DNA of 64,000 bases from a virus. Its lineage: Duplodnaviria; Caudoviricetes. The stretch covers positions 1 to 64,000 of the IMG/VR virus record IMGVR_UViG_2687453341_000003. The stretch is one strand, 5' to 3'. Both the position numbers and the translations under genes were made by a program. Positions within the stretch are counted from its first letter, which is position 1. Every line of letters starts with the position of its first letter. Positions 1 to 64,000 of the stretch are shown here, one piece after another. The notes below the pieces were generated by a model. It was not told the DNA's origin and searched no databases. It saw only the letters and a program-made list of their open reading frames with translations.

Positions 1-414
1 TCAACATCCTTCCGAATCACTTGAACCAATTTCATCGCCCGAGCCTTCGCTGCCTCCTTCGCCACTTCCGCCTGGTGGCTTCGGTGGTTTCACATCGTGG
101 CCTGGATGCCCTGGTGGCAAGTTGTCGGGCCAGTGGTAGCCAGGCGGCAAATGATACGGATGATGTGGAGGCAGCCGCGGCCAGATGATGTTGGGCAGTG
201 GAGGCGGTACCAACACTTCAATCGGCGGCTCGGGCACCGGAGGCCATACCCAGTCCTCGGGCCACCAATCGGGCCGGGGCTCCGAGCTAGATCCCGGTGG
301 ATCTGGCGGTGGAACGTACGGTAGCGGTTCACCTGGCGGATCAAACGGCGGTGGAGGCCAACCCGGTGGTCGCTCGCCGTTGGGACCAAATGGTCCATGG
401 TTCGTGGTTGTCAT
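1..414 (-). CDS. Proline-rich hypothetical protein
   Basis: P/W-rich ORF with an AAGGA RBS upstream, co-oriented with the operon. Confidence 0.6.
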   Translation of the reverse strand: MTTTNHGPFGPNGERPPGWPPPPFDPPGEPLPYVPPPDPPGSSSEPRPDWWPEDWVWPPVPEPPIEVLVPPPLPNIIWPRLPPHHPYHLPPGYHWPDNLPPGHPGHDVKPPKPPGGSGEGGSEGSGDEIGSSDSEGC

Positions 415-456
415 AAACACTCCTTAAAGAAGCTGGGGAAACGAAAGAAACAGAAA

Positions 457-1185
457 TCAGCGCCAGAGAACTTTGCGTAGGTTGTGCTTACGCAAGGCTT
501 GTTTCAGGAAGACGGGGCGATGTCGCTTGTAGGCGGGCGGATCGACGTGGATGTGCGGAAAGATGTGGTCCGTCGCCACACCGACCTTGACGCCGGCAAC
601 CTTGGCTCGCCAGAAAAAGTCCCAGTGCTCGTCGACCTTCAGTTCTTCATCCCATCGAATTGCCTGCAGGATGTCGCGATGGGCAACAAAGCAGTTACAA
701 ACGAATGCGCACTCGGCGATGTCGCCGATGCGTCGATACTCACCGCGCGGAATGTGAAGAACGCCACCGGCTGACTTCAGTAAACGTGGCGCGCCATCAG
801 GATGGGCACGATGCGGTTGCTTGCTGAGCGTTGCTAATAGATCGAGGCGACTCGACTCGAACTTGCGAACCAGATCATTCAGTCGAGTCTGTGGGCCAAC
901 CACGTGATCATCGTCAGAGAAGATCACCATCCTTGTTTGCGCGGCTTCAACGAGACGATTGCGACCAGCCGACAACCCGATGTCATATTCAGTCTCAATG
1001 AGTCTATCGACCAACGTGGCTTCGTCGGGACAGACTTGCGAAAATCGCAGATCAGGCTTGCCGTCGTCGAGGACGTAGATCAGCGGACGATCATCGCCAC
1101 AATGCTCGTAAATGCTACGCACCAGAGTCGCGCAACAATGAGGGCGATGGATGGTCTTGATGCAGAATGTGACACGATCACGCAT
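457..1185 (-). CDS. Glycosyltransferase family 2 (GT-A fold)
   Basis: TFCIKT..R, VLDDG, GLSAGRN, FSDDD (DxD) and EHWDFF motifs. Start placed at MRDRVTF. Confidence 0.85.
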   Translation of the reverse strand: MRDRVTFCIKTIHRPHCCATLVRSIYEHCGDDRPLIYVLDDGKPDLRFSQVCPDEATLVDRLIETEYDIGLSAGRNRLVEAAQTRMVIFSDDDHVVGPQTRLNDLVRKFESSRLDLLATLSKQPHRAHPDGAPRLLKSAGGVLHIPRGEYRRIGDIAECAFVCNCFVAHRDILQAIRWDEELKVDEHWDFFWRAKVAGVKVGVATDHIFPHIHVDPPAYKRHRPVFLKQALRKHNLRKVLWR

Positions 1186-1933
1186 GGACGATACCTCCTC
1201 CTGGATAACGCAGTGAATCAAAGCCGTGCTTACGGAGCCCCAATCGGCGGAACTTGGGTCGGGCTCGCAGAGCGCCGTAAGGCTTGGCTGCCACGTGGTC
1301 GTGGACTACTGAGCAGTCGAGAGCCACGGCGATTTGCAGATGTTCAATATGGGACGCTCGGTAGAAGAACTCCCAGTGCTCGTACGTTTTGATCTCGTCA
1401 TCCCAGCGAACGCGGCCGATCGTGTCGCGTCGCGCCAGGAAAGCGTTGCTGACCATGTCGCACCAACTGGTCTCACCGATACGTTTGTGTTCGCCTCGAT
1501 GCATCCAGATCCGGCTGCCATTCATCAACGGGCTGAACAGCATTGGACGGCCACCAGCGCCCTGACGCACAGCCAAAATGTCGAGGCCGTACTCCATGAA
1601 CCGCTGGTAGACTCGGTCAAGATGCAGATCTGGCGTTACGATTTGGTCATCGTCGAGCAGAAAGATGAACTCGGTTTCTGCCGCGTCGATTGCTGTATTG
1701 CGTCCAATGCCGACACCCACATCGTGCTGCTGGAGATCAATCACTTTGCAGTGTTTGGCGGTCTCGGGATACTTTCGCGAGAACCAATGTTCGGGAAGAC
1801 CATCGTCAACGACAACGATCTTGGGTTCGCCGAACTCCTTTCGAAGCGACTGGACGAGTCGATGGCAGGCCCAAGGCCGATGAATGGTCTTTATGCAAAA
1901 GGTAATGTCTTGAATGGGTACAGTTGCTTCCAT
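1178..1933 (-). CDS. Glycosyltransferase family 2, paralog of the adjacent gene
   Basis: TFCIKTIHRP, VVDDG, GVGIGRN, LLDDD and EHWEFF motifs. Confidence 0.85.
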   Translation of the reverse strand: MEATVPIQDITFCIKTIHRPWACHRLVQSLRKEFGEPKIVVVDDGLPEHWFSRKYPETAKHCKVIDLQQHDVGVGIGRNTAIDAAETEFIFLLDDDQIVTPDLHLDRVYQRFMEYGLDILAVRQGAGGRPMLFSPLMNGSRIWMHRGEHKRIGETSWCDMVSNAFLARRDTIGRVRWDDEIKTYEHWEFFYRASHIEHLQIAVALDCSVVHDHVAAKPYGALRARPKFRRLGLRKHGFDSLRYPGGGIVHA

Positions 1934-1936
1934 GTT

Positions 1937-2383
1937 TCACCACGCGTTAAGGAGTTTTCGAGCAAGTTTGATGGCATGGCGATAGTCTTTGAGACGCTTC
2001 GCGCTGCGTTTGATATGCAAGATCGAGCTCAGTGGAGCGACGTTCCCGTAAAAGGAGATCAGCGAATTGTCAAAGGCCTTCTCAAAGTCGTCTGCGGTAC
2101 AGCCCATGACTTCTCGCATCACATCTAGCGGTGGCGAACAGGCGATACGAGTCGATGCGCGTAAGCCTCCGGCTCCGTCAGGCTCGCCTCGCTTCCACGG
2201 TTTTCGAAGCGATCCAGCCGCCACATCGACCGCGGCTTGCCACTCGTCATCGCTAAGGTTGGGATCGAGCCAGATGTCGAGATCGCCTTCCTCCCAATCG
2301 ATCCCGTGCAAGCGAAGTGCGCCGGAGCCGATGATGATGTAGCGATGTCGAAACTTAGCGAGAACATCTTCCACTGGTGTCAT
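1937..2383 (-). CDS. Nucleotidyltransferase-like protein
   Basis: IIGSGAL..HG...GDLDIW (GS..DxD) and a C-terminal R.KD motif. Confidence 0.6.
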   Translation of the reverse strand: MTPVEDVLAKFRHRYIIIGSGALRLHGIDWEEGDLDIWLDPNLSDDEWQAAVDVAAGSLRKPWKRGEPDGAGGLRASTRIACSPPLDVMREVMGCTADDFEKAFDNSLISFYGNVAPLSSILHIKRSAKRLKDYRHAIKLARKLLNAW

Positions 2384-3531
2384 TGACGCACTCCTTTACT
2401 TCTTGGCGTGTCGAAGGAAGCCTCAACGATGGCCAGGCTGCCAGCTAGGATTCGCTTACTAAGCTCGCGGTATCGAGGTCGATGAGCGTCATGGAGCAGC
2501 GTTGGTGTCTTGGTAGCCCAGCGGTTGCAGACATCCACGCGTGACCTTCCGTCGACCAGAACAAGGTCGGGAGACAGATCATCGGCCGACTTCACATACT
2601 CATCGAATTGCCCTGGCTGCGCAGGCTCAAGTGCTTCTGATGGCCATGCCGGCGGCGCATACCGCAACTCAACATTGCTTGGATAGGGACTGCTGGCGCG
2701 AAGCCAAGCTGCGTCGTGTTCGATCGAGGTGACCTTTGCTACTCTGTCAGAGAGCCAGAAGGTAGAGCGTCCGCTTCCATACTCGAGAACGTGATAGTCA
2801 GGCTTAAGCAACGATTCAAACGCGGTGATTTCGGCTGGCTGCATCCATGGCGTGGGCTCTTGAAACTTCCGTTTTACTGGATGGTAAATCGTCTCAGCCA
2901 AGCCCAGTGGCATGAATGGCTTCCAGGTCACCGTATGCGAATTGGGAATCGCCACTGGACTAAGTCCACAGATTGCAGCAATCGTCGGAAACCGCAGCTC
3001 ACCAGTCGCATCGGGCAGACTGGGCAAGTACTCGTTGTATGCTGTTGATGTCCGTTCTAAGGCTTCGTGAGAGACCAAAACGCAAGAAAACGGAACGATC
3101 CCAGTGGCAAAGGGGGCGATGGTTTGCGGTAACGATTTCCAGTGTCGCCTGAACCAATCGGGCTCCCGATGAAACAAGCGGATTGAAGGTGCTGCGAGTG
3201 GATAGCGAGCAACATCGCTGAACCAGCCATCGACCTCGACATTCACCAGCGTGTCCCATTCGAAGATCGCGTAACGATCCGAGTCTTGTCTCCGATTTCG
3301 AAACCAGTCGATTAGCAGGAGATCTGTCGCTTTGGCCCGAAGATGTGGGAATGTGTTAACGACATCGCGCCAAAGCGATGAGCTGCAATCATCGATTGAG
3401 AAGCCACCTGGAAGCGGCTCTGATGACGATATCGCAACCACTGATCCACGCGAGAAACGCTTCAGTCTCTCAAAATGGTCATTGGTCACTGCATCGGTGC
3501 GATGATGAATGAACAGGCTCGTGGTATTCAT
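2380..3531 (-). CDS. Two-domain protein: GT-like N-terminus plus class I SAM-dependent methyltransferase C-terminus
   Basis: C-terminal VLEYGSGRST, SIEHD and DLVLVDGR motifs. N-terminal FEWD motif is suggestive only. Confidence 0.65.
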   Translation of the reverse strand: MNTTSLFIHHRTDAVTNDHFERLKRFSRGSVVAISSSEPLPGGFSIDDCSSSLWRDVVNTFPHLRAKATDLLLIDWFRNRRQDSDRYAIFEWDTLVNVEVDGWFSDVARYPLAAPSIRLFHREPDWFRRHWKSLPQTIAPFATGIVPFSCVLVSHEALERTSTAYNEYLPSLPDATGELRFPTIAAICGLSPVAIPNSHTVTWKPFMPLGLAETIYHPVKRKFQEPTPWMQPAEITAFESLLKPDYHVLEYGSGRSTFWLSDRVAKVTSIEHDAAWLRASSPYPSNVELRYAPPAWPSEALEPAQPGQFDEYVKSADDLSPDLVLVDGRSRVDVCNRWATKTPTLLHDAHRPRYRELSKRILAGSLAIVEASFDTPRSKGVRQ

Positions 3532-3535
3532 GAAT

Positions 3536-4906
3536 TCACCCGAACTTTCGTAGCTGAGGATTCACATGAGCGATTGCCGAATCGATCTCTTCGGCAGTGG
3601 GCTCGATTCCGAGGAATGCGATCAGTTCATTGATCACCGTTTCAGGATCTTCCGTTAGCTTGGCGAAGTTGATCCGATGGACGAGGACTTCTGGATGCTG
3701 TTGGATGAACGTCTCGCGATGTTCCAGTAGCGAACGCTGTAGCTTGTCGCAGGCGTCATCGCCGGCTGCGAACCATTGACCTGGATGTCGGCTACTTCGA
3801 TCTTGAAGGGACCGAATCGAGGCTTCGATTGGGCGATCGACTGCGATGATTCGCAGCGAGTTACCGAGGGCTTCGTAGAGGTGGCTTGCGAATCGGCAGA
3901 GATGCGGATACTTGCCACCGGCAACAGTGCGGTCACGAATGGCTTCTGCCTTCCTGGCGACGATCCAAGCTTTCAGTTGCTTGGCGAGCTGACCGTCAGG
4001 GATCTTGGGATCGATCGCAGGGAATCGCATCGCCTTTTCACAGAGCTGGGCAAGGCCGATCGCCTCGCCACCTCCAGTTGCCTCGTAGCCACCGAGTTCG
4101 TTGCCCATGTGAACGCCCAAATGATGCATGACCATCGCGACACAGCTGGTGCCACTGCGATGGGGCCCGAGGACTGCGAAGAACGGCGCGTCGCTGTGGT
4201 CGGCATTCTTGGCATCGTTGAAGAACCTGGTCTGGGTCCACTTGCGACCGCAGATATTGGACTTGGTCGGCAGTTGGCCGACGAGCCAGCGATCGGGGGT
4301 GTAAACCGGAATCGACTCTTTCTCGACATTCTTGCCTTGGACCAGGGCTTCGTATCGCCGCTGAGTCAAACGACCCAAGTGATGATCGATGTGATGCTTC
4401 AGATGCCAGTCATTCCAGTTCAGGTGACGATAGAGTGCCTTCATCGTTGCGCGACCTCGCACCATGAACGCATGGGTGCGATTGACGTTGTAAGGTCGGT
4501 AAATGTGGTCGCTGATCTTCTTCGGCGGATGCTTGGCAGCGTACAGGTGCTGACCTCCGAGGTAAGCTAGTCCCCAGTCTTCAGGCAACTCACGAACGTA
4601 TGCCTCGAGATGTTCCACGAAGTCGGGAACGAACCCTGCGTCATCTTCGAAGACAACATACGAATCGATGCCTTCAAGCAGACATTTTTCAAGGATCAAC
4701 AAGTGCGAACGGTAGCAGCCCCAGGCACCATTGCCGGCTCGCCACTGCTCGGGCGTCGAAAGCTTGCGACCATCGATGGCTGCGAATCGCTCGACGTCTG
4801 GGAATGGCCATGGCTGCGGTAGTTGCTGCATCCATTCGCGCAGACGATCATCGCGTCGATCGAGATTCATCAGGAAGCAGCGTTCAACGATCTTCTTCGT
4901 CGGCAT
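3536..4906 (-). CDS. Glycosyltransferase family 25 fused to a sulfotransferase-like domain
   Basis: NLDRRDDR, FAAIDG, GCYRSH and VFEDDA (GT25). C-terminal LGPHRSGTS is a PAPS-binding-type loop. Start placed at MPTKKIV. Confidence 0.8.
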   Translation of the reverse strand: MPTKKIVERCFLMNLDRRDDRLREWMQQLPQPWPFPDVERFAAIDGRKLSTPEQWRAGNGAWGCYRSHLLILEKCLLEGIDSYVVFEDDAGFVPDFVEHLEAYVRELPEDWGLAYLGGQHLYAAKHPPKKISDHIYRPYNVNRTHAFMVRGRATMKALYRHLNWNDWHLKHHIDHHLGRLTQRRYEALVQGKNVEKESIPVYTPDRWLVGQLPTKSNICGRKWTQTRFFNDAKNADHSDAPFFAVLGPHRSGTSCVAMVMHHLGVHMGNELGGYEATGGGEAIGLAQLCEKAMRFPAIDPKIPDGQLAKQLKAWIVARKAEAIRDRTVAGGKYPHLCRFASHLYEALGNSLRIIAVDRPIEASIRSLQDRSSRHPGQWFAAGDDACDKLQRSLLEHRETFIQQHPEVLVHRINFAKLTEDPETVINELIAFLGIEPTAEEIDSAIAHVNPQLRKFG

Positions 4907-5456
4907 CGAAATCATCTTCGTTGGGCTCGGGTGCACCGTCTGGGAACTTACGCTCGAACCGGCGGATGGCAGTGAGCACAAGTGACTTGGCGATGGTTCT
5001 AGTAAACTTTCCATGGGGTAATCCTCTGAGTTGGGCTTCTTCCAAAAGCCATTCGATAATGGTGTCGAGATTCGTACGGCATCCTTCCACGCCCCAGTCG
5101 TTCATGGTCTCGGCGCGGGTCTCACACTTGCAGGTGTCGCTTGGTCTTGCGAACCATGCGAGCATCTTGCGAAGCTCGCTGCCTGGACCCGGCTTGTAAG
5201 CCGCGATCCGCAACGTCGTGGGCTCTTCCTGATTGGGCAGGTAGCTCTTCAGCAGTGCTTTTAGTTCGTCGACGTTTTGATTGCGTCGACGCTTGTTGAC
5301 GATGGCCATACCGATCGTCACGAGGTTGACAGCTTGCGGATTCGAACACTCGCTGCAGGCTCGGCATCCGCTGGACGAAGCCTGGACGGAGCAGTCGGCT
5401 AGATGGCTGGCGACTTGGCAGCGGTTGTCGTTGGTCAGATTGGGACAATGCATCAT
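4884..5456 (-). CDS. Cys-rich hypothetical phage protein
   Basis: Multiple Cys motifs; overlaps both neighbours in operon fashion. Confidence 0.7.
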   Translation of the reverse strand: MMHCPNLTNDNRCQVASHLADCSVQASSSGCRACSECSNPQAVNLVTIGMAIVNKRRRNQNVDELKALLKSYLPNQEEPTTLRIAAYKPGPGSELRKMLAWFARPSDTCKCETRAETMNDWGVEGCRTNLDTIIEWLLEEAQLRGLPHGKFTRTIAKSLVLTAIRRFERKFPDGAPEPNEDDFDADEEDR

Positions 5457-7873
5457 GCTGCCACCTCCACAACTTCACCGTCGTACCCACCCGATCCGCT
5501 CGGTGGATCGCCAACTTCGGGACAATCACTTTCAAGGAGCTGCCATCCACAGGACCAGATCCACGTCGTGTTGCATGGTTCGCTCGTGCTGCTTTCGGAA
5601 GTCGGAGGTTCGCTTGGCGGTTCGCTATCGGAGTGGCTGACGCTCGGACGATCCGACTCGCTTGTTGATGGATCGTGCGAGTCGCTTGTCGATGGATCAT
5701 GCGAATCGCTTGTTGATGGCGATGAGTCACTGCCTGAGCCGCTCGTTGAACCGCTTCCAGAGCCGCTCTGCGAATAGCTGCCAGATCCGCTGGTGGAATG
5801 GCTGGTCGACCAGGGAACGCTATAGCTTTCACTTTCGCTGTAACTTGGCCGTTCGCTGCTGGATCGGCTTTCTGACCCATCGCTGCTTGATGGCTCGCTT
5901 GCTGACCGCGATTCACTATCCGATTCGCTTTGAGATTGGCTCTCCGACTCACTTTGCGAATTACTATCGCTGTCGCTGGAGTCACTCGCCGACACAGATC
6001 CGCTGCCGCTTGAATAACTGGGCTCCGAGTAGCTTGGTTCTGAATAGCTGGGCCATGAGTAACTTGGTACAGATCTGCTATCGCTGCTCGGATTTTGGGA
6101 ATCCGATTGGCTTTCCGACTGGCTCTCGCTTTCCGAGCTGATCGATTCGCTTTCCGAACTATCGGATTGACTGGTGTCGCTTCCACTCGAATCGCTCTTG
6201 CTGGAATCGCTAACGCTGGATGATCCCGAGTAGCTGTCGCTAGACGATCGGCTGTAACTGGCGTCGCTGGAGTACGATTCGCTTTCTCGCGACGAATCCG
6301 ATTCGCTCGATTCAGACTGGCTGGATTCTGATTCACTTGATTCGGACTGACTCGACTCCGATTCACTCGAGCTCGATCCACTGGAGCCGCTGGATTGGCT
6401 CGAATGACTCGAACCAGAGCTTGATACGCTCGAAGAGTGGCTGCTTGAATAGGACGGCTCACTCAGCGAAATCGATTGGCTCGAATCGCTAGAAGAACCG
6501 CTTGATGCAGATGATCCAGAACTTGATGATTGGCTTGAGCTTGAATGCGACGAGCTCGAGCCGGATGAACTCGAGAGACTAGACGAACTCGATCCAGAAC
6601 TTGAGACCGATGGTACCGAGTAGGATTGCGACGAACTTGAATGTTCGCTCGACGATGAGCTCATCGACGACAGGCTACTCGATGAGCTGATGGAACTGGA
6701 GGAACTCGATGAGACGCTCGAACTGCTCGACGAGGATGGGCTTGACGAACTACTGCCGGAGCTGCTGCTGGAGCTGCTTGACGATGACGATGAGGATGAA
6801 CTCGAAGAGCTAGACGAGCTGCTGCTGGAACTGGAACTACTGCTTCCCTCGCAGCAGCGGCAGCCGATGGTTAGGTAAGCGCTGGTGTCCTCGTGAAAAT
6901 GGCAGACGATCTGTTGGCTTGTCAGAAGGGCATAGTCACAGACGTTGTAGACCGCGACCTTGACACCAATCGGTGCCCAGACACCGTTGGCATATCGCAG
7001 TTCACGAGCCATGCCCCAGCTCTTAGCCTTGAGCCTCGAGACGGGCTTGCAAAGCAACGTCTGCTTGGGCGGGTCGATGATCCAGGAGCGATTACCATCG
7101 TAGGTGACGCTGAGATACTGATCACCTTCGTAGTTGGAAACCGGACCTCGAATCCGCTGAGCGCTCGGGTTGCGAGCGATAATGCGAACGCCTTGTCCAT
7201 TCGGTTTCAAGACCGGCTCAATGGTGCCGGAATCGTCGAGCTGAAAGAGATCGCAGTTGGCGGAACCAGTCGCAAGACCAGAGCGACCAGGGATACCACC
7301 GCTGGGAACCTTCACCAGGAACGCAGGATCGGCTGGCTTACCGACGCGAACGACAGCCCACTGGACGCCAGTCTGATTCGCATCACGTCGCCATAGGATC
7401 TGGGCCGAGCCGTTGGGCTTCGACAGGAGCGTCGTTCCTCCTGAGTCGGCGACGTCGGCATATTGATGCCAGGTCTCTTGAACATTCACACGAGCAGCAA
7501 CCACGCCTGCGAATACCACGCGACCGACTTTGTCCTCGGCGATCGGCTCGATGGCTACACCGAATCGACCCATATGCTCGTCGGCGATGGGTCGAACCGA
7601 CTGGATCGTGGCATCGCGCACGAAGCGAGTGAGTGCTGTATTGTCGACGTCAGGATCGCCAAGTGGGGCGTTAAAACCGACGATTCCACCGATGGGCACA
7701 GTGGTCGCACTTTGATAGTGAACGCGAACGGTGGCAGCGTCGCGAACGTGGGTGCGGTTTCCTGCGCCAGCGGCGAGTCGGTCACGCGCAACGGCATCGG
7801 CGGCCGCCAGCAGACGGTTGTATTCCGCTGCCGTGATATTGAGTTTCTCGCCTGGCCGAACTCGCCTTGCCAT
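5453..7873 (-). CDS. Tail-region protein with a roughly 430-aa Ser-rich, mucin-like tract
   Basis: 806-aa ORF two genes downstream of the tape measure gene; globular N-terminus followed by poly-Ser/SE/SD written with mixed codons. Confidence 0.8.
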   Translation of the reverse strand: MARRVRPGEKLNITAAEYNRLLAAADAVARDRLAAGAGNRTHVRDAATVRVHYQSATTVPIGGIVGFNAPLGDPDVDNTALTRFVRDATIQSVRPIADEHMGRFGVAIEPIAEDKVGRVVFAGVVAARVNVQETWHQYADVADSGGTTLLSKPNGSAQILWRRDANQTGVQWAVVRVGKPADPAFLVKVPSGGIPGRSGLATGSANCDLFQLDDSGTIEPVLKPNGQGVRIIARNPSAQRIRGPVSNYEGDQYLSVTYDGNRSWIIDPPKQTLLCKPVSRLKAKSWGMARELRYANGVWAPIGVKVAVYNVCDYALLTSQQIVCHFHEDTSAYLTIGCRCCEGSSSSSSSSSSSSSSSSSSSSSSSSSSSSSGSSSSSPSSSSSSSVSSSSSSSISSSSSLSSMSSSSSEHSSSSQSYSVPSVSSSGSSSSSLSSSSGSSSSHSSSSQSSSSGSSASSGSSSDSSQSISLSEPSYSSSHSSSVSSSGSSHSSQSSGSSGSSSSESESSQSESSESESSQSESSESDSSRESESYSSDASYSRSSSDSYSGSSSVSDSSKSDSSGSDTSQSDSSESESISSESESQSESQSDSQNPSSDSRSVPSYSWPSYSEPSYSEPSYSSGSGSVSASDSSDSDSNSQSESESQSQSESDSESRSASEPSSSDGSESRSSSERPSYSESESYSVPWSTSHSTSGSGSYSQSGSGSGSTSGSGSDSSPSTSDSHDPSTSDSHDPSTSESDRPSVSHSDSEPPSEPPTSESSTSEPCNTTWIWSCGWQLLESDCPEVGDPPSGSGGYDGEVVEVAA
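5657..5720. repeat. Short in-frame tandem repeat (PSTSDSHD-like, about 3 copies)
   Basis: Unit TCGCTTGT(T/C)GATGG recurs about every 24 bp. Confidence 0.7.
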
Positions 7874-8664
7874 TACTCGATCCCCAACGCGTTAAAGTTC
7901 GCTTCGGGGTAAACCTGCTCGACATAGGCCGCTTCGGGTACTTGCAAGACGCGATCACCAACCACCTCTTCGCCATGCTTGACCCAGAGGTAATCCCAAC
8001 CTCGCTTCGCCACGCCCGAGATGTTGCCAACCGTAAGGTTGATTTCGTTGGGACGCGCCGCGAAGTGATAAGTCACATCAACCCAGTTCTGTTCGTCCTC
8101 GCCGCCCTCACCACCCAGGAACAAGGCCTCGCCTGGCGCAAAGATCGACCAGGGACTTGAATTGACCCGGCCGGTCATCGCGACCATGGCGAGCAGATAA
8201 GCTGTCGATACGAATTCAAACTTCTTGCGGACAGAGAACTCGAACGCCGGGACGGTCACGTCGACGCCGGCAACCCCCGAGTCGCTCACACCAATTGCTC
8301 CGCGATAGTTCGGAGCGATCTTGCCAGGGGCCGCGTAGATTCCACGAGTGAAAAGCGATTGATTGAGATGCGTTGAAGCGCCGGTGGTATTGAACGACAC
8401 CGGATCGAGCTTGGTCTTGTTGATCGATGCGGTGACAAGTGCGTGCTTGTCGTTGATGTACTCGCCATCAATCTGTAGATACGGGATCAGGTCTCGCTGG
8501 GTAGATCGGTAGTGTGCCAGCGCCGCACTCGCAGCGGTTGCCGGATCAACCGAACCGCCATTGGTCGCCACATAGACGAACGTATCCGAGGTCGTCTTGC
8601 CACGCGTTGCCTTCTTCGAAAGCGCAGCGAGTTCGAAATCATATCCACCGTGTGAGAATCCCAT
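7873..8664 (-). CDS. Putative distal tail / baseplate protein
   Basis: Directly follows the tape measure gene with a 1-nt overlap; function inferred from position. Confidence 0.65.
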   Translation of the reverse strand: MGFSHGGYDFELAALSKKATRGKTTSDTFVYVATNGGSVDPATAASAALAHYRSTQRDLIPYLQIDGEYINDKHALVTASINKTKLDPVSFNTTGASTHLNQSLFTRGIYAAPGKIAPNYRGAIGVSDSGVAGVDVTVPAFEFSVRKKFEFVSTAYLLAMVAMTGRVNSSPWSIFAPGEALFLGGEGGEDEQNWVDVTYHFAARPNEINLTVGNISGVAKRGWDYLWVKHGEEVVGDRVLQVPEAAYVEQVYPEANFNALGIE

Positions 8665-11600
8665 TAGCTGAACACGAAGCCTCCCGTGCGGGCGCGTTCG
8701 GCTAGCTGAGCGGTGTTCTCAGCCGTTTGAATGATGGCTCGCTTGACATCATCCGACAGGCCTTCGCCAGTAACTGGGGGCATCTGCAGCCGCGCGACGC
8801 TTTGTGATAGAGCCGCATCGAACTCCTCGAGTCGAACTCGCACTGCAGCAAAGGATGCCATGAGTGATTCGAGGTTGAGCGACGGCTCGGTTTCCTCAGG
8901 AAACAGCGCATCGGCCAGCTCGTTGAGTTCTTCGTCCGACATGTCTTGAGACTGCAACATTGGCGTCTCTTTTGTCGGATCAAGGACTTCGGGCACCTCC
9001 ATGTTTTCGGGCTCGGCGTTTAACTGCGGATCGACATCGAGATCGCCAGCATCGACATTTTCATCAACGTCGGGTTTGTCAGCGACCTGCACGGTTGGAA
9101 TCAGCGATGCGCCGCTACCAAGTCCCAGACCGCGACTATCGAAGTTGCCGGCCGCTTCGGTCTTCTCGGCGACTGCTTCTGGGCCACTGGAAAACTGATC
9201 TAGCGAATCCTTGGCCGAGCGATCGAGCCCAAGCTTGAGGTCCTTCTTCCTGGGCGGTTTCAGTTTGGGATCTTTGATACCATCGACTTCGACCTTGGGG
9301 GCCTTTACATCGCCGGGCATCGGCGGCGCGGGCATGGGAGGGATCGGAGTGCCAGCGTCTGGTTCTTTGGGTGCTTCGGGCTCTTGCGGTTTTGCGGCAT
9401 TGGCTGCTTCCACGGCATCATCGAACTCCGCTTGAGCGGCGGCTACCTGCTGGTCACGTTCCTTAGCGCGATCTTCGGGCGATTGGCGACCAGCTTCACG
9501 AGCGACGCGTGCCTCTTCTCGCATTTGATCAAGGGTCTTTTGAACCCCTGCGGTGGTGTCGTCGATGGTCTGTTGCCGCGACTGTCCGGCCGCTTCGTTC
9601 TGTTTGAACTGATCATCGCGCGAAGCATCGAGCACCTGGTTCTTGGCGTCGGTCTCTTGATCAATAACCGCCATCTCGGCATCAATGTCGCGACCAGCGC
9701 GTGCCTTGCGACGTTCTTCAAGTTGCTGCTTGATGCCTTCCTGCATCTGTACGCGATTAGCTTCGATCTGTTGTTTACGAGCGTCGCGCCGCTTCATGCG
9801 ATCGGCGATGGCTTGCTGCTTCTTGGCCTCTTCCGCTTCGTCGGCCGTGCGGATCTCCTTGTCGATCTTGGCCATTTCGACTTCGACATTCACATCGTCA
9901 TCGAACAGTGACTTCAGTTTGATCCAAGCCTTTCGCAGAAAGCCGACGGTCGTGTTCCACATCGACTTGACTTGCGCGACGAATACCGACCATGTATCAG
10001 CGAGATAGTCGATGGTTTCGACCCAGGCAGTTTCAACGCCTGCCAATGCATTGATTAGAACGCCACCGATCTGAACAGAAACGTCGCCAGCGATGTCAAC
10101 GAGTTCACGAAGCCGGATGAATCCTTTCTTGAGGAAGCCGATCGTGGAGTTCCAGCCCTTCTGAACTGAGGTGGTAAGGATCGTCCAGCCATCGGCCATG
10201 AAACCGAGTGTTGCATTCCAAACGCTGGCGAGGCCTGATAGCGCACTGATCAGTACATCGCCGATCGCATAAGCCGTTTCGCCCCAAACATCCGACAGGT
10301 AATTGGTGAAGTCGGCCCAAACGCCTTTGAGATAGGTTGTGCCTTTGATCCACTGGAGCTTGAGATATGTCCACAGAACGTTGGCCGCAGCGGTAATGTC
10401 TCCGGCTGCCAGTGCATTGGCGATCGCACCAAAGGCCTTGATCGTGTCGGCTTTCAGTGTTTCGAAGACGCCTTTCAAGTACTCGATCGCTTGGCCAGCG
10501 ATGCCGGTGGAGTAGATGAAGTAGGCACCCAGTGCCGCAACGGCCGCGACCACCAGACCGAGAGGCGTGAACAGAGCGCCGATAATGGTCACAAGGACGC
10601 CGATAGCGGTTCCCACCAGTGAGAACATCGAAGCCAGACCACCGACTGCGAATGCAGCGACACCAGCGGCGCTACCGATGCCGATGAACGCTGCGCCTAC
10701 ACCAACCACGCCAGCAACGATGAGGGCGACCTTCTTGACCACTTCCTGGTTCTTGCCGATCCATTCGGTGAGTCCAGACAATGCACGTGAGATCGCATTC
10801 ATCATCTTGGTCACAGAAAGATCGAGAGACTCGCCGATCGCAATCGCCACGCCCTCGATCGAGCTCTTGAGAATTCGGAAGGCACCGCCAATTCCCGAAT
10901 CCATATCGGCAGCAGTCTTAGCAGAGATACCACGGGCCTTTTGGATCTCACCGAGCAACTGCCTGGTGTCGGTGACCGACTTGCCGATGGCCGATGCGCT
11001 CGTGATACCAAGCAGACCAAAGACTTCGTTAAACGCAGCGGCGCGATCCCCAGAACCCATGTTGGCGGTCGCAGCAGCAACTTCCCCAAGCACGTCGACG
11101 AGCTTGCGAGCGTTGCCTTGTGCGTCTTTCGTAGCAACACCGAAGACCTTTTGAAACTTATCTGACTCCGAGGCGCTGAGCGTGAGTAAGCGACGCAGTG
11201 CAGTTCCTGCCTCGCTACCTTGAATCCCAAGATTGCCAAGCGTGCCGAGAATGGCGAGCGTCTCTTCGAGACTCATGTTGGCATCGGCCGCCACAGGACC
11301 TGCATACGATAATGCTTCGCCCAGCGATTCCACGGAGTTGAACGACTTGTTGGCCGCGGCCGTCAATCCGTCAGCAACTCGCACCGCATCGGTGGCTGCC
11401 ATTGAAAACTGGCGAATGGTGGCTGCCATAATGCCGGAGCTGAGCGTGGCATCGGTACCGGTGGCGCGAGCAAGATTCATCACCGCGCCGGTCATCTCTT
11501 CGATCTGCTTCGGTGAGAATCCGGCTCGTCCAAGCTCGGTCATCAGCGAGGCGACTTCGCTGGCAGAAAAACTTGTGGTTGCACCGAGAAGCTTGGCTTT

Positions 11601-11867
11601 CTCACGCAATGAATCGAAAGCCGCTCCGGTCGCGCCGGCCACCGCACCTGCGGCGCGAATGGCATCATCGAAGTTTGCATAGACGGCGACACTCCCTGCC
11701 ACGGGAGCTGCAGCGGCGACACCAAGTCCCATCAGCTTGGTGCCGATCATTCGCGTGGACGCGCCGAATGATTTCAGCCGCTTCTGCGCAGCCTCGAGCC
11801 CCTTGAGGAACTGCGCACTCCTCGCGGTCAGCTCGACGTAGGCTCCTCCGGCTTTGACTTGAGACAT
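8664..11867 (-). CDS. Phage tail tape measure protein (TP901-family core)
   Basis: 1067 aa, Ala/Gly-rich, with motifs LGATTSFSASEVA and GIQGSEAGTALR, hydrophobic segments and coiled coil. Confidence 0.95.
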   Translation of the reverse strand: MSQVKAGGAYVELTARSAQFLKGLEAAQKRLKSFGASTRMIGTKLMGLGVAAAAPVAGSVAVYANFDDAIRAAGAVAGATGAAFDSLREKAKLLGATTSFSASEVASLMTELGRAGFSPKQIEEMTGAVMNLARATGTDATLSSGIMAATIRQFSMAATDAVRVADGLTAAANKSFNSVESLGEALSYAGPVAADANMSLEETLAILGTLGNLGIQGSEAGTALRRLLTLSASESDKFQKVFGVATKDAQGNARKLVDVLGEVAAATANMGSGDRAAAFNEVFGLLGITSASAIGKSVTDTRQLLGEIQKARGISAKTAADMDSGIGGAFRILKSSIEGVAIAIGESLDLSVTKMMNAISRALSGLTEWIGKNQEVVKKVALIVAGVVGVGAAFIGIGSAAGVAAFAVGGLASMFSLVGTAIGVLVTIIGALFTPLGLVVAAVAALGAYFIYSTGIAGQAIEYLKGVFETLKADTIKAFGAIANALAAGDITAAANVLWTYLKLQWIKGTTYLKGVWADFTNYLSDVWGETAYAIGDVLISALSGLASVWNATLGFMADGWTILTTSVQKGWNSTIGFLKKGFIRLRELVDIAGDVSVQIGGVLINALAGVETAWVETIDYLADTWSVFVAQVKSMWNTTVGFLRKAWIKLKSLFDDDVNVEVEMAKIDKEIRTADEAEEAKKQQAIADRMKRRDARKQQIEANRVQMQEGIKQQLEERRKARAGRDIDAEMAVIDQETDAKNQVLDASRDDQFKQNEAAGQSRQQTIDDTTAGVQKTLDQMREEARVAREAGRQSPEDRAKERDQQVAAAQAEFDDAVEAANAAKPQEPEAPKEPDAGTPIPPMPAPPMPGDVKAPKVEVDGIKDPKLKPPRKKDLKLGLDRSAKDSLDQFSSGPEAVAEKTEAAGNFDSRGLGLGSGASLIPTVQVADKPDVDENVDAGDLDVDPQLNAEPENMEVPEVLDPTKETPMLQSQDMSDEELNELADALFPEETEPSLNLESLMASFAAVRVRLEEFDAALSQSVARLQMPPVTGEGLSDDVKRAIIQTAENTAQLAERARTGGFVFS

Positions 11868-12091
11868 GGCAACTCGGCTAACTTGGGTTGAAAACTCGCA
11901 CCGAGCATCGCTGCAGCTTGCTCAACAGTTCCGCGAGCAACGATCGGTTTCTGTTCTGCGTAGGGATTGAAGTCATCGGGCTTGAATGGCTTGCGACGCC
12001 TCTTGCGATCACGGTTCATCTCGGCCATCAGTGCCATGATCGTGCTGGCGACATTCCAGTCGTGCTGGCGTCTGGCCTCAGCCATCAGCAC
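11828..12091 (-). CDS. Small pre-tape-measure protein (tail assembly chaperone T-like)
   Basis: Lies between the chaperone and the tape measure gene; PDDFNPY motif. Its frame stays open upstream into the previous gene. Confidence 0.6.
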   Translation of the reverse strand: MLMAEARRQHDWNVASTIMALMAEMNRDRKRRRKPFKPDDFNPYAEQKPIVARGTVEQAAAMLGASFQPKLAELPCLKSKPEEPTSS

Positions 12092-12105
12092 AAGTTGGCG
12101 AAGCG

Positions 12106-12606
12106 TTAAGGGGCCTGGATCGACTCCGACGATGCCGGCGAGTCTGACGATGAGTCGCTCAATGTCGGCACAGCGAGCTTGCGTTCGAGATCTTCGACGA
12201 GCTTGTCGACCAAGTTCGGATCGTCCAGTCGCTTCTCGATCGCATTGATCCCCCGACTCTCGATCAACTTCTGTTTCTCGGCCGCCTTCCGCAGAAGACG
12301 GCGTCGGGACTCCGGGAAGTAATTGATCAACGCTTCGAGGAGTGCACCGGTTGCATCGTCGATCGAGTTTCCCGCGAGGCCCTCACCGAAGGCTTCGTCC
12401 GTGATCTGCTGCTGATCAGCTTGCGGCTTGCAAATCGCAAACAGCACATCGCCGAGGAGCAACGGATCGGTCGAGAGTCGCGTGATCAAATCACCGTCGA
12501 TCGCTTCCAGCAGATGCACGCCTGTGAGAGTCTTCACGCGGCGCAGCGTCGTGTTATCGATATCCACAATCCAAATGCGACCGGCGCGGTCAACGAACTT
12601 CTGCAT
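12106..12606 (-). CDS. Putative tail assembly chaperone (G-like)
   Basis: Follows the tail tube gene; GGAGG RBS precedes MQKFVD. Confidence 0.65.
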   Translation of the reverse strand: MQKFVDRAGRIWIVDIDNTTLRRVKTLTGVHLLEAIDGDLITRLSTDPLLLGDVLFAICKPQADQQQITDEAFGEGLAGNSIDDATGALLEALINYFPESRRRLLRKAAEKQKLIESRGINAIEKRLDDPNLVDKLVEDLERKLAVPTLSDSSSDSPASSESIQAP

Positions 12607-12656
12607 GATGCCTCCCTGAGTGTTATGAATCTCTAAACCAACTACAACGACAGCTA

Positions 12657-13073
12657 TCAAGGACCAGCTAAGCCAGGTCCCACATTCATGCCACCACCGG
12701 AACTCGACTGCGTTGGTTTGAGAGTCACATCAGCGGAGATGACCTCTTCCAAGTTCTGGTTGACATTGAAGGTCATCACTTCGCAGGTCAGCGTTAGCGT
12801 GCCACCAGCGTCGCTGATGCCGACATCACATGGATCACCGCTGCTCCACAAGCCTTGAAGCAAGCCGAAAGCGCTATCGCCATCCTTGTTCAGCACCGTG
12901 AACTCGATGGAGGCATCCTTCAGCGTTCCGACCGTAGCACGCCATCCGTTGTTGGCACGTGTACTGGCATCCGCTTCGGCCTTTTCAAGGCTGACCGTCA
13001 AATCCTTGACATTGGTGATCTCCGCTCCGTCGATGGTCAGGACGGCTTCGAGACCAAGTCTTACTTCTGGCAT
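12657..13073 (-). CDS. Tail tube (major tail) protein
   Basis: VKDLTVSLEKAEADASTR..GW..TVGTLKDASIEF tube-like motif; AAGGA RBS. Confidence 0.75.
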   Translation of the reverse strand: MPEVRLGLEAVLTIDGAEITNVKDLTVSLEKAEADASTRANNGWRATVGTLKDASIEFTVLNKDGDSAFGLLQGLWSSGDPCDVGISDAGGTLTLTCEVMTFNVNQNLEEVISADVTLKPTQSSSGGGMNVGPGLAGP

Positions 13074-13099
13074 CGTGAATGATTCCTTATGGCGAACGT

Positions 13100-13666
13100 T
13101 TACTTGACTGAGTTGGCCCAAAACATGGGGAGCCGACTCCGGTTGGCATCCAGTGCCGGCTTCATGAAGGGGCGCTTGGGGTAATGACGAGGTTTGTTGT
13201 CACTGCGACGCTCGTTCTCTTCAGCGACCAAGCGAGTGGCTCGATTGGCTTGTGCAGCGGTTCGCAGTTCGATCCTCGCAAACTTCGTCTTGTTTCCTTG
13301 CTGCTTGACTCGGATCGGACCATGCTCGCCAACTCGAAAGCGATGTGGCTTCAGCTTGCGCCGTTTGGTTGCCACGCCACCGAATTCATGCAGATTCCAA
13401 AGGCGGCCCGCGATCTCATTCACAGGCCCGATGATGACTTCGGTCTTGTTGTTGGTAACGTCGTAGCGAATCACCCGCTTGAGCATGCCCGTCTGCGTAT
13501 GTGGCGGGCTGCCAGGCTTGGATGATGTTTTTCGACGTCGAATACTGAACCGAGCGGTCTTGCCAATCGCGCCCCCGGCGTGCCGAAGCGAAGTGAAGGT
13601 GGCAGTTTCCGCCTTCTTCTTGAGCTTTCGCTTATCGAATTGAGTTCGAACGGTGAGCCTGATCAT
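13100..13666 (-). CDS. Neck / tail-completion protein (HK97 gp10-like)
   Basis: Basic protein with SKPGSPPHTQTG.L, HEFGG and YPKRPFMKPAL motifs. Confidence 0.75.
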   Translation of the reverse strand: MIRLTVRTQFDKRKLKKKAETATFTSLRHAGGAIGKTARFSIRRRKTSSKPGSPPHTQTGMLKRVIRYDVTNNKTEVIIGPVNEIAGRLWNLHEFGGVATKRRKLKPHRFRVGEHGPIRVKQQGNKTKFARIELRTAAQANRATRLVAEENERRSDNKPRHYPKRPFMKPALDANRSRLPMFWANSVK

Positions 13667-14091
13667 CGCGCCAGTTCAAAGGTTAAGGTCAACAAACTTG
13701 TAAACTGACGCAGTTGCTCCCAGTGTTCACTGGAGTACAGCACGGCATGTTCGGCCTTGATGCATCGAGCCGCTTGAAATGACACGAGCCGCTTCAAGCG
13801 AAACTCGTCGGCGATCTTTTCCACCAAATCAACCAGCGGGTCGATCTCCTCATTGGTTCCCTTGGAAAACTTCTTCTGCACAGCAACGTCCACGCGGCAG
13901 TGATACCGGTTGTGGGCGCGATCATGAGGCAATAGTTCAACATCGCGAGGCACAACGCTGACACGCAGTTCCTTCATGTCTTCGAGGTCGAAGTTGGGAA
14001 CGTACAAACGCTCGGCCACGAATTCGAAGTCGAACTCGGCGGCATTGAGCTGGGCGGTAACGCTGTCGGCAACTTGTAGAACGGTCGTCAT
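13663..14091 (-). CDS. Putative tail terminator
   Basis: Position and size fit; ATGA overlaps with both neighbours. Confidence 0.6.
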   Translation of the reverse strand: MTTVLQVADSVTAQLNAAEFDFEFVAERLYVPNFDLEDMKELRVSVVPRDVELLPHDRAHNRYHCRVDVAVQKKFSKGTNEEIDPLVDLVEKIADEFRLKRLVSFQAARCIKAEHAVLYSSEHWEQLRQFTSLLTLTFELAR

Positions 14092-14471
14092 GAGGGATGG
14101 GATTCGATCTGTTTGGTGTGAATGCGGAGTTTCAAACGGAATGGGTCGCTGTAGCGCCAAGGTGGGTCGCCACCAAGGGCCATCACTTCAAATATGAAGG
14201 TGTGGTTGCCATCGATCTCGACGATGGTGTCACCGCGGCGAGGCAACGTTCCGATGATCGACTGGAGCAGAGATTGCGTGTCGATCAGGAAATCGCGAAC
14301 TTGGCTGCGAGTGACAATTCCCTCGCCGTCGTCCTGGTCGTACATCGACTTGCCGATCGTGGCTTGGAGCGTGGCTCCAAGCTCTCCTCGGCGATATACG
14401 ACCTGGCGAGACGCGTGCTGGGTGAGTTTGGAGGCAAGCCACTCCTGGCCCTTTTGAAGCATGTCTGTCAT
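14088..14471 (-). CDS. Putative head-tail adaptor / head closure protein
   Basis: Position; P.RGD.I motif and a C-terminal RIHTK. Confidence 0.65.
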   Translation of the reverse strand: MTDMLQKGQEWLASKLTQHASRQVVYRRGELGATLQATIGKSMYDQDDGEGIVTRSQVRDFLIDTQSLLQSIIGTLPRRGDTIVEIDGNHTFIFEVMALGGDPPWRYSDPFRLKLRIHTKQIESHPS

Positions 14472-14776
14472 GACTCGGCTTTTGCCTTCGTGTTGCCCAG
14501 CAGCTTCGAAGCCTTCGTTCGAACTTCATCGAGCCAAACCGCATCGGCGCGGCGCTGGTACTCGGAAGCAACCGCATTGGCCTCTTCGTCAAGCTGTTGC
14601 TGACGAAGCGTTGTTTGACGAACGGGCTGGGCTGGTTCTGGAGTTAAGAAAGCAACGGGCGACGCTTGCTTGAGTTGCTCGGGTTCCCGTTTCTTCACAG
14701 GAATCAGAGCAACTGCCAGCAGGACGACGACCACAATGACGGCAATGGCTAATAACATTTTTTGGTTGAACCTCAT
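14468..14776 (-). CDS. Small membrane-anchored protein
   Basis: N-terminal hydrophobic helix. Confidence 0.65.
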   Translation of the reverse strand: MRFNQKMLLAIAVIVVVVLLAVALIPVKKREPEQLKQASPVAFLTPEPAQPVRQTTLRQQQLDEEANAVASEYQRRADAVWLDEVRTKASKLLGNTKAKAES

Positions 14777-14806
14777 CTAGGAGAATGGATTGGGTTAAAG
14801 CAAGGC

Positions 14807-15859
14807 TCAGCTAATGCCGCGCTTGATCAGAATGAACACGAGCAACACGGCTGCGATTCCAATCAGCGCGACCGTGGCGATCTCGCCGGCCGAGAGCCAA
14901 AGCAGAGCGTTACGAGTGTCTTTCGCTCCATCGAACAGATCGCGTACTCGATCCAGTGGCCGACGGTCTTCGGAGGGTGGCGTTGGGCAATAGCCATCGG
15001 GACAATCCTCGGCCGACAGATACAGCGTCGGTGTGATCGCATCGTCCCAGGAGTAACCTTTGGTTTTCACTGCTCCAGTCTTCTGCGCTTCTTTGGCTTG
15101 CTTGTAGAGCGTGTAACCATGACGCAAATCCGAGTAGAGCTCGTCCGGCGTGCTCGGAATCATCGAACGACCAGCGGCGTGGATGTGCCCGCCAGTTGCG
15201 TCTTGGAAGAGCACCACAGGGAACTGTTCCGCGGGCACAATGTCGGCATAGCGAGTCTTGTAGATTGCATTGTTTGCCGTATAGACCTGGAATTCGCAGC
15301 TTTCCTTGAGCGCCGCTAGCTGCTTGTTCTGCGTGAACCATTCCTGGAGTCGCTGACTTGTCGCATCAGTGTTCACGAACAACGCGATCTGGTAACTCTT
15401 CTTCGGTGGAGGAGCCGCAGGATTCGAAACGGGAGTTACAACTAGCGGCTCTTGAGTTGGCTTCGAAACATCCACAAAGTTCGGCGTCGCAGGTACCGGT
15501 TGGGCAAATGTGGGCGTCACCGTTGGCGTCACAACGGTCGGTTGCACGATTGTGGGCTGAACTACCAATGGCGCGGGATAGACGCGTTGTGGTAGGCAAT
15601 TCGGCGGACAGTTGCGGATCTGTTGCTTGATCTCACCCTGGGCCTGCAAGTTCACCGACTGCGGTTCTTGCAACTTCTCGATCGCGCCAACGCTCGGCGC
15701 GGTCGGTCGAGAGTTGGGCACCGTCCAGCTCTGCTCGGGCTGAGGCTGCGCTGGCTTGTTATGCAAAGCCGTGAATACAACACCGAGGAGAATCGCGTGG
15801 ACGATTGCCACCACGATCAGCCCCAGACTTAAGCGAATTCGAATCGTATCGTTGATCAT
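14807..15859 (-). CDS. Membrane protein with N- and C-terminal transmembrane segments and a Pro/Thr/Gln-rich linker
   Basis: Hydrophobic ends; CPPNC and CPDGYCP motifs. Confidence 0.7.
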   Translation of the reverse strand: MINDTIRIRLSLGLIVVAIVHAILLGVVFTALHNKPAQPQPEQSWTVPNSRPTAPSVGAIEKLQEPQSVNLQAQGEIKQQIRNCPPNCLPQRVYPAPLVVQPTIVQPTVVTPTVTPTFAQPVPATPNFVDVSKPTQEPLVVTPVSNPAAPPPKKSYQIALFVNTDATSQRLQEWFTQNKQLAALKESCEFQVYTANNAIYKTRYADIVPAEQFPVVLFQDATGGHIHAAGRSMIPSTPDELYSDLRHGYTLYKQAKEAQKTGAVKTKGYSWDDAITPTLYLSAEDCPDGYCPTPPSEDRRPLDRVRDLFDGAKDTRNALLWLSAGEIATVALIGIAAVLLVFILIKRGIS

Positions 15860-15864
15860 GGTGA

Positions 15865-16464
15865 TTACAGAACCTCATAACTTTGGTAAGGCAGTGAACT
15901 GCTGGGATCGTTGAGAACGGTTAAGGCAAAGCCTCCGTAGCCTGCCCATAAGCGGATGAACTGTTCACGAGGCGTGAGTTCGAAGCGCCCCGGATAGTTG
16001 TTGTCGAGGATCGCTGCGTATTGCTTCCCATCACGCTCGATCCAGCCAACGAACGTGCAGCAATGCGCTGGCTTCCACCAGAGGATTGCTCCACGCCTGG
16101 TTGCACTTGCCCAATCGAGGAAACGAGGATCAGCCTTGAGCGTGTAGCTGTAGTCGATGCCGGCAGCATCCAGCCGATCACGCAATCGCGAGTCCCATTC
16201 GCCGTCGGCATAGGTCGCTCGCCAGCGTTCGCCAAGCTCGAATCTATTGAGCCAACGGAGGTGGTTGACAAGCGAGGCATGAACACAGCTCCCTTGGCCA
16301 AGCGAGCCTGTCCAATTGCGCTGATGCAGTTGCACCGGCAGATTGGCTGGTGGTTGCTCCAGTTCAGGCGCTGGCAATGCACGAACGTTGACGACGCCCG
16401 AATCGCAGCCAGCCAACACGAGCAGCATCAGTGCACAGGCTGAAATCAATTGTTTATGAATCAT
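15865..16464 (-). CDS. Lipoprotein with a papain-like (C39-like) cysteine peptidase signature
   Basis: Lipobox LAGC; GSCVHAS (Cys), PAHCC (His) and ILDNN (Asp/Asn). Confidence 0.6.
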   Translation of the reverse strand: MIHKQLISACALMLLVLAGCDSGVVNVRALPAPELEQPPANLPVQLHQRNWTGSLGQGSCVHASLVNHLRWLNRFELGERWRATYADGEWDSRLRDRLDAAGIDYSYTLKADPRFLDWASATRRGAILWWKPAHCCTFVGWIERDGKQYAAILDNNYPGRFELTPREQFIRLWAGYGGFALTVLNDPSSSLPYQSYEVL

Positions 16465-16583
16465 ATTGAGCTCGTTGATAAAACTATTGACGGTGACGAC
16501 TAACGCTGGACCGCAAACGCAGGGATCGTTTGGAGAGCCGAGGCTCAACTCGTGCCCCTGGTGCGGGCCAGCGGTAGTCGTCG

Positions 16584-16910
16584 CTAACTCTTAAATACCA
16601 CCCACAGTTGCGGATTCGACTGCGGCGTCGAAGCCACGAAGCGAATGGGCAGCCCACACATCGCCTTCATCGTGACGTAGCGCGGATTGGTTGGATCGAA
16701 TAACTCGCTTTCATACTTGGCGAGTTCTGCGACCTCTCCATTGGGAAGCCAGCCCTCGATGGTCCACTGCGATGGCGTCGATTGCTTGGCAATACAAAAG
16801 CAACTGCGGAACTCGCCCACCGAGATCCACTGGCTGACTTGGCCGTTTGCCAGACGCAGTGGCTGAACAGACCGTGCGCGATCGACAGTTACTTTTGCGA
16901 TTGATCCCAT
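16584..16910 (-). CDS. Hypothetical phage protein
   Basis: 108-aa ORF tightly packed in the head operon. Confidence 0.6.
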   Translation of the reverse strand: MGSIAKVTVDRARSVQPLRLANGQVSQWISVGEFRSCFCIAKQSTPSQWTIEGWLPNGEVAELAKYESELFDPTNPRYVTMKAMCGLPIRFVASTPQSNPQLWVVFKS

Positions 16911-16913
16911 GGC

Positions 16914-17267
16914 TTATTGACTCAGTCGTAAACGGACACAGCGGGTTCCTGGTGGAGCGGACTCGATGGCTTTGCCCATCATCGGATGGGCGTAAGCGTT
17001 CTTGACCACATGCCAACTGATCTCCGACCAGTAAAGGATCGTGCCAGCGGGAATGTTGGTGGTTGGATCTTTGACTACATCGAAGACGCCCCGCATCGTG
17101 ATGCTGCCACGTGAGCCCGCACTAATCCCAAACTTGGCGATGCCCACGAGCCGGTCGACGACAACCACTGAGCCAGCGGCCACGTCGGACTCGGGGACGA
17201 TCGGCAAGGTGTTACCATCCGCGACGAAGATGGCTCCTGCATTTATGATTTGTGCGTTGTTGCTCAC
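16914..17267 (-). CDS. DUF2190-family capsid cement/decoration protein (copy 2)
   Basis: V.AGSVVV...VGIA...I.AG..G.I...GVFDV.K motif; ends VRLRLSQ. Confidence 0.75.
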   Translation of the reverse strand: MSNNAQIINAGAIFVADGNTLPIVPESDVAAGSVVVVDRLVGIAKFGISAGSRGSITMRGVFDVVKDPTTNIPAGTILYWSEISWHVVKNAYAHPMMGKAIESAPPGTRCVRLRLSQ

Positions 17268-17276
17268 GGCGTCTCA

Positions 17277-17606
17277 TCACTGGCTCAGGCGAACGCGAAC
17301 GAAGGAATCAGTGGCGGCAGCGTCATTGACGACTTTGCCGAGATAGGTGGTGCCAACATCGTCAGCGACCACGGCTCCGTCTTCATCGACGTAGACCTTG
17401 GTGCCTGCTTCGAACTCGACAGCCAGGGCTGGGTCTTTGGGAATGTCAAAGACGCCTTCCACAGCGATCGAGCCAAGCGAGCCGGCCTTGATGTCGCGTT
17501 TAGTGATTCCCACCAAGTCGCCTTGGATCACGATTGATCCAACCGCGACATCAACGGTGGGAGTGAAATCGACGGCCTTACCGTCATGAACAAATTGAGC
17601 TTGCAT
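17277..17606 (-). CDS. DUF2190-family capsid cement/decoration protein (copy 1)
   Basis: FVHDGKAVDFTP..DVAVG..V and GVFDIPK motifs; directly follows the capsid gene. Confidence 0.8.
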   Translation of the reverse strand: MQAQFVHDGKAVDFTPTVDVAVGSIVIQGDLVGITKRDIKAGSLGSIAVEGVFDIPKDPALAVEFEAGTKVYVDEDGAVVADDVGTTYLGKVVNDAAATDSFVRVRLSQ

Positions 17607-17666
17607 GGATTATGGAATCCTTGAGGACAAAGAATGGTTGGTTTCAGAGCGGTCAGGAGACGAGGC

Positions 17667-19700
17667 TTACTCGCCGGTGACCTTCACAGCGGCGCGTGGG
17701 TCTTGCGAGTTCACACCGAAGTCGATGTAAGAACGAAAGCCCATGCCGAGCGTGTTGGCCGGCATCTCAACGCGTTCGATGACCGGCGTACGTCGACCGT
17801 TAAGGAACACGATCTCAAAGGCGGGCAGTACATTTGGATTAGCGAACAGATACCAAGCCGAGCCGCTGGCTCCCTGGTAGTAGCTGTCCGACAAATGCGG
17901 CGTTGAAATGACGCGGTACTTGTTGCGGTGTGGGTTGTCGACCGGAATCTTGGTCGGCGTTCCCTGGGCATCCATCATGAGCTGGGCCGAACCCATCAGC
18001 AGTTCCGCATCGGTTTCGATCTCGACGGGAACGACCAAAAACTCGGGCCGAATGTTGATCGGCTTTTGATCCTTGGCCTTGTTACCAGGCCCAACCTTCT
18101 GCTTGCGGAAGGTCGTCTTGGCAACGGTGAGCGACTCGGGACCGAACTTTGTATCGGGACCTTGCAGCAAGTTTCCATTGGCCGAGGAGAAGAACGCCGT
18201 GTTCTTGAGCAGTAGCGTGAAGAACAGCTCATCGATCGACTCAGCACCGCTGCGTCCCATTTGACGAGGGATGTCCATGAACGCGTTGAGGTCATCGTTG
18301 ATGATGTCGTGGCGAGTCAGCGCAAGGATCTGACCGTAGGTGTCAGCCTTGTTGCTATACTTTTGGTCGGAGAGCTTTCCATGCTTCAGCTCGCCATCGG
18401 GCGCAACCTTTTCGAAGCCGCCAGTGCCAAGCAAACGATAGCGCGAGATTTCCTTGAAGTCACTCACAGTCCCGATGCTGCACAGGTCAAACGCTGCGAT
18501 CGGCGTCGATTCATAGGCAGACAGAAGCGTCTTGTTCATGACATTCTCGAGGATGCCAGGAAGCGACATCGTCGAAAAACCGGCGCGAATCGTTGCGGTT
18601 CCATCGCCGAAGACGCGCGGAACATCGAACCCTTCGAGCCGTGCGCACTCGGCAACGAGTTCACGCAAGCCAATGTGGCGAAGCGGATCGGCAGCGTTGA
18701 GCGTTCGCTCTCCGTAGGCCTTGAGCAACTTTGTTTCGTCGAGTCCTACCGATAAGCAGCAAGCTGCCTCGAGGACTTCGCGTCGGTACATCGGTTGGCT
18801 TGCCTGTTGGTCAGGGGCCTTGGGTCGTTCGATTCGCAGCACTGCCAACTCCGTTTTGGTAACACTCCAGCCTTCCTCGATCGCGCGAGCTTCGATCTCC
18901 GTGTGCTTGCCAGCACACACTTTGCGAATGCCGGCGATACGCTTGGATTCAGCAGCGGCTTCGATACGCATCTTGGAAACGACTCCGCTCGTGACAGGAC
19001 GCTTGGGCTTGCTGCCCATATCCAAGCTGGCGTTCACCGGGTCGAGCTCCGAATCATCGGACTCGGTGGTGTCGTCATCCGGCTGTTCGCTATCGAGGTC
19101 CTCGTCATCGCCAGACTGGCCAGCTGCAATCCGAGCCTCGGTGTCATCGTCGGCACCAAGGGCTACGAACGAGACTTCACCCAGCGTTGACTTGCGAGCG
19201 ATGTAAACAGGGCCTTTGAACTCGCGACTGTTGGCGGTTGCAGTCTTGCCTTCAGGAATGAAGACAACTTTGTCGGCGTTCGCGCCGAGCGATGCTTGCC
19301 AAGGGAAACCGTTCTCGCTGGTAGCGATGACTTCTTGCGCGGTATTGCCCACACCTGAGATCACGCCAGCGACTTCAAGCCGAGAATCGCCGACCATGAT
19401 GTCGTCGGTGTGACCAACGATACTGGCGCGATCGTGGTCCTTGAGAATGGGGCGAGACTTGCGAGTAACTCGCATGCCCGCTAAGTCAACGACTACGGGA
19501 TATGGCCAGCCACCAAGACGCATCGCGCCACCGGTGTAAGCGACCATTGAGAACTTTCGCAGCGCCGGCTTGCCTTCTTCGGCAGCCTCAGCGGCTTGTA
19601 AATTGATCGAACTGGAATCGTCACAAACGATTCGTAGCGAGCTTGGTACCGACTCGGCATCCACCTCACTCTGCTTGTTCGACTGCAATGTCTTCGTCAT
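17667..19700 (-). CDS. Prohead protease-scaffold-major capsid fusion (Mu gpT-like capsid domain)
   Basis: Protease motifs AYTGG, ILKDHD, PWQASLG and EVSFVALGAD; capsid motifs VSDFK, TYG....TR..IINDDL and IDFGV...DPR. Confidence 0.9.
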   Translation of the reverse strand: MTKTLQSNKQSEVDAESVPSSLRIVCDDSSSINLQAAEAAEEGKPALRKFSMVAYTGGAMRLGGWPYPVVVDLAGMRVTRKSRPILKDHDRASIVGHTDDIMVGDSRLEVAGVISGVGNTAQEVIATSENGFPWQASLGANADKVVFIPEGKTATANSREFKGPVYIARKSTLGEVSFVALGADDDTEARIAAGQSGDDEDLDSEQPDDDTTESDDSELDPVNASLDMGSKPKRPVTSGVVSKMRIEAAAESKRIAGIRKVCAGKHTEIEARAIEEGWSVTKTELAVLRIERPKAPDQQASQPMYRREVLEAACCLSVGLDETKLLKAYGERTLNAADPLRHIGLRELVAECARLEGFDVPRVFGDGTATIRAGFSTMSLPGILENVMNKTLLSAYESTPIAAFDLCSIGTVSDFKEISRYRLLGTGGFEKVAPDGELKHGKLSDQKYSNKADTYGQILALTRHDIINDDLNAFMDIPRQMGRSGAESIDELFFTLLLKNTAFFSSANGNLLQGPDTKFGPESLTVAKTTFRKQKVGPGNKAKDQKPINIRPEFLVVPVEIETDAELLMGSAQLMMDAQGTPTKIPVDNPHRNKYRVISTPHLSDSYYQGASGSAWYLFANPNVLPAFEIVFLNGRRTPVIERVEMPANTLGMGFRSYIDFGVNSQDPRAAVKVTGE

Positions 19701-21150
19701 CCGTTACATCTCCTGGAGAAAGTGAAGTTGAATCGGTCGAGAGTCCGAGCTCACGCATGAGCGAGATCTCTTTCGCGCGTTGTTTAAGTTCCGCCTCCCA
19801 ATCACGCCCCTGCCTCGCGTATTCATGGGCCAGAGTTGTCGTATGATTGGCGAGGCGGATTTTCTGGGCATTGGCTTCTTTGGCTGGGTCGACATGCTCA
19901 TGTCCGTCCCAGAACCATTGATGCTCGAACGACGAGTCGAGGGTGCGAAGCGAGTTAGGCAGATAGCCTTCGATGAGAATCGCTTCGCGCAGCCATGCGT
20001 ACAGAATGCGATCCAGAATGGTGCGAGCCATCTGGGACTGCTCGACACGGATCGACTTGAAGTAGGTTTGGTGGTCGAGTCTCCCGGAGGCATAGTTGTA
20101 ACCCGACGAATTACCAGCAGCGACATTGAACGGCATGTTCAAACAACGTGCGATTTCGTTGAGAATCTCGCGTTTGAACTCTGCGTAAGTCGTGGCTGGT
20201 TGCTCAGCATGCATCTGAGCCATCTTCCAACCGCCTGGCATGGTCAGCAGGGCTCGCTTCTCCAGCTCGATCGGCTCGAACGGTTCAGCAGCGTCCGCTT
20301 CGCCACCGGCCGGCGCATCGGTGTAGAGAATCCCAGCGAAGTCAGCCGCTGTTTCGGCAGCCGCTAATACTGCCAAAGTGAATCGTCGCAGTTGTGCAAA
20401 CAGTGGCAGCGCCGGCGTGATATCGGGGATACCACGGATCTGCCCTGGACGATCGCTGCGGAAGAAATGGAGGATTGAATTGGCATCGATGGTGTCGTAA
20501 CTCTCGGTCAACGAGAATGCGTCGTCGCCCGGATGTTCTCGAAGAACATCGTATGAGATTGGGTTGCCATGCTCATCGAAGCGAATGCCATCGAGGTAAC
20601 GATTACTGTCGAGAGCCAAGATAGGTGACGTGACCTGTTCGGCTTCGACCAGCTTGAGATCGAGTTGAACCGGCGAATCGATTCTTGGGTTACTGGTTAG
20701 CAAACCAAATGATTCACCGTCCGATACGCGGGCGAGCCGCATCGTGCGTAGCTTCTCTGCCAAGCAAATTGCATCAGCCCACGCAAAGAACTCTTGCTCA
20801 ACAAATCGGTTTGCAAATGCATCCATAGTCAGCATTTGCAATCGAGGGCCCGTGCCAACACAGTCGTTGGCCAGAGTCAGCGAGATGCCACGAGCATAAG
20901 AGTTGTTGGCAATCTCGTATCGCGAACGGTTGCGTAGCGTGCGGCGCACTTCGGGGCTATTGGCCGCACTGGCCGATAGTCCGTCTGCGGCCGCCCAGTG
21001 GCGAACGTTGTCGACCGTGGTGGTCGCAGCGTCGTAGCGCCCCAGCAATCTCACCAACGACCAGGGGTGTCGGGTCGAGCGTCCACGGACGAGCGATCGA
21101 TCTTTGCGATCGCCGTTCTTGCTCAGAATCCCTGACAACAACTTAAACAT
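19666..21150 (-). CDS. Lambda-family portal protein (intact)
   Basis: LRNRSRYE..NN, DGESF, RPGQIRG.P, YNYASGR and HVDPAKE motifs. Confidence 0.93.
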   Translation of the reverse strand: MFKLLSGILSKNGDRKDRSLVRGRSTRHPWSLVRLLGRYDAATTTVDNVRHWAAADGLSASAANSPEVRRTLRNRSRYEIANNSYARGISLTLANDCVGTGPRLQMLTMDAFANRFVEQEFFAWADAICLAEKLRTMRLARVSDGESFGLLTSNPRIDSPVQLDLKLVEAEQVTSPILALDSNRYLDGIRFDEHGNPISYDVLREHPGDDAFSLTESYDTIDANSILHFFRSDRPGQIRGIPDITPALPLFAQLRRFTLAVLAAAETAADFAGILYTDAPAGGEADAAEPFEPIELEKRALLTMPGGWKMAQMHAEQPATTYAEFKREILNEIARCLNMPFNVAAGNSSGYNYASGRLDHQTYFKSIRVEQSQMARTILDRILYAWLREAILIEGYLPNSLRTLDSSFEHQWFWDGHEHVDPAKEANAQKIRLANHTTTLAHEYARQGRDWEAELKQRAKEISLMRELGLSTDSTSLSPGDVTDDEDIAVEQAE

Positions 21151-21222
21151 CCGTGACTCAATCCCTACTGTTAAACCCGACACCCCTGCCTATAGAAACA
21201 AGCTCGATCAGTTGCGAACCAA

Positions 21223-21420
21223 TTAGTCCGCACCCGGTGGCACGAGCTTGTTGAAACGAAGACCACGCTTCGGTTGAGAGGCGGCTGTTTTGGACGCCAG
21301 ATACTTGTCAGCAGCGATCTGCTCCGTGAGCTTGTGCTGCTCGACGCTACCGGCATCTCCCGATGCCTTAGCAGGTGCTTTCGCACTATCGCGAATCGTT
21401 TCTTGCAAGTTGTCAGACAT
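21223..21420 (-). CDS. Small head-completion (gpW-position) protein
   Basis: Lies between terminase and portal; near-identical copy at 35046-35243. Confidence 0.75.
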   Translation of the reverse strand: MSDNLQETIRDSAKAPAKASGDAGSVEQHKLTEQIAADKYLASKTAASQPKRGLRFNKLVPPGAD

Positions 21421-21530
21421 ACATGCGGCCTACCTGAGAATGAAGAAGTGGTCTTCTATCTGTAGGAATACCCGGTACCCATGTAGATTGACGGAAAAGC
21501 GAGAATATTTTTTTGATCAAGTCTTTCGGG

Positions 21531-23801
21531 CTACTGGTTCCGCCGGCGCTTCTGCATCTCAGAAAAGCTCATCCGCTCCTTACGGATCTCGGCCGTGCCT
21601 TCGATGCCTGGAAGAATCACGCCTTGCATTGACGCCGCAACCGCAGAACCAACCAAACAGTCAAACCAGTGGTTGTCGGGCTGCTCCGGTCGCTGCTTCC
21701 ATTCGTCGACGCTCCGGCCGCGGGCCTCTGTCTTGACGAAGTACTCCGAGGTTAGATGCTCGGCGAGCATGCGATGGGTCTCGGCGTTGGTGCCAAAGAG
21801 CGAAAGGCAACCGCGATCGCCCATCGCGACTTGCAGGCGAGCGTTGATAAACGACTTCCACCAGTTCGTATCGTAGACCACGTGGCGGATGGCCCGCTTA
21901 CCGGCGACGTTGGGGATACGCCAGTTGAGCCCTACGCGATCACCTGGCCGGCGACGATATTCGCTAAACGGCAAACTCGATGCGCCCACGAAGCGACCGT
22001 GGCTGGGGATGATCACAGCGGCGTGTTTTGACTGCCGGCAGAACTGGTAGACCACATCCGTCGACTGGCCCCAGTTAGCATCGATCAAACAGCGACCGAT
22101 GCGCATCGCTGCACCGTCATCTCGCTGCCATTCCCGATCGAGTAGTTTTGAAGTTAGCGATTCGAGGCCGGCGTAGATCGATCCTTCGAGTCCGCTTCCA
22201 GTCGCTTCGGAGCTCAGTGTCTGGCGAGCCTCGCGCAGCGTAAAGTAGGGACGCTGCTGGTCGGGGTAGCAACCATAGTCGATTACATAACCCGTGTAAT
22301 CGTCCTCCCAAGCGGTGACCACATAGAACAGGAGCTTTTGCTGGACGTCAATGAAGGCCGTGAGATGGTTTGCACCGATCGATACCAAACCACGATCCAT
22401 GCGGTTGATCTTTCTCGCGACTTCTTCTGGTTTGAGCATTCCGTCAACCACCGTTTCCGCTGGCAGAGGTTGGTTTTGATATTCGGCGAAGAACGCAGCT
22501 TCGTCTTGTAGCTTGAGATTCATCGCGTGTTGGATTGCAGAGAGTTCGTCGTAGTTGAATCGCTCCTGCCAAGCGATAACGGCACCCTCGTCCATCGCGG
22601 CTTGATTCTGACGATAGAACTCGGTGGCCGCTTCACCACCATCACCGCCACGCATCCCTTCGGCGCGGATCTCGGCGTAACGTTCCCATAGCGTATCGTT
22701 CTTGGGGAACGCATAGACCATCTTTGTCCGCTCGCCATTCCATTCGGGATGCCGATTGCGATCGAGGATATTGTCGGCCATATCACCCGGGCGAATCACG
22801 GTGCAGGGCATGATGCCCGATATTTTCTTGCCCGGCCCGGCCAAGCCAAGGACTGCGCCGGCGAGGATGCTTTCGCGATTCGCGCATTGCGAGAGCGAAC
22901 GAGCGCTCTCATCCGTTTGCGGGTCATCGAGTACCACAAGACTCGGACGTACTGTTCTGCCATCTGGACGCTTGAACTTCATACCGCGGATGCGACCCGT
23001 AAGGCCGGCGACCTTGATGATCGCTCCGCTAGCGCTGCTACCCTCGATTGTTGGTAAGACGACTTCTTTGGCGGTCCATCCGATCTGCGTGCGCTTGCCT
23101 TTGTAAAGTTGACCATTGGCTCGATTGGAAATCCCATCGAGGGCTTGGATCGGGAAGCAGACCTCGGGGAAGTCGGCTAAGAGCAGCTCGTTGCTGTCGA
23201 GTTCGGTTTTGATTGAGTCGAGCATGTCACACGCATGACCTTCATCGCTGCCGATCAAACATACGAAGTTACGATGCCCGTAAAGCACCGCCCATATGCA
23301 AGCGACTTCAGCAATCGAACTCTTGCCGCTACCACGCGCCATCGCGAGTGCAAACAAACCGCCATGCACAACCGCTTGCTCGATCTTCTCGATGACCTTG
23401 ATGTGGTCCGGCGACCAGGCGAGATGGAACGTTAGCGGAAAGTATGTTTCACAAAAGTATCGGAAGTCTCGCGACGCCCGATCTTTGCGATCTGGGTTAT
23501 CGACCTCTGGTAGTTCACCAATGTCTCGACCTGCAAGTGCGAGCGCTGCATTGCGTGCGCGAGCTCGCTCCTTCATCGCATCGTAGGGATCGACACCGTT
23601 TGTCGTACGAGGTGTATGTCGTACGACATGCATCCATGCGCAATAGCGAAGCAAATCGACGGTCTTATTGTCGCCGATGCGTGCGCCGGCGCGTTGACGA
23701 TGGCGATACAGTTGACGCTCGCTGATCACCTCGCCTAGCGGCGTCGAGTTCAGCAGTCGGCATAGCTCGCTTGGTTTTAGCTTCCTCGGATCACTCGCCA
23801 C
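21531..23801 (-). CDS. Terminase large subunit (ATPase plus gpA-type nuclease)
   Basis: Walker A ARGSGKS, Walker B VVLDD, nuclease motifs FIDVQ and DNHWFDC; GTG start. Confidence 0.92.
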   Translation of the reverse strand: MASDPRKLKPSELCRLLNSTPLGEVISERQLYRHRQRAGARIGDNKTVDLLRYCAWMHVVRHTPRTTNGVDPYDAMKERARARNAALALAGRDIGELPEVDNPDRKDRASRDFRYFCETYFPLTFHLAWSPDHIKVIEKIEQAVVHGGLFALAMARGSGKSSIAEVACIWAVLYGHRNFVCLIGSDEGHACDMLDSIKTELDSNELLLADFPEVCFPIQALDGISNRANGQLYKGKRTQIGWTAKEVVLPTIEGSSASGAIIKVAGLTGRIRGMKFKRPDGRTVRPSLVVLDDPQTDESARSLSQCANRESILAGAVLGLAGPGKKISGIMPCTVIRPGDMADNILDRNRHPEWNGERTKMVYAFPKNDTLWERYAEIRAEGMRGGDGGEAATEFYRQNQAAMDEGAVIAWQERFNYDELSAIQHAMNLKLQDEAAFFAEYQNQPLPAETVVDGMLKPEEVARKINRMDRGLVSIGANHLTAFIDVQQKLLFYVVTAWEDDYTGYVIDYGCYPDQQRPYFTLREARQTLSSEATGSGLEGSIYAGLESLTSKLLDREWQRDDGAAMRIGRCLIDANWGQSTDVVYQFCRQSKHAAVIIPSHGRFVGASSLPFSEYRRRPGDRVGLNWRIPNVAGKRAIRHVVYDTNWWKSFINARLQVAMGDRGCLSLFGTNAETHRMLAEHLTSEYFVKTEARGRSVDEWKQRPEQPDNHWFDCLVGSAVAASMQGVILPGIEGTAEIRKERMSFSEMQKRRRNQ

Positions 23802-23997
23802 GTCCCATCTCCTTTGCTTGCCACGCGCTGTAGTGCACGAGGTTGATCGTGCCATCGGCGTTCACCGGCGCACCGCTTTGTATGTCAAGGCGGATCTTCT
23901 CTGGATCGATCCGCTCTCGGTATGCGGCCGCAAGTAGCTTCGCCGCTTGTTCCACCGGAATCCTCGTCGGATCGACCTGGCCCGTTCCTTCACTCAT
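23791..23997 (-). CDS. Small pre-terminase protein (possible DNA-binding/TerS-like)
   Basis: Overlaps the terminase start; homolog at 38549-38755; GGAGG RBS. Confidence 0.75.
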   Translation of the reverse strand: MSEGTGQVDPTRIPVEQAAKLLAAAYRERIDPEKIRLDIQSGAPVNADGTINLVHYSAWQAKEMGRGE

Positions 23998-24146
23998 CGC
24001 ATTCCTCCGTGACTTGGGATCTCGAAACGTGGGGCCACCGTTTGCGCACGGTCGCGTTTTGGCCGCATGTTCGCCTGGTTATGCGGAGCATGTTTGGACG
24101 CGATGGTGGCGTAATGCTGGGGCACCGGTGGCCTCTCAAAAAACAT
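23994..24146 (-). CDS. 50-aa bridging ORF, homologous to the C-terminus of the 1336-aa antisense ORF
   Basis: MFFERPPVPQHYAT...PSHGGMR. Its ATG overlaps the end of the 2096-aa ORF and its stop forms ATGA with the next gene. Confidence 0.45.
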   Translation of the reverse strand: MFFERPPVPQHYATIASKHAPHNQANMRPKRDRAQTVAPRFEIPSHGGMR

Positions 24147-24175
24147 GGAAATTACTAGGAAAACATGCAAGACTT

Positions 24176-24212
24176 CGCTTGAGGTTCCTCGAAACGCATG
24201 GCTCATGTGTGT
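24176..24212 (+). promoter_or_regulatory. Cassette leader repeat 1 (GGCTTG-N14-GCATGGCTCATGTGTGT)
   Basis: Fixed 20-nt offset between the two boxes; about 60 nt upstream of the amidoligase ATG. Confidence 0.8.
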
Positions 24213-24270
24213 CATCGCGACGCAGAAAACGCGACGCAAAACACACCTCGAACCACAAAGGAACAGAACG

Positions 24271-25128
24271 ATGAACGCAAACGAACTTTCTTGGGGAATT
24301 GAATTCGAATGTACGCTTCCTAGCACCGACAACACACCGATCGGCCCCTACCACAACGGATACCAAGTACCCTGGCTGCCAACCGGATGGAAAGCAGAAC
24401 GCGACGGGAGCATCCGACCCGAGAACGCCAGCCGCAAAGGTTGCGAGTTTGTAAGCCCAATACTCAAAGGGGTTGAAGGCGTACAGCAGATCGAGAACGC
24501 GATCGACCAAATCAACGCTCGCGGGGGCCGAGTGAATTCCAGCTGCGGACTTCACGTAACTATTAGCTGGCACGGAGACGCAGCCGCCTTGGCTCGATTG
24601 ATTTCCTTGGTCGGCAACCACGAACGAGCGATCTACGCTTCGACCGGAACCCGCAAACGCGAACAGATGATGTACGCCAAGCGAATCAAACAATACGGCA
24701 ACAAAGACAACGCCAAGAGCCGATGCGAATCGGATCGCTACCACCTGCTGAACTTGACCCACCTGACCCGCGGCAAAAACCGAATCGAATTCCGAGCCTT
24801 CGGCGGAACGCTCAACAAGACCAAGGTGGTCGGATACCTGATGATGGTTTTGGGTTTGGTTGAACTCGCCCTCAATACCAAACGATGCAGCGAATGGGAT
24901 TACATCAAGAAGGAAGGAACTAAGAGTTGCTGGGATCGCCCTGGTGCCGGCCTTGGCGAAACCGAACTCAACCGATTGTTCTACCGACTCGGATGGACCA
25001 AGGGTTGGTACAAGGGTGCCCTTCGCGACAAGGTCTACGGAGAGATCGCCGGCGAAACCAAACCGGAATGGAAAACGATCAAAACCAAACTCCTCGAGCT
25101 CGCCCGCAAATACGACCACGCGGCCTAA
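24271..25128 (+). CDS. Putative amidoligase (COOH-NH2 ligase type 2 family)
   Basis: WGIEFE, ERDGSI, CEFVSPIL, NSSCGLHV, RYHLLNL and IEFR motifs. Confidence 0.85.
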   Translation: MNANELSWGIEFECTLPSTDNTPIGPYHNGYQVPWLPTGWKAERDGSIRPENASRKGCEFVSPILKGVEGVQQIENAIDQINARGGRVNSSCGLHVTISWHGDAAALARLISLVGNHERAIYASTGTRKREQMMYAKRIKQYGNKDNAKSRCESDRYHLLNLTHLTRGKNRIEFRAFGGTLNKTKVVGYLMMVLGLVELALNTKRCSEWDYIKKEGTKSCWDRPGAGLGETELNRLFYRLGWTKGWYKGALRDKVYGEIAGETKPEWKTIKTKLLELARKYDHAA

Positions 25129-25142
25129 ATCGCAACCACATA

Positions 25143-25170
25143 GAACGCCGCGAACGGAATCGCGGCGTTC
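25143..25170 (+). terminator. GC-rich hairpin after the amidoligase gene
   Basis: GAACGCCGCG-loop-CGCGGCGTTC followed by TT. Confidence 0.55.
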
Positions 25171-25324
25171 TTCCGCTTGGTCGCAACACTTGCGCACCGT
25201 CGCGTTCTTCACACCGCATGCGACCAAGTACCCAAGATCCAAACGGACGCAACACACGCGAACGTTGTGCGACACGCGGCCGGCGAGAAAGCTGCGAAAA
25301 ACATTCTGAAAACATGCCGTAAAC

Positions 25325-25361
25325 GGCTTGAGGTTAATCAAACCGCATGGCTCATTTGTGG
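25325..25361 (+). promoter_or_regulatory. Cassette leader repeat 2
   Basis: GGCTTGAGGTTAATCAAACCGCATGGCTCATTTGTGG. Confidence 0.8.
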
Positions 25362-25407
25362 CATCACGTAAACGATTCCATTCCCTTTCCCAAACGGAGA
25401 AACACAG

Positions 25408-25701
25408 ATGAACGACACGAATCAAACGAGCGCCGAACAAGCGATCCAGGACCAACTGCGACGGCTCAAATGGATGATCCCCGATGCTATGCGCCGCATG
25501 GACGAGGCGGCTCAATGCATGCTTCGTCGCGCTCAAGGTGCGGTCAAAGACACCGAGGCATTGCTGGCCGACCAACCATGCAGCATGTCCTGGGTCGATT
25601 TCGCCGAGGGCGACCTCCGCGCTGCACGCGAGGCCAAAGCGGAACTTGCAAAACTTCTCGAGCAACAAAGAATGCTCGAGTTCTTCTTGAGGAAAGACTA
25701 G
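25408..25701 (+). CDS. Small helical hypothetical protein (cassette 1 only)
   Basis: GGAGA RBS; follows a leader repeat. Confidence 0.75.
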   Translation: MNDTNQTSAEQAIQDQLRRLKWMIPDAMRRMDEAAQCMLRRAQGAVKDTEALLADQPCSMSWVDFAEGDLRAAREAKAELAKLLEQQRMLEFFLRKD

Positions 25702-25906
25702 GCCGCTGCAGAGGCAAAGACCGAACACGGAGGTTCGGTCGACGAATCGTTGGCAATATTGGGCCAACGGTTCGTCAATGTGGGCCTGTTTCGTGTATGT
25801 AACTAATAGTGGCCAACGGTCTGCAGCAATGCGAACGGCGGCATCGTGTGCGAATTGTTCGCAAAGGCAGAAACATTCAGATTTCTGCCGAGATTCTCGC
25901 AGGCTT

Positions 25907-25943
25907 GGCTTGAGCTTTCGCCAACCGCATGGCTCATGTGTGT
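25907..25943 (+). promoter_or_regulatory. Cassette leader repeat 3
   Basis: GGCTTGAGCTTTCGCCAACCGCATGGCTCATGTGTGT. Confidence 0.8.
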
Positions 25944-25989
25944 CATCGCGTAAACGATTCAAACCTTTTTCCAAAACGGAGACACAAAC

Positions 25990-26247
25990 ATGACCAACGC
26001 AAACACCCAACACGCAGCGACCGACGCAACCCTTCGCCAGATCTTCAAGGCGATGGATGCCCACCAAGCCCAAGAGATCCGCGAAGCCTACTACAAGGCG
26101 ATCGAGGGTTTGATGACCTTGGCAGAAACCCTTGAGATCGCCGACGCACAACAAACACCCTGCGCCGGCCCGCTTCTCACCGAACACTTCAACGCGGTCC
26201 AAGCCCTGGACGCGATGAAGAACAGTCGCCTTGGAAAGATCCTCTAA
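25990..26247 (+). CDS. Small hypothetical protein (homolog at 40171-40428)
   Basis: GGAGA RBS; conserved second copy. Confidence 0.85.
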   Translation: MTNANTQHAATDATLRQIFKAMDAHQAQEIREAYYKAIEGLMTLAETLEIADAQQTPCAGPLLTEHFNAVQALDAMKNSRLGKIL

Positions 26248-26452
26248 GCCACAGACCAGCGGAATGCCACGGACGCCGCGAATGGAAGCGCGGCGTTCTT
26301 CCGCTTGGTCGCGACACACGCCCACTGCCGCGTGGTGTATCCCTTCTTCGACTAAGTACCCAACAATCAAAACATCGCAACACGGGCCAACGTCGGGGCC
26401 CGTAAGGCCTCCCCTGAAACATGGAAGAACACGGGAAAAAACTGCTGAAATC

Positions 26453-26489
26453 GGCTTGCTACCGGTTAAACCGCATGGCTCATGTGTGT
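26453..26489 (+). promoter_or_regulatory. Cassette leader repeat 4
   Basis: GGCTTGCTACCGGTTAAACCGCATGGCTCATGTGTGT. Confidence 0.8.
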
Positions 26490-26538
26490 CATCGCCCAGC
26501 GACCAACTGCTTTCACCACGCAATAGGAAAACAAACCG

Positions 26539-26814
26539 ATGTCCCGAACCAATGCCAGAACCGTTGCTATCAGAACCGCCTTCAAACAAATGCCTCGCGC
26601 CACCGCGATGGACCTCTGTGAGGACTATCGCGAAGTGGTCACAAGGTTGAAACGAATGACCGACAACTTGGCCGGCGCATTCGTGGTCGCGAGTGGAGAT
26701 TCGGCCCGTGCCCTGGAAGCAGAACTCCGCATGTTCGAAGAGGCCATAGACGTCCTTGCCGGCAGCATGCTGCCCGAAGTAATCGAAGAATATCTGGCTT
26801 CCAAGGAATGCTGA
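26539..26814 (+). CDS. Small hypothetical protein (cassette 1 only)
   Basis: AGGA RBS; follows a leader repeat. Confidence 0.75.
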   Translation: MSRTNARTVAIRTAFKQMPRATAMDLCEDYREVVTRLKRMTDNLAGAFVVASGDSARALEAELRMFEEAIDVLAGSMLPEVIEEYLASKEC

Positions 26815-26842
26815 GAAAACCTGCTGAAAACATTGCAAGGAC

Positions 26843-26879
26843 GGCTTGAGGTTAATCGAACCGCATGGCTCATGTGTGT
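26843..26879 (+). promoter_or_regulatory. Cassette leader repeat 5
   Basis: GGCTTGAGGTTAATCGAACCGCATGGCTCATGTGTGT. Confidence 0.8.
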
Positions 26880-26922
26880 TATCGCATAACCAATTTTCAT
26901 TCACCCAAACGGAGAACCAAAC

Positions 26923-27195
26923 ATGAACCTCGACACCCTGATCGAAATCCTCAGCGACTACCGCGAAGAGTTCGGAGGCGACGCCGAAGTGCGACTGATG
27001 ACCCAGCAGAACTGGCCCTTCGAGAACCGGATCTGCGGCGTTACCAGCGGACGCGACATAAACGACGCGTCCGACGATGAGGATGAAGACGACGACGCCC
27101 AAGACGTTGCCGACGACTACACGGTCTACATCGTCGAAGGCGGGCAGATCTGCTACGGCAGCAAGCGGGCTTGGGAAACGTGTCGCGATAGTTGA
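26923..27195 (+). CDS. Small acidic hypothetical protein (homolog at 40459-40716)
   Basis: EVRLMTQQNWPFE motif and Asp-rich loop; GGAGA RBS. Confidence 0.85.
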   Translation: MNLDTLIEILSDYREEFGGDAEVRLMTQQNWPFENRICGVTSGRDINDASDDEDEDDDAQDVADDYTVYIVEGGQICYGSKRAWETCRDS

Positions 27196-27257
27196 CCGCG
27201 ACACATCGATGCGCCAAGGAGAAGATTCTGGAAAACCTTCAGAATCTTTTCTTCTTC

Positions 27258-27294
27258 GGCTTGCTGTCGGTTGAGCCGCATGGCTCATGTGTGT
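27258..27294 (+). promoter_or_regulatory. Cassette leader repeat 6
   Basis: GGCTTGCTGTCGGTTGAGCCGCATGGCTCATGTGTGT. Confidence 0.8.
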
Positions 27295-27339
27295 CAACGC
27301 ACTTGCGAGTTCACATCTACAAACCATAGGAGTAACACA

Positions 27340-27549
27340 ATGGCTGGTCACACACCACAACAGTACGAATCGTACAACGACAACTGGGCCGAGGTTCAAA
27401 ACCAACTGGCCTCTATCAAGGAACGGATTGACCAGTTCCCAAATCCACATTATGAGAACTTCAGTTTCTACGAGCACCAAAGCTTCACCCTGCGAGAGGT
27501 GGCACGAGCGCTCGAGGGCTTGCGCGAGTATCTCGGCATCGCCGACTAG
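27340..27549 (+). CDS. 69-aa hypothetical protein (cassette 1 only)
   Basis: AGGAG RBS precedes MAGHTPQQY. Confidence 0.75.
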   Translation: MAGHTPQQYESYNDNWAEVQNQLASIKERIDQFPNPHYENFSFYEHQSFTLREVARALEGLREYLGIAD

Positions 27550-27754
27550 TAGACCCAGCGTCAAATCAGAACCGCGGCGAATGCATGTGCCGCGTTGACT
27601 GGCTAACACAACGCGACACATCAAACGTGTCGCGTTCTTTCTTCTGCCTGCGCCCAATGATGGAACAAGAATACGAACGCGACACAAACGAACGTGGGCA
27701 AAATTGGGCGATGGGGAGAAACATGGAAAAAGACTCGGAAAAGCTGCTGGAATT

Positions 27755-27791
27755 GGCTTGATGCTGTTCAAACCGCATGGCTCATGTGTGT
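27755..27791 (+). promoter_or_regulatory. Cassette leader repeat 7
   Basis: GGCTTGATGCTGTTCAAACCGCATGGCTCATGTGTGT. Confidence 0.8.
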
Positions 27792-27837
27792 GCATACCAA
27801 ACGCGGTTTCAAACCAACCCAACACCGGAGAGACACG

Positions 27838-28086
27838 ATGCCAACCATGACCAACCGACCACGCCTGACCTCGGCCCAGTTCCTCGGAGCGCACCGGCGA
27901 GCGCTGGAAACAATCAGCGACCTGTACGCAGTGGTCGAAGAGATGCCGATCCTCGCCGCTTCCGACCCATCGACCATGAAACAGTTCTTCGACGAACTGG
28001 CTGATGTGCAGGCCACCGCAGCGAAACTCGCCCAACATTTCCGAACGCAGGTATGCACCGAAGAAAAGAATTCGAATTCCTTTTGA
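27838..28086 (+). CDS. 82-aa hypothetical protein (cassette 1 only)
   Basis: GGAGA RBS precedes MPTMTNRP. Confidence 0.7.
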   Translation: MPTMTNRPRLTSAQFLGAHRRALETISDLYAVVEEMPILAASDPSTMKQFFDELADVQATAAKLAQHFRTQVCTEEKNSNSF

Positions 28087-28090
28087 ATCC

Positions 28091-28127
28091 GGCTTGATGC
28101 GGTTCAAACCGCATGGCTCATGTGTGT
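28091..28127 (+). promoter_or_regulatory. Cassette leader repeat 8
   Basis: GGCTTGATGCGGTTCAAACCGCATGGCTCATGTGTGT. Confidence 0.8.
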
Positions 28128-28170
28128 TAACGCGAAAACGATTCACCAACCAAAAAACGGAGACCAGCAG

Positions 28171-28485
28171 ATGACCCAACACGACCTCGACCTGACGATC
28201 ACCAAGATCAGCAATCGCAACCGCGGTGCTGGCGGGTCTTGGGTGCAAGGCAAGATCAACGACGAATACCGATTCGATGCTTTGGTCTTCGCCGAACACG
28301 CAGAACACGAATCGTACGAATTGAACCAGAGCAAGATTTCGAAGCTTTGGGTTCAACGCCTGGCAGACCGCAAAGTGATGTTCAACTTCGATCGCGGGTT
28401 GGATGTGCCAGCGGTCAATACAGAGGTGCAGGTGATAGTCGACTTTCTCTGCGAGGGATTGTCGGACTTGGTCTTTGGTCAATAA
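28171..28485 (+). CDS. Conserved small phage protein (DUF7678-like; homolog at 41209-41523)
   Basis: WVQG.I...RF.ALVF, SKISKLW and FNFDRG.D motifs. Confidence 0.8.
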   Translation: MTQHDLDLTITKISNRNRGAGGSWVQGKINDEYRFDALVFAEHAEHESYELNQSKISKLWVQRLADRKVMFNFDRGLDVPAVNTEVQVIVDFLCEGLSDLVFGQ

Positions 28486-28554
28486 GCCGAAACGCAGCAC
28501 GGACGCGCGTAGTCGATCGGTGGTTCGATCGGCCTGACGATGGCAGCCAACCAC
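28486..28554 (+). ncRNA. Type II hammerhead ribozyme with loop-I pseudoknot
   Basis: GCC-GAAA, stem III, GUA cleavage triplet (28509-28511), stem I GUCGAUCG/CGAUCGGC, core CUGACGA, then U-GGC. Loop GUGGUU is complementary to downstream AACCAC. Confidence 0.88.
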
Positions 28555-28578
28555 GAACACAGATTTGGAGATACGAAG

Positions 28579-29148
28579 ATGAAGAAGGCAGAAGTAAAGA
28601 TCGGTGGCAAGTACTATGCGAACGTTTCGGGCAATCGCTGCGAGATTCGGATCGATGCCGAGAAGCCTCGGGGCGGTTGGGACGCAACCAACCTCGCGAC
28701 CGGCAAAAAGATCTTGATCAAGAGCGCCCAACGCCTGCAGGGCGAAGTGGGTGCGAAACGCGGACGCGCGAAGGTCACCACCGAAGGTAACGTAACGGTG
28801 GTTGAGAACGAACCAGCCACCGTCGAAACGATCGGAGGCGAAACGTCCACAGCGGTTGCGGTTCTCAAGAAGCCACGCAAGGCAAAGGCTGCATCCACCG
28901 AGACCGCCGACGCCGGCGAGAAGCGATTGAGCTGCGTCGCTGCGGCCTTGAAGGTTCTCAGCGAATCGAGCGAACCGATGAACGCTCAAGAGTTGATCAC
29001 CGCGATGGAAGCCAAGGGCTATTGGAGCAGCCCCGGTGGCAAGACTCCCCACGCGACCTTGTACAGCGCGATCCTTCGTGACTTGGCCAAGGGCGACGAT
29101 AGCAAGTTCGTGAAGACCGAACGCGGACGCTTCACCGTTCGAGACTAG
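28579..29148 (+). CDS. Protein with a C-terminal HARE-HTH-type winged helix
   Basis: LS...AA.KVL....EPM...ELI.......W....GKTPHATLYSAILR...RG.F motif. Confidence 0.8.
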   Translation: MKKAEVKIGGKYYANVSGNRCEIRIDAEKPRGGWDATNLATGKKILIKSAQRLQGEVGAKRGRAKVTTEGNVTVVENEPATVETIGGETSTAVAVLKKPRKAKAASTETADAGEKRLSCVAAALKVLSESSEPMNAQELITAMEAKGYWSSPGGKTPHATLYSAILRDLAKGDDSKFVKTERGRFTVRD

Positions 29149-29160
29149 GAGACCCAGCCG

Positions 29161-29394
29161 GTGAAACACTTTTACGATTTGCGAACGGTGGATGACTTGG
29201 CCGAAGGCGAGATCGCAGTGCCAGAGCCAGGCATCACCTACGACCTGCGAACGATTAACAATCGCAAGCTCGACGTCGGCAGCGTGGTGGACGTGATCCG
29301 CCAAGGTCCCACGCTGTTCGCCCGAACCGCTAGCGGAGATTCGATTGCCGTCTCCGGCCACGGCGCTGCCATCTTGGTACCGCACGACTTGTAG
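29161..29394 (+). CDS. 77-aa hypothetical protein (distant homolog of 40723-40962)
   Basis: AGGAG RBS with GTG start; shares DL..G....PE....Y and AR...G...AVSG. Confidence 0.75.
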   Translation: MKHFYDLRTVDDLAEGEIAVPEPGITYDLRTINNRKLDVGSVVDVIRQGPTLFARTASGDSIAVSGHGAAILVPHDL

Positions 29395-29571
29395 ACACGC
29401 CCGAAGCACGGAACGCTTCCCACCAATCGCCCCACGTTTACACCGTGTGGGCGTTTTCTCGTTGATGCGAACATAAGCCCAACCAGCAACACAACGCGAC
29501 ACGTCGCGGAACTGCGGTTCGCCGGCGCAGCCACATGTTTGGAAGAAATTCACAAAACATGCTCGCATGTT

Positions 29572-29608
29572 GGCTTGATGTTTTTGCGATTCGCTGGCTG
29601 ACTGTTGA
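29572..29608 (+). promoter_or_regulatory. Degenerate cassette leader repeat
   Basis: GGCTTGATG followed by a diverged GCTGGCTGACTG box. Confidence 0.45.
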
Positions 29609-29646
29609 GGATCGTCTTTCGTTTCTCCAACAACCAGGAACCAACT

Positions 29647-29862
29647 ATGGCCAAACCAGCCCTTGAGCCGGCAGCTCCCTACGAGAACCTGCACCTCGTA
29701 GCACGCGACTACCTCGATCGACTGCGTCAATCGCTCGATGCTATGCAACAACCAGATGACCCAAATCTGCGATGGCGGAAAGTTCACACGATGGCACAGG
29801 TCAACGCACGCCTGGCTCAAGCCGGCGAACTGCTCGACAAACTCAACCCAACCACCAAATGA
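29647..29862 (+). CDS. 71-aa hypothetical protein
   Basis: AGGA RBS precedes MAKPALEP. Confidence 0.7.
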   Translation: MAKPALEPAAPYENLHLVARDYLDRLRQSLDAMQQPDDPNLRWRKVHTMAQVNARLAQAGELLDKLNPTTK

Positions 29863-29874
29863 AACAAGGAACCA

Positions 29875-30105
29875 ATGACCATGCACACACGACTGAATAA
29901 AGGCGATCGCATCCGCTTGGTGTCGATGCCGCAAGATCCAGACCCGATCCCCGTTGGATCGCTCGGGACCGTCATTGATGTTCACGAGCATCACGATTGG
30001 ATGCAGGTCGATGTCGATTGGGACAACGGCCGCTCCCTCATGCTGACGATGCCCGACGATTGTGTCGCCATCGTCGAACCCAACCACCACGAACCATCGA
30101 AGTAA
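29875..30105 (+). CDS. DUF4314-family protein
   Basis: GDRIRLVSM..DPDPIP.G..GTV and V.WDNGRSL.L motifs. Confidence 0.8.
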   Translation: MTMHTRLNKGDRIRLVSMPQDPDPIPVGSLGTVIDVHEHHDWMQVDVDWDNGRSLMLTMPDDCVAIVEPNHHEPSK

Positions 30106-30117
30106 GGAAGCCAACCT

Positions 30118-30435
30118 ATGTCCACAAGAGCAACGATTGCCTGCAAGCAAGAAGACGGTCGCTACGCAGCGATCTACCTTCACTTCGATGGCTACCAAGA
30201 CCACGCCGGCAGAGTCCTCAAAGAACATTACACATCGATCGAGTCGGCACGAACGCTGGTCGCAGGTGGCGATATTCGATCGCTCGCTAACGACGGAACG
30301 CCCGAACGATTCACCGACGGTAATCGCACGGTTGTCATGCCGACGCGCGCGGCTCTCCACGAGTTCGCGAGGAACTGCGGCACCGAGTATGTTTACGTTT
30401 TCGAGGACGACGCTTGGCATTGTCATAGGCTTTGA
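30118..30435 (+). CDS. Conserved phage protein with an MSTR...Y.H.DGY motif
   Basis: MSTRATI, IYLHFDGY and EYVYVF..W motifs; AAGGA RBS. Confidence 0.8.
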   Translation: MSTRATIACKQEDGRYAAIYLHFDGYQDHAGRVLKEHYTSIESARTLVAGGDIRSLANDGTPERFTDGNRTVVMPTRAALHEFARNCGTEYVYVFEDDAWHCHRL

Positions 30436-30441
30436 TGGGCT

Positions 30442-30864
30442 TTACTGATTCGATGAGTTTTGTTTTGCACGAAGTTTCCGATTGCGTTTCGCGATGACGG
30501 CGAGGTCCGATAGACAGCGCTTGCACACCCCCATCACACCGTTGCGTCCCTTGTATTCGTAGAACTCCGTGTCGACGGGCCGATACCATTGGCAGCGCCG
30601 ACAGCGTTTCAACCAGCGGCTGCCAACTCGGATGCAACCGCTGTGAATCCGCTTGTGCTCCAAGCGAGTCACCAGCATGAGGTTCTCAAGTCGGTTATCG
30701 AGCTTGTCACCGTTGCGATGGTGTAGCTCCATGCCTTCAGGGATAGGCCCATGGTGCGTCTCCCAGACGATTACATGCTCAAACCTTTGCTTCCGATCCT
30801 TGCACGTGATCCGTCGATAGCCGAACGGCGTGATTGAACCTCTGGCCGGTGACCGTTGCGTCAT
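30442..30864 (-). CDS. HNH endonuclease with a C-terminal Zn-binding CxxC pair
   Basis: EHVIVWE.HHGPIP, HHRNGDKLDNRLENL and EH...H motifs. Confidence 0.9.
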   Translation of the reverse strand: MTQRSPARGSITPFGYRRITCKDRKQRFEHVIVWETHHGPIPEGMELHHRNGDKLDNRLENLMLVTRLEHKRIHSGCIRVGSRWLKRCRRCQWYRPVDTEFYEYKGRNGVMGVCKRCLSDLAVIAKRNRKLRAKQNSSNQ

Positions 30865-31833
30865 CGCATGTTCTCCTCTCGCGCCTTCATGGGGATCGGA
30901 GATTCGCCCGTTCGTTCCAAGACCGCAGGGATACCTGTGAAACGCTGGAAGCGATCAACGATGACATCACAATACAGCGTGTCGAGTTCCATCAAGAACG
31001 CGTTGCGACCGCACTGCTCAGCGCCGATCAGCGTTGAGCCACTGCCACCGAACAGGTCGAGGACGTTCTCGCCTTGAACCGACGAATACTGCATCGCGCG
31101 GACAGCGAGTTCAGCCGGCTTGCCCGTTAAATGTTCAAGCTGTTGCGGAGGGATCTTCTTGACATGCCAAAGGTCCGTGATGTTCTTCGGTCCATAGAAC
31201 TTATGGCCGGCACCTTCTTTCCAGCCATAGAACGCCCATTCATGCGCGCCCATGAAATCTTTTCGCGTCAAAACTGGATGCTGCTTGTCCCAGATGATTG
31301 ATTGCGAGAAGTACAGCCCATGCTTCTTCAGTACCGGTGGATAGTTGCCGCAGTTGGCGTAGCCACCCCAGATGTAGAAGCAGCGACCTGGCAGTAAGAC
31401 TCGGGCAATGTTTCCAAACCAATCATCAAGCAGCTTGTCGAACGCCTCGTCGCTGACGAAGTCATTTGCAAGCGGTCGATCCTTTGGACGAAGCTTCTTG
31501 TGAGTCGCTGCATGTTTTGGTTTGCCCGTTTCGTGATCGACACCAAACGAAGCGGCGTTGCCTTGTCCTTGCTTCAGCCGGCCCGATGCCCCATCGTTCG
31601 AGAACGAAGACAAACCCGCAGCGATCGCGTTATTCGATCGCGGTTCGACCTTTACGTTGTAGGGCGGATCTGTGTTGCACAAGTGGATCGCAGCGCCGGC
31701 CAAGAGCCGATCTAAGTCCGCCGGCGACGACGAGTCACCACAGAGTAGCCGATGGTTTCCGAGGATCCAAAGATCGCCTGGTTGGGTAACCGCTTCGTCT
31801 GGCGGCTCCGGCACATCGTCTGGATCGGTGAGC
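30861..31833 (-). pseudogene. 5'-truncated DNA methyltransferase (N6A/N4C, beta class) that lacks the ParB domain
   Basis: DPPY and DLFGGSGST are intact. Alignment to 42775-44166 ends at LTDPD; an unrelated N-terminus continues in frame to 31970. Confidence 0.8.
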
Positions 31834-32274
31834 TTCCAGGCAACCCACTGATTCCGATCGCGAATGCAACTTGGACAATTCTGGTCGATAGCTTCAAGAG
31901 GCGGTTGGGGTGCGGAACCTCCCCGGACCGACCCTGATAAGGAACCTTCTCGGAGAAGTCGATTTCGCAACTGCTTGAAAAACGAGGGCTTACGGAGTTC
32001 GAGACCGAATCGCTCGGTCGTAAAAGGTGTGCCGCGTTACGGAAAATCTGCTTAACAGTCAGGACTTTCGCTGCGCGCGTTTTTAGTCATTTTAGCTTTC
32101 CGCGACCTGCACATAAGTTCTTGTTTGAACAGTCGTTAACCGCTTTCGGGTTACATCGGTGCCCCGCATCGGTCTCGAACGCATGCGACATACTACTTAG
32201 CAATCACTGCGAACCGGCTGCACCGCCATGAAGCAGTTGTTACATGCAGCCGTCGAACTATCCTAGACCCACAT

Positions 32275-33654
32275 CCGGGGTGCAAAAAGTGCGCTCCGCC
32301 TATGTATTTCTCGGGAATTCACGGCTTTTCATCATGGCAAGCTTCCGCAACGTTTACACATCCCTCTTGCTCGTCATTGCCGGGTCAACGGACAGGGAAC
32401 TTGCCCGCCAGGTCAACTACCTCAAGGCGGAGAACCAAATCCTTCGCAGTCGGCTTCCTGGTCGGATCAGTCTAACTGAACGCGAGAAGAACCGCCTGAT
32501 TCGTTTTGCCAAAAATCTTGGTTCGGCACTCAATGAGTTGGCCACGATTGTTCACCCCGGGACCATCCATCGCTGGATTCGCGAAGCCGCAGCAAAATCC
32601 AAGGCGCGCCGAAAAGGCAAAAGCGGCCGTCCCCGGACTGCAAAGGATATCGAGAAACTGATCCTTAAACTGGCCAAAGACAATTCCTGGGGCTACACCA
32701 GGATCCTCGGCGAACTAAAGAAACTTGGGATCGAATCGGTAACGCGCAACACGGTCAAAAACATTCTCAAACGCAATGGCTTCGAGTCAGGCCCTAAGCG
32801 AGGACCGGGCACTTGGGACGAGTTCGTCAATCGCCATGCGAAAACGCTTTGGCAATGCGACTTCTTCTCGAAGAAGATCGTTTCGAAGGCTGGCCTTCGA
32901 GACATCTTTGTTTTGATCTTTATCAACGTTGAAACACGTCGCGTCTACATTTCGCCGTCGACCTACAAGCCAGATGAGCAATGGATGGTTCAGCAAGCGA
33001 CAACGTTTATCGAGTCGACAAAGGCGGGAGGTCCGAAATGCAAGATCCTGATGCTCGACAACGACGCAAAGTACTCCAAGCTGTTCATGGACGTATTTGA
33101 AAAGGGAAAAATCAAAATCCAACGAACTCCGATCCGATCCCCGAACATGGTCGCCTTTGCCGAACGATTCGTTCAAACGATCAAGCAAGAATGTCTCGAC
33201 CATTTCGTCGTTTTTGGCCACAAACACATGGACCTCCTGTGCCAAGAATTCAAAGACTACTATCACGAAGAACGGCCGCATCAGGGACTGGAGAACGAGC
33301 TTGTGATTGACGGTACGAGAACGAAGAAACGATCGAAGTCTGGAACGACACAATCCGAAGCCGTATCGATTCCGATTTCTGAGATTCGTTGCAAAGAACG
33401 GCTCGGTGGACTGCTCAAGAGCTATAGCCGCAGAGCGGCGTAGCTCAAGTCATCGTTCCACTTCCTTTGATACGTTCACTTCAGGTTTGTGCTTACTGCT
33501 GCGCACGACGCGAACATCCATCTGCACCGCAGCCATCTGTGTCCAAAAATGATCAATGTGCTATCTCAAACGTGATTCCAACTGCTCTCGATCCCTTACC
33601 TATTTCGTTCGGAAAATCACCTTGCTCGATGCAATCTAGTTTTTGCACAGGGCG
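32275..33654 (+). mobile_element. Insertion sequence encoding an rve-type DDE integrase/transposase
   Basis: Short inverted termini GTGCAAAAA (32280-32288) and TTTTTGCAC (33640-33648). The right end coincides with the portal breakpoint. Confidence 0.65.
32334..33443 (+). CDS. Integrase core domain (DDE) transposase
   Basis: N.SWGY.RI.GEL, WQCDFF (D), DNDAKY (D), AERFV.TIK.ECLD (E), Y.EERPHQG and RLGGLL motifs. Confidence 0.92.
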   Translation: MASFRNVYTSLLLVIAGSTDRELARQVNYLKAENQILRSRLPGRISLTEREKNRLIRFAKNLGSALNELATIVHPGTIHRWIREAAAKSKARRKGKSGRPRTAKDIEKLILKLAKDNSWGYTRILGELKKLGIESVTRNTVKNILKRNGFESGPKRGPGTWDEFVNRHAKTLWQCDFFSKKIVSKAGLRDIFVLIFINVETRRVYISPSTYKPDEQWMVQQATTFIESTKAGGPKCKILMLDNDAKYSKLFMDVFEKGKIKIQRTPIRSPNMVAFAERFVQTIKQECLDHFVVFGHKHMDLLCQEFKDYYHEERPHQGLENELVIDGTRTKKRSKSGTTQSEAVSIPISEIRCKERLGGLLKSYSRRAA

Positions 33655-34974
33655 CAGAGTGGTCGTATGATTGGCGAGGCGGATTTTCTGGGCATTGGCT
33701 TCTTTGGCTGGGTCGACATGCTCATGTCCGTCCCAAAACCATTGATGCTCGAACGACGAGTCGAGAGTGCGAAGCGAGTTAGGCAGATAGCCTTCGATGA
33801 GAACCGCTTCGCGCAGCCATGCGTACAGAATGCGATCCAGAATGGTGCGAGCCATTTGAGACTGCTCGACACGGATCGACTTGAAGTAGGTTTGATGGTC
33901 GAGTCGCCCAGATGCGTAGTTGTAGCCCGACGAATTTCCAGCGGCGACATTGAACGGCATGTTCAAACAACGTGCGATTTCGTTGAGAATCTCACGCTTG
34001 AACTCGGCGTACGTGGTCGCCGGTTGCTCAGCGTGCATCTGAGCCATCTTCCAACCGCCAGGCATCGTTAGGAGCGCTCGCTTCTCCAGTTCGATCGGCT
34101 CGAACGGTTCCGCGGCGTCGGCTTCGCCACCTGCGGGCGCGTCGGTGTAGAGAATCCCGGCAAAGTCAGCTGCTGTTTCTGCGGCAGCAAGCACTGCTAG
34201 AGTGAATCGACGAAGTTGTGCGAAGAGTGGCAGCGCTGGCGTAATGTCAGGAATACCACGAATCTGCCCTGGCCGATCACTGCGAAAATAGTGAAGGACC
34301 GAACTGGCGTCGATCGTGTCATAGTTCTCTGTCAATGAGAATGCGTCATCACCTGGATGTTCTCGGAGCACATCGTATGAAATCGGATTGCCATGCTCAT
34401 CAAAGCGGATGCCATCGAGATAGCGATAGCTGTCAAAGGCCAAGAGAGGCGAACTAACCTGTTCGGCCTCGACCAGCTTTAGATCAAGTTGAACCGGCGA
34501 ATCAATTCTCGGGTTACTGGTTAGCAAACCAAACGATTCACCGTCTGAAACGCGAGCAAGCCGCATCGTGCGTAGTTTCTCTGCGAGGCCAACTGCATCA
34601 GCCCAAGCAAAGAACTCCTGTTCAACAAAACGGTTGGCAAACGCATCCGCAGTCAGCATCTGCAATCGAGGTCCGGTACCAACACAGTCGTTGGCCAGAG
34701 TCAGCGAGATACCGCGAGCATAAGAATTGTTAGCGATCTCGTATCGCGAACGGTTGCGTAGCGTGCGACGCACTTCAGGGCTATTGGCCGCACTGGCCGA
34801 TAGTCCGTCAGCGGCTGCCCAGTGGCGAACGTTGTCGACCGTGGTGGTCGCAGCGTCATAGCGTCCCAGCAGTCTCATCATCGACCAGGGGTGTCGGGTC
34901 GAGCGTCCACGGACGAGCGATCGATCAACTCGATCACCGTTCTTGCTCAACATCCTTGATAACAACTTCAACAT
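33553..34974 (-). pseudogene. Lambda-family portal, C-terminally truncated at the IS end
   Basis: Matches 19666-21150 up to LANHTTTL (about 33655), then reads into IS sequence. Confidence 0.85.
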
Positions 34975-35045
34975 CCGTGAATCAATCCCTACTGTGAAAC
35001 CCGACACCCCTGCCAATAGAAACAAGCTCGATCAGGTGCGAACGA

Positions 35046-35243
35046 TTAGTCCGCACCCGGTGGCACGAGCTTGTTGAATCGAAGACCACGCTTTGGTTGA
35101 GAGGCGGCTGCCTTGGACGCTAGATACTTGTCTGCCGCGATCTGCTCGGTGAGCTTATGCTGCTCGACGCTTCCGGCATCGCCCGATGCCTTCGCGGGTG
35201 CCTTCGCACTCTCGCGAATGGAGTCCCTCAGATCGTCTGGCAT
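35046..35243 (-). CDS. Small head-completion protein (copy 2)
   Basis: Near-identical to 21223-21420. Confidence 0.8.
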   Translation of the reverse strand: MPDDLRDSIRESAKAPAKASGDAGSVEQHKLTEQIAADKYLASKAAASQPKRGLRFNKLVPPGAD

Positions 35244-35288
35244 TAGAAGTTCCGTCCATTGTCAAAGGTAGCTGTGTCTCTCTACCCC

Positions 35289-35318
35289 TTGAACTACTCA
35301 CGAAACATGCAAACTGGC
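35289..35318 (-). promoter_or_regulatory. Bipartite motif GCCAGTT-N11-TGAGTAGTTCAA upstream of the head genes
   Basis: One of four copies with identical spacing. Confidence 0.7.
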
Positions 35319-35418
35319 GAAAGCGACGGACAGAATTTGGGAAATAGTTTGATTCACAGCCTACATGACGTGAACGAGAGCCATGACTGTGGGACTTAGC
35401 GCGGTGAATGCCGCTAGA

Positions 35419-35916
35419 TTAGAGTGTCTCTGCCGTCAGCATTGGAAGAAACATCCGATCAGGTAATTTCGGTAGCGAGATAAAACCGAACTTCTCATAG
35501 AAATGCGTTGCGGTTTCCCCTTTGGAATCGACAACGATAAGGCTTGCCGCGATCTCACTTGCCACTCGGACGCATCGTGTGATTGCATCGGACAATAGTA
35601 GCGTGCCGACGCCAGGCTGATTGATGTCTCGAGCCAGTCGTCCTATGAGTATCGCGGGAATCTCGGGATAGCGGGGAAGTTTTCTTGTAACCTCATCGGG
35701 TAACTCAGCAAGGGCTACCGATGTCGCACACAGAGTGTAATAACCGATCACTCGCTTCGGCTCCATGCTCTTGACCAAGACAAAGACCGCCGACGCCTTT
35801 CGTTTCACATCTTGTTTCGCATACTTGGCTAGGTATTCGTTGAGAACTGGCACGCCACAATCAAATTGCGATCGATCGTGTTGATTGCCAAGCGGTTCAC
35901 AAACGAAGTCGCTCAT
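35419..35916 (-). CDS. GNAT acetyltransferase toxin (AtaT/TacT-like)
   Basis: HDRSQFDCG...LNEYL, IGYYTL, PAILIGRLA and FYEKFGF motifs. Confidence 0.9.
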   Translation of the reverse strand: MSDFVCEPLGNQHDRSQFDCGVPVLNEYLAKYAKQDVKRKASAVFVLVKSMEPKRVIGYYTLCATSVALAELPDEVTRKLPRYPEIPAILIGRLARDINQPGVGTLLLSDAITRCVRVASEIAASLIVVDSKGETATHFYEKFGFISLPKLPDRMFLPMLTAETL

Positions 35917-36206
35917 CGACTTTCGACCTGCTTGCGATAGCTCTCCATGGCAAGCTTCAACTTCTTGTTTGGCTTCTTGGGTGCAAGAAGTGCCTCGACC
36001 AGAATTTTGCTTTGCGCTTGGTCCAAGTGCACCTTCTCATGCTCATCGATCACTTTCTTTGCAGCGACTTCAACATGAGCGAGTACAAATTCAGAAACAG
36101 TCCGACCACTGAATGCGGCAGCCCGCTCGATTAGATCTTTCTGCTCTTGAGACACTCGAGTCTCGATTCGAGCCGACTTTGAGGTACCGTTCACAGTTGC
36201 CATCAC
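35913..36206 (-). CDS. DUF1778 ribbon-helix-helix antitoxin (AtaR/TacA-like)
   Basis: RIETRVS.EQK.LIERAA...GRTVSEFV and P.KPN.KL motifs; ATGA overlap with the toxin. Confidence 0.9.
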   Translation of the reverse strand: MMATVNGTSKSARIETRVSQEQKDLIERAAAFSGRTVSEFVLAHVEVAAKKVIDEHEKVHLDQAQSKILVEALLAPKKPNKKLKLAMESYRKQVESR

Positions 36207-36291
36207 TTGCTCCTTGATTCACTACTACTGTACGGCATATTTCCGTACAAGTCAATTTGAATGGGTTTCGCTTCCAAAGCGAGAAACCACA

Positions 36292-38559
36292 TCAAACCCG
36301 TCGTCGCCCCTGCATTTCCTTGAAACTCAGTCGATTTCGCTTCTCGGGAACATCTCGATCGGTACCAAAGAGCACAACGCCTTGCATGGATGCCGCAACG
36401 GCAGTGCCTACCAAACAGTCGAACCAGTGGTTGTCGGGCTGCTCGGGTCGCTGCTTCCATTCGTCAACTGATCGGCCACGCCCTTCCGTTTTGATGAAAT
36501 ATTCGGACGTGAGATGCTCGGAGAGCATACGGTGGGTTTCGGCGTTGCTACCAAAAAGCGATAAGCAGCCGCGATCGCCCATGGAGACTCGCATTCGAGC
36601 GTTGATGAATGATTTCCACCAGTTGGTGTCATAGAGCACGTGTCGGATGGCGCGCTTGCCATTTACGTTGGGCACGCGCCAGTTGAGACCGACCCGGTCT
36701 CCGGGCCGACGTCGATACTCGCTGAACGGTTGACTTGAAGCACCTACGAATCTCCCGTGGCTCGGCATGATCACGGCGGCATGTTTGGATTGCCGGCAGA
36801 ACTGATAGACCACATCAGTCGATTGGCCCCAGTTGGCGTCGATCAAGCAGCGACCGATTCGCATTGCAGCCCCATCGTCTCGTTGCCACTCGCGATCGAG
36901 TAGATTGGATGTCAGCGATTCAAGGCCGGCGTAGATCGATCCCTCGAGCCCAGTTCCCATTGCCTCGGAACTCAACGTTTGCCGAGCTTCCCGTAATGTG
37001 AAGTACGGACGCTGCTGATCGGGATAGCAACCGTAGTCAATGATATAGCCTGTGAAATCATCCTCCCAGGCAGCGACTACATAGAAGAGCAATTTCTGCT
37101 GGACGTCGATGAATGCGGTGAGGTGGTTTGCTCCGATGGAAACCAAGCCGCGATCCAAGCGGTTGATCTTGCTTGCAACCTCTGCGGGTTTGAGCATCCC
37201 ATCGCTAACCGTCTCGGCTGGCAGCGGTTGGTTCTGGTATTCAGCGAAGAACGCAGCTTCATCCTGAAGCTTGAGGTTCATAGCATGCTGGATTGCCGAA
37301 AGTTCATCGTAGTTAAATCGCTCCTGCCAAGCGACAACAGCGCCGTCATCCATAGCCGCTTGGTTCTGACGATAGAATTCGGTGGCTGCTTCACCACCAT
37401 CACCACCTCGCATCCCTTCCGCGCGGATCTCGGCATAGCGTTCCCAAAGTGTTTCGTTCTTTGGGAAGGAGTAAACCATCTTGGTTCGTTCGCCATTCCA
37501 TTCGGGATGTCGATTGCGATCGAGGATATTGTCGGCCATATCACCAGGGCGAATCACCGTGCAGGGCATGATGCCTGAGATCTTCTTCCCCGGGCCAGCC
37601 AAACCGAGCACTGCACCGGCAAGAATGCTTTCGCGATTTGCACATTGCGAAAGCGAACGCGCACTCTCATCGGTTTGCGGGTCATCGAGCACCACGAGGC
37701 TTGGACGGACCGTTCGACCATCGGGGCGCTTGAACTTCATTCCACGGATACGACCGGTTAGGCCAGCGACCTTGATAATCGCTCCGCTGGCACTGCTACC
37801 TTCGATGGTTGGCAGCACAACCTCTTTGGCGGTCCATCCGATCTGCGTGCGTTTGCCTTTATAGAGCTGACCATTCGCGCGATTTGAGATTCCATCGAGG
37901 GCTTGGATGGGAAAACAAACCTCGGGGAAGTCGGCTAAAAGCAGCTCGTTGCTGTCGAGTTCGGTTTTGATCGAATCGAGCATGTCGCAGGCGTGGCCTT
38001 CGTCGCTACCGATCAGACAGACGAAGTTCCGATGTCCGTAGAGCACTGCCCAGATGCAAGCGACTTCTGCGATCGACGATTTTCCACTGCCACGTGCCAT
38101 CGCCAAGGCAAACAATCCCCCATGGACAACAGCTTGCTCAATTTTGTTGATGACCTTGATATGGTCCGGAGACCATGCGAGATGAAACGTGAGCGGAAAG
38201 TAGGTCTCGCAAAAGTATCGGAAGTCTCGCGATGCGCGATCTTTCCGATCGGGATTGTCTACCACCGGAAGTTCACCGATATCTCGGCCGGCTAGCGCGA
38301 GCGCTGCGTTGCGTGCTCGAGCTCGCTCCTTCATCGCTTCGTACGAATCGACCCCTGAGTTTTGTTTGGGAGTATGGCGTACGACGTGCATCCAGGCGCA
38401 GTAGCGAAGGAGGTCGACCGTCTTGTTGTCACCGATACGGGCGCCGGCGCGTTGCCGATGACGATACAACTGCCGCTCGCTGATCACCTCGCCTAGCGGC
38501 GTTGAGTTGAGCAGCCGGCATAGCTCACTTGGCTTTAGTTTTCGAGGATCACTCGCCAC
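36292..38559 (-). CDS. Terminase large subunit (copy 2)
   Basis: Same motifs as 21531-23801, with many synonymous differences. Confidence 0.92.
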   Translation of the reverse strand: MASDPRKLKPSELCRLLNSTPLGEVISERQLYRHRQRAGARIGDNKTVDLLRYCAWMHVVRHTPKQNSGVDSYEAMKERARARNAALALAGRDIGELPVVDNPDRKDRASRDFRYFCETYFPLTFHLAWSPDHIKVINKIEQAVVHGGLFALAMARGSGKSSIAEVACIWAVLYGHRNFVCLIGSDEGHACDMLDSIKTELDSNELLLADFPEVCFPIQALDGISNRANGQLYKGKRTQIGWTAKEVVLPTIEGSSASGAIIKVAGLTGRIRGMKFKRPDGRTVRPSLVVLDDPQTDESARSLSQCANRESILAGAVLGLAGPGKKISGIMPCTVIRPGDMADNILDRNRHPEWNGERTKMVYSFPKNETLWERYAEIRAEGMRGGDGGEAATEFYRQNQAAMDDGAVVAWQERFNYDELSAIQHAMNLKLQDEAAFFAEYQNQPLPAETVSDGMLKPAEVASKINRLDRGLVSIGANHLTAFIDVQQKLLFYVVAAWEDDFTGYIIDYGCYPDQQRPYFTLREARQTLSSEAMGTGLEGSIYAGLESLTSNLLDREWQRDDGAAMRIGRCLIDANWGQSTDVVYQFCRQSKHAAVIMPSHGRFVGASSQPFSEYRRRPGDRVGLNWRVPNVNGKRAIRHVLYDTNWWKSFINARMRVSMGDRGCLSLFGSNAETHRMLSEHLTSEYFIKTEGRGRSVDEWKQRPEQPDNHWFDCLVGTAVAASMQGVVLFGTDRDVPEKRNRLSFKEMQGRRRV

Positions 38560-38755
38560 GGCCCATCTCCTTTGCTTGCCAAGCGCTATAGTTCACGAGG
38601 TTGATCGTGCCATCGGCGTTCGCGGGCGCACCTTCATGGAGATCGCTTCGGATCTTCTCGGCATCGATCCGTTCTCGGTAGGCAGCGGACAGAAGTTTCG
38701 CGGCTTGTTCGATCGAGAGTCTCGTCGGATCGACCGGCTGTTTGTCTTCACTCAT
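38549..38755 (-). CDS. Small pre-terminase protein (copy 2)
   Basis: Homolog of 23791-23997. Confidence 0.75.
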   Translation of the reverse strand: MSEDKQPVDPTRLSIEQAAKLLSAAYRERIDAEKIRSDLHEGAPANADGTINLVNYSAWQAKEMGRGE

Positions 38756-38934
38756 CGCATTCCTCCGTGACTTGGTAGTTCAAAACGTGGGGCCACTGTT
38801 TGCGCCGTGTCGCGTTTCCCCATCCACTTCGCCTGGTTATGCGAAGCATGTTTGAACGCGACGGTGGCGTAATGTTGGGGCACCGGTGGCTTCTCGAAGA
38901 ACATGCGAAATTGCTGGAAAAACATGATGCAATT

Positions 38935-38972
38935 CGCTGGATGATTCCTCTCCCGCAAGGCTTCATGTGTGT
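38935..38972 (+). promoter_or_regulatory. Variant cassette leader repeat with a 1-nt insertion
   Basis: CGCTGG-N14-GCAAGGCTTCATGTGTGT. Confidence 0.65.
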
Positions 38973-39030
38973 TGTCGCGACGCGAAGAACGCGACGAAAC
39001 ACAAACCTTGCACCCCAGAGGAACATCACC

Positions 39031-39888
39031 ATGAACGCAAACGAAATTTTCTTTGGTCTGGAATTTGAGACGACGCTTCCGAACAGTGACACCACACCAA
39101 TCGGCCCCTACCACAACGGATACCAAGTCCCTTGGTTGCCAAACGGATGGAAAGCGGAACGCGATGGTAGCATCCGCCCTGAGAGCCCATGCCGCAAAGG
39201 ATGCGAGTTCGTAAGCCCCAAGCTGAAAGGTTACGATGGCCTCAAGGAAATCGAGGAAGCGATCGACCAAATCAACGCTCGTGGGGGACGAGTCAATTCG
39301 AGCTGTGGTCTCCATCTTTCGATAGATTGGCGTGGCGACGCAGCGGCACTCGCACGACTGATCTCCCTGGTTGGCAACCACGAGAAAGCGATTTTCGCGA
39401 GTACTGGGACTCGCCGCCGCGAACAAACGATCTACACCAAGCAGATCAAGCAATACGGCGACAAAGACGCTGCGAAGAATCGATGTGAAGCGGATCGCTA
39501 CCACCTGCTGAACCTTACCCACCTCGCTGCCGGTAGAAACCGTATCGAATTTCGGGCTTTCGCAGGAACTCTCAACAAGACCAAGGTGGTCGGATACCTG
39601 ATGATGGTTTTGGGATTGGTAGAGCTGGCCCTGAACACCAAACGCTGCAGCGATTGGGACTACATCAAGAAGGAAGGAACCAAAAGCTGCTGGGATAGAC
39701 CAGGCGCCGGCCTTGGGGAAACGGAGATCAACCGATTGTTCTACCGCCTCGGTTGGACCAAGGGTTGGTACAAGGGCGCTCTTCGCGACAAGGTTTACGG
39801 GGAGATCACAGGGGAAACCAAACCGGATTGGAAGGCGATCAAGACCAAGCTGATCGAGCTTGCCCGCAAGTACGACCGCGCGGCCTAG
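39031..39888 (+). CDS. Putative amidoligase (copy 2)
   Basis: FGLEFE, CEFVSP, NSSCGLH and IEFR motifs. Confidence 0.85.
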   Translation: MNANEIFFGLEFETTLPNSDTTPIGPYHNGYQVPWLPNGWKAERDGSIRPESPCRKGCEFVSPKLKGYDGLKEIEEAIDQINARGGRVNSSCGLHLSIDWRGDAAALARLISLVGNHEKAIFASTGTRRREQTIYTKQIKQYGDKDAAKNRCEADRYHLLNLTHLAAGRNRIEFRAFAGTLNKTKVVGYLMMVLGLVELALNTKRCSDWDYIKKEGTKSCWDRPGAGLGETEINRLFYRLGWTKGWYKGALRDKVYGEITGETKPDWKAIKTKLIELARKYDRAA

Positions 39889-39902
39889 GACTAATCCAGA
39901 CG

Positions 39903-39931
39903 AAACGCCGGGAAAACAATCCCGGCGTTTT
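39903..39931 (+). terminator. Hairpin terminator, potentially bidirectional
   Basis: AAACGCCGGGA-loop-TCCCGGCGTTTT. Confidence 0.6.
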
Positions 39932-39954
39932 GACGTTTTCTGGCCCACCATTTC

Positions 39955-39984
39955 GCCAGTATGGCGTCGGCTTGAGTAGTTCAA
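39955..39984 (+). promoter_or_regulatory. Bipartite motif GCCAGTA-N11-TGAGTAGTTCAA
   Basis: Same spacing as the three other copies. Confidence 0.65.
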
Positions 39985-40087
39985 AGATAGTGGGCAATCG
40001 TCTTCGGCGTCGTCGCATATCGCGTTTTGTGCGACATGTCGCAGATCAGAGAAACCTGTGAGATTTGCCATTAATCCTCGCATGTTC

Positions 40088-40124
40088 GGCTTGAGGTTAT
40101 CTAAACCGCATGGCTCCATGGTGT
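40088..40124 (+). promoter_or_regulatory. Cassette leader repeat (cassette 2)
   Basis: GGCTTGAGGTTATCTAAACCGCATGGCTCCATGGTGT. Confidence 0.75.
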
Positions 40125-40170
40125 CATCGCGTAAGCGATTCGAAACCGAGTTCCCAACGGAGACACAAAC

Positions 40171-40428
40171 ATGACCAACGCAAGCAACCCACACGCAGCG
40201 ACCGACGCGACCCTTCGCCAAATCTTCAAGGCGATGGACGCCCACCAAGCCCAAGAGATCCGCGAAGCCTACTACAAGGCGATCGAGGGACTGATGACCT
40301 TGGCTGAAACCCTCGAAGTCGCCGACGCACAACAAACCCCCAGCGCCGGCCCGCTTCTCACCGAACACTTCCACGCGGTCCAAGCGTTGGACGCCATGAA
40401 GAACAGCCGCCTCGGCAAGATCCTCTAA
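40171..40428 (+). CDS. Small hypothetical protein (homolog of 25990-26247)
   Basis: Near-identical protein. Confidence 0.85.
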   Translation: MTNASNPHAATDATLRQIFKAMDAHQAQEIREAYYKAIEGLMTLAETLEVADAQQTPSAGPLLTEHFHAVQALDAMKNSRLGKIL

Positions 40429-40458
40429 ACCCAAGAACATAACGAAGGAGAAATCAAC

Positions 40459-40716
40459 ATGAAGCTCGACACCTTGATCGAAATCCTGAACGACTACCGC
40501 GAAGAGTTCGGAGGCGACGCGGAAGTGCGATTGATGACCCAGCAAAATTGGCCCTTTGAGAACCGTATCTGCGGTGTAACGAGCGGGCGCGACATGAACG
40601 AATCGGATGAGGACGATGACCAAGATGTCGCTGACGACCAAACGGTCTACATCGTCGAAGGGGGGCAAATCTGCTACGGCAGCAAGAGGGCTTGGGAAAA
40701 CTACAAGGATAGCTGA
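40459..40716 (+). CDS. Small acidic protein (homolog of 26923-27195)
   Basis: AAGGAG RBS; near-identical protein. Confidence 0.85.
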   Translation: MKLDTLIEILNDYREEFGGDAEVRLMTQQNWPFENRICGVTSGRDMNESDEDDDQDVADDQTVYIVEGGQICYGSKRAWENYKDS

Positions 40717-40722
40717 ACGCAA

Positions 40723-40962
40723 ATGTATATCGGACAACTTCATTTGGTAACCGACCTCGAAGACGGAGATCGGGCCTATCCAGAGGCGAACGTCTCGTAC
40801 GAAATCGAATCGATTGACGACTCTTCGCTCAATACGACCGTCGCGTATGTCGAGCGACGAGGGAATCGGCTGATTGCAAGAGGATACAACGGACGGGATT
40901 ACGCCGTCTCGGGCGTCGATGGTTACGAACTTTACGCGGTTCGAAAGCCGCCACAGCGATGA
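40723..40962 (+). CDS. 79-aa hypothetical protein (distant homolog of 29161-29394)
   Basis: Shared motifs; directly follows the previous stop codon. Confidence 0.75.
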   Translation: MYIGQLHLVTDLEDGDRAYPEANVSYEIESIDDSSLNTTVAYVERRGNRLIARGYNGRDYAVSGVDGYELYAVRKPPQR

Positions 40963-41128
40963 TGATTGCCCGCTTCGCGACATCGCCCCACGTTTGCGAC
41001 GTGAGGGCGTTCTTTTCTCGATTGGCGTCATTTCCCCCAGATGCAATGCGATGCGACTGTGGCCAAACGGTTGCGACTGTGGGGCTCGGAAACATTCTTC
41101 AAAAAAGCATCGAACTACTTTTTGAATT

Positions 41129-41165
41129 GCCTTGCTGTTTATCAAAGTGCATGGCTCATGTGTGT
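41129..41165 (+). promoter_or_regulatory. Cassette leader repeat (cassette 2)
   Basis: GCCTTG-N14-GCATGGCTCATGTGTGT. Confidence 0.8.
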
Positions 41166-41208
41166 ATACGCCCCAACGAATTGATAACCCAAACGAAGAG
41201 ATGCATAG

Positions 41209-41523
41209 ATGACTCAACACGACCTCGACCTGACGATTACCAAGATCAGCCACCGAACCCCTGGAGCAGGAGGTTCTTGGGTCCAAGGGAAGATCAACAA
41301 CGAATACCGATTCGATGCCCTGGTCTTCTCGGAACACGCGGAATGCGAATCGTACGAATTGGGAAGGAGCAAGATTTCGAAGCTTTGGATCCAACGCCTT
41401 TCCGATCGCGCGGTGATGTTCAACTTCGACCGCGGGTTGGATGTCGCTGCGGTCAACACCGAGGTTCAGGTGGTGGTTGATTTTCTTTGCGAAGGACTCT
41501 CCGACTTGGTCTTTGGTTCCTAA
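41209..41523 (+). CDS. DUF7678-like protein (copy 2)
   Basis: Homolog of 28171-28485. Confidence 0.8.
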   Translation: MTQHDLDLTITKISHRTPGAGGSWVQGKINNEYRFDALVFSEHAECESYELGRSKISKLWIQRLSDRAVMFNFDRGLDVAAVNTEVQVVVDFLCEGLSDLVFGS

Positions 41524-41592
41524 GCCGAAACGCGGAAGCGATCCGCGTCGCCGATCGGTGGTTCGATCGGCCTGAAGACGGCAGCCAACCAC
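41524..41592 (+). ncRNA. Type II hammerhead ribozyme with pseudoknot (copy 2)
   Basis: GCC-GAAA, perfect stem III ACGCGGA/UCCGCGU, GUC triplet (41547-41549), perfect stem I GCCGAUCG/CGAUCGGC, CUGAAGA, C-GGC, and GUGGUU:AACCAC pairing. Confidence 0.92.
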
Positions 41593-41616
41593 GAACATGA
41601 ACAAGAGGTGATCAAG

Positions 41617-42201
41617 ATGAAGAAGGCAGACGTAAAGATCGGCGGCAAGTATTACGCGAATGTTTCCGGCAACCGTTGTGAAATCCGAATTGATGCTGAG
41701 AAACCGCGTGGCGGATGGGATGCCACGAATCTGGCCACAGGCAAGAAGATTCTTATCAAAAGCGCACAGCGTCTTCATGGGGAGGTGACGACGCGAGCCG
41801 GCCAAGCCAAGGTGACCACCGAGGGAAATGTCACCGTGGTCGAGAATGAGCCGGCAACTGTCGAATCGTTCGGGGAGTCCGCGACCAAGGTGGCCGTTCT
41901 TAAGAAGCCTCGTAAAACCAAACCTGCTGCAAACGAATCGGCGGCGGCCGAAACAGCGGCGACTGGGAAAAAACGAATGAGCTGCATCGAAGCGGCATTG
42001 AAGGTCCTCTCCGAATCCACAGAACCCATGAACACGCAACAGATGATTGCTGCCATGGAAGCGAAGGGGTACTGGTCGAGCCCGGGTGGAAAAACTCCCC
42101 ACGCGACCCTCTACAGCGTGATCCTTCGCGACTTGGCCAAAGGCGATTCGAGCCGGTTTGTAAAAGCCGAGCGCGGACGCTTTACAGTCTCCACCAAATA
42201 A
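41617..42201 (+). CDS. HARE-HTH winged-helix protein (copy 2)
   Basis: GKTPHATLYSVILR motif; homolog of 28579-29148. Confidence 0.8.
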   Translation: MKKADVKIGGKYYANVSGNRCEIRIDAEKPRGGWDATNLATGKKILIKSAQRLHGEVTTRAGQAKVTTEGNVTVVENEPATVESFGESATKVAVLKKPRKTKPAANESAAAETAATGKKRMSCIEAALKVLSESTEPMNTQQMIAAMEAKGYWSSPGGKTPHATLYSVILRDLAKGDSSRFVKAERGRFTVSTK

Positions 42202-42219
42202 GCCGAAGGCGATGCAATC

Positions 42220-42771
42220 ATGCGAATTCGATTGAAGAGTGGCGACCGCATACGGTTGGTCTCGATGCCTGATGATCCCGATCCAATCCCGGTCGGGATG
42301 CTTGGAACCGTCACCGAGGTTCATGAGCATCGAGACTGGATGCAGGTTGAGGTGGATTGGGACAACGGCCGCTCCCTGATGCTGACCCTTCCCGATGACT
42401 GTATTGAGATCATCGATTCCCAGAACTCCGAATCCTGTAGGGACCACACCATGTCGACGCGAGCAACGATTGCCCATTCCGATAGCGATGGGAGCTACCA
42501 CGCTACCTACCTGCATTTCGATGGATATCCGGAACATGCAGGGGTGATTCTCAACCAATGGTACAACTCCATCGAGAAGGCCTCGGCGTTGATCGCCGGA
42601 GGAGAACTGCGAAGTTTGAACTCGAGCGATGGGGCACCCGAGTATTTCTCTCGGGCACAACCCCCAAAGCATCTCTGCGACCGGATGTCGCTCATGACGT
42701 TTGCACGCGGCTGCGATGCGAACTACCTTTACGTCTTCGAAGACGGGCATTGGCACTGCCACAAGCTTTAG
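42220..42771 (+). CDS. In-frame fusion of DUF4314 and the MSTR..H.DGY protein
   Basis: Both domains are separate genes in cassette 1; the internal ATG at 42451 is retained. Confidence 0.8.
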   Translation: MRIRLKSGDRIRLVSMPDDPDPIPVGMLGTVTEVHEHRDWMQVEVDWDNGRSLMLTLPDDCIEIIDSQNSESCRDHTMSTRATIAHSDSDGSYHATYLHFDGYPEHAGVILNQWYNSIEKASALIAGGELRSLNSSDGAPEYFSRAQPPKHLCDRMSLMTFARGCDANYLYVFEDGHWHCHKL

Positions 42772-42774
42772 CTC

Positions 42775-44166
42775 TTACTTGGCGTCCGCAGCACGCATCG
42801 GAATCGGAGACTCGCCGGTCCGCTCCAAGATCGCCGGCTTGCCAGTGAATCGCTGGTAGCGATCAACGATGACGTCGGCGTAGAGGCAATCGAGTTCCAT
42901 CAAAAAGGCATTGCGACCGCATTGCTCGGCGCCGATCAAGGTCGAGCCGCTACCACCGAAGAGATCAAGCACATTCTCGCCAGGGAGCGACGAATACTGC
43001 ATGGCTCGTATCGCAAGCTCCACAGGCTTTTCGGTGAGGTGGATCATTGATTGCGGATTGACCTTCTTTACTTGCCACAGATCGGTTGCATTGTTGGGCC
43101 CGTAGTACTTATGCCCCGCCCCTTCCTTCCATCCGTAGAACGCCCATTCATGCGCGCCCATGAAGTCTTTGCGTGTCAAAACAGGATGCTGCTTGTCCCA
43201 AATGATCGATTGGGAGAAATACAAACCATGCTTAGCAAGGAACGGAGGGTAGTTGCCACAGTTGGCGTAGCCTCCCCAGATGTAGAAGCACCGGCCAGGC
43301 AACAGAACGCGTGCGATATTCCCAAACCACGCATCGAGCAATCGATCGAACTCGTTGTCGCTAACAAAGTCGTTCGCGAGGGGGCGATCCTTAGGCCGGA
43401 GCTTCTTATGCGTTGCAGCGTGCTTTGGTTTCCCCGTCTCATGATCGACACCAAAGGAAGCAGCGTTCCCTTGCCCTTGCTTAAGTTTCCCCGACGCAGC
43501 GTCGTTGGTGAACGAGGATAGGCCGGCCGCGATCGCGTTGTTCGATCGTGGTTCCACTTTGACATTGTACGGAGGGTCAGTGTTGCAAAGATGAATCGCA
43601 TTGCCGGCCAATAAGCGATCTAGATCCGCAGGACTCGAAGAATCCCCACAGAGCAAACGATGATTTCCGAGGATCCAAAGATCCCCTGGCTTAGTGATCG
43701 CAGCATCTGGAGGTTCCGGGATTTCGTCCGGGTCGGTCAAGCCTTCGTTGACTCCGGTATCCATCAGCTTCGCAAGTTCCTCCGCGTTAAACCCAAGCAG
43801 CCCGAGGTCGTAGTTTGCTTCCTGCAATGCCGACAATTCGATCGGCAACAGATCGTAATTCCATTCCGCGATCTCAGCGGTCTTGTTATCTGCGATGCGG
43901 TAGGCTCGGACTTGCTCAGGCGACAGGTGCGCCGCTACAACAACGGGCACTCGCTCGAGTCCGAGCTTCTGCGCGGCTTTCAATCTTGTATGCCCGACGA
44001 TGATGACACTATCACTATCGACAACGATTGGCTGTGAGAAGCCATACTCCTTAATCGAAGCAGCGACGGCGTCAACGGCTTTATCGTTGTTGCGGGGGTT
44101 GTTTTCGTAGGGACGAACGCGATCGAGGGTCCACATTTCAATCTGCAATGCATTGATGGTTGACAT
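42775..44166 (-). CDS. ParB-like N-terminal domain fused to a DNA methyltransferase (N6A/N4C)
   Basis: PYENNPR.N, GF..PIVVD, GHTRLKAA and RIADNK, followed by DPPY and DLFGGSGST. Confidence 0.93.
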   Translation of the reverse strand: MSTINALQIEMWTLDRVRPYENNPRNNDKAVDAVAASIKEYGFSQPIVVDSDSVIIVGHTRLKAAQKLGLERVPVVVAAHLSPEQVRAYRIADNKTAEIAEWNYDLLPIELSALQEANYDLGLLGFNAEELAKLMDTGVNEGLTDPDEIPEPPDAAITKPGDLWILGNHRLLCGDSSSPADLDRLLAGNAIHLCNTDPPYNVKVEPRSNNAIAAGLSSFTNDAASGKLKQGQGNAASFGVDHETGKPKHAATHKKLRPKDRPLANDFVSDNEFDRLLDAWFGNIARVLLPGRCFYIWGGYANCGNYPPFLAKHGLYFSQSIIWDKQHPVLTRKDFMGAHEWAFYGWKEGAGHKYYGPNNATDLWQVKKVNPQSMIHLTEKPVELAIRAMQYSSLPGENVLDLFGGSGSTLIGAEQCGRNAFLMELDCLYADVIVDRYQRFTGKPAILERTGESPIPMRAADAK

Positions 44167-44224
44167 ACTGGTATCCTTCCGTGATGGACTCGTGTTGGAA
44201 ATAGATCTCTAATCTTTGGTGGAA

Positions 44225-44455
44225 TTACTTGGCGTTGATGGGCTCGGGCTTCGCTTTCAACGCGTTGACGTTCACGTTTCTCGACGCCTTGCTTCGTACT
44301 TTTCGAAGCGCACGTTTCAACGCTTCATCCCAGGTTGTTGGCTGGGGCTCTGATGGCTTCGAATCCACCTCGCCCGCTTCGCGTTTTGCAATCGAGCGTC
44401 TGGCTGCTGCATTGAATCGCTTCAATTTCCGGCGCATAGATGTGCCGAAATCCAT
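44225..44455 (-). CDS. Small basic hypothetical protein
   Basis: AAGGAG RBS precedes MDFGTS. Confidence 0.55.
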   Translation of the reverse strand: MDFGTSMRRKLKRFNAAARRSIAKREAGEVDSKPSEPQPTTWDEALKRALRKVRSKASRNVNVNALKAKPEPINAK

Positions 44456-44742
44456 GAAAATCTCCTTGTAAAAATGGGGCGGAAGTCGCCCGGACCCAAA
44501 AAACAAACTCTGTCTAGTAAGGCTCCTGTTCCCGCGGCCCTAGAACGCGTTTTAGGGCGGGGTAGGACCCATTACTATTCGTTGCACCGAAGCTGCTGAG
44601 TGCCACTTTGGCAGACGCAACGTGGGGGCCACTGTTGGCCCACTGACGCGTTCTCCGGTTGGTTTGGCGTTCCATACGAATGCGGTGCTTCGGTTGCGAC
44701 GTGCGCTAACGTGTGCGATTCGTTGCGATTGCGCTTGGTTAC

Positions 44743-45213
44743 TCATGAGTAGTCTCGGATGATATTGCCTGCTGCCTTCCAGAGTTCGTTTGCATTCGTT
44801 GGCGTCCAGTTGCGAACGTTCTCGGCACCACCACCGGCGCCATGCCCCATTTCCCAATAGGTCACATCGGGATTGATTCCGAATGCGGCTGATGCGTCGG
44901 CAGGAATCGTTTCCTCATCGCCGTTTGGCTTGTTACTAGCGCCAAAGGAGAAGTCCATGCAGCGCCGGCCAGCAAACGCTGCAACTTCGTCAAAGGGTTG
45001 CACGTCGATCAAAAGCACATGGGTGTCAGGGCACTCGGAGTGCCCGCATGGAAACTCCACACGGAAGCTTGGCGTCCAACCAACGAGGTCAAACGGCTCA
45101 TAGTCCCACTTCCATTTCGCTTGATCGAAGAAGCACGCCCATTGCGCTTCCAAACGGGAACGGAACTGGACGCCGTTGTAGAAGGTGGACCGAGACTCAA
45201 ATGCGTGATTCAT
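44743..45213 (-). CDS. PD-(D/E)XK-like nuclease-fold protein
   Basis: T.YNGVQFRSRLEA.WA.FFD....W.YEP motif. The usual PD and ExK residues appear altered (PSF, IDVQ). Confidence 0.65.
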   Translation of the reverse strand: MNHAFESRSTFYNGVQFRSRLEAQWACFFDQAKWKWDYEPFDLVGWTPSFRVEFPCGHSECPDTHVLLIDVQPFDEVAAFAGRRCMDFSFGASNKPNGDEETIPADASAAFGINPDVTYWEMGHGAGGGAENVRNWTPTNANELWKAAGNIIRDYS

Positions 45214-45264
45214 ATCGCGGGTACCTTTCGATTTTGGGGTGACTGAGAAATGTGGTTTGAGGCA

Positions 45265-45610
45265 TTCCCGGACGTCCGGACGTTTAGGACGTGTTTCCCT
45301 ATACGATCTACATACGGGAAAATACACATACGTTTACCCGTCCAATAACTAACTCCTGACAAACGTCCGGAACGTCCGGAACGTCCTAAACCGCCAATGA
45401 AAATGCTGGGTAAAACGTTAGGACGTTTCGAAATCTTTATGTCCGGGAAATGTCCTAAACGTCCGGAAGTGGACACTGAGCCTCGCATGTGGGAGCAGCG
45501 AAAGTGATCGAACGCCGAACTGCTATCAGCGATTGTGATACTGATCATGAAAACAGCTCCATTTCCCGGACGTTCCCGGACGTTTGATTTTCAACGTCCG
45601 GAAGTCCTAA
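45265..45610. repeat. Cluster of (CC/TA)GGACGT direct and inverted repeats; candidate replication origin
   Basis: More than ten ACGTCC/GGACGT-type units in about 350 bp at the 3' end of the primase gene. Confidence 0.65.
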
Positions 45611-48214
45611 GCGGTCATTGTGGGCCGACTCAACGAAGACCTGGTACTGGTTGTATTGGCCGTTGAACGAGCGCTTGAATACCGCGAAGGTGCCGTCATC
45701 AAGCTTGAAACGCTCGCCAACGAATCGCCCTGCCAGCTTGCCCATGCGTGTGGTCTGAGAGCGAGGAGTCCCGTCACCGAGTTCGGATTGCAGCACAAAG
45801 TGCTTGTTTGCGAGGTCGGTTAACTCAGACGAAGACCAGATCCCCTGTGGATGATGCGCAAGCGCCGTAACGAGCTCTTCGAACTCGCGGCGCGTCTCAT
45901 CCATTTCACTGGCGGCATCTTCGGCATTGGTCATGAAGTCCGGTTCACCATTGGCTTCAAGAATTCCACCGATGATGTTGCCCCAGCCCTTCTTGTTGAA
46001 TCGAGTTTGGATCTTGGCTAGAGGCATGCCACTGGCTTTCCAGCGTTCGACCATGTTTACCAGCTCACCGAGCAGTTGCAGCCGATGCGTTTGAACGTAT
46101 GCCTCGGGATCATCCATCGAGAATGAACGCCTAGATGGGTCGCCCTCGTATTCCAGGTTGATAACAACGCAGCGAGTGATAAGGTCGCGACTCACATCAG
46201 GCGAGTTGGCGGTGATGCAGAATAGATGCGAGTTCTCAGCGCGAATCTCTTGCGAGAATCCTAGCAGACGAAAGGACAGAATCGGATCGGTGATGGATCG
46301 CTCGAGGCAGGCGGAGTCGATCTTTGGATTGCGGCCGCGTGCCTTCGCGTTGTCGATGATGATAGTCGTTACACCACGTCTGACAATCGTTCCCAGTCGC
46401 TTCTCGAACTCTTCGTCGTTCGCGTTATAGGATGCAGTCTCCACATGATGGCCATCCCGGAGGATTGCCAGAATCTGTGCAAGAACCGATTTGCCTAGCT
46501 CGGGTTGATTCCCGTTGAACAGTACAGCAGGCTTAGAACCGATGAAGCGTGAGACTAGCAGCCCCGTTAGCAGGATACCTATGTAATTAGTGCGATCGGC
46601 CGGCTTCCGCCAACAGAAGTCTCGCAGCAATGCGTCGAGATGCTTGGTCCCCTCAACGGGCTCGATGTTAGGACCAGCATAAAAGAAACCAGTCTGGGGA
46701 TCGAAACCAGGACTGACCAATCGCCAATCCTCTGTGTAGATCGGATTGTGGCTAAACAGCCGGATGGCTGGAAGGCGTTCTCTTTGCCCCACATTGTTGA
46801 GCCAGGTGTTCGCATACGAGGATGGGAGCGGCTTGTACTCACCCCCATCGTCATTCACGAAATAGAACTCGACATGCTGGTTGAGTAGACCTGTCAATTC
46901 CGCCGAGGAGAGAACCGGCGAGATCGATTGCTCCCTCACCACGACCATTTGTTCCACCCGATTGAAACAGGAGCCGGTGGCAAGTAGTCGGTCGGTGATC
47001 TGGTCCATGGTCGTGGCAACAGGCGTTGATCGCGAGTCGATCGTAATGGTTCGTCGTTCTTCGGACTCATCTGCCTGCTGGCCATCCGTTGGCGCAGCTA
47101 CTGTAGGACTTTCCTTTGGCAAACGCTTTTGCAAGCGATCGCACAACGTAGCCCGCACATCGTACTCGCCACTTTCCCAGGTTAAGTCGAAGTAGCGGCG
47201 ACCTTGCTCTGCGAACTTACCCACCGATTGCAGTCGATGCCAAACCTCATCCTTCTCGATCCCGTTTCGAATCGCATAGCAGCAGACTGCGAAGTCAGCC
47301 TCGGAACGTGCACCATCGGGAGCGATCGCACAAGCCGCAATCAACTCCGAGAGCTTGTCCGATTTTCCAGCCGATAGTTTGCGAACAGATGGCAAGGGCA
47401 TCGCCTCGATCTGCCGCCGGCGCTTGGTAGATTCGCTCGTCTTTGCAAACTTCTGAAATGCCTCGAGGGAATACCGCCTGGTTCCATCACATTCGATTAA
47501 TTCTGCTTTGCCCGGTGCGCGACCATTACGTTGATCTTTGCGATTCAATGTGCCAGGAAGCCGGAGCAACCGAGTGAGGTCCGTTGTATGATCGGCGCTG
47601 ATGGCAGACGCGATGCCAGTTAAAAGGTCTTGGGCCTGAAGTGCTTTCGGGCTTGTTTTGGTCAAATGATGGCGTTGATCCACAAAAACACGATCATTAC
47701 CATCCAGCATGTATCGTCTCGGCTTCTTTCGCCCATCGCTGCCGAGAGCCCATTCCGTTTCAATGGGAGGCGGATCGCCCGCGTCGTCGATTAGGAATGG
47801 GCGATCCAGCAGCCAGTAAAGATGCACACCGTTCCCACTGCTAACGATCGCCGTAGGTGTAGGCATCGACTGCGATGCGCATCGTTCAAGGGACTGTGCA
47901 ACGGTGCATCCATCAATATCGGCCCACAGGCATCGAATAACGCGAATCTGCCAAGCGAGGTCGAATCGCCCTTTGTTTCCTACTCGGGGGCAGACTCCGA
48001 AAAACAAGTTCGTGCGCTCCGACTCGGAACTTGCTTCCAATCGAGCCAGTGTTTGTTCAAGAGTCGTCGCCTTGGCGGGCCGATAGCAAACATTGCGATA
48101 ATCGACGCGGCTACGTTTTCGTCCACTTTCATTCCAAGTCTCCACGGGACGAAAGAGGATGAGATCGGACGGATCATACAATGTTGTCAATAAGGTGATC
48201 GCTGGATGAGTCAA
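45545..48214 (-). CDS. Primase (RepB'-like AEP) fused to an ATPase/helicase-like domain
   Basis: LWADID, SSGNGVHLYW and D.TRLLRLPGT.N.K (primase); QPELGKS and IIIDN (NTPase). Confidence 0.8.
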   Translation of the reverse strand: MTHPAITLLTTLYDPSDLILFRPVETWNESGRKRSRVDYRNVCYRPAKATTLEQTLARLEASSESERTNLFFGVCPRVGNKGRFDLAWQIRVIRCLWADIDGCTVAQSLERCASQSMPTPTAIVSSGNGVHLYWLLDRPFLIDDAGDPPPIETEWALGSDGRKKPRRYMLDGNDRVFVDQRHHLTKTSPKALQAQDLLTGIASAISADHTTDLTRLLRLPGTLNRKDQRNGRAPGKAELIECDGTRRYSLEAFQKFAKTSESTKRRRQIEAMPLPSVRKLSAGKSDKLSELIAACAIAPDGARSEADFAVCCYAIRNGIEKDEVWHRLQSVGKFAEQGRRYFDLTWESGEYDVRATLCDRLQKRLPKESPTVAAPTDGQQADESEERRTITIDSRSTPVATTMDQITDRLLATGSCFNRVEQMVVVREQSISPVLSSAELTGLLNQHVEFYFVNDDGGEYKPLPSSYANTWLNNVGQRERLPAIRLFSHNPIYTEDWRLVSPGFDPQTGFFYAGPNIEPVEGTKHLDALLRDFCWRKPADRTNYIGILLTGLLVSRFIGSKPAVLFNGNQPELGKSVLAQILAILRDGHHVETASYNANDEEFEKRLGTIVRRGVTTIIIDNAKARGRNPKIDSACLERSITDPILSFRLLGFSQEIRAENSHLFCITANSPDVSRDLITRCVVINLEYEGDPSRRSFSMDDPEAYVQTHRLQLLGELVNMVERWKASGMPLAKIQTRFNKKGWGNIIGGILEANGEPDFMTNAEDAASEMDETRREFEELVTALAHHPQGIWSSSELTDLANKHFVLQSELGDGTPRSQTTRMGKLAGRFVGERFKLDDGTFAVFKRSFNGQYNQYQVFVESAHNDRLGLPDVENQTSGNVREMELFS

Positions 48215-48480
48215 GCTGCGCCACCCTTATTTGCTTGGTCGCTGGCTGGTACCCTTACTCCCATCGATTTCAAGACTCGCAACCCATGGTCCGTTTCACA
48301 AAACCGAACCACAGGCTCGTTCTCATCTGATAGTGATGCAAGCTGAGCCCAGCTAACGCTTTTCCATTTGCGACAGCGGTATGCACGAATGGCAATCCCA
48401 GAATCATCGAAACGAACAACAAGGTTTAGACTTGGGAAATGCCGGACGATTGGGCGACTGAAACGGGTGAGTTGCGACAT
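48211..48480 (-). CDS. Hypothetical protein
   Basis: Tightly packed in the replication operon. Confidence 0.6.
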   Translation of the reverse strand: MSQLTRFSRPIVRHFPSLNLVVRFDDSGIAIRAYRCRKWKSVSWAQLASLSDENEPVVRFCETDHGLRVLKSMGVRVPASDQANKGGAA

Positions 48481-48482
48481 GG

Positions 48483-48866
48483 CTAGGCGATCTCCATGCT
48501 GGGAGAAAGCGATTGCGACGTCTCATCGCTGAGTTGAACCCTGATTGTGCCGCTCTTCTGCGCTTCGTGCTTGATCGAGAGTAACCAGACAACTTGCGAG
48601 TCATCCCAGAAAGCGCCGGCATGTTGTAACGCATCGAGTACAGATTTTTGTACGTTATCTGCGTCGCGCCGACGATCATCCGGCGGGGTTATGTCGATAC
48701 GAATCGCTAGCGGTCCCATCAAAGGTTTGATACCAGCGGCGATCGCCATTCGTCGAACCTGATGACGATAGGTCCTCGCATCCTTTGAAAGCACGGGACG
48801 TCCTTGGTAGTAGCTGAAGTAATGATTTATCGACGGTGGGTAAGGGAGTGTGAGCTCGGTAACCAT
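48483..48866 (-). CDS. rusA: RusA-family Holliday junction resolvase
   Basis: LPYPPSIN.Y, PPD.RRRD.DN..K..LDAL and DDSQV motifs. Confidence 0.92.
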   Translation of the reverse strand: MVTELTLPYPPSINHYFSYYQGRPVLSKDARTYRHQVRRMAIAAGIKPLMGPLAIRIDITPPDDRRRDADNVQKSVLDALQHAGAFWDDSQVVWLLSIKHEAQKSGTIRVQLSDETSQSLSPSMEIA

Positions 48867-48982
48867 CCCTGCTTCCTTTTGCTGAAATAGAAAAAGCTGG
48901 AACGGAGCGAATGGCCGATTAGCAACGACTCATTCGCTTTGCCCGTCCCAGCCGCACCCGTGCGAACTCAAGCCGCTTGTGA

Positions 48983-49447
48983 TCAGAACGGTATATCCCC
49001 TGATGATGGGACTTCACCGCTTGATGCCGCAGCAAGACGAATGCGTCGATTGAAGTAGACGTTGGTGTAGTCACCACGAGTCCGCTTCGTGACTTCCAAG
49101 GTCACATCGAGCAGTTCTTCGAGTCGCCCAGACAATTCGCTGAATTTGGAAAGTTCGATCCCCAGCGTTTTTAGGTCTCCCTTTACATAGGGAATCGACG
49201 CTTGGGTGATGACCGAGTTCTTGAAGATGTGGCGGCCGGCCTGGGAGCCAGACATCACTTCCAAATCGAACTTAATCATCGGATCGCCCTTCTGACTTGA
49301 CTCAAGCTTCACCGACTCGATGCGAGCTTGATACTTGCCATCGGGGACTTCGTCGTACTCCGGTGCCTCCGCAGTTTCGAACTCTTCATCGAACGACGAC
49401 AAATCGACCGAGGGATTGTTGGGTTCGTATTCTTCGTAATCGCTCAT
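48983..49447 (-). CDS. DUF669-like phage ssDNA-binding protein
   Basis: VPDGKY.A.I and S.KG.PM motifs; C-terminal DIPF tail. Confidence 0.8.
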   Translation of the reverse strand: MSDYEEYEPNNPSVDLSSFDEEFETAEAPEYDEVPDGKYQARIESVKLESSQKGDPMIKFDLEVMSGSQAGRHIFKNSVITQASIPYVKGDLKTLGIELSKFSELSGRLEELLDVTLEVTKRTRGDYTNVYFNRRIRLAAASSGEVPSSGDIPF

Positions 49448-51300
49448 TACTTAACAGCCTTTCCTGCTGGGGTGCTGCCCGGATTGGAAGAAGACGCAGC
49501 AGAGCCTTTGCCGGGCGCAGGGCTCTGTGCGGTTGAATTTGATGTGTTGCCGCTGAATGCCGAATTGAAAGCGGCATAGCTCAGTGGCAGCATTTCTGGC
49601 AAGCGACCCGTGCGATCGCCGGCTTCGTAAGTGGGATGCGGCTTGGTTCGGAGCACGCGATCGACAACAAGATTGCCTGCAGCGTCCTTACGCGAGACCG
49701 AGTCACCGTAGAGGATGATGTCGACTAGGCCCAACACAACGTTGCGAGCCCGATCAGGCAAGCTTGGGGTCGTTTTGGTGTATTCCCCGGTTCGCGTTTC
49801 AATTGTCTTGTCGACGGCATGCGAAATGAGAATCAAGCCGTATGGCAAACTAGCCAAACGCGTCAGTACTCGATGCCATTCGTTCTTGACCAGAGCCCAG
49901 CCTTTGCCGTGGCCCATGTCCCCTTCGTACTCGATGCCATGTTTGGCACAGACATAGTCCGAGCACATCTTGAAGGCGTTGTCGACCGTGTCGATCACCA
50001 ACGTCTTGAAGTTGTGATCACCCTTGGCGATGAGTTTGCAAGCTTCCAGGAATGTTTCCCACGAATAGGTTGGCACCTTGAACACTTCCAAGTGATTAAG
50101 ACCTGGCTCGCATTCGAAGAACATCGCCTCCGGGAATTGGGAAGCAAAACTCGAGTTATGAACGACGAAGTCGTTGGCTACGAAGTTATGAGTGTCCGGA
50201 ATTGTGAGATCGTAGATTCGACCGGTGCCCAATGGAACAATACTCTTGATGCGATCAAAAAGTATGTTCCCCTGACGATCTAACTGTGTTGAAGCGGCGC
50301 GAATGGAGTATAAGCCTTGGCGAAGTTGCTCAGCCGCGATTTGCTTCTCGCCAAATACACCGATGTCGTCCAGAAATCGCAAGATGTCTTCTTTGGCGGC
50401 GATGTACAGCTCTGCGCCGTACAGCTCACCATCGATAAATCGATCTCGCATGAGACTGACGATTCCAAATCGCAGTAGCAGATGCTGAACCTGTCTCACC
50501 ATTCGAATTGACTTCGAACTGTATGAGACCTTTTTCTTTTCGACCGAACCATCACAGCTAAACAAGCGATTCAAAAAGAGTGCCATTCGCTCTCGTTGAA
50601 GACCGAATACAAAATCGGGAATGAATTTATCGCCAGATCGCAAGCCGTCGATGCCATGTTCTCGAATGAATCGCAAGACATTATTGCGACCAATACGCCC
50701 ACCCTTCACTCGCACCTGTGGGATGCCTTGATCATTGACGAACTCAAGGAATTCATCGCCAATCGATTCAACGGCCTGCTTGAAATCTTCGCGAACTTCT
50801 TCGTCAACCTTCGTAAATACTGGACTCGTACCGCCGAGGCTCCCATCAGCTAAGAGGTAAGCCAGGACTTTGAGAAATTCGGGTTCTGTCCGGACTGTAC
50901 CGAACAGTGACGAATACTCAGCGACGACACCGATTTTGTCATTCTCTTTCAATACGCTTAGCGGTGCCCATCCTTCGCGGGTTAAGAAGGGATGCTCAGC
51001 AGTCGCATCGATAGTGCGGCCTGACTGCGTCGTGATCCGAAACAACATGGCTTCGCCGTTGTCGATGTAGTCGGTTGGATCAGCTGACTTGATGATGCCG
51101 GCCATCCCCATCGATAAGACTGTGCCTTCCTTGCTGGTCACAAGGTCTGCCAAGGTAACTGGCTGCCCAGAAGTTGGGTCATATAGGACTGTATTGCCAG
51201 CGAGACACTTGCCTAGTTTTGGAACGCCATAGAGCAAGATCGACTGCTTTGCCAAGTCGGTGGTCGGCCTGGTCTTGGCTGTTGGTAGAGTCAGTGTCAT
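49447..51300 (-). CDS. AAA-family (Sak4-like) recombination ATPase interrupted by an intein
   Basis: Walker A YGVPKLGK|S split by the insert; LVIDTVD, LILISH and VDIILY motifs. Confidence 0.88.
   Translation of the reverse strand: MTLTLPTAKTRPTTDLAKQSILLYGVPKLGKCLAGNTVLYDPTSGQPVTLADLVTSKEGTVLSMGMAGIIKSADPTDYIDNGEAMLFRITTQSGRTIDATAEHPFLTREGWAPLSVLKENDKIGVVAEYSSLFGTVRTEPEFLKVLAYLLADGSLGGTSPVFTKVDEEVREDFKQAVESIGDEFLEFVNDQGIPQVRVKGGRIGRNNVLRFIREHGIDGLRSGDKFIPDFVFGLQRERMALFLNRLFSCDGSVEKKKVSYSSKSIRMVRQVQHLLLRFGIVSLMRDRFIDGELYGAELYIAAKEDILRFLDDIGVFGEKQIAAEQLRQGLYSIRAASTQLDRQGNILFDRIKSIVPLGTGRIYDLTIPDTHNFVANDFVVHNSSFASQFPEAMFFECEPGLNHLEVFKVPTYSWETFLEACKLIAKGDHNFKTLVIDTVDNAFKMCSDYVCAKHGIEYEGDMGHGKGWALVKNEWHRVLTRLASLPYGLILISHAVDKTIETRTGEYTKTTPSLPDRARNVVLGLVDIILYGDSVSRKDAAGNLVVDRVLRTKPHPTYEAGDRTGRLPEMLPLSYAAFNSAFSGNTSNSTAQSPAPGKGSAASSSNPGSTPAGKAVK
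50155..51207 (-). mobile_element. Intein with a LAGLIDADG homing endonuclease (351 aa)
   Basis: Starts CLAGNT, block B AT.EHPF, endonuclease blocks LAYLLADG and LNRLFSCDG, ends YDLTI..THNFVAN.FVVHN followed by Ser+1. Confidence 0.95.
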
Positions 51301-51320
51301 AAATGAGAATTCCTTTCAAA

Positions 51321-52367
51321 TCAGAACGGGGGTGCTTCAGAATCAACACGAGATAGCTCTTCGTTAGGGAGAGCGATCTCGTACAGGTTGTCAGCGACGT
51401 TTGGATTGAATCCCGACTGGCAATACGCTAAGTACTCGCAGGGTCGTTGGTACGAGAAACAGTTCGAGGTATTCAGCAGCCATTTGCCACGTCGGCGGGC
51501 ATCGAGGTATTGCTGCGTGATCTCCCAGACCTCGTCTTGCAACATGGCGAGACGGTCTTCGGAGAGATAAATGAACTCGCGATGGAAGGCCTCGGGACGG
51601 GAATACCATTCCGTTAGCCGGACTTGGAACTCATCGTCGGTCTCAGGCATCTGCCGCTTGGCGGTTGACTTGCCGCTCTTGTTCTTGGCTGCCAATTCGG
51701 CTTTGCGAGCCTCGTACTCTTCCTGCGTTTCGCCTTTCCCTTGCTTGAGCCGACTCTTGAGCAACACGTTGTAGATGACGCCCACGATCGGATAGCCCAA
51801 CTCTCGTAGGTAATGGCAGTACAAGGCGATTTGAGTGTCGGTCCACAGTTTATCGAGATAGCTCGAATCAACCGTGGATGCCGTTTTATGCTCAATCAGG
51901 TACAAACCATCGTGGCAATGAACGATGCCATCAACCTTGCCAGCGATACGGAATGTTTGACTTTGCCGACCCGTATCAGGGTTGCGGATCTCGCCGACGA
52001 ACTCCTTTTCCACTTCGACAATCTCGAACTCTTCGATTGCATAGCGTTCGGCGTAGCCACGGATCATCGCCGTTGCTAGATGCCACTGAACCATCTGGTT
52101 CGAATCAGCGAGGCGATCTTCAAAAGCATCATCAATGTACGTGAGCACATCGCGTAGCCGCGATTCCGCATTTTGCGACCGATACCAAAGCTCGATCGCC
52201 GTATGGATAACGCTCCCGAACGACAACGCCTCTGCACGCTCACGCGGTCGCAATTTATCGAGATAGCGGTTCTTATACTTTCTTGGACAATTGCGAAACG
52301 TATTCAGCGCTGAATAGGTCAGTAGCGTCTTGTCGTTCGCAGCGGATGGCGCAATAACTTGAGACAT
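51321..52367 (-). CDS. PD-(D/E)XK exonuclease (RecB/Cas4-like phage recombination nuclease)
   Basis: YS.L..F..CPRKY, GS..H, GKVDG, IEHKT, Q..LY and a C-terminal Cys cluster. Confidence 0.88.
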   Translation of the reverse strand: MSQVIAPSAANDKTLLTYSALNTFRNCPRKYKNRYLDKLRPRERAEALSFGSVIHTAIELWYRSQNAESRLRDVLTYIDDAFEDRLADSNQMVQWHLATAMIRGYAERYAIEEFEIVEVEKEFVGEIRNPDTGRQSQTFRIAGKVDGIVHCHDGLYLIEHKTASTVDSSYLDKLWTDTQIALYCHYLRELGYPIVGVIYNVLLKSRLKQGKGETQEEYEARKAELAAKNKSGKSTAKRQMPETDDEFQVRLTEWYSRPEAFHREFIYLSEDRLAMLQDEVWEITQQYLDARRRGKWLLNTSNCFSYQRPCEYLAYCQSGFNPNVADNLYEIALPNEELSRVDSEAPPF

Positions 52368-52390
52368 GGTTTTTCCGTTACAGAATCGGG

Positions 52391-52630
52391 CTAATTGAAT
52401 TGGGAATCGGTGTTAGTCACTTCGTATATGCATGGCTCTTCAATGATGATTCCATTCAGTCGCTTCACGCCACGCTCAAGAGCCAGCTGCGCTTCGCTAA
52501 CTTTCAGTGATGCGTTGATTCGCGCACAGTCTCGGCAGATGCGGTTTCCAGCGCCGCTTGATCGAAACTCTTGATTGCACTTGAGGCAGCGTCGTTCTCC
52601 GGGATCGGTTGGTCGTAATGGCTTGTTCAC
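52391..52630 (-). CDS. Small zinc-finger protein
   Basis: RRCLKC...F.S.G.GNRIC..C motif. Confidence 0.75.
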   Translation of the reverse strand: MNKPLRPTDPGERRCLKCNQEFRSSGAGNRICRDCARINASLKVSEAQLALERGVKRLNGIIIEEPCIYEVTNTDSQFN

Positions 52631-52678
52631 GGTGTCACTTTCAAGAGGCAGGGATGAGGACGCGAATCAACCAGGCAG

Positions 52679-52930
52679 CTAGAGCAGCTCGAGTTCCTCG
52701 ACCTCGAAGTTGCGTTCCTGGTCGGAAGTGACCAAGTAATGCTTGAAGTCGATCTTGGTAACGAAGCGGCTTGGCTCAACCAGTTGGTCTCTCAGTCCCG
52801 AACACGCTTCGTTGAACTCCCTGGATGCTGCTTCGAAATGCTCAACAGCACGCAGGTACCGTCCGACTGCACGGGAAACGTTGACACGGGTCTCGACATT
52901 GGTTGTGGATGCTGACATGGATCTCTTCAT
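52679..52930 (-). CDS. Hypothetical protein
   Basis: First gene after the bipartite promoter motif; start uncertain. Confidence 0.6.
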   Translation of the reverse strand: MKRSMSASTTNVETRVNVSRAVGRYLRAVEHFEAASREFNEACSGLRDQLVEPSRFVTKIDFKHYLVTSDQERNFEVEELELL

Positions 52931-52972
52931 TGCAGTCACTTGGGAATGGTGGGTTGATTTGCCCTCTACCTC

Positions 52973-53002
52973 TTGAACTACTCAGCAAAGTGGCAAACTG
53001 GC
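52973..53002 (-). promoter_or_regulatory. Bipartite motif GCCAGTT-N11-TGAGTAGTTCAA upstream of the replication operon
   Basis: Flanks also resemble the 35289 copy; lies just downstream of the sigma gene. Confidence 0.7.
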
Positions 53003-53021
53003 GAAAGACTTTCAAAACTTT

Positions 53022-53615
53022 TCAGGCGATGTACTCGCGGAGTCCTTCTGCCTCGAATTGATCGGCGATCTGCCGGATCCAGCATCGAAGGGTCGACCTT
53101 GGGACGCCCATGAGTTCCGCCACCCGAGGTAGGGAGTGTGTTTTTCGCAATTCAAGCATCTGTTGCCATTGTTCAGGCAGTCGAGAAATCGCGATGGCAA
53201 GATCGGAAGCCAAGTCTTTCAATTCGTTGACCGGCTTGCGGTCGATTTGCAACCTGGCGTCACAGATCGACTCATCGAGCGTGTACTGCAAATCGATGGG
53301 ACTCTCACCGGGAATGGGTACAGGCACATTCAATGACTGGATTTGACTCTGGCCTTTGAACAGAGACGCACCGTCCCTGATCAGTGTGCTGGTTTGTCGT
53401 TCAACGACGGTGGTAACAAAAACGTTTCGGTGAGCGATCTGCGGGTCAAATGAGGGCATTGCCTCTATGACCTTTGTCAGAAGAGCGTGCTCGATCGATT
53501 CTAGATCCTGCTCTGAAAAGCCAGCCCTCTTCACGATCTGCATTGCTTTGCGGCGAATGATGCCGCGGGTGAACTTGTCGTTGATAACATCAAATGACTG
53601 GGACATGCGTGCCAT
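53022..53615 (-). CDS. Phage-encoded sigma-70/ECF-like sigma factor
   Basis: Region-2-like DLE..E..LL.......FDP and region-4 HTH AISRLP...S..RVAELMGVPRSTL. Confidence 0.8.
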   Translation of the reverse strand: MARMSQSFDVINDKFTRGIIRRKAMQIVKRAGFSEQDLESIEHALLTKVIEAMPSFDPQIAHRNVFVTTVVERQTSTLIRDGASLFKGQSQIQSLNVPVPIPGESPIDLQYTLDESICDARLQIDRKPVNELKDLASDLAIAISRLPEQWQQMLELRKTHSLPRVAELMGVPRSTLRCWIRQIADQFEAEGLREYIA

Positions 53616-53883
53616 TCCTTGGCCGGCACACCAGCACAGCGTCCTAGCGACAGACCGTCCCGAAGGGCTTGGAAGCGGTGCTGATCTGCTGCGGCAAGGG
53701 AGACTTGTCGAAGCGTCGTTGGCCTGTCGCTCATGACTGACGACATGTCGCTGCTAAGCCGAAGAATCTCGAAAGTTGCTTGGCAGGTAATGAATTGGAC
53801 AGCGAAATCGCGAGGCTTTCGAAGATAGGAAAATCCAAGAAATCTGCGAACGACTCAGCGACATGTCGCTGCGACAAGCCAGG

Positions 53884-54936
53884 TCAGGGTTCTGGATCGA
53901 GAGCAAAAAGAGTCTGCCAACCGCAGCGATCGGGCATCCAACGAATCGGATCGTCGGAAATGCCGAAGAACTCACAAAGCGTTTCGCTAAGCCGTTCTTT
54001 ACGTTTCTGGTTTTGACGGCTGGCACCAGGTGATGTCCAAGTCAACGTGCCATAGCTTTTCGCAAACGCTCGCAACAATTCCCATTGAACATTCGAGCGT
54101 TTGTTGCCAGCCCGGGAGAACCCCATCTCGGTAAAGTGGTAGCGACCAACCACACCATTGGCTGTAATGGAAACAGTATCAATATCCAGAAACCGAATTT
54201 TGATTGCTGACCAGGAACAATTTGGTGGAGTTGGGAATCCTGGCGCGGTGATTTTGGCTGATTGCTTCGGCAGAAACTGCTGTAGAAAGGACGTGATGCT
54301 CTCCAGAACCGGTTGGGTAAACGCAATCGCGTTCGATTCCGTAGGCTGAGTTACCTCGGCAAGAGATAGCAACAAACCGCGCCGTTCATGCAACAGACGA
54401 CCACAAAGAGAGTCGATCGGTTTGGTTCGTAGACGCAACACTACAAACGGCTGATTCGTTTGGTCGCCTATGGTAGTTAGAGTGTCCAACAATGGCCCTG
54501 ACGCTAAGAACAGAGGGAACGCGAATCCCATTTGTGGATGCGCAGTCCCCCAATGCCAAACTGACCTCGTGCACGCAGAGGTTGCCGAGCGATGAAAACC
54601 ACTTTGACAGCAGAGTGAATCGGCCACTCGCACCCAATCGATTCCAAAGACTGTAACTTCAGCACGGTCAATGGATCGGCTACGATGCGAGTCCTCATCG
54701 TAGATCAAATATCGATAAGGCTCATCTTCTGCAACTTTGAGCCATCGGCTCCTATCTCCCTGCCATGGAACCGCGCTGGCAACCTCCTGAGTGGGAACGA
54801 GCCAGCGTCTGGCTTGTTCGAAATCAGTATCTAAGAGGATCCGCCAGTGTGCGAGAGACGTTCGCTGCTCAGGCACCGCGGCTGCTGTGAGCCAAAGACG
54901 CTCCACCCAGCTTGAATGGCACAATGATTTTGCCAT
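53884..54936 (-). CDS. Conserved hypothetical protein with a C-terminal winged-helix-like region
   Basis: 350-aa ORF; FPTP....W..I.IRF and F.EMGF motifs. Confidence 0.7.
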   Translation of the reverse strand: MAKSLCHSSWVERLWLTAAAVPEQRTSLAHWRILLDTDFEQARRWLVPTQEVASAVPWQGDRSRWLKVAEDEPYRYLIYDEDSHRSRSIDRAEVTVFGIDWVRVADSLCCQSGFHRSATSACTRSVWHWGTAHPQMGFAFPLFLASGPLLDTLTTIGDQTNQPFVVLRLRTKPIDSLCGRLLHERRGLLLSLAEVTQPTESNAIAFTQPVLESITSFLQQFLPKQSAKITAPGFPTPPNCSWSAIKIRFLDIDTVSITANGVVGRYHFTEMGFSRAGNKRSNVQWELLRAFAKSYGTLTWTSPGASRQNQKRKERLSETLCEFFGISDDPIRWMPDRCGWQTLFALDPEP

Positions 54937-56083
54937 TGGTAAATCCTCGATCGTTCAGAAACAACTCGATAATGTCCGCATCACCATCGCGGGTGTAGAC
55001 GGCGATATTCGGCGGCTTAATCGTTACCGATCGAGTTCTTCTTCCATCGATGAACCGCAATTCAATCCTGGCTTCTACGATTCGAACATCGATATCCAGA
55101 CCCTCGTAGTACGCGATCCGTTCATCGAGGATATCAATCAAGTTATCTCGCTTCATTGTGACCAGTTCCGGCTTCGCGCCCGCGATGAAGAGGGTCACTG
55201 ACGTCAGTGTTGCTGAAAGTAGTTCAGGTACGTTGACCACGGACAACGCAGCCTCGCTATTCTGTCGCAGTGGTTCGGTCGTCCAGATGTCACCTGGCGG
55301 GAACAAATTTTCGTCACCGAAGAAGAATCTGCCAAATGAGGAACGATACATCTCCTTCTGAATCGCAGTTACAGCATTGATTTTCAACTCACCGGTTAGT
55401 CGATTGAACTGCAGCAAATCTTCATGCAATGGCTGAAAACTCAAGATGTCGCGTACTCCATCGACTAAGACATCTTGTAATTGCCAAGGCCTACCATGGC
55501 TAACCGTGAGATCGAGGGAATCGCCGCTCAGCAGCATCGCCGCATGGGTACCACGGCCGCACTTTTTTGATTCAAAGTACGATCCAACGGCACTCTCAAA
55601 AGCAACGCGGCATCGTTCCAGTGGCTCTTGCAAGCTTGGTACAAAATCACTGTTTGCTTGAAAGTACGAGTACGTTCGCCGAGTCGCTAACGACTGCAGG
55701 CGATGAATCGTCTCGACATGGTCACGATGCCGAAGGATTGCTTCAACCGCTACATCGGCAGGCATGATTCTTTCGTCACGATGAAAGGCTTCGGCTAACT
55801 CGTCGATCTGATGGAGCAGGGTTTCCATCATTGATTCGCGAGCCAACTCATTGACCATGTGTACCGCACGCATCAATTCGGCGGGTGTCTGACCGTCGGG
55901 AGCTCTAAGTATCTGGCCCAAGAGCTCGAACTGTGAATCGGTTAGCTTGCTTCCTAGTGGAAGCTCTAGGCCTCGTGAGGCGATATATTCTTTGTGGGGC
56001 GAGAGAAACTTCAATAACCGATCGTTTTGGACGGATTTCAGCACTCGCAAGTTGGTAAATCGTTGGTACTTGGCTGTGGTCAT
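54869..56083 (-). CDS. Hypothetical protein (404 aa)
   Basis: Long ORF co-oriented with and overlapping the previous gene. Confidence 0.7.
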   Translation of the reverse strand: MTTAKYQRFTNLRVLKSVQNDRLLKFLSPHKEYIASRGLELPLGSKLTDSQFELLGQILRAPDGQTPAELMRAVHMVNELARESMMETLLHQIDELAEAFHRDERIMPADVAVEAILRHRDHVETIHRLQSLATRRTYSYFQANSDFVPSLQEPLERCRVAFESAVGSYFESKKCGRGTHAAMLLSGDSLDLTVSHGRPWQLQDVLVDGVRDILSFQPLHEDLLQFNRLTGELKINAVTAIQKEMYRSSFGRFFFGDENLFPPGDIWTTEPLRQNSEAALSVVNVPELLSATLTSVTLFIAGAKPELVTMKRDNLIDILDERIAYYEGLDIDVRIVEARIELRFIDGRRTRSVTIKPPNIAVYTRDGDADIIELFLNDRGFTNGKIIVPFKLGGASLAHSSRGA

Positions 56084-56305
56084 GTGATGCTCGAAAAAAA
56101 TTAGTAGATCATGCGTACTTCCATGGGAAAAATAGGATTCCAGTGACTCCGACTAACTGGCAAGATGCCGATTGAGGAAGGGTCGACGGCGGTTCCACCA
56201 CCGTGCGCTCCTGTAGCTTGCGTCCATTCGCTTCATCCTTGGCCATGCTCCTGATGCCTTCCTAGCGATCGACCCTTTGCTCAATCTGCAATTGCTAGCA
56301 TTGCA

Positions 56306-56734
56306 TTACGATGTGACACGACTGGTCAGCATCTTCCAAAAACTTTCCATTTCTTCCGGAGTCGCATCCTCGCAATTTATCCTCAAGAGACTCTGTCCAC
56401 CTTTGGGTTCCACCTTTACACGCAATCCAGAACTCGACTCGGAAGAGTAGACCCAATTCTCTGAATCGCAGAGAGAGAACGTTTCAGGCAGTCTAAACGC
56501 GGGGCATTTCTCCGTGAGCAAGTCATCGACATCGCAACCTAGGAAATCGGCGATGTCATAGACCACATCTCGGCCAACCTCGCTAAATTCGCCGCGTTCG
56601 ATTCTTCTCCAATCTTCCTGCAAGTTGGACTCGCGAACGCAATCTTCTAGCCGGTACCTTGCGATCTCGCGGAACTTTCGCACCTTAGCGCGATCGAGTT
56701 TAGGTGCATTGTCAGTTGTTGAGGCTTGAGCCAT
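56306..56734 (-). CDS. XRE-like HTH regulator (candidate repressor)
   Basis: RRIERG.......V..IADFLGCDVDDLL motif; divergent from the recombinase operon; start uncertain. Confidence 0.6.
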   Translation of the reverse strand: MAQASTTDNAPKLDRAKVRKFREIARYRLEDCVRESNLQEDWRRIERGEFSEVGRDVVYDIADFLGCDVDDLLTEKCPAFRLPETFSLCDSENWVYSSESSSGLRVKVEPKGGQSLLRINCEDATPEEMESFWKMLTSRVTS

Positions 56735-56864
56735 TTCGGAACTCTCCAAGTGAATGGTGACGGGAACAAAAACGCTAATCTTCGACACCGCTTTGACTCC
56801 TCTGGTCACAGCTCTTTGGAAAATCGAAAAATCGCCGTTTTCAAGAATTTTGGCGCTCATCGTT

Positions 56865-56894
56865 GCCAGTTCCTTCTCGTGCTGAGTAGTTCAA
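56865..56894 (+). promoter_or_regulatory. Bipartite motif GCCAGTT-N11-TGAGTAGTTCAA upstream of the recombinase operon
   Basis: Fourth copy, with identical spacing. Confidence 0.7.
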
Positions 56895-56945
56895 GGAGTA
56901 GGGGCTTGTGTTAAACGGAGTCTATGTAGCCGAATCGGAACCTTG

Positions 56946-57116
56946 ATGAGCAAACTGACCGAACTATCGACATTGAGCGTCGAGACTAGACGCCTTGAGC
57001 TTGCGAAGGTGCTTGCTGCAGGCTTGATCCGCACTCTGTTGAAGAAGGTATCCAACGCAACGGAAGAGGACAAAGAAACCCGACAATCTCCCGACGATGG
57101 GCTTGAAGATTCTTGA
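56946..57116 (+). CDS. 56-aa ORF preceding DUF2924
   Basis: Hand-translated as MSKLTELSTLSVETRRLELAKVLAAGLIR...; below the ORF-track cutoff. Confidence 0.45.
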   Translation: MSKLTELSTLSVETRRLELAKVLAAGLIRTLLKKVSNATEEDKETRQSPDDGLEDS

Positions 57117-57190
57117 GAACTACCGCTCAGTGTGTCCACACGGGTTAACTACCGTCTTAGTTCTCAACCATTTACCAAGTCGAGGTAAGA

Positions 57191-57679
57191 ATGAACATCG
57201 ATCGGGAAGTCGCACTCATGAAGCTCATGAGCGTGGGTGAGCTTCGCAAGAAATATTGCGAAGTCTTCAAAGAGCCAACCAATGCGCGAAATAAGGTTTG
57301 GCTCATCAAACGGATCGCTTGGCGTATGCAGGCGAATATCGAAGGAGATCTCTCCGAACGAGCGAGGCGTCGGGCCATGGAGATTGCAAACGACGCGGAC
57401 ATACGCATGATGCCACCACGCGAACGGAAGCCGCGTGAGTTTGTCCAGCAGCCGAATACGGTTGTCGTGAATGTTGATTCCAAGCCGACTCGTAGTCTGT
57501 CGGTAGGCCAGTCCCTCCAGCGGATTTACAAAGGGCAGAACATTGTTGTGGTCGTCCGAGGCGATGGCTTCGAATGGCAAGGGCAGAAGTACAAGTCTCT
57601 TACCGCCGTTGCCAAGGCCGTGACTGGTAAACACTGGAACGGCTTCAACTTCTTTCGCGTTGATGGGGGCAAAGCCTAA
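57191..57679 (+). CDS. DUF2924-family protein
   Basis: L.KRIAWR.Q....G.LS, L.R.YKG, F.WQG..Y.SL.AVA...TG..WNG..FF motifs. Confidence 0.9.
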   Translation: MNIDREVALMKLMSVGELRKKYCEVFKEPTNARNKVWLIKRIAWRMQANIEGDLSERARRRAMEIANDADIRMMPPRERKPREFVQQPNTVVVNVDSKPTRSLSVGQSLQRIYKGQNIVVVVRGDGFEWQGQKYKSLTAVAKAVTGKHWNGFNFFRVDGGKA

Positions 57680-59238
57680 TGTCGAACAAACATTCTGCAA
57701 AACCCGAAGCGAGGAAGACCTGTCGCTGTGCCATCTACACTCGCAAATCGACCGAAGAGGGATTGGAGCAAGAGTTCAATTCCCTGGATGCGCAGCGAGA
57801 AGCTGGCGAGCTCTACGTCAAGAGCCAGAAGCATGAAGGCTGGGAATGCCTCGAGACCAAGTACGACGACGGTGGATTCACCGGTGCAAATATGGATCGC
57901 CCGGGTCTTCGACGGTTACTGGCTGACATCGCTGCCGGCAAGATCGACTGCGTTGTCGTCTATAAGGTCGACCGTCTCAGTCGAAGTCTGCTTGATTTCG
58001 CGAAAATCATCGAGGTCTTCGACCGTCATCAAGTCACGTTTGTGAGTGTAACACAGTCATTCAATACCGCCTCTTCAATGGGCCGATTGACGCTCAATGT
58101 TCTTTTGTCATTTGCTCAATTCGAACGCGATATGATCAGCGAGCGAACACGCGACAAGATGCGGGCAGCTCGGCGCAAGGGGCGTTGGATTGGAGGCAAG
58201 CCGATCCTTGGCTACAACGTTGTCAACACGAAGCTGGTCGTTGATCCTCTCGAATCGCTACAAGTTCAAGAGATCTTCAAATTGTACTTAGAAATGAAAT
58301 CGACTCTGCAGGTTGCACGGGTGTTGAACCAACGTGGTTGGCGAATCAAAGAGTGGACCACCAAGAAGGGTAGGACGATCGGTGGCGGTGAGTTCAACAA
58401 GAACAAGGTCACAGCCATCCTGACCAACGCGACTTACATCGGTATGATCGAGTACGAGGGCCAGCTCCATCCTGGCCTCCAAGATGCCATCATCAAGCGA
58501 GATTTATTCGACCGAGTCCAGGAGATCCTAAAGCTGAACAGCCGCATGAAGAAAGACCTCATGCGATGCAAGCACAATGCTTTGCTGCAGGGACTACTTC
58601 GCTGCGCTGCCTGCAATTGTGGGATGAGCCATTCGTACACAAAGAAAGGCTCGACTCTTTATCGCTACTACATTTGTCACAAAGCGCAAAAGCAAGGCTG
58701 GGCAAGTTGCCCATCACCATCGCTTCCAGCTGCTGAGATCGAAAATTTCGTGATTGACCAAATACGAAGCGTTGGTCAAGACCCTGGCGTTGTTCGCGAT
58801 ACGTTGGCCCAGAGTCGCGTCCAAACTCAGACGACCGTAGAACGACTCAAGAAAGAAAAGAACGCGTTGGAACGGGCAATCCTTGGCCACTATGAGCGAC
58901 TGAACCAAGCGATCGCGGACGGTGCCAACGAGTCGGCGGTTGCCGATATCCAAGACCAGATTCGCGAGAAGGAACAACGGGTATCCGAGGTCGTTGACGA
59001 GATGACCTCCGTATCCAGCCTGATGATCGATGAGTCGGACGTCCGCGAGTCGCTCGGTCGGTTCCAAGAAGTCTGGGCAGCGTTGTCTCCTGCCGAGAAA
59101 GCCAAAGCCATCCGCCAGATCGTCGATTCGATTCAGTACGACGGTCATAGCAAAGAGCTGTCCATCTCCTACCACCCGATCGGGATCAGAACATTCAGTC
59201 AAGAACAGCAAAGTAAAGTGGGAGCAGGCACATGCTAA
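57679..59238 (+). CDS. Large serine recombinase (integrase)
   Basis: CAIYTRKS, SLDAQ, DDGG.TG...RP, VYKVDRLSR, FAQFER and a zinc ribbon. Confidence 0.95.
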   Translation: MSNKHSAKPEARKTCRCAIYTRKSTEEGLEQEFNSLDAQREAGELYVKSQKHEGWECLETKYDDGGFTGANMDRPGLRRLLADIAAGKIDCVVVYKVDRLSRSLLDFAKIIEVFDRHQVTFVSVTQSFNTASSMGRLTLNVLLSFAQFERDMISERTRDKMRAARRKGRWIGGKPILGYNVVNTKLVVDPLESLQVQEIFKLYLEMKSTLQVARVLNQRGWRIKEWTTKKGRTIGGGEFNKNKVTAILTNATYIGMIEYEGQLHPGLQDAIIKRDLFDRVQEILKLNSRMKKDLMRCKHNALLQGLLRCAACNCGMSHSYTKKGSTLYRYYICHKAQKQGWASCPSPSLPAAEIENFVIDQIRSVGQDPGVVRDTLAQSRVQTQTTVERLKKEKNALERAILGHYERLNQAIADGANESAVADIQDQIREKEQRVSEVVDEMTSVSSLMIDESDVRESLGRFQEVWAALSPAEKAKAIRQIVDSIQYDGHSKELSISYHPIGIRTFSQEQQSKVGAGTC

Positions 59239-59633
59239 CCGCCACGCACAAATTGGAGTTCAAGTCCGGCAAGCGAACCGCCAAGACGATTGCGGAAGCC
59301 GGAACGCAGCCAGAGCAACCCACGCCAGGCCGATTGCCTCGCATCACCAAAATGATGGCCCTCGCCGTCCGCCTCGATCACTTGATCAAGAGCGGGCAAG
59401 TTACCGACCAAGCCGAGCTCGCACGAGTTGGCCATGTCAGTCGTGCTCGGCTTACCCAGATCATGGATTTGAACTTGCTTGCACCAGACATTCAGGAAGA
59501 GATCTTGTTTTTTGGAGGTTCTGTGACCACTTTTGCGGTTCCAATTGAACGCTCAGCGAGAAACATCGCCAAAATGACTGATTGGAGCTTACAACGGCGA
59601 TCCTGGAGAAAAAGCAGGGCTACCAAGTACTGA
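59232..59633 (+). CDS. Recombinase-associated HTH protein
   Basis: AELAR.G.VSRAR.TQI..L..LAPDIQE.IL motif. Confidence 0.8.
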   Translation: MLTATHKLEFKSGKRTAKTIAEAGTQPEQPTPGRLPRITKMMALAVRLDHLIKSGQVTDQAELARVGHVSRARLTQIMDLNLLAPDIQEEILFFGGSVTTFAVPIERSARNIAKMTDWSLQRRSWRKSRATKY

Positions 59634-59772
59634 TGACCAGCTCGGTGGATTTACAAGCTTCGCTTTGCTAGCTTTGACTTGGTGGTCGGCCGAAGGACCA
59701 AACTTGTCACCGCATTGAAAAAAATGTATTCCCTGAAGTGCGATTCCCCGTAGCTATGTTGCAAGGAGATAA

Positions 59773-60597
59773 ATGATGAGCGTGAACTCCAAAATCGAGT
59801 GGACAGACACTACGTGGAATCCAGTGCGCGGTTGCACGAAGATAAGCGCTGGCTGCAAGCACTGTTATGCGGAAACTTTTGCAGAACGCTTTCGCGGAGT
59901 CCCCGGCAATCCGTTTGAGTTCGGGTTCGACCTTCGCCTCGTACCACACAAATTGCCAGAGCCTTTTCATTGGACGAAGCCACAGATGGTCTTCGTGAAT
60001 TCGATGAGCGATCTGTTTCATGAAGATGTCCCAGACGACTATATAGTCCAAGTTGCTCAAGTGATGGCAACGGCCAACTGGCATATCTACCAAGTGTTGA
60101 CCAAACGAGCTGAACGCTTGCGAGATTTGTTGAAAACCAAGCTGAGCTTCGCAGCCAAACTGGAACACATTTGGTGGGGCACAAGCGTCGAAAACAAGAA
60201 GTCGGGCGTACCAAGAATTCAGCAATTGCGTGATGCAAAAGCAGAGATGAATTTCCTTTCCATTGAGCCGCTACTTGAAGACTTGGGCCCGCTCAATCTC
60301 AAAGGCATGCAGTGGGTAATTGTGGGTGGCGAGAGCGGGAACGGAGCTAGGCCAATGCGAGTCGAGTGGGTCACTTCGATCCGAGCGCAATGCGAGAAAC
60401 AGAACATTCCGTTCTTTTTCAAGCAGTGGGGAGGCGTAAGAAAGTCTCGACATGGGCGTGAGCTGGATGGCAGAACCTATGATGAATACCCGACAGTGAT
60501 ACGTCAGCCATTCCCACAGCTAGCAGTTCGTCGTGAATTAGAGGCAAGCTTAAACTTGCCACGAGACACTCGCTTGACGGTCGCAGCAATCGCCTAA
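59773..60597 (+). CDS. DUF5131 (phage Gp37/Gp68) three-Cys-motif protein
   Basis: SKIEWTD.TWNP..GC.KIS.GC.HCYA, FVNSMSDLFH, WVIVGGESG and FFFKQWG motifs. Confidence 0.92.
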   Translation: MMSVNSKIEWTDTTWNPVRGCTKISAGCKHCYAETFAERFRGVPGNPFEFGFDLRLVPHKLPEPFHWTKPQMVFVNSMSDLFHEDVPDDYIVQVAQVMATANWHIYQVLTKRAERLRDLLKTKLSFAAKLEHIWWGTSVENKKSGVPRIQQLRDAKAEMNFLSIEPLLEDLGPLNLKGMQWVIVGGESGNGARPMRVEWVTSIRAQCEKQNIPFFFKQWGGVRKSRHGRELDGRTYDEYPTVIRQPFPQLAVRRELEASLNLPRDTRLTVAAIA

Positions 60598-61484
60598 GGG
60601 CGAAGAATGTCTTGTGCCATCCGAACGGCAGTCGGTGCGCCTTTTTCATTGCCCACGGCAAAACAAAGCAGGTAGATGGGTGTGCCACGAGAATTGAACA
60701 GCAACAAGGGGTTCTTGGCTACGCTCTCAAAAACCGAGCTCAGTCGCTCTAGAAAGTAGGCTTCAATATCCGCAAAGTCAGCGGTCTTTGTTTCGAGTTC
60801 CTCATCTCCGAATAGAGATGGCTGAACGGACTTCTTGTAGAACCTGTGTCGCCACGCATCTTCACCGAAAGTTCTCGTAAGGGCATTGGCCCAGTTTTCT
60901 GGTGGTGGCTTTCGGTTGACAAGTAAACGGTTTACTGCCTGGCCGATTGGAAAAAGAATCCACAGGTCGATTGCCTTGGTTGCCGCAATCGCCTCGATCG
61001 TTGACCAATTGACCTGCATACCGTATGGATCCAGGAACACAACCGCGCGATGACTCTGCCAGTTTGTTTGTCGGCACCAGTTCGTTAGAACCGTGTTGGC
61101 GTCCCCGTGTTCGATGAGTACGTTGCTCGCACGGCCGGGATAAAGAGCCTTTAACTTTTCCAGCTCAGCGATGCGTTTCTTGCTATGCTCGATGAACAGA
61201 TAACGATCGAATCCCGGCTCGACTTCCAGAGCAATTCGCGAACTTCCCTTTTGTAGTTCTACGAAATCAGGATCGGATTCGACATCAAGCAAAGGAGTTT
61301 CGCTGATGCCCGCGATGTTTGAGTCCAGTCGATCGCCGGTTCCAGCAAAAGCGTCGACGAAGTAGGTGGTGAAGTATCTGGCTCGCACGTTGGTACGCAT
61401 AATCGTCGTGTACGCGGTGAGATACTTGCGGACACGCTCAAGCTTTTCAACAGTCCATTCTCCACCAAATATATGCTCACTCAT
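60594..61484 (-). CDS. tcmP: Three-Cys-motif partner protein (methyltransferase fold)
   Basis: GG.WT..KL...KYL..Y, VDAFAG.G, GDAN and FLDPYG motifs. Confidence 0.85.
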   Translation of the reverse strand: MSEHIFGGEWTVEKLERVRKYLTAYTTIMRTNVRARYFTTYFVDAFAGTGDRLDSNIAGISETPLLDVESDPDFVELQKGSSRIALEVEPGFDRYLFIEHSKKRIAELEKLKALYPGRASNVLIEHGDANTVLTNWCRQTNWQSHRAVVFLDPYGMQVNWSTIEAIAATKAIDLWILFPIGQAVNRLLVNRKPPPENWANALTRTFGEDAWRHRFYKKSVQPSLFGDEELETKTADFADIEAYFLERLSSVFESVAKNPLLLFNSRGTPIYLLCFAVGNEKGAPTAVRMAQDILRP

Positions 61485-61757
61485 AAATCTTCCTCCTTGG
61501 TAAAGCGTCGTAATCCAGCTCTTTATTCGCTACGCGATCAGCTTCCTCCGCTGTTCAAGAAATTCGTCGTAGTTCAGCTCTTGGCCAGCGAGGAAACTGA
61601 ATGTTCCGAATTTCGATTGTGGTTGCGTTTAGCATCGTAACTACTTACGGAGATTCGGGCGATTACAATATCCATAATAGGTGCAAGCATCGTATTGCCA
61701 AGTTGAAGACTTTGCTAGACTATGAAGACTAGCCCGATGGCTCTTGGACCCAATCGC

Positions 61758-61958
61758 ATGAAAAATCTGAGCGAATACGTGAAAACTGCAGAGGCGGCCC
61801 AGATACTTGGTGTCGCACAAAACACGCTCCGAAAATGGGCTGAGCAGGGAGATATCCCTGTGCACCGGAATCCAGCAAACGGATACAGGCTCTTCAAACG
61901 CGAGGACTTGATGCGATTCTTGAAGAAGATCGACCAGTCATCGAAGTCCGGGAGCTGA
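61758..61958 (+). CDS. MerR/excisionase-like HTH protein
   Basis: AEAA.ILGV..NTLR.W...G and NGYRLF...DL motifs. Confidence 0.8.
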   Translation: MKNLSEYVKTAEAAQILGVAQNTLRKWAEQGDIPVHRNPANGYRLFKREDLMRFLKKIDQSSKSGS

Positions 61959-61964
61959 AGCAGC

Positions 61965-64000
61965 ATGTCAAACGAATCCGCAACGCGACAACAGATCATC
62001 GACCACCGGCTAAAGGAAGCCGGTTGGGACGTTCTTGATCGCACGCAGGTTGTGGAAGAATTCACCATCGAAAAAGCCTCAGAGATGCAAGTGAAGGAGG
62101 AAGCTGCTTCCTTTGGCAATCGAGAGTTCAGCGACTACGTCCTTCTCGGAAAAAACGGCAAACCTTTGGCGGTAGTCGAAGCGAAGCGAACATCGAAGGA
62201 TGCTGAACTCGGGCGTGAACAGGCAAAACAGTATTGCATTAATATTCAGGCGCGTATTGGCGGAGAACTACCCTTCTGCTTCTACACCAATGGTCACGAG
62301 ATCTACTTTTGGAATATCGGAGAAGGGCCACCACAGCGGGTCCATGGATTTCCAACGCGGCAGGATCTGGAGAGACTTTTATATATTCGGAAGAACAAAA
62401 AGCCACTCGTTGATGAGCTGATAAACACGGACATTGCTGGACGCGACTACCAGATCCAAGCCATCCGAACAGTGATGGAAGGCATTGCTAAGAGCCGCCG
62501 TCAATTCCTGCTGGTAATGGCAACGGGAACAGGAAAAACCCGTACCTGTATTGCTCTGGTCGATGCTCTGATGCGTGCGGGGTACGTTCAGCGAGTTCTC
62601 TTTTTGGTGGACCGCATTGCCCTTCGCGGTCAGGCCCTCGATGCGTTCAAGGAACATATACCTGACGAACCCCGCTGGCCGGAGCCCGGTGAAAAGTCAA
62701 TCACCACGGATCGCCGAATCTATGTTGCCACTTACCCAACGATGCTTAACATTGTGCGGGATGAAGAGAACTCTCTGTCGCCGCATTTCTTCGATCTTGT
62801 GATCGTCGATGAAAGCCATCGGTCTATTTACAACACCTACGGTGAAGTCCTCGATTATTTTCATTCAATCACGCTGGGGCTGACTGCCACGCCACGCGAC
62901 GTCATAGATCACAACACCTTTGCCGTATTCCACTGCGAGGACGGACTTCCCAGCTTCGCCTTCTCCTACGATGAAGCCATCAATCACGTCCCCCCATACC
63001 TATGCGACTTCCGAGTCCTGAAGATCAAAACCAAATTCCAGGACGAGGGCATCAGCAAACGCACAATCAGCCTCGAGGACCAAAAGCGTCTCATCCTCGA
63101 GGGTAAGGACATCGAGGAAATCGTTTACGAAGGCACCGACCTCGAAAAGAAGGTCACGAACCACGCTACTAACGCCCTCATCGTAAAGGAGTTCATGGAG
63201 GAATCCATCAAGGACACCAACGGAGTTCTTCCTGGAAAGACGATTTTCTTTTGTATGTCGGTCGCCCACGCGCGACGCATCGAGCGCATCTTCGATTCAC
63301 TCTATCCGGAATACAAAGGCGAACTCGCCAAGGTCTTGGTTTCCGACGATCCTCGCGTCTACGGCAAGGGCGGATTGCTGGACCAGTTCACTCGGAGCGA
63401 TATGCCCCGTGTGGCGATCAGCGTCGACATGCTCGATACCGGCATCGACGTTCGTGAAATCGTCAACCTCGTCTTCGCGAAGCCGGTGTTCTCGTACACA
63501 AAGTTCTGGCAGATGATTGGTCGTGGTACGAGACTTCTGGAGTCCAATAAGATCAAGGCTTGGTGTCCTGAGAAGGATGTCTTCCAGATTATTGATTGCT
63601 GGGACAATTTTGATTACTTCCAACTCTCTCCGAAGGGTAAAGAACCCAAGCCGCAGGTTCCGCTACCGGTTCGACTGGTTGGCGCTCGCATCGACAAGAT
63701 TGAAGCCGCTCAGGCTCTTGGCAATTCGTCCGTAGCGGACAAAGAGATCGCTGCCCTTCGCGGCCAAATTGCAGTTCTCCCCGGCAATTCGGTCGCCATC
63801 ATGGAATCGAAGGCCAATCTCGCGAAATGCGGCGCTGATGCTTTCTGGCAGCCATTGACGGCGGATGGCATCGCGTTCCTTCGCCATGTGATTCAGCCGC
63901 TATTCCGCGCTTTGTCGCAGGTCGATTTCAAAGCGATGCGATTCGAGAAAGACGTGCTCGAAGCATCTCTCGCGCATCTCAAGGGCGAAAAGGAGAAATA
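61965..64000 (+). CDS. hsdR: Type I restriction enzyme R subunit (EcoEI/EcoAI-like), runs off the window
   Basis: Hand translation gives TRQQIID..L..AGW, DYVL.....VVEAK, RDYQ, MATGTGKT, VDESHRS and GLTATP. Not in the ORF track because no stop falls inside the window. Confidence 0.92.
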   Translation, partial: MSNESATRQQIIDHRLKEAGWDVLDRTQVVEEFTIEKASEMQVKEEAASFGNREFSDYVLLGKNGKPLAVVEAKRTSKDAELGREQAKQYCINIQARIGGELPFCFYTNGHEIYFWNIGEGPPQRVHGFPTRQDLERLLYIRKNKKPLVDELINTDIAGRDYQIQAIRTVMEGIAKSRRQFLLVMATGTGKTRTCIALVDALMRAGYVQRVLFLVDRIALRGQALDAFKEHIPDEPRWPEPGEKSITTDRRIYVATYPTMLNIVRDEENSLSPHFFDLVIVDESHRSIYNTYGEVLDYFHSITLGLTATPRDVIDHNTFAVFHCEDGLPSFAFSYDEAINHVPPYLCDFRVLKIKTKFQDEGISKRTISLEDQKRLILEGKDIEEIVYEGTDLEKKVTNHATNALIVKEFMEESIKDTNGVLPGKTIFFCMSVAHARRIERIFDSLYPEYKGELAKVLVSDDPRVYGKGGLLDQFTRSDMPRVAISVDMLDTGIDVREIVNLVFAKPVFSYTKFWQMIGRGTRLLESNKIKAWCPEKDVFQIIDCWDNFDYFQLSPKGKEPKPQVPLPVRLVGARIDKIEAAQALGNSSVADKEIAALRGQIAVLPGNSVAIMESKANLAKCGADAFWQPLTADGIAFLRHVIQPLFRALSQVDFKAMRFEKDVLEASLAHLKGEKEK

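Follow-up and report, generated by a model that had tools for sequence, protein, structure and literature searches.

A stop-free antisense frame opposite thirteen prophage genes of a planctomycete

The locus and its genes

The element in the window, that is, the whole 64,000-nucleotide stretch that was analysed, is a lambda-like prophage of a Pirellula-type planctomycete. Thirteen plus-strand genes lie there between minus-strand genes for a DNA methylase and an HNH endonuclease on one side and the large terminase (TerL) on the other (Table 1). The thirteen are real genes. SD-like GGAG or AGGA motifs stand upstream of every start, and the Pfam matches to Amidoligase_2, DUF7678, HARE-HTH and DUF4314 exceed the cut-off. 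In alignments to close relatives, which cover every gene but 27340-27549, variability peaks at the third sense codon position in 12 of 12. To call the cassette 'early' is an assumption. Eight copies of a leader repeat, CCGCATGGCTCATGTGTG, begin at 24194, 25343, 25925, 26471, 26861, 27276, 27773 and 28109; the core matches nine times in the window where 0.05 matches are expected. Paralogous units of 279-291 nt make up several of the spacers, and the plus strand is poor in T, with an AT skew of about +0.2.

Table 1. Features of the two cassettes and their flanks (variability, variable columns at codon positions 1/2/3)
Feature	Coordinates	Strand	Remarks
Large terminase, gpA type	21531..23855	-	Pfam GpA_nuclease 2.2e-23
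68-aa gene before TerL	23791..23997	-	strong SD (GGAGG); kept in relatives
Relay ORF, 113 aa from GTG	23994..24335	-	overlaps 3' end of bridge ORF 1; 50 aa from ATG 24146
Bridge ORF 1	24136..30441	-	stop-free 24139-30441; TGA 24136-24138; first ATG 30426
Leader repeat core CCGCATGGCTCATGTGTG, 8 copies	24194..28126	+	45-60 nt ahead of gene starts
Gene 1, amidoligase, 285 aa	24271..25128	+	Pfam Amidoligase_2 1.7e-17; variability 23/13/82
Gene 2, orphan, 97 aa	25408..25701	+	SD; variability 26/26/61
Gene 3, orphan, 85 aa	25990..26247	+	SD; variability 4/2/12
Gene 4, orphan, 91 aa	26539..26814	+	SD; variability 15/8/34
Gene 5, orphan, 90 aa	26923..27195	+	SD; variability 4/6/17
Gene 6, orphan, 69 aa	27340..27549	+	AGGAG SD; outside alignments to relatives
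Gene 7, orphan, 82 aa	27838..28086	+	SD; variability 6/5/22
Gene 8, DUF7678, 104 aa	28171..28485	+	Pfam DUF7678 2e-16; variability 3/1/20
Type II hammerhead ribozyme, spacer of genes 8/9	28485..28552	+	Rfam RF02276, 39.6 bits (gathering 37)
Gene 9, HARE-HTH protein, 189 aa	28579..29148	+	Pfam HARE-HTH 1.1e-13; variability 10/7/63
Gene 10, orphan, GTG start, 77 aa	29161..29394	+	SD; variability 8/4/22
Gene 11, orphan, 71 aa	29647..29862	+	variability 9/1/14
Gene 12, DUF4314, 76 aa	29875..30105	+	Pfam DUF4314 5.7e-11; variability 8/4/23
Gene 13, 105 aa	30118..30435	+	PHROG phrog_1987, 3.6e-23; variability 7/4/35
HNH endonuclease gene	30442..30864	-	Pfam HNH_3 1.9e-20; bridge ORF 1 continues in same frame after its TAA
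N6/N4 DNA methylase gene	30861..31970	-	Pfam N6_N4_Mtase 1.6e-23; no ParB domain in this copy (Pfam)
Second large terminase, gpA type	36292..38559	-	Pfam GpA_nuclease 2.2e-22; downstream of bridge ORF 2 and second small gene
Bridge ORF 2	38752..42774	-	open 38755-42774; 1336 aa from GTG 42762
Cassette 2, seven genes	39031..42771	+	starts 39031, 40171, 40459, 40723, 41209, 41617, 42220
ParB-domain DNA methylase	42775..44166	-	Pfam ParB_N and N6_N4_Mtase; upstream of bridge ORF 2

The open frame and its junctions

Opposite the thirteen genes, and codon-aligned with all of them, one minus-strand frame (bridge ORF 1) is open for 6303 nt from stop to stop, or 2096 aa counted from its first ATG. Every gene start has a coordinate congruent to 1 mod 3, and all 14 spacers, 2004 nt together, are multiples of 3, including those outside the size of the paralogous units (6, 12, 84, 93, 108, 135, 144 and 252 nt). 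TTA, CTA and TCA, the antisense stops, are absent from the register frame over the whole cassette and occur 82 and 64 times in the remaining two frames; the counts are 0 against 52 and 47 within genes, and 0 (besides the bridge's own stop) against 28 and 17 within spacers. The antisense of the hammerhead forms part of the open frame, and none of the eight leader repeats lies in the register that would turn its TCA into an antisense stop, as computed from their start coordinates.

In 19 long minus-strand genes of the window these three codons number 255 in 10142 (25.1 per 1000), a rate at which their complete absence from about 1434 coding codons has a probability of about 3e-16, while openness of the spacers in the register frame has a chance of (2/3)^45, about 1e-8, both computed from the counts. 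Frame lock and a stop-free mirror frame are supported as the product of neither chance nor general codon bias. The sequence-only reading, which had proposed such a codon count, had reported the 2096-codon ORF (24136..30426 from the first ATG), the thirteen starts in one frame and about 2 kb of stop-free spacers; the observation is confirmed as real and as stronger than first stated. Its figure of under 200 aa for antisense ORFs over other genes was slightly low, because runs free of the three codons reach 275 (the longest in the 19 genes), 235 and 211 codons.

The ends of the frame lie towards genes of the minus strand much as had been described from the sequence. The bridge ATG lies 15 nt past the HNH TAA, in the shared frame. 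At the other end 141 nt separate the bridge stop from the small gene, so that the relay ORF is needed; the TGA of this ORF and the start codon of the 68-aa gene overlap as ATGA, which is the overlapping 50-aa hand-over noted earlier. Relatives have one extra base at about 24147-24149, and with it the bridge enters the relay frame directly. No clear SD was found ahead of the start codons of either bridge in the window, and the 68-aa gene matched no family in searches of Pfam and PHROG.

A second cassette in the window repeats the arrangement with seven genes (an amidoligase, a HARE-HTH and a DUF4314 gene among them) and its own hammerhead, at 41523-41590, although the proteins that it shares with the first are only 81-84% identical. 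All seven starts (mod 3 = 1) and all eight spacers are in register, with no TTA, CTA or TCA in the register frame versus 39 and 40 in the others. Bridge ORF 2 begins in frame, 12 nt after the TAA of the ParB-methylase gene, and its TGA overlaps the ATG of a second 68-aa gene, which also has its own strong GGAGG SD. The host genome carries four copies of the element, two in the window and two elsewhere, all with a bridge. The 6.5 Mb chromosome has 1343 ORFs of 1500 nt or more. Of these, 58 score as antisense-like, and the four longest of the 58 (6303, 4683, 4125 and 4020 nt) are exactly the bridges of the four copies.

Conservation without protein constraint

Homologous methylase-cassette-terminase loci were collected from planctomycete genomes (80 loci, 55 with both flanks) and from IMG/VR (52 loci, 30 with both flanks). 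Coverage of the cassette by a single antisense ORF reaches 90% or more in 16 of the 55 genomic loci and 70% or more in 33, and stays below 30% in 9; among the viral loci it is at least 90% in 26 of 30 and at least 70% in 29. The 26 comprise 17 distinct cassette lengths (4.0-7.7 kb), with bridges of up to 7542 nt. Because these loci share ancestry and some of the viral contigs nearly duplicate one another, independent events are fewer than the counts suggest. Within a locus, the longest ORF of the cassette exceeds the longest one found antisense to a late-gene stretch of equal length in 44 of 46 comparisons (medians 3452 versus 758 nt). Comparison of sequences thus supports an open frame that is conserved despite different gene content. 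The sequence-only reading had proposed comparing homologous cassettes for a shared frame; most are indeed open, but a substantial minority is fragmented.

Junction geometry recurs as well. The bridge starts between -4 and +19 nt from the upstream stop in six other loci, and its stop overlaps the ATG of the small gene in 16 of the 35 loci where coverage is 70% or more, the overlap being ATGA in 12. In one locus (L004) the spacers have four indels (+8, +1, -1, +1), a net change of +9. Several loci with less than 30% coverage have an apparently intact TerL (e.g. L041, L050, L067, L074, L079), and in loci of the Novipirellula/Aporhodopirellula type about 1 kb adjoining the methylase is unbridged. 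These fragmented bridges imply that a continuous one is not indispensable in every lineage.

The spacers, where the bridge alone could code, vary evenly across its codon positions in alignments with relatives (109/108/108 variable columns), whereas in gene columns sense position 3 varies most (406 versus 81 and 123). This flatness argues for selection on the open frame and not on a protein, as the sequence-only reading had proposed in speaking of translatability; the alignments support that distinction. Spacers score -0.047 in the bridge frame, that is, with no codon adaptation, and bridge ORF 1 as a whole scores -0.068, antisense-like; its amino-acid content is unusual (V 11.5%, C 4.1%, H 4.1%, M 0.5%). 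Neither bridge ORF matched a family in a Pfam search.

A functional giant protein, encoded by a true antisense overlapping gene, would account for retention of the long ORF in relatives, where gene callers record homologs of 1155-2308 aa. All 11 database homologs, however, are domain-less 'hypothetical' or unnamed entries, and the length varies between 1.3 and 2.5 thousand residues with the content of the cassette. With the flat spacers, the lack of a Pfam family, the composition and the codon score also against it, this explanation is disfavoured and very improbable. Less credible still is a by-product of composition, codon bias and duplicated leader-gene modules of multiple-of-3 length, with no selection on the antisense strand. 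In-register antisense frames are generally the most open, the plus strand is T-poor and several spacers are paralogous; yet the other two antisense frames of the same DNA are full of stops, spacers of unrelated size are also multiples of 3, the element's other genes use the three codons at 25 per 1000, the matched late-gene controls are short, and the property holds across at least 17 cassette architectures. It too is disfavoured.

A probable route for ribosomes across the cassette

What the sequences show (a frame free of stops, conserved among relatives, not constrained as a protein, and joined to its neighbours in a recurrent geometry) is best read as a translated bridge that probably carries the late operon across an inverted accessory cassette. 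Single-gene units (amidoligase, DUF7678, HARE-HTH, DUF4314 and orphans), each with its own leader repeat, together with a hammerhead ribozyme, lie backwards in the packaging end of that operon, in the order methylase/HNH, cassette, small gene, TerL, portal. We infer a read-through transcript, its translation and the identity of the hazard avoided, the RNA data being short unstranded contigs from relatives. The late minus-strand transcript would have to pass antisense through the cassette to reach the terminase genes, and selection would then keep the codon-aligned antisense frame stop-free, imposing one register on all genes, spacers that are multiples of 3 and a ban on TTA, CTA and TCA in that frame. 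Ribosomes finishing the methylase or HNH gene would re-initiate a few nucleotides downstream, make a meaningless polypeptide of 1300-2100 residues, and terminate on or beside the start codon of the small gene that precedes TerL. Uninterrupted translation would prevent the long antisense RNA from being handled like an untranslated one and so spare it polarity through Rho, termination at hairpins, decay or pairing with sense RNAs. The sequence-only reading, which had proposed a shield against Rho-dependent or hairpin termination, is supported in part. The host encodes Rho; the minus-strand RNA of the cassette is neither richer in C nor poorer in G than ordinary late mRNA, an ordinary Rho substrate, and thus nothing points specifically to Rho. 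Less favourable to the reading are also the fragmented bridges of some relatives, the lack of a clear SD ahead of the bridge starts in the window, the relay ORF that cassette 1 requires, and the SD that the small gene itself has. The shared register of thirteen backward genes between packaging genes, with the opposite strand kept open, most likely lets ribosomes follow the late mRNA across.

Ribosomes might serve regulation instead of protecting late RNA from Rho or decay. In a regulatory noncontiguous operon, ribosome-coupled antisense transcription would shut off the cassette late, or help RNA polymerase past polymerases met head-on and past proteins bound to operators at about nine leader repeats. 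Eight leader-repeat units are oriented against the late operon, noncontiguous operons of phage 80alpha are described as making opposite transcription units mutually exclusive (PMC11087260), and the minus-strand RNA is no unusually good Rho substrate; silencing by antisense transcription, however, needs no open frame, and we regard regulation alone as rather unlikely. It can hold together with protection of the RNA; the frame constraint shows only that translation matters, not why. Doubtful to a greater degree is the proposal that the bridge serves only to hand ribosomes to the small gene and TerL by termination-reinitiation, a translational coupling across the insert to which RNA protection would be irrelevant. 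The ATGA or near overlaps in 16 of 35 well-bridged loci, and bridge starts tight behind the upstream stop, fit such coupling, but a short upstream ORF would serve equally and the frame is open over 4-7.5 kb; moreover, with a strong GGAGG SD of its own the small gene does not depend on such delivery.

Relation to known systems

The proposed translated bridge has precedents in principle in narnaviruses, P4 eta and noncontiguous operons, so that the earlier statement that the architecture is not known to have been described needs qualifying. The codon logic, and translatability rather than product, have been described for ambigrammatic narnaviruses, with reverse ORFs over the RdRp gene and the 'Robin' segment (PMC6884476; PMC7010960; PMC8155312). 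There too the reverse ORF is codon-aligned (frame -0) and made by specific avoidance of UUA, CUA and UCA, and it is argued to encode no functional protein, ribosome loading protecting the RNA (PMC8155312). These, as described, are roughly 3 kb RNA viruses of eukaryotes whose ORF mirrors a single gene, whereas the bridge, in a bacterial dsDNA prophage, mirrors 7-13 separate genes with promoter-bearing spacers and a ribozyme, forces one register on them all and is joined stop-to-start to flanking operon genes. In P4, translation of the eta ORF prevents termination of late read-through (Forti et al. 1999, summarised in PMC10111431). As summarised, eta is a conventional sense gene that is modest in size and makes a product, unlike a mirror of a multi-gene, counter-oriented cassette.

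Noncontiguous operons and excludons, as in S. aureus and phage 80alpha, likewise have same-strand genes split by opposite-strand genes with their own promoter, and a long transcript antisense to the embedded genes (PMC11087260, PMC11034616, PMC7154746, PMC12288877). The antisense stretch is treated in these accounts as untranslated RNA acting by interference or RNase III, and the portions drawn on here describe no conserved open frame or frame lock; here the insert measures 4-7.7 kb and holds as many as 13 genes. Bacteria are also on record with long ORFs that lie antisense inside annotated genes: pop, of 603 nt (PMC7103648), and examples of 957 and 1536 nt in P. aeruginosa (PMC8850804; reviewed in PMC7457138). 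In those accounts they lie within single genes, extend to about 1.5 kb at most and are argued to encode proteins under purifying selection, unlike a bridge of 6.3 kb over 13 genes with no protein-level constraint. Hammerhead ribozymes are reported to flank genes in prophages (PMC3088659); the one here, type II, between two small prophage genes and on the sense strand of the cassette, resembles them as described, its sole novelty being that its antisense is also stop-free in one frame, which makes the ribozyme a passenger of the finding.

A stop-free antisense frame opposite two phage cassettes

The 13 plus-strand genes of cassette 1, each with a Shine-Dalgarno sequence of the GGAG/AGGA type upstream of its start, lie between the HNH and methylase genes on one side and, on the other, a small gene (68 aa) and TerL. 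Opposite them the ORF listing of the window contains a minus-strand ORF of 2096 aa, termed here bridge 1, the longest of all open frames there. From the sequence alone it had been claimed that the 13 starts share one frame and that the mirror frame runs for 6.3 kb without a stop, spacers included. Both observations are confirmed: all 13 start coordinates are congruent to 1 mod 3, all 14 spacers (2004 nt in sum) are divisible by 3, and bridge codons coincide with plus-strand codons in 13/13 genes. The triplets TTA, CTA and TCA, which are stops on the opposite strand, do not occur in this register within the genes, against 52 and 47 occurrences in the other two frames; in the spacers the only one is the ORF's own stop, against 28 and 17. 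The count against other genes that had been proposed is equally clear, in that the 19 long minus-strand genes of the window carry 255 such triplets per 10142 codons (25.1 per 1000), and long ORFs genome-wide carry approximately 16 per 1000. The sole slip in the original observation concerned the antisense ORFs of other window genes, said to stay under 200 aa; triplet-free runs in the 19 genes reach 275 codons, with none longer. The cassette thus has a codon-aligned reverse frame and avoids TTA, CTA and TCA beyond general codon usage, two features of an ambigrammatic sequence.

Cassette 2 repeats the arrangement. All seven of its genes and all eight spacers are in register, its bridge codons again coincide with plus-strand codons (7/7), and there are no antisense stops in register vs 39 and 40 in the other frames. 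Protein identity to cassette 1 is 84% for the amidoligase and 81% for HARE-HTH. The host genome, a single contig of 6,534,136 bp at 54% GC, contains four copies of the lambda-like prophage element by tblastn, and all four are bridged. A codon score in which each ORF is compared with its own reverse complement, leaving out the six stop-related codons, gives an antisense-like value of -0.068 for bridge 1. The host genome has 1343 stop-to-stop ORFs that reach 1500 nt or more; 58 score as antisense-like, the four longest of which (6303, 4683, 4125 and 4020 nt) correspond to the bridges in the four element copies. The fifth-longest was rejected as a bridge: it lies in tandem repeats of ~315 nt with open frames on both strands, is probably a repeat-domain giant gene and is unrelated to the bridges.

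Elsewhere on the host contig a methylase fragment (85% identical) directly adjoins a C-terminal TerL fragment (72%), the cassette being absent, which looks like the deletion remnant of a fifth element. In the window, a transposase gene separates element 1, at its truncated methylase gene, from the element 2 portal gene, a placement that fits the sequence-only reading of two related prophages joined at an IS. A distant blastn search of 24000-31000 against the phage collection returned no match.

Features of the two cassettes and of the host contig (G000 C1, a Pirellula-type planctomycete chromosome); positions without a prefix are those of the window
Feature	Position	Strand	Remarks
Bridge 1, ORF	24136..30426	-	2096 aa
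Bridge 1, stop to stop	24139-30441	-	6303 nt
ORF overlapping the end of bridge 1	23994-24335		
Cassette 2	38752-42774	+	bridge 2 opposite
Type II hammerhead, cassette 1	28485-28552	+	39.6 bits; between genes 8 and 9
Type II hammerhead, cassette 2	41523-41590	+	50.8 bits
Perfect 12-bp stem hairpins (AGAACGCCGCGA ... TCGCGGCGTTCT)	25142-25171 and 26273-26299	+	directly 3' of gene stops
Transposase gene	32244-33443	+	rve_3 integrase core and HTH_32
Spacer indels listed from metatranscriptome contigs	25739/25749; 26335, 26338, 26344; 26510 +TTT; 27217/27221		
Element copies three and four	G000 C1:5905500-5916000 and C1:5985500-5996500		opposite orientation; bridges of 4125 and 4683 nt, ending exactly at the small gene's start
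Fifth-longest antisense-like ORF	G000 C1:1970298-1974074		3777 nt
Abutting methylase and TerL fragments	G000 C1:1946240-1947721		
Rho ORFs (L082)	G000 C1:1833785-1833997		canonical Rho, 471-aa frame; second ORF of 587 aa

Conservation of the frame and the target of selection

The amidoligase search yielded 80 genome loci (68-97% amidoligase identity, often several loci per genome), which are labelled Planctomycetota, mostly Pirellulaceae genera, except for two (Kuenenia and a Chitinophaga MAG); 25 that lacked a flank were dropped and 55 were scored. The kept synteny is TerL and the small gene on the minus strand, then amidoligase ... HARE-HTH and DUF4314 on the plus strand, then, on the minus strand again, the HNH gene where present and the methylase gene. 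That homologous methylase-cassette-terminase loci share the open frame holds widely although not universally: a single antisense ORF spans at least 90% of the cassette in 16/55 loci, at least 70% in 33/55 and less than 30% in 9/55. As a control, late genes of the same locus were tiled over an equal length on their antisense strand, which 46 loci were long enough to allow. The longest cassette ORF exceeds the control in 44 of these (medians 3452 vs 758 nt), with 1.5 tiles per kb in the cassettes vs 4.7 in the late genes, and it still does so in 15/17 loci of the low-coverage subset. Among IMG/VR contigs, both flanks are present in 30/52 loci; of these 30, 29 have at least 70% of the cassette covered and 26 at least 90%, the exception being locus L124 at 27%. 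The 26 well-covered loci have 17 distinct cassette lengths, from 4021 to 7718 nt, with bridges of up to 7542 nt. These counts are not independent, as the loci share ancestry and some contigs are near-duplicates; ongoing selection is argued for by the maintenance of the frame across varied cassette architectures despite this kinship.

Fragmentation of the bridge in a minority of loci is real. Loci of the Novipirellula/Aporhodopirellula type have an ORF of 3.4 kb over ~75% of the cassette, with several pieces in place of one open frame in the 1 kb beside the methylase gene. In other loci with cassettes of 6-8.8 kb, for example L041, L050, L067, L074 and L079, the longest piece is 1.1-2.2 kb and TerL is apparently intact.

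What has been kept is openness rather than a protein, as had been proposed. The spacers, where no frame but that of the bridge could code, vary evenly over the three bridge codon positions, with 109, 108 and 108 variable columns in ~520 columns each, and in the bridge frame they show no codon adaptation (-0.047), so that the frame is kept open and its amino-acid sequence is not conserved. Indels speak to the same question through few events, 1-nt gaps at block edges (25892, 27792) being uninformative: in locus L004 four spacer indels inside ~100 nt (+8, +1, -1, +1) sum to +9. A functional giant antisense protein would call for purifying selection on amino acids, which is absent, and this reading is rejected. 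The bridge 1 translation is of low complexity and rich in Val, Cys and His, and its recurrent "DTHEPCG" motif is a repeated DNA element read antisense. A Pfam search of the ORF found no family; a database search did find 11 protein homologs of 1155-2308 aa (P0002-P0012), among which there is no Pfam domain and no name other than "hypothetical protein", and exact look-up of the two bridge proteins in the protein collection gave no match.

The opposite possibility, that the frame is a shadow ORF thrown by GC content or codon bias, is rejected along with any other compositional by-product, since a single frame crosses 13 genes and all of the spacers between them in a genome of 54% GC, and late genes of equal length reach a median of only 758 nt. 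The idea of an invertible segment was also rejected: no inverted repeats were found flanking the cassette, and the only nearby recombinase is the rve transposase. The support for selection that keeps the antisense frame open is very good, and the constraint is both striking and conserved.

Ribosome transit as a proposed explanation

The cassette interrupts a minus-strand packaging module in which, by Pfam, methylase and HNH genes lie upstream and the small gene, a gpA-type TerL and a lambda-type portal lie downstream. HNH proteins work with terminases. As had been noted, bridge 1 opens in frame with an ATG 15 nt beyond the HNH TAA, and an overlapping ORF hands over to the gene before TerL. In cassette 2 the ParB-methylase TAA is likewise followed by an in-frame open frame, with GTG 12 nt later, and the TGA of bridge 2 overlaps the ATG of the conserved small gene (ATGA). 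Bridge 1 stops 141 nt earlier, and it is the TGA of the overlapping ORF that makes the same ATGA; relatives carry one extra base at ~24147-24149 that would fuse the two frames. Where coverage reaches at least 70% (35 loci), 16 bridges have a stop that overlaps the start codon of the small gene, as ATGA in 12 cases; 5 + 3 further bridges stop 151 or 162 nt upstream of it, at a point where the frame of the small gene is open already. Offsets are unreliable in seven loci, in which the script missed the small gene's start codon. Measured from the upstream stop, the bridge start lies at -4 to +19 nt in 8 loci, ATGA-type overlaps included.

Translation of a minus-strand RNA is the best explanation of the open frame, because only ribosomes read triplets and because the absence of stops is frame-specific, includes the spacers and is conserved. 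We infer that it is a late read-through transcript that is translated. The most economical reading would be that this transcript runs through the inverted cassette and that ribosomes keep it covered, possibly avoiding Rho-dependent polarity, hairpin termination, RNA decay or duplexes with the sense RNAs. We regard this reading as a whole as somewhat the better bet; within it, Rho specifically is given less than an even chance. The earlier appeal to Rho is plausible. Rho targets nascent RNA that is not under translation (PMC5909445). The host encodes Rho, and a scan for Rho substrates is neutral, C>G windows being about as frequent in the minus-strand cassette RNA as in ordinary late mRNA. Besides the canonical Rho, a second ORF of 587 aa has a weaker Rho_RNA_bind match (47 bits). 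The contigs from four metatranscriptome runs are short and unstranded, derive from relatives (90-99% alike) and cover the cassette as they do the flanks, and DNA carry-over is possible; as a weak aside, the spacer indels listed from them are net 0 or 3, with the exception of +G at 24149, at the end of bridge 1.

Several known systems supply the principles. The narnavirus reverse ORF is described as codon-aligned, longer than 3 kb, kept open by avoidance of UUA, CUA and UCA and conserved among relatives, with an argued role in ribosome cover and no functional protein (PMC6884476, PMC7010960, PMC8155312). Those are RNA viruses whose ORF is the mirror of the RdRp gene, whereas here the setting is a dsDNA prophage with a gpA terminase and a lambda-type portal; the bridge works like an ambigram outside the narnavirus group. 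In phage P4, eta is translated in coupling with the upstream gene, and this keeps transcription from terminating and lets a late promoter read through (PMC10111431, summarising Forti et al. 1999), and the junction geometry seen here fits a translation-dependent read-through of that type. Noncontiguous operons, or excludons, are on record, phage 80alpha included (PMC11087260), and the present order is similar in that same-strand genes (methylase/HNH; small gene/TerL/portal) flank an opposite-strand insert. Antisense overlapping genes of 603-1536 nt have been reported (PMC7103648, PMC8850804); their criterion is purifying selection on the antisense amino acids, which the bridge does not show. 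The claim that the architecture is undescribed therefore holds in part: searches of the open PMC and bioRxiv literature found no DNA phage described with an antisense frame that is locked and free of stops over a cassette of several genes, but the principles are known, and the novelty lies in combining them at this scale and in this setting. One register here holds up to 13 independent genes together with their leader repeats and a ribozyme, all in a DNA prophage.

A rule may be at work in planctomycete lambda-like phages, whereby backward inserts in a translationally coupled packaging operon must be ambigrammatic because late gene expression would depend absolutely on uninterrupted ribosome transit; we hold the odds for and against it to be even. 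If true, every gene would keep one codon register, and spacers, promoters and ribozyme would have lengths divisible by 3 and no stops on the opposite strand, which would filter the accessory modules open to exchange. Under such a rule the bridge, an ORF on the kilobase scale, would owe its openness purely to selection for being translatable, and would be the equivalent in a bacterial DNA phage of the narnavirus ambigrams. It would be a clear bacterial case of selection on the translatability of an RNA, without a product, over 4-7.5 kb, and on the opposite strand 7-13 unrelated genes, their putative promoters and a ribozyme would visibly bear the constraint. Whether long phage operons need transcription-translation coupling becomes directly testable, as one synonymous change on the sense strand creates an antisense stop. 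Public gene calls record homologous bridge frames as domain-less "hypothetical proteins" of 1155-2308 aa, likely a systematic mis-annotation able to mask small sense genes, and the masked accessory genes are candidates for anti-defence or host-takeover functions. Counter-oriented cassettes that are frame-locked and free of TTA, CTA and TCA offer a search signature for such inserts, and for operons that cross them, in other phages.

Sense genes, leaders and RNA elements

The plus-strand cassette genes are real genes. Against close relatives, sense position 3 is the most variable in 12/12 alignable genes of cassette 1, gene 6 lying outside the alignments, and the pooled variable columns number 406 at position 3 vs 81 and 123. 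Amidoligase_2, DUF7678, HARE-HTH and DUF4314 score above curated Pfam cut-offs; in a PHROG search of 10 small proteins 9 had no family, and gene 13 matches phrog_1987.

An 18-nt leader core occurs in eight copies in cassette 1 and one in cassette 2, against a chance expectation of 0.05, and sits 45-60 nt 5' of the starts of eight genes. In a single register its internal TCA would read as an antisense stop, a register that none of the copies occupies. A sigma-70 consensus scan gave no promoter match, and the same scan found 17 terminator-like sites vs 10.1 +/- 3.7 expected; the outcome is uninformative. A tRNA scan of the window found none.

Both cassettes carry a type II hammerhead (RF02276) with a covariance score above the Rfam gathering score of 37, in each case between the genes for DUF7678 and HARE-HTH; prophage genes flanked by hammerheads have been described (PMC3088659). 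The 12-bp stem hairpins recur as paralogous copies and are candidate plus-strand terminators or processing sites, which a minus-strand ribosome would need to melt.

Follow-up and report, generated by a model that had tools for sequence, protein, structure and literature searches.

Arrays of small genes and their antisense reading frames

The window (the whole 64,000-nucleotide stretch of viral DNA analysed here) carries a dsDNA prophage with terminase, portal, capsid and tape-measure genes. Array A is the sole plus-strand block between the minus-strand genes of this lambda/HK97-like prophage, and the paralogous array B exhibits 75-87% nucleotide identity with it (Table 1). All 21 sense genes of these two arrays start at positions that leave a remainder of 1 upon division by 3, and thus occupy one shared frame; dN/dS values for the sense genes are 0.03-0.4. 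Both hammerhead ribozyme copies (39.6 and 50.8 bits, against the RF02276 gathering score of 37) span model positions 1-66 of 66, and the ribozyme is present in 11 of 12 related loci. A gene-finding rule that combines a Shine-Dalgarno-like motif with an ORF also returned a few out-of-register ORFs, two in each of arrays A, B and C and three in array D, all of them either overlapping in-register genes or located beyond the arrays.

Table 1. Coordinates of the arrays, antisense ORFs, leaders and flanking genes in the window.
Feature	Positions	Strand	Details
Array A	24271..30435	+	13 small sense genes; families by Pfam
Amidoligase_2 (array A)	24271-25128	+	Pfam
DUF7678 (array A)	28171-28485	+	Pfam
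HARE-HTH (array A)	28579-29148	+	Pfam
DUF4314 (array A)	29875-30105	+	Pfam
Type II hammerhead ribozyme	28485..28552	+	Between DUF7678 and HARE-HTH genes; Rfam RF02276
Type II hammerhead ribozyme, second copy	41523-41590		Rfam RF02276
Array A leaders (n = 8)	24196..28122	+	Starts 24196, 25345, 25927, 26473, 26863, 27278, 27775, 28111
Antisense ORF A	24136..30426	-	2096 aa; in codon register with each plus-strand gene of array A
HNH endonuclease	30442-30864	-	Upstream of ORF A on minus strand
DNA methylase	30861-31970	-	Upstream of ORF A on minus strand
68-aa gene	23791-23997	-	Downstream of ORF A on minus strand
gpA-type large terminase	21531-23855	-	Downstream of ORF A on minus strand
Array B	39031..42771	+	8 sense genes; paralogous to array A
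Array B leaders (n = 3)	38955..41160	+	38955 (GGCTTCATG variant), 40108 (GGCTCCATG variant), 41149 (exact)
Antisense ORF B	38752..42762	-	1336 aa; over array B
ATGA junction	38752..38755	-	ORF B stop overlaps start codon of copy B's 68-aa gene
ParB-N/DNA methylase, copy B	42775..44166	-	Stop in ORF B's frame; ORF B GTG 12 nt later

Each of the two arrays is covered on the opposite strand by one long ORF. When counted by plus-strand frame, triplets that read as antisense stops number 64, 1 (the terminal stop) and 82 for ORF A and 39, 1 and 40 for ORF B, with none located within either ORF. Stops make up 3-4% of the other two antisense frames, and for array A alone approximately 23-34 antisense stops are expected from codon usage, plus approximately 22 from the spacers. 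No Pfam family was matched in ORF A or ORF B. ORF A matches eight giant 'hypothetical proteins' of 1306-2308 aa.

The antisense frame of arrays A-D extends from the stop of the upstream gene to within 0-141 nt of the next gene. The HNH stop lies in the frame of ORF A, whose ATG follows 15 nt later; overall, ORF starts lie 12-15 nt past the upstream gene's stop in arrays A and B and at an ATGA overlap in array D, and most antisense start codons are not preceded by a clear Shine-Dalgarno sequence. At the other end, the stop of the ORF and the ATG of the 68-aa gene share bases as ATGA in arrays B, C and D and in loci L052, L053 and L056, and as TGATG in L055. The ORF ends 140-235 nt short of the next gene in array A, in L050 and L051 and in the second group. 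Because the 68-aa protein had no match in Pfam or PHROGs, we refrain from naming it a small terminase. Relatives retain the flanking order, as an upstream terminase was identified at 25 of the 32 loci and a downstream methylase at 31.

Phase of the leader repeats

The arrays contain a leader repeat with the consensus GCTTGA, 14 nt, then CATGGCTCATGTGTGT, and in array A a start codon is located 60-75 nt after each copy. The sequence GCATGGCTCATG is present exactly on the plus strand at 41149 and at seven of the eight array A starts, and with one mismatch at the eighth (25345). A search for GCATGGCTCATG that permitted at most two mismatches yielded 17 matches, compared with 7.4 expected. The remaining array B copies read GCAAGGCTTCATG (38955) and GCATGGCTCCATG (40108), and the GGCTTCATG variant is common to arrays B, C and D and locus L052. 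Leader-to-leader spacings in array A are 1149, 582, 546, 390, 415, 497 and 336 nt, five of which are divisible by 3. No promoter-like site with the sigma-70 hexamers TTGACA and TATAAT at 16-18 nt spacing is present in positions 23500-32200, and no sigma-70 type promoter was found in the leader.

Depending on its phase, the leader reads on the antisense strand as THEPCG, as HMSHA or as a stop followed by an Ala-Met restart. The initial annotation of this DNA had reported that the stop phase is never used. Reading of the sequence confirms that nine copies start at positions with remainder 1, in the phase GCA TGG CTC, and that copy 27278 reads CGC ATG GCT CAT. Copy 38955 does read CAA GGC TTC ATG with an extra T, as described, but the accompanying proposal that this T removes an antisense stop is incorrect. 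The distance from TCA to ATG is 68 nt for this copy (38963 to 39031) and equally for copy 24196 (24203 to 24271), so the TCA of both copies is in the same harmless phase. Furthermore, the extra T sits beyond the TCA, on its far side for a ribosome on the antisense strand.

Leader phasing had also been offered as an internal test of selection on the antisense frame. This argument is circular, in that all 11 copies reside within the two antisense ORFs and, by the definition of an ORF, cannot hold an in-frame antisense stop. Taken at face value, the chance of 11 copies avoiding the stop phase is (2/3)^11 = 0.012.

The frames of leaders were then tabulated for relatives at 32 loci, where 115 of 121 copies were phased to their own cassette gene. 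Of these, 75 are in phase 0, 26 are in the other allowed phase and 14 are in the phase that places TCA in frame. The claim that leaders never occupy the stop phase therefore holds in the window, where it follows from the ORF definition, and does not hold outside this genome. However, the share of about one third that had been named as evidence against selection is not seen. Grouping at 80% identity gives 54 clusters that split 33:14:7, and the probability of at most 7 given a share of 1/3 is 6e-4. The stop-phase copies of relatives are located at the ends of antisense ORFs or within arrays whose frame is broken. Thus, stop-phase leaders are depleted in relatives without being fully absent, and both the one-phase bias of the leaders and the open frame itself exceed chance.

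Evidence for selection on the antisense frame

The codons TTA, CTA and TCA occur only 3 times among the 4455 codons of the sense genes in the four arrays of this genome, whereas 55-83 are expected, and all three occurrences are at or past the edge of an open stretch. Usage of GTA, ATA, CCA, ACA and GCA is normal. Homologous cassettes that lie beyond long open stretches carry TTA, CTA and TCA at 8.3 per 1000. A lack of tRNAs was rejected as the cause of this avoidance because host tRNAs exist for all three codons. A bias in GC3 or composition was likewise rejected, since the array genes exhibit no general bias (GC3 of 0.68 versus 0.62; A-ending fraction of 0.183 versus 0.165-0.182) and three codons are singled out. 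The frames also differ from a shadow ORF produced by codon or GC3 bias, because the non-coding spacers are open as well, and only in that one frame.

Across 28.9 kb of intergenic spacers, in-frame antisense stops number 0, compared with 276 and 242 in the other frames, a count that is conditioned on open stretches. Spacer indels between close pairs measure 15, 60 and 105 nt; gap lengths are clean only in such pairs, and counts from distant pairs are dominated by alignment ambiguity. Separately, contigs assembled from public runs, of which the RNA runs are metatranscriptomes, bear no information on strand, ends or levels. These mixed metagenome contigs, matched at 85% likeness, contain small indels inside the ORF as nearby compensating sets, and three of the four in-array joints of known net length in the same contigs are divisible by 3. 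We gave no weight to these two observations.

All four arrays of this genome (A-D) are open, over 2101, 1340, 1375 and 1561 codons, at a synonymous divergence (pS) between them of 0.27-0.8. Among 25 family loci in other genomes, 16 stay open in register for 3000 nt or more, and nine have in-register stops near the array start despite an equal order of flanking genes. In a greedy walk along the antisense strand, 11 arrays can be crossed with 0.2-0.8 open segments per kb and 17 others with 1.2-2.8, compared with 5.4-7.7 for the antisense of ordinary genes of the same prophage. In IMG/VR, seven of seven loci with at least six leaders hold all of them in one open stretch of 4284-7200 nt. Arrays B and D adjoin truncated structural modules and yet are fully open, whereas the frame is broken in L061 and L063, where matches to portal, capsid and part of the tape measure persist. 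Across these loci, openness does not seem to follow the apparent intactness of the prophage.

These findings indicate that antisense openness is very probably under selection. The original proposal of selection on this frame is upheld, on grounds other than leader phasing: the co-framing of genes, the loss of TTA, CTA and TCA, the stop-free spacers, and the retention of the frame in paralogues of the array as well as in other genera and in viral contigs.

Possible role and relation to known systems

We consider it reasonably likely that openness is what is selected, that leader phasing is one symptom of it, and that the benefit relates to read-through of the minus strand. Selection very probably holds one antisense frame of the entire array stop-free, and by the cheapest route. 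With all sense genes in one frame, antisense stops equal the sense codons TTA, CTA and TCA, which are avoided, and the spacers, terminators, hammerhead ribozyme and leaders are kept stop-free and in phase. The leaders are probably conserved promoter or 5'-leader modules of small early genes. Because their TCA is invariant, it could be accommodated only by phasing, which would account for the phases observed.

A minus-strand transcript that runs from the methylase and HNH genes, on the upstream side, into the 68-aa, large terminase, portal and capsid genes, on the downstream side, would have to cross 4-6 kb of antisense DNA. Translation over the array, often coupled at both ends by stop/start overlaps, might shield this RNA from Rho-dependent termination or decay; Rho is encoded by the host. 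The arrangement of genes suggests, with a chance that we judge to be just under even, that the purpose is for ribosomes to accompany the read-through transcript into the terminase genes. Several observations count against such a role. Among them are the nine related loci with early in-register stops, the loose relation of openness to prophage intactness, the ORFs that end 140-235 nt before the next gene and the general lack of clear Shine-Dalgarno sequences. In addition, the plus strand of the arrays has slightly more C than G (GC skew of -0.01 to -0.07), so the antisense RNA is not C-rich and would be a mediocre Rho substrate, and no late promoter was located.

It is rather unlikely, though by no means negligible, that openness is selected and the antisense strand translated for something other than a late transcript. 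Ribosome cover might counter dsRNA pairing with abundant early mRNAs, which exposes RNA to nucleases or sensors, or might serve stabilisation or early-gene shut-off. Such cover would produce the same frame-specific avoidance of stops without protein constraint, it resembles the shielding proposed for narnaviruses (PMC8316113), and open arrays beside truncated structural modules fit a role that is not tied to head genes. However, the stop/start overlaps with flanking minus-strand genes are better suited to an ORF internal to an operon.

Two further explanations fare poorly against these data. That the ORFs are true antisense overlapping genes, encoding giant proteins whose sequence matters, gains some credence from their lengths, from starts near the upstream gene and from relatives listed as proteins by gene callers. 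Nevertheless, we regard this as highly improbable, given the lack of Pfam matches and the variation of cassette content, and hence of the 'protein', among arrays. Sense synonymous sites are almost saturated (pS ~0.5), which rewrites antisense first codon positions. Spacers exhibit no wobble-position excess, with substitutions flat over the three phases in nine pairs (e.g. 0.156/0.171/0.171). Double synonyms are not enriched: Gln CAA/CAG differs at 0.396 of sites, compared with 0.342 for Glu and 0.402 for Lys, and the Pro G<->T share is 0.083, versus 0.046-0.088 in controls. Purifying selection on the antisense amino-acid sequence was thus not found by spacer periodicity or double-synonym counts, which argues that openness rather than a protein is selected. 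It is scarcely credible that antisense selection is absent altogether, with the open frames and leader phasing arising from base composition, codon bias and the shared ancestry of duplicated leader-gene modules. In-register antisense is generally the longest shadow frame where TTA, CTA and TCA are rare (their joint share of this genome's codons is 1.6%), the sense strand contains little T (AT skew of +0.2), an inherited leader-to-ATG distance of 60 nt accounts for 37 of the 115 phased leaders, and the phases are almost even (8, 6 and 5) when counted as distinct length classes. Against this stand the stops in the other two antisense frames, avoidance that is confined to three codons and relaxed beyond long open stretches, untranslated spacers that are stop-free in one frame, and the co-framing of all genes, with the frame persisting at the same near-saturated synonymous divergence.

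Returning to read-through of the minus strand, we tentatively propose that a temperate dsDNA phage family keeps a multi-gene 'ambigram', in which early, probably anti-defence cassettes have as their complement a single 4-7 kb stop-free frame. This frame would be translated solely for ribosomes to escort the late transcript past the reversed genes, its product being irrelevant, and the invariant leader would be tolerable in each of its three antisense phases. If this is true, such a frame influences which codons are chosen, how genes are phased and how long spacers are over a dozen DNA-phage genes, a bacterial virus uses translation to protect a transcript, and a non-coding strand can constrain how an entire module orders and frames its genes and spaces them. 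It would also suggest how phages might hold reversed modules in long operons without antitermination factors. Gene callers enter these frames as giant hypothetical proteins, and the real small genes may therefore be mis-annotated.

Translation and transcription are coupled in bacterial operons, which are subject to Rho polarity, and ATGA overlaps couple stops to starts. The arrays resemble such operons in their short or overlapping junctions with minus-strand neighbours and in having a Rho-encoding host. No description of a translated spacer of thousands of codons with a seemingly irrelevant product was found in the literature searched. Shadow ORFs or pseudo-ambigrams produced by codon bias (PMC13262655; bioRxiv 10.1101/724807) share with our frames the lengthening of in-register frames when TTA, CTA and TCA are rare, but the array genes lack a general bias in GC3 or A-ending codons and non-coding spacers are open too. 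Bacterial antisense overlapping genes (Pseudomonas aeruginosa, PMC8850804; EHEC asa, PMC6294744) are likewise long and often in register; each is contained in a single gene, none exceeds ~1.5 kb, and their products are argued to experience purifying selection at the protein level. Our ORFs, in contrast, cover 4-6 kb of many genes and spacers without protein-level constraint.

The closest parallel is provided by ambigrammatic narnaviruses (Culex narnavirus 1 and relatives), for which PMC8316113 states that persistence requires translation of the reverse ORF and proposes that ribosomes protect the RNA. In these viruses, too, the complementary frame is in codon register and stop-free over almost the whole unit, and the forward codons TTA, CTA and TCA that read as complementary-strand stops are avoided. 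Our own double-synonym count leads to a similar answer for the arrays. The Narnaviridae have single-gene RNA genomes, whereas the present case is a dsDNA bacterial prophage. Here the frame crosses 8-13 separate genes with promoters or leaders, terminator-like hairpins and a ribozyme, and consequently needs co-framing of all genes and triplet-constrained spacers. Also unlike the narnavirus ORF, the antisense ORF lies inside a minus-strand operon, to which it is joined by overlapping stops and starts. The escort reading, if true, would carry the concept of the ambigram over from tiny RNA viruses to the viruses of bacteria; the arrays themselves work like a genetic ambigram, outside the Narnaviridae.

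Stop avoidance opposite the small-gene arrays

Two paralogous prophage segments, 75-87% identical, each carry an array of small plus-strand genes between minus-strand genes (13 in array A, 8 in array B), and each array is overlain by a long antisense ORF. All sense start codons of both arrays (21/21) lie at positions equal to 1 modulo 3, and thus the antisense ORFs run in codon register with the sense genes. TTA, CTA and TCA triplets occur 64 and 82 times in the other two frames of array A, and 39 and 40 times in those of array B, but are absent (0 and 0) within the ORF frames. Together these triplets account for 1.58% of codons across 1796 long ORFs of the genome and for 2.37% in other prophage genes. 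The sense genes of arrays A and B and of two further arrays of this genome, C and D, contain 3 in 4455 codons where Leu and Ser synonymous usage predicts 55-83, and all 3 lie at or past the edge of the open stretch. The remaining A-ending codons show normal usage, and the host has tRNAs for TTA, CTA and TCA. The untranslated spacers are also stop-free, solely in the ORF frame, in a count conditioned on open stretches; about 22 antisense stops are expected in the array A spacers.

The four arrays of this genome, each beginning with an amidoligase gene, are open for 1340-2101 codons despite synonymous divergence (pS) of 0.27-0.8. In a family survey, the amidoligase was present in 24 of 201 genomes and 19 of 126 genera, and of 25 loci fetched from other genomes (69-95% identity), 16 have the frame open in register for 3000 nt or more and 9 do not. 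A greedy walk along the array antisense strand gave 0.2-0.8 open segments per kb for 11 arrays and 1.2-2.8 for the other 17. For ordinary genes in this prophage the corresponding values are 5.4-7.7 on the antisense strand and 1.4 on the coding strand. The IMG/VR comparison covered 29 loci that contain two or more exact leader copies (the leader being the short repeat that precedes array genes), some on contigs that are possibly close kin of this genome. In all seven with at least six leaders, every leader falls in one open stretch of 4284-7200 nt; 8 of the 29 loci have no leader in their longest open stretch. Eight hypothetical proteins of giant size (1306-2308 aa) also match ORF A. Selection on the antisense frame, which the initial annotation had proposed from leader phasing, is strongly supported by this co-framing, codon avoidance, spacer openness and replication, and points to an unusual, testable feature.

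Genome G024 carries three arrays, one of them open. In genome G077 (contig C11), the arrays at L065 and L073 are opposed, terminase side to terminase side, at a distance of just ~26 kb, and one or both of these prophages must therefore be truncated. Beyond the window, G000:C1:5516704-5520468 (+) is open over 1254 codons, and its own strand, with an AT skew of -0.24, shares the strong T-richness of the antisense ORFs; it has no leader copies and, by the gene-finding rule used, no co-framed small genes opposite.

Leader copies and their phase

The 12-mer GCATGGCTCATG has eight exact plus-strand copies (24196, 25927, 26473, 26863, 27278, 27775, 28111 and 41149), another copy at 25345 has one mismatch, and variants at 38955 and 40108 carry one extra base. 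The leader consensus is GCTTGA, 14 nt and CATGGCTCATGTGTGT, with the final 15 positions almost invariant across 116 distinct contexts. This 15-nt core, CATGGCTCATGTGTG (24140-28122 and related loci), is almost invariant over 19 genera, and of 400 other genomes drawn from across the phylum, 6 contain the 15-mer. The leader gives no match to a sigma-70 promoter, and its sequence could be a site for a phage-specific transcription factor or polymerase.

On re-reading, the leader positions and frames were as initially described: nine copies read GCA TGG CTC at positions equal to 1 modulo 3, 27278 reads CGC ATG GCT CAT, and 38955 reads CAA GGC TTC ATG. Their use as an internal test of selection is nevertheless weak and circular, because all 11 copies lie inside ORFs A and B, where a stop-phase copy would have ended the ORF. 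It was also partly misread, in that the insertion at 38955 does not remove a stop. The TCA lies 68 nt upstream of the amidoligase start codon in both copies (24203 to 24271 in A, 38963 to 39031 in B) and therefore has the same harmless phase in each. The extra T falls past the TCA as seen by the antisense reader, and this variant is common to arrays B, C and D and related locus L052.

A survey of 32 loci yielded 121 leader copies at no more than one mismatch, and for 115 of them the gene that follows could be identified. Taken modulo 3, the spacing from leader to ATG is 0 in 75, 2 in 26 and, with TCA in frame, 1 in 14. After collapse at 80% identity, 54 clusters divide 33:14:7, and seven or fewer stop-phase clusters would have P = 6e-4 at one third, with kin not independent. 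As distinct lengths, the three classes number 8, 6 and 5. The stop phase is thus depleted in relatives yet present, and the claim that leaders never adopt it does not hold outside this genome. Wherever found, stop-phase leaders either mark an antisense ORF boundary (the 3' end in L069, L070 and L072, and the 5' boundary in L058, L060, L066, L069, L070, L072 and L073) or lie in a broken-frame array. On the antisense strand such a leader reads TGA GCC ATG, a stop, one codon and a start.

Anatomy of the prophage segments

Features of the two prophage copies
Feature	Position	Strand	Remarks
Antisense ORF A	24136-30426	-	2096 aa, holds leaders
Antisense ORF B	38752-42762	-	1336 aa, holds leaders
HNH endonuclease	30442-30864	-	
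DNA methylase (copy A)	30861-31970	-	
ParB-N/methylase (copy B)	42775-44166	-	
68-aa gene, gpA-type large terminase, portal, protease/capsid fusion, tape measure		-	after array
Type II hammerhead ribozymes	28485-28552 and 41523-41590	+	DUF7678/HARE-HTH gap, arrays A and B
IS-type transposase	32244-33443	+	rve_3, HTH_32
Portal (copy B)	33553-35025		truncated structural module
GC-rich inverted repeats	23995-24190, 38753-38950		GGGGCCACCG ... GGGGCACCGGTGGCC

Upstream of most array genes lie a leader and a ribosome-binding site resembling GGAG. Four of the genes have Pfam matches (Amidoligase_2, DUF7678, HARE-HTH and DUF4314), and dN/dS of 0.03-0.4 indicates purifying selection on the sense genes. 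A type II hammerhead ribozyme occupies the DUF7678/HARE-HTH gap in 11 of 12 related loci. Since no leader directly precedes the HARE-HTH gene, its message may be freed from a bicistronic RNA by ribozyme self-cleavage.

The transposase separates the methylase of copy A from copy B's truncated structural module; the junction of the two copies is an insertion sequence. The inverted repeats occur in the stretch that runs from the 68-aa gene to the amidoligase leader. Given the adjoining HNH and terminase genes, this stretch may contain the packaging (cos) site, which would place the array at a terminus of the virion DNA.

Openness, a proposed read-through role and known systems

No Pfam family matches ORF A or ORF B, and spacer substitutions show no phase preference in nine array pairs (e.g. 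0.156/0.171/0.171 and 0.185/0.190/0.204). For Gln CAA/CAG, whose exchange is silent on either strand, the fraction of conserved sites that differ is 0.396; Glu gives 0.342 and Lys 0.402. Doubly synonymous G<->T changes at Pro codons form 0.083 of differences, versus 0.046-0.088 in four control families. Spacer indels in clean close pairs measure 15, 60 and 105 nt. These comparisons indicate that the selected trait is openness of the antisense frame, not a protein.

The antisense ORF is placed like an operon-internal gene. For ORFs A and B, the preceding in-frame stop is that of the upstream gene, with a start codon 12-15 nt beyond it; in array D the ORF's ATG overlaps the methylase stop. In B, C, D and related loci L052, L053 and L056, the ORF ends in a stop codon that shares bases with the start ATG of the 68-aa gene. 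The order of flanking genes is repeated over the 32 loci, with terminase found upstream in 25 and methylase downstream in 31. The host has Rho. We infer from this arrangement that a minus-strand transcript would cross the array en route to the terminase and head genes, and that translation of the antisense frame would protect it, giving a read-through role. However, gaps of 140-235 nt lie 3' of the antisense ORF at several loci, the antisense RNA is not C-rich, Shine-Dalgarno motifs at antisense starts are weak, the frame is broken in nine related loci, and openness does not follow prophage intactness. Alternatively, ribosomes might shield the antisense RNA for a purpose other than carriage of the late transcript, a reading that draws on the same evidence base as read-through.

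Searches of openly accessible article texts found no DNA phage described as keeping an antisense frame in register and free of stops across several genes. The closest parallel is provided by the ambigrammatic narnaviruses; the phage array works in a similar way but is not itself such a virus (PMC8316113, PMC8155312).

Follow-up and report, generated by a model that had tools for sequence, protein, structure and literature searches.

The element between the DUF7678 gene and the HARE-HTH gene of this phage sequence is a genuine type II hammerhead ribozyme, a new member of the known family RF02276 that as a ribozyme is ordinary. Judging from its sequence, it is likely that this hammerhead is functional and that, as part of the 5' untranslated leader of the HARE-HTH gene, it cleaves and processes the mRNA. 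The gene array in which it is found is more unusual than the ribozyme itself, since the strand opposite to the array, ribozyme included, is kept free of stop codons in one reading frame.

The window, meaning the whole stretch of 64,000 nucleotides analysed here, looks like tandem related prophages, the second of which is possibly truncated. Packaging genes of lambda type form two modules, one with terminase at 21531-23855 and portal at 19666-21183, the other with terminase at 36292-38559 and portal at 33553-35025, and a transposase gene with an rve domain (32244-33443) lies between them. Two more related elements were found near 5.91 and 5.99 Mb of the genome.

Identification of the ribozyme

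A search of the whole 64-kb window on both strands with the 4227 Rfam families at their gathering thresholds (cmscan) gave two matches in total, both to Hammerhead_II (RF02276) and both on the plus strand. The first, referred to below as copy 1, spans 28485-28552 and scores 39.6 bits against a gathering score of 37 (E 1.5e-4), which is a narrow margin; copy 2, at 41523-41590, reaches 50.8 bits (E 1.7e-7). A permissive Rfam scan of 21000-45000 returned, besides these two hammerheads, two chance-level matches below the gathering score and no other ribozyme family. The gene upstream of copy 1 encodes a DUF7678 protein (59.6 bits against a Pfam cut-off of 27, E 3e-16). The product of the downstream gene matches the HARE-HTH domain at residues 120-188 (51.7 bits against a cut-off of 25.9, E 1.1e-13) and has an N-terminus, MKKA-VKIGG, that is common to its homologues. 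The features of the region are as follows.

28064-28145, plus strand: promoter-like repeat GGCTTGA-N14-CCGCATGGCTCATGTGTG (repeat families D1 and D7), ahead of the DUF7678 gene
28171-28485, plus strand: DUF7678 gene, the upstream cistron (Pfam PF24726)
28485-28554, plus strand: type II hammerhead ribozyme, from the start of the Rfam match to the end of the 3' tail
28486-28488, plus strand: 5' strand of stem II, GCC, with its partner GGC at 28542-28544
28489-28491, plus strand: core G12 A13 A14 (within GAAA), read from the sequence and invariant in 33 of 33 relatives
28492-28510, plus strand: stem III hairpin, strands 28492-28498 and 28505-28510, loop ACGGAC at 28499-28504, A28496 bulged
28511-28512, plus strand: predicted scissile bond A28511/G28512, A28511 being H17 of the GUA triplet by its position in the Rfam alignment
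28512-28533, plus strand: stem I hairpin of 8 pairs (28512-28519 with 28526-28533, including U28513-G28532), loop GUGGUU at 28520-28525
28534-28540, plus strand: core CUGACGA (C3 U4 G5 A6 N7 G8 A9), read from the sequence
28545-28554, plus strand: 3' tail AGCCAACCAC, read from the sequence
28545-28549, plus strand: AGCCA, directly 3' of stem II, the favoured partner of UGGUU (28521-28525) in loop I
28549-28554, plus strand: AACCAC, the alternative partner of GUGGUU, mutually exclusive with the AGCCA register
28567-29148, plus strand: HARE-HTH gene (Pfam PF05066) with its Shine-Dalgarno sequence GGAGA (28567-28571) and its ATG at 28579

The last A of the DUF7678 stop codon TAA (28483-28485) is the first position of the Rfam match and is followed immediately by GCC-GAAA. 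At the other end, 12 bases separate the tail from GGAGA, and another 7 bases lead to the ATG, which stands 25 nucleotides past 28554. An earlier note on this DNA had proposed a type II hammerhead between the two genes, with a complete core and three stems, beginning directly after the DUF7678 stop, ending about 25 nucleotides before the HARE-HTH start and cleaving after A28511, and had asked for a search with the Rfam hammerhead models. That search, now carried out, places the element above the gathering score of RF02276, and the Pfam matches and the covariation described below agree with the identification. The note's placement of the element holds at both ends, its core is intact at every nucleotide in the sequence and in the Rfam alignment, and the predicted cleavage position is likewise recovered, A28511 being the nucleotide that precedes stem I in that alignment.

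The catalytic core that characterizes RF02276 is represented by CUGACGA, GAA, the A15.1-U16.1 pair (A28492-U28510, to which stem III of copy 1 adds 5 more pairs) and an H17 that is A and not G. The topology is that of type II, with stems I and III capped by loops and stem II open, as seen in the Rfam alignment and in a covariation alignment that is itself fitted to the model. Under the acceptance rule described in PMC3088659, standard pairs are required at N1.1-N2.1, N10.1-N11.1 and A15.1-U16.1, and according to the methods of that paper H17 must be A, C or U. Among the core-adjacent pairs of copy 1, G28512-C28533 and A28492-U28510 are standard, and C28488-G28542 pairs only with U28541 left unpaired between A9 and G10.1. 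Such an extra unpaired nucleotide at this place is seen in 31 of the 33 relatives and is therefore typical of the lineage, with L015 as an example of a relative that does not have it. H17 among the relatives is C, A or U, and never G.

Conservation of the RNA structure

The covariance model used in the comparison of relatives was built from 33 sequences, which were then realigned to it. Because this alignment is fitted to the structure and sequences of the window are among those in the model, it is the Rfam score that gives independent evidence of family membership. Within this alignment, in which pair counts are biased towards pairing by the fit, 88-92% of the cells are paired overall, and two-sided changes are found at 14-15 of the 23 pairs, in 103-104 cells. 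None of 500 shuffles attained as many cells with two-sided changes, as high a covariation score or as large a fraction of paired cells, and when the 3' partners were slid by 1-3 columns pairing fell from 88-92% to 30-54%. Stem I has two-sided changes at all 8 of its pairs, with 95% of the cells paired, and stem III at 6 of 7; the 3-bp stem II barely varies, and 96% of its cells are paired. Moreover, CUGA-GA is invariant in all 33 aligned relatives. At the level of compared sequences, this pattern shows that the RNA structure of the hammerhead is under selection.

The pseudoknot was the part of the earlier description that had to be modified. It had been drawn between GUGGUU of loop I and AACCAC, and this complementarity is indeed present, with six Watson-Crick pairs possible in copy 1, but the covariation favours UGGUU:AGCCA as the probable register. 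Across the 33 relatives, 66% of the cells pair in the GUGGUU:AACCAC register, with zero two-sided changes, and the fourth copy of the genome breaks it. The UGGUU:AGCCA register has 5 pairs, one of them G-U, pairs in 86% of the cells and covaries. Matched changes were found as UAGU:AGCUA in the fourth genome copy and in viral contigs L084, L085 and L087, as UGGCC:GGCCA in L015 and UUGAGC:GCUCAA in L024, and, again in viral contigs, as UGGGU:ACCCA in L104, L106 and L118 and UGGCU:AGCCA in L114. With this register the element also has the pseudoknot of at least 4 pairs, from loop I to the nucleotides 3' of stem II, that belongs to RF02276. Shuffling of the tail sequence by sequence, as a pseudoknot test, gave no discrimination (p 0.007 to 0.8).

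Nine bases of stem I and loop I, GAUCGGUGG (28515-28523), occur again at 28599-28607, in codons 7-10 of the HARE-HTH gene. This repeat is a possible competing partner of the 3' strand of stem I; the pairing shows up in minimum-free-energy folds and does no better there than in shuffles.

Association with HARE-HTH genes

The hammerhead is tightly linked to HARE-HTH genes. There are exactly four matches to the HARE-HTH family in the genome, and a hammerhead is located directly upstream of each of the four. Copies 1 and 2 are syntenic within two diverged blocks of several kilobases in the window, with 75-87% identity. An Rfam scan of the whole genome added a third copy at C1:5989024-5989091, bringing its total to three, and missed the fourth at C1:5910188-5910260 (L139 5188-5260, minus strand), which scores 66.9 bits with our own model and 45.1 bits with Rfam; counts from such scans are therefore lower bounds. 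Core, stem I and tail differ little or not at all among the first three copies, and the 25 bases from the tail to the start codon have diverged.

The same partnership extends beyond this genome. In the bacterial family, at least 26 of 151 genomes (the source genome and 150 others) contain at least 52 Rfam matches above the gathering score, and in the same phylum outside the family an above-cut-off match was found in 1 of 150 genomes. Using the HARE-HTH protein of the window as the tblastn query, a homologue was found as the next gene in 44 of the 52 family matches (just downstream in 28 of 31 first loci and 16 of 18 further loci), the eight exceptions being L004a, L015, L019, L034, L048 and three in L024. 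The ribozyme belongs with the downstream HARE-HTH gene and not with the upstream gene, because the upstream neighbour encodes a DUF7678 protein in just 8 of the 31 loci. An upstream stop codon ends 2-8 nucleotides ahead of CGAAA in 30 of 33 determinable cases, and in these loci the first downstream ORF start (ATG, GTG or TTG) lies 14-45 nucleotides past CUGANGA.

Relatives of the HARE-HTH protein are encoded at 80 IMG/VR loci, 77 of which could be tested, since the upstream sequence is present. The ribozyme ends 23-26 nucleotides ahead of the HARE-HTH relative in 54 of these 77. All testable loci with at least 52% protein identity have the ribozyme, and the 23 loci without it have 39-48% identity. 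Among isolated phages, the HARE-HTH protein gave a single weak and partial match. Within the library of papers searched, no publication linking hammerheads with HARE-HTH genes was found. The gene association appears to be new, and the fixed partnership with HARE-HTH, at a fixed distance to the start codon, provides a concrete system for testing the role of self-cleavage; bacterial hammerheads with a known role are few.

Some loci have a different arrangement, in which two or three hammerheads are distributed around small genes. This was seen in L004 (1500-1932), in L024, which has three within 1.3 kb, and in viral loci L109, L111, L113, L114, L115, L119 and L120. The gene after the first hammerhead of L004 resembles window gene 26923-27195, as judged from translations compared by eye, unaligned. 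The window gene is preceded by a promoter-like repeat at the place where its L004 counterpart has a hammerhead.

Expression signals and proposed role

Many genes of the arrays are preceded, about 45-55 nucleotides upstream of their starts, by an intergenic repeat built of an A-rich stretch, GGCTTGA, 14 variable bases and CCGCATGGCTCATGTGTG. Its copies are located at 24176-24272, 25325-25421, 25907-26003, 26416-26489, 26806-26879, 27221-27294, 27718-27791 and 28054-28127 in the first array and at 40088-40184 and 41102-41164 in the second; these are ten coordinate ranges, and nine copies were counted in the window. The possibility that the repeat is a structured RNA was rejected: RNAalifold on nine copies gave -4.12 kcal/mol with 1 of 13 pairs covarying, no conserved RNA structure was found, and the repeat looks like a DNA signal. 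A scan for the sigma-70 consensus found 0 sites against 2.7 expected, indicating that the repeat is not sigma-70-like. As a guess, given that its spacing is fixed and that covarying structure is absent, it might be a promoter recognized by an unknown sigma factor or polymerase. A PHROGs search gave no function for the array proteins, with the exception of an amidoligase at 24271-25128.

Neither a terminator-like hairpin nor a promoter-like repeat was found between the DUF7678 and HARE-HTH genes, and the nearest such repeat upstream of the ribozyme is the one ahead of the DUF7678 gene; for these reasons we infer that the two genes share a transcript. Terminator-like hairpins on the array strand are found at 27610-27636 and 29431-29451, both on the plus strand, and the latter, located after gene 29161-29394, is a possible end point of the transcript with the ribozyme.

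We propose that the ribozyme would be transcribed together with the DUF7678 cistron, probably from the promoter-like repeat at about 28064-28145. The RNA would fold into stems I and III, the 3-bp stem II and the pseudoknot between loop I and the 3' tail, and would then cut its own backbone in the cell between A28511 and G28512. On the upstream side, the mRNA would retain its stop codon and terminate, with a 2',3'-cyclic phosphate, at the stem III hairpin. On the downstream side, the 8-bp stem I hairpin, bearing a 5'-OH, would become the very start of the HARE-HTH mRNA, which would lie about 55 nucleotides ahead of the Shine-Dalgarno sequence. In bacterial RNA decay, a 5'-terminal hairpin and a 5'-OH slow the decay that depends on the 5' end. 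After cleavage the two cistrons would have separate fates, and the HARE-HTH message would probably be stabilised and insulated.

In four metatranscriptome runs compared with 27000-30500, two contigs bridge 28511/28512 (X1 record 4 and X2 record 27), and it must be taken into account that the RNA libraries behind the contigs may contain DNA. Two other contigs stop at 28485 and 28499, away from the cut site, and all four are assembled contigs, from which RNA ends cannot be read. Sequences near-identical or related to 27000-30500 are present in public runs, from RNA libraries and others, of soil, marine, mud and aquatic origin. At the repeat element those contigs join across entire cassettes, as from 27300 to 28107; such joins suggest cassette-level strain variation, or an assembly effect at the repeats.

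An effect of cleavage on translation was considered as well. When the folds of the precursor and of the 3' product were compared for copies 1 and 2, accessibility of the ribosome-binding site was unchanged (z -0.04 to -0.67). A switch at the ribosome-binding site, or another translational effect, is without support, as the folds show nothing beyond shuffles.

It is also conceivable, but unlikely, that the ribozyme is active and that its main role is other than mRNA processing for stability, for instance as a regulated switch of HARE-HTH expression, as the source of a defined small RNA or as a generator of ends for ligation. The strict linkage to one gene family would suggest a gene-specific role, the two or three hammerheads that flank small genes in L004, L024 and the seven viral loci would fit a role of this kind, and the role of bacterial hammerheads is mostly unknown according to statements in PMC8782182 and PMC3088659. 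However, the source genome has one hammerhead per array, which makes the excision of a segment impossible there, and the RNA is minimal, with no visible ligand-binding or extra domain. Moreover, the results of PMC3088659 drawn on here include a finding of no spliced or circular products.

That copy 1 is a decaying and catalytically dead relic, and that only its better-scoring paralogues work, appears quite improbable. It is true that copy 1 is the weakest of the four genome copies by Rfam score (39.6 versus 45.1-53.9 bits). Its weak points are the bulge in stem III, the G-U beside the first stem I pair and the unpaired U between A9 and G10.1, and its triplet is GUA instead of GUC. The minimum-free-energy structure predicted for it does not correspond to the hammerhead and scores no better than those of shuffled sequences (z -0.03), although the stem III hairpin does form in it; the minimum-free-energy fold of copy 2 is the hammerhead (z -2.33). 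Nevertheless, no core position of copy 1 has been lost, and GUA agrees with the rule in the methods of PMC3088659 by which H is A, C or U. The copy 1 variant, defined by its GUA triplet, its stem III loop ACGGAC and a single bulged A, recurs unchanged in 12 viral contigs, and the same triplet and loop are present in L028, from another genus. Close variants in other viral contigs retain the pairs, as in L077, which has A:U at the site of the copy 1 bulge. Finally, the paralogues have diverged in the spacer 3' of the tail and not in the ribozyme. The reading that we prefer is that copy 1 would be a working hammerhead that processes the HARE-HTH mRNA.

The antisense frame of the gene array

The ribozyme is part of an array of plus-strand genes (first array, 24136-30435) located between methylase/HNH genes and a lambda-type large terminase gene, those all being on the minus strand. 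The earlier note had remarked that the antisense frame stays open through the ribozyme, which is borne out and reflects a strong and conserved constraint. The stop-free frames, taken from ORF lists and, for the first array, also from stop counts, are the following.

24136-30426, minus strand: frame of 2096 codons, antisense to the whole first array and running through the ribozyme
38752-42762, minus strand: frame of 1336 codons, second array
L140 8589-13262, antisense to the array: frame of 1557 codons, third array
L139 3390-7487, antisense to the array: frame of 1365 codons, fourth array

Each of these giant frames is in codon register with its array and runs in the direction from the methylase or HNH gene to the large terminase gene. 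The plus-strand ORFs checked that have a family or homologue match all start at coordinate 1 modulo 3, and the reverse complement of the first array has 64, 1 and 82 stops in its three phases. TTA, CTA and TCA are used in 0 of the 2416 codons of 20 array genes, versus 194 of 8057 (2.4%) in late genes of the same prophages, a rate that predicts 58 uses in the array genes (P ~5e-26). In the non-coding spacers these triplets occur 0 times in phase, versus 19 and 33 times out of phase. Because the array genes lack TTA, CTA and TCA, the opposite strand reads as one ORF of 1336-2096 codons.

The spacer that contains the ribozyme keeps this phase in 34 of 43 determinable cases, with eight lengths between 93 and 123 nucleotides, when one third would be expected by chance; among relatives its length changes mostly in steps of three nucleotides. 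For this count third-position G+C served to call the upstream frame and tblastn the downstream one, and 4 of the 52 cases were undetermined. Five more spacers (L025, L027 and L044-L046) were left out, the upstream call falling in non-coding DNA; L025 and L027 are in frame by a simpler method and L044-L046 by coordinate arithmetic. Calling by the longest open frame was discarded, as it gave wrong frames, non-coding frames being long in this G+C-rich DNA.

Substitutions between paralogues in the plus-strand genes have rates of 0.106, 0.066 and 0.368 at the three codon positions, and in the DUF7678 gene too the differences between paralogues concentrate at third positions; the corresponding values in the spacers, 0.23, 0.20 and 0.24, show no codon-phase bias. 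Since the third-position bias is present in the plus-strand genes and absent from the spacers, the plus-strand genes are real and the antisense amino-acid sequence is unconstrained. By these comparisons it is the openness of the frame that is conserved, and not the amino-acid sequence. It is very improbable that the conservation of the ribozyme comes from coding in the antisense ORF or from a DNA-level signal, with an incidental likeness to a hammerhead, since, although the stop-free antisense frame around the region is conserved and its spacer is mostly in frame, two-sided compensatory changes at 14-15 pairs are what is expected of an RNA helix and not of coding, the spacer substitutions are without codon-phase bias, and chance is unlikely given the E value of copy 1, the same location in four paralogues and 52 matches in the genomes of the family.

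The open frame is seen in related elements as well. In all of eight arrays, two of the source genome and six of other family members, one late-strand frame has 2-14 stops versus 27-84 in the others, and among the 80 viral loci an antisense run of at least 800 open codons is found in 54, versus 2 for the sense strand. In the third array GAGGAG precedes the start of the giant ORF, an ATGA overlapping the stop of the methylase gene; for the giant antisense ORFs of the first two arrays no clear Shine-Dalgarno sequence was found. A Pfam search of the giant antisense ORFs gave no match.

A possible explanation, which we offer tentatively, is that the array and the ribozyme spacer are held in one codon phase and that the late transcript would be covered by ribosomes, and so protected from Rho-dependent termination, as it crosses the opposite-strand genes (a "ribosome bridge"). 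If this is true, the hammerhead would be an RNA on one strand and a series of readable codons on the other. If confirmed, the maintenance of a multi-kilobase antisense frame by way of spacer length, the phasing of genes and the choice of codons would represent a constraint of a new kind on the architecture of phage genomes.

A literature search on antisense ORFs found nothing resembling the array, and the published antisense overlapping genes that it found are far shorter. In Pseudomonas aeruginosa, PMC8850804 describes two antisense overlapping ORFs of 957 and 1536 nucleotides, each within one gene and under purifying selection. Those ORFs, like the frames described here, are long, antisense to annotated genes and in codon register with them. 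In contrast, the frames of the arrays extend over 4-6.3 kb and at least 12 genes with their spacers, with no detectable constraint on the amino-acid sequence.

Comparison with known hammerheads

Type II hammerheads were described in 2011 by Perreault et al. (PMC3088659), who report the pseudoknot, activity in vitro and prophage contexts as typical. The earlier note had taken the occurrence of hammerheads between phage genes as established, and the content of this paper and of PMC8782182 cited here supports it. The element of the window shares with RF02276, as presented in PMC3088659, the capped stems I and III, the open and very short stem II, the core, the pseudoknot from loop I to the nucleotides directly 3' of stem II and the prophage intergenic context. 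It differs in that its lineage has the extra unpaired nucleotide between A9 and G10.1 (U, or C in copy 2), aligned as an insert, and a near-invariant tail, UGGCAGCC, and in that copy 1 has the GUA triplet and the bulged stem III.

Three type II hammerheads of Desulfovibrio vulgaris cleave in vivo, as reported by cyPhyRNA-seq in PMC8782182. They are also of type II and are located near genes for hypothetical, phage-like and DNA-binding proteins, and the fragments of 29-32 and 39 nucleotides given there may be compared with about 27 and 38-43 nucleotides predicted here. The difference is that activity was demonstrated in D. vulgaris, whereas the ribozyme of the window is known from its sequence.

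The triple hammerhead of the Agrobacterium tumefaciens ardA region, according to its description in PMC3088659, is similarly located between small phage or early-type genes of one transcript, which it cuts into gene-length pieces. In A. tumefaciens there are several ribozymes per operon, whereas here there is one per array, always before a gene of the same family, and the other intergenic positions of the source genome hold the promoter-like DNA repeat instead.
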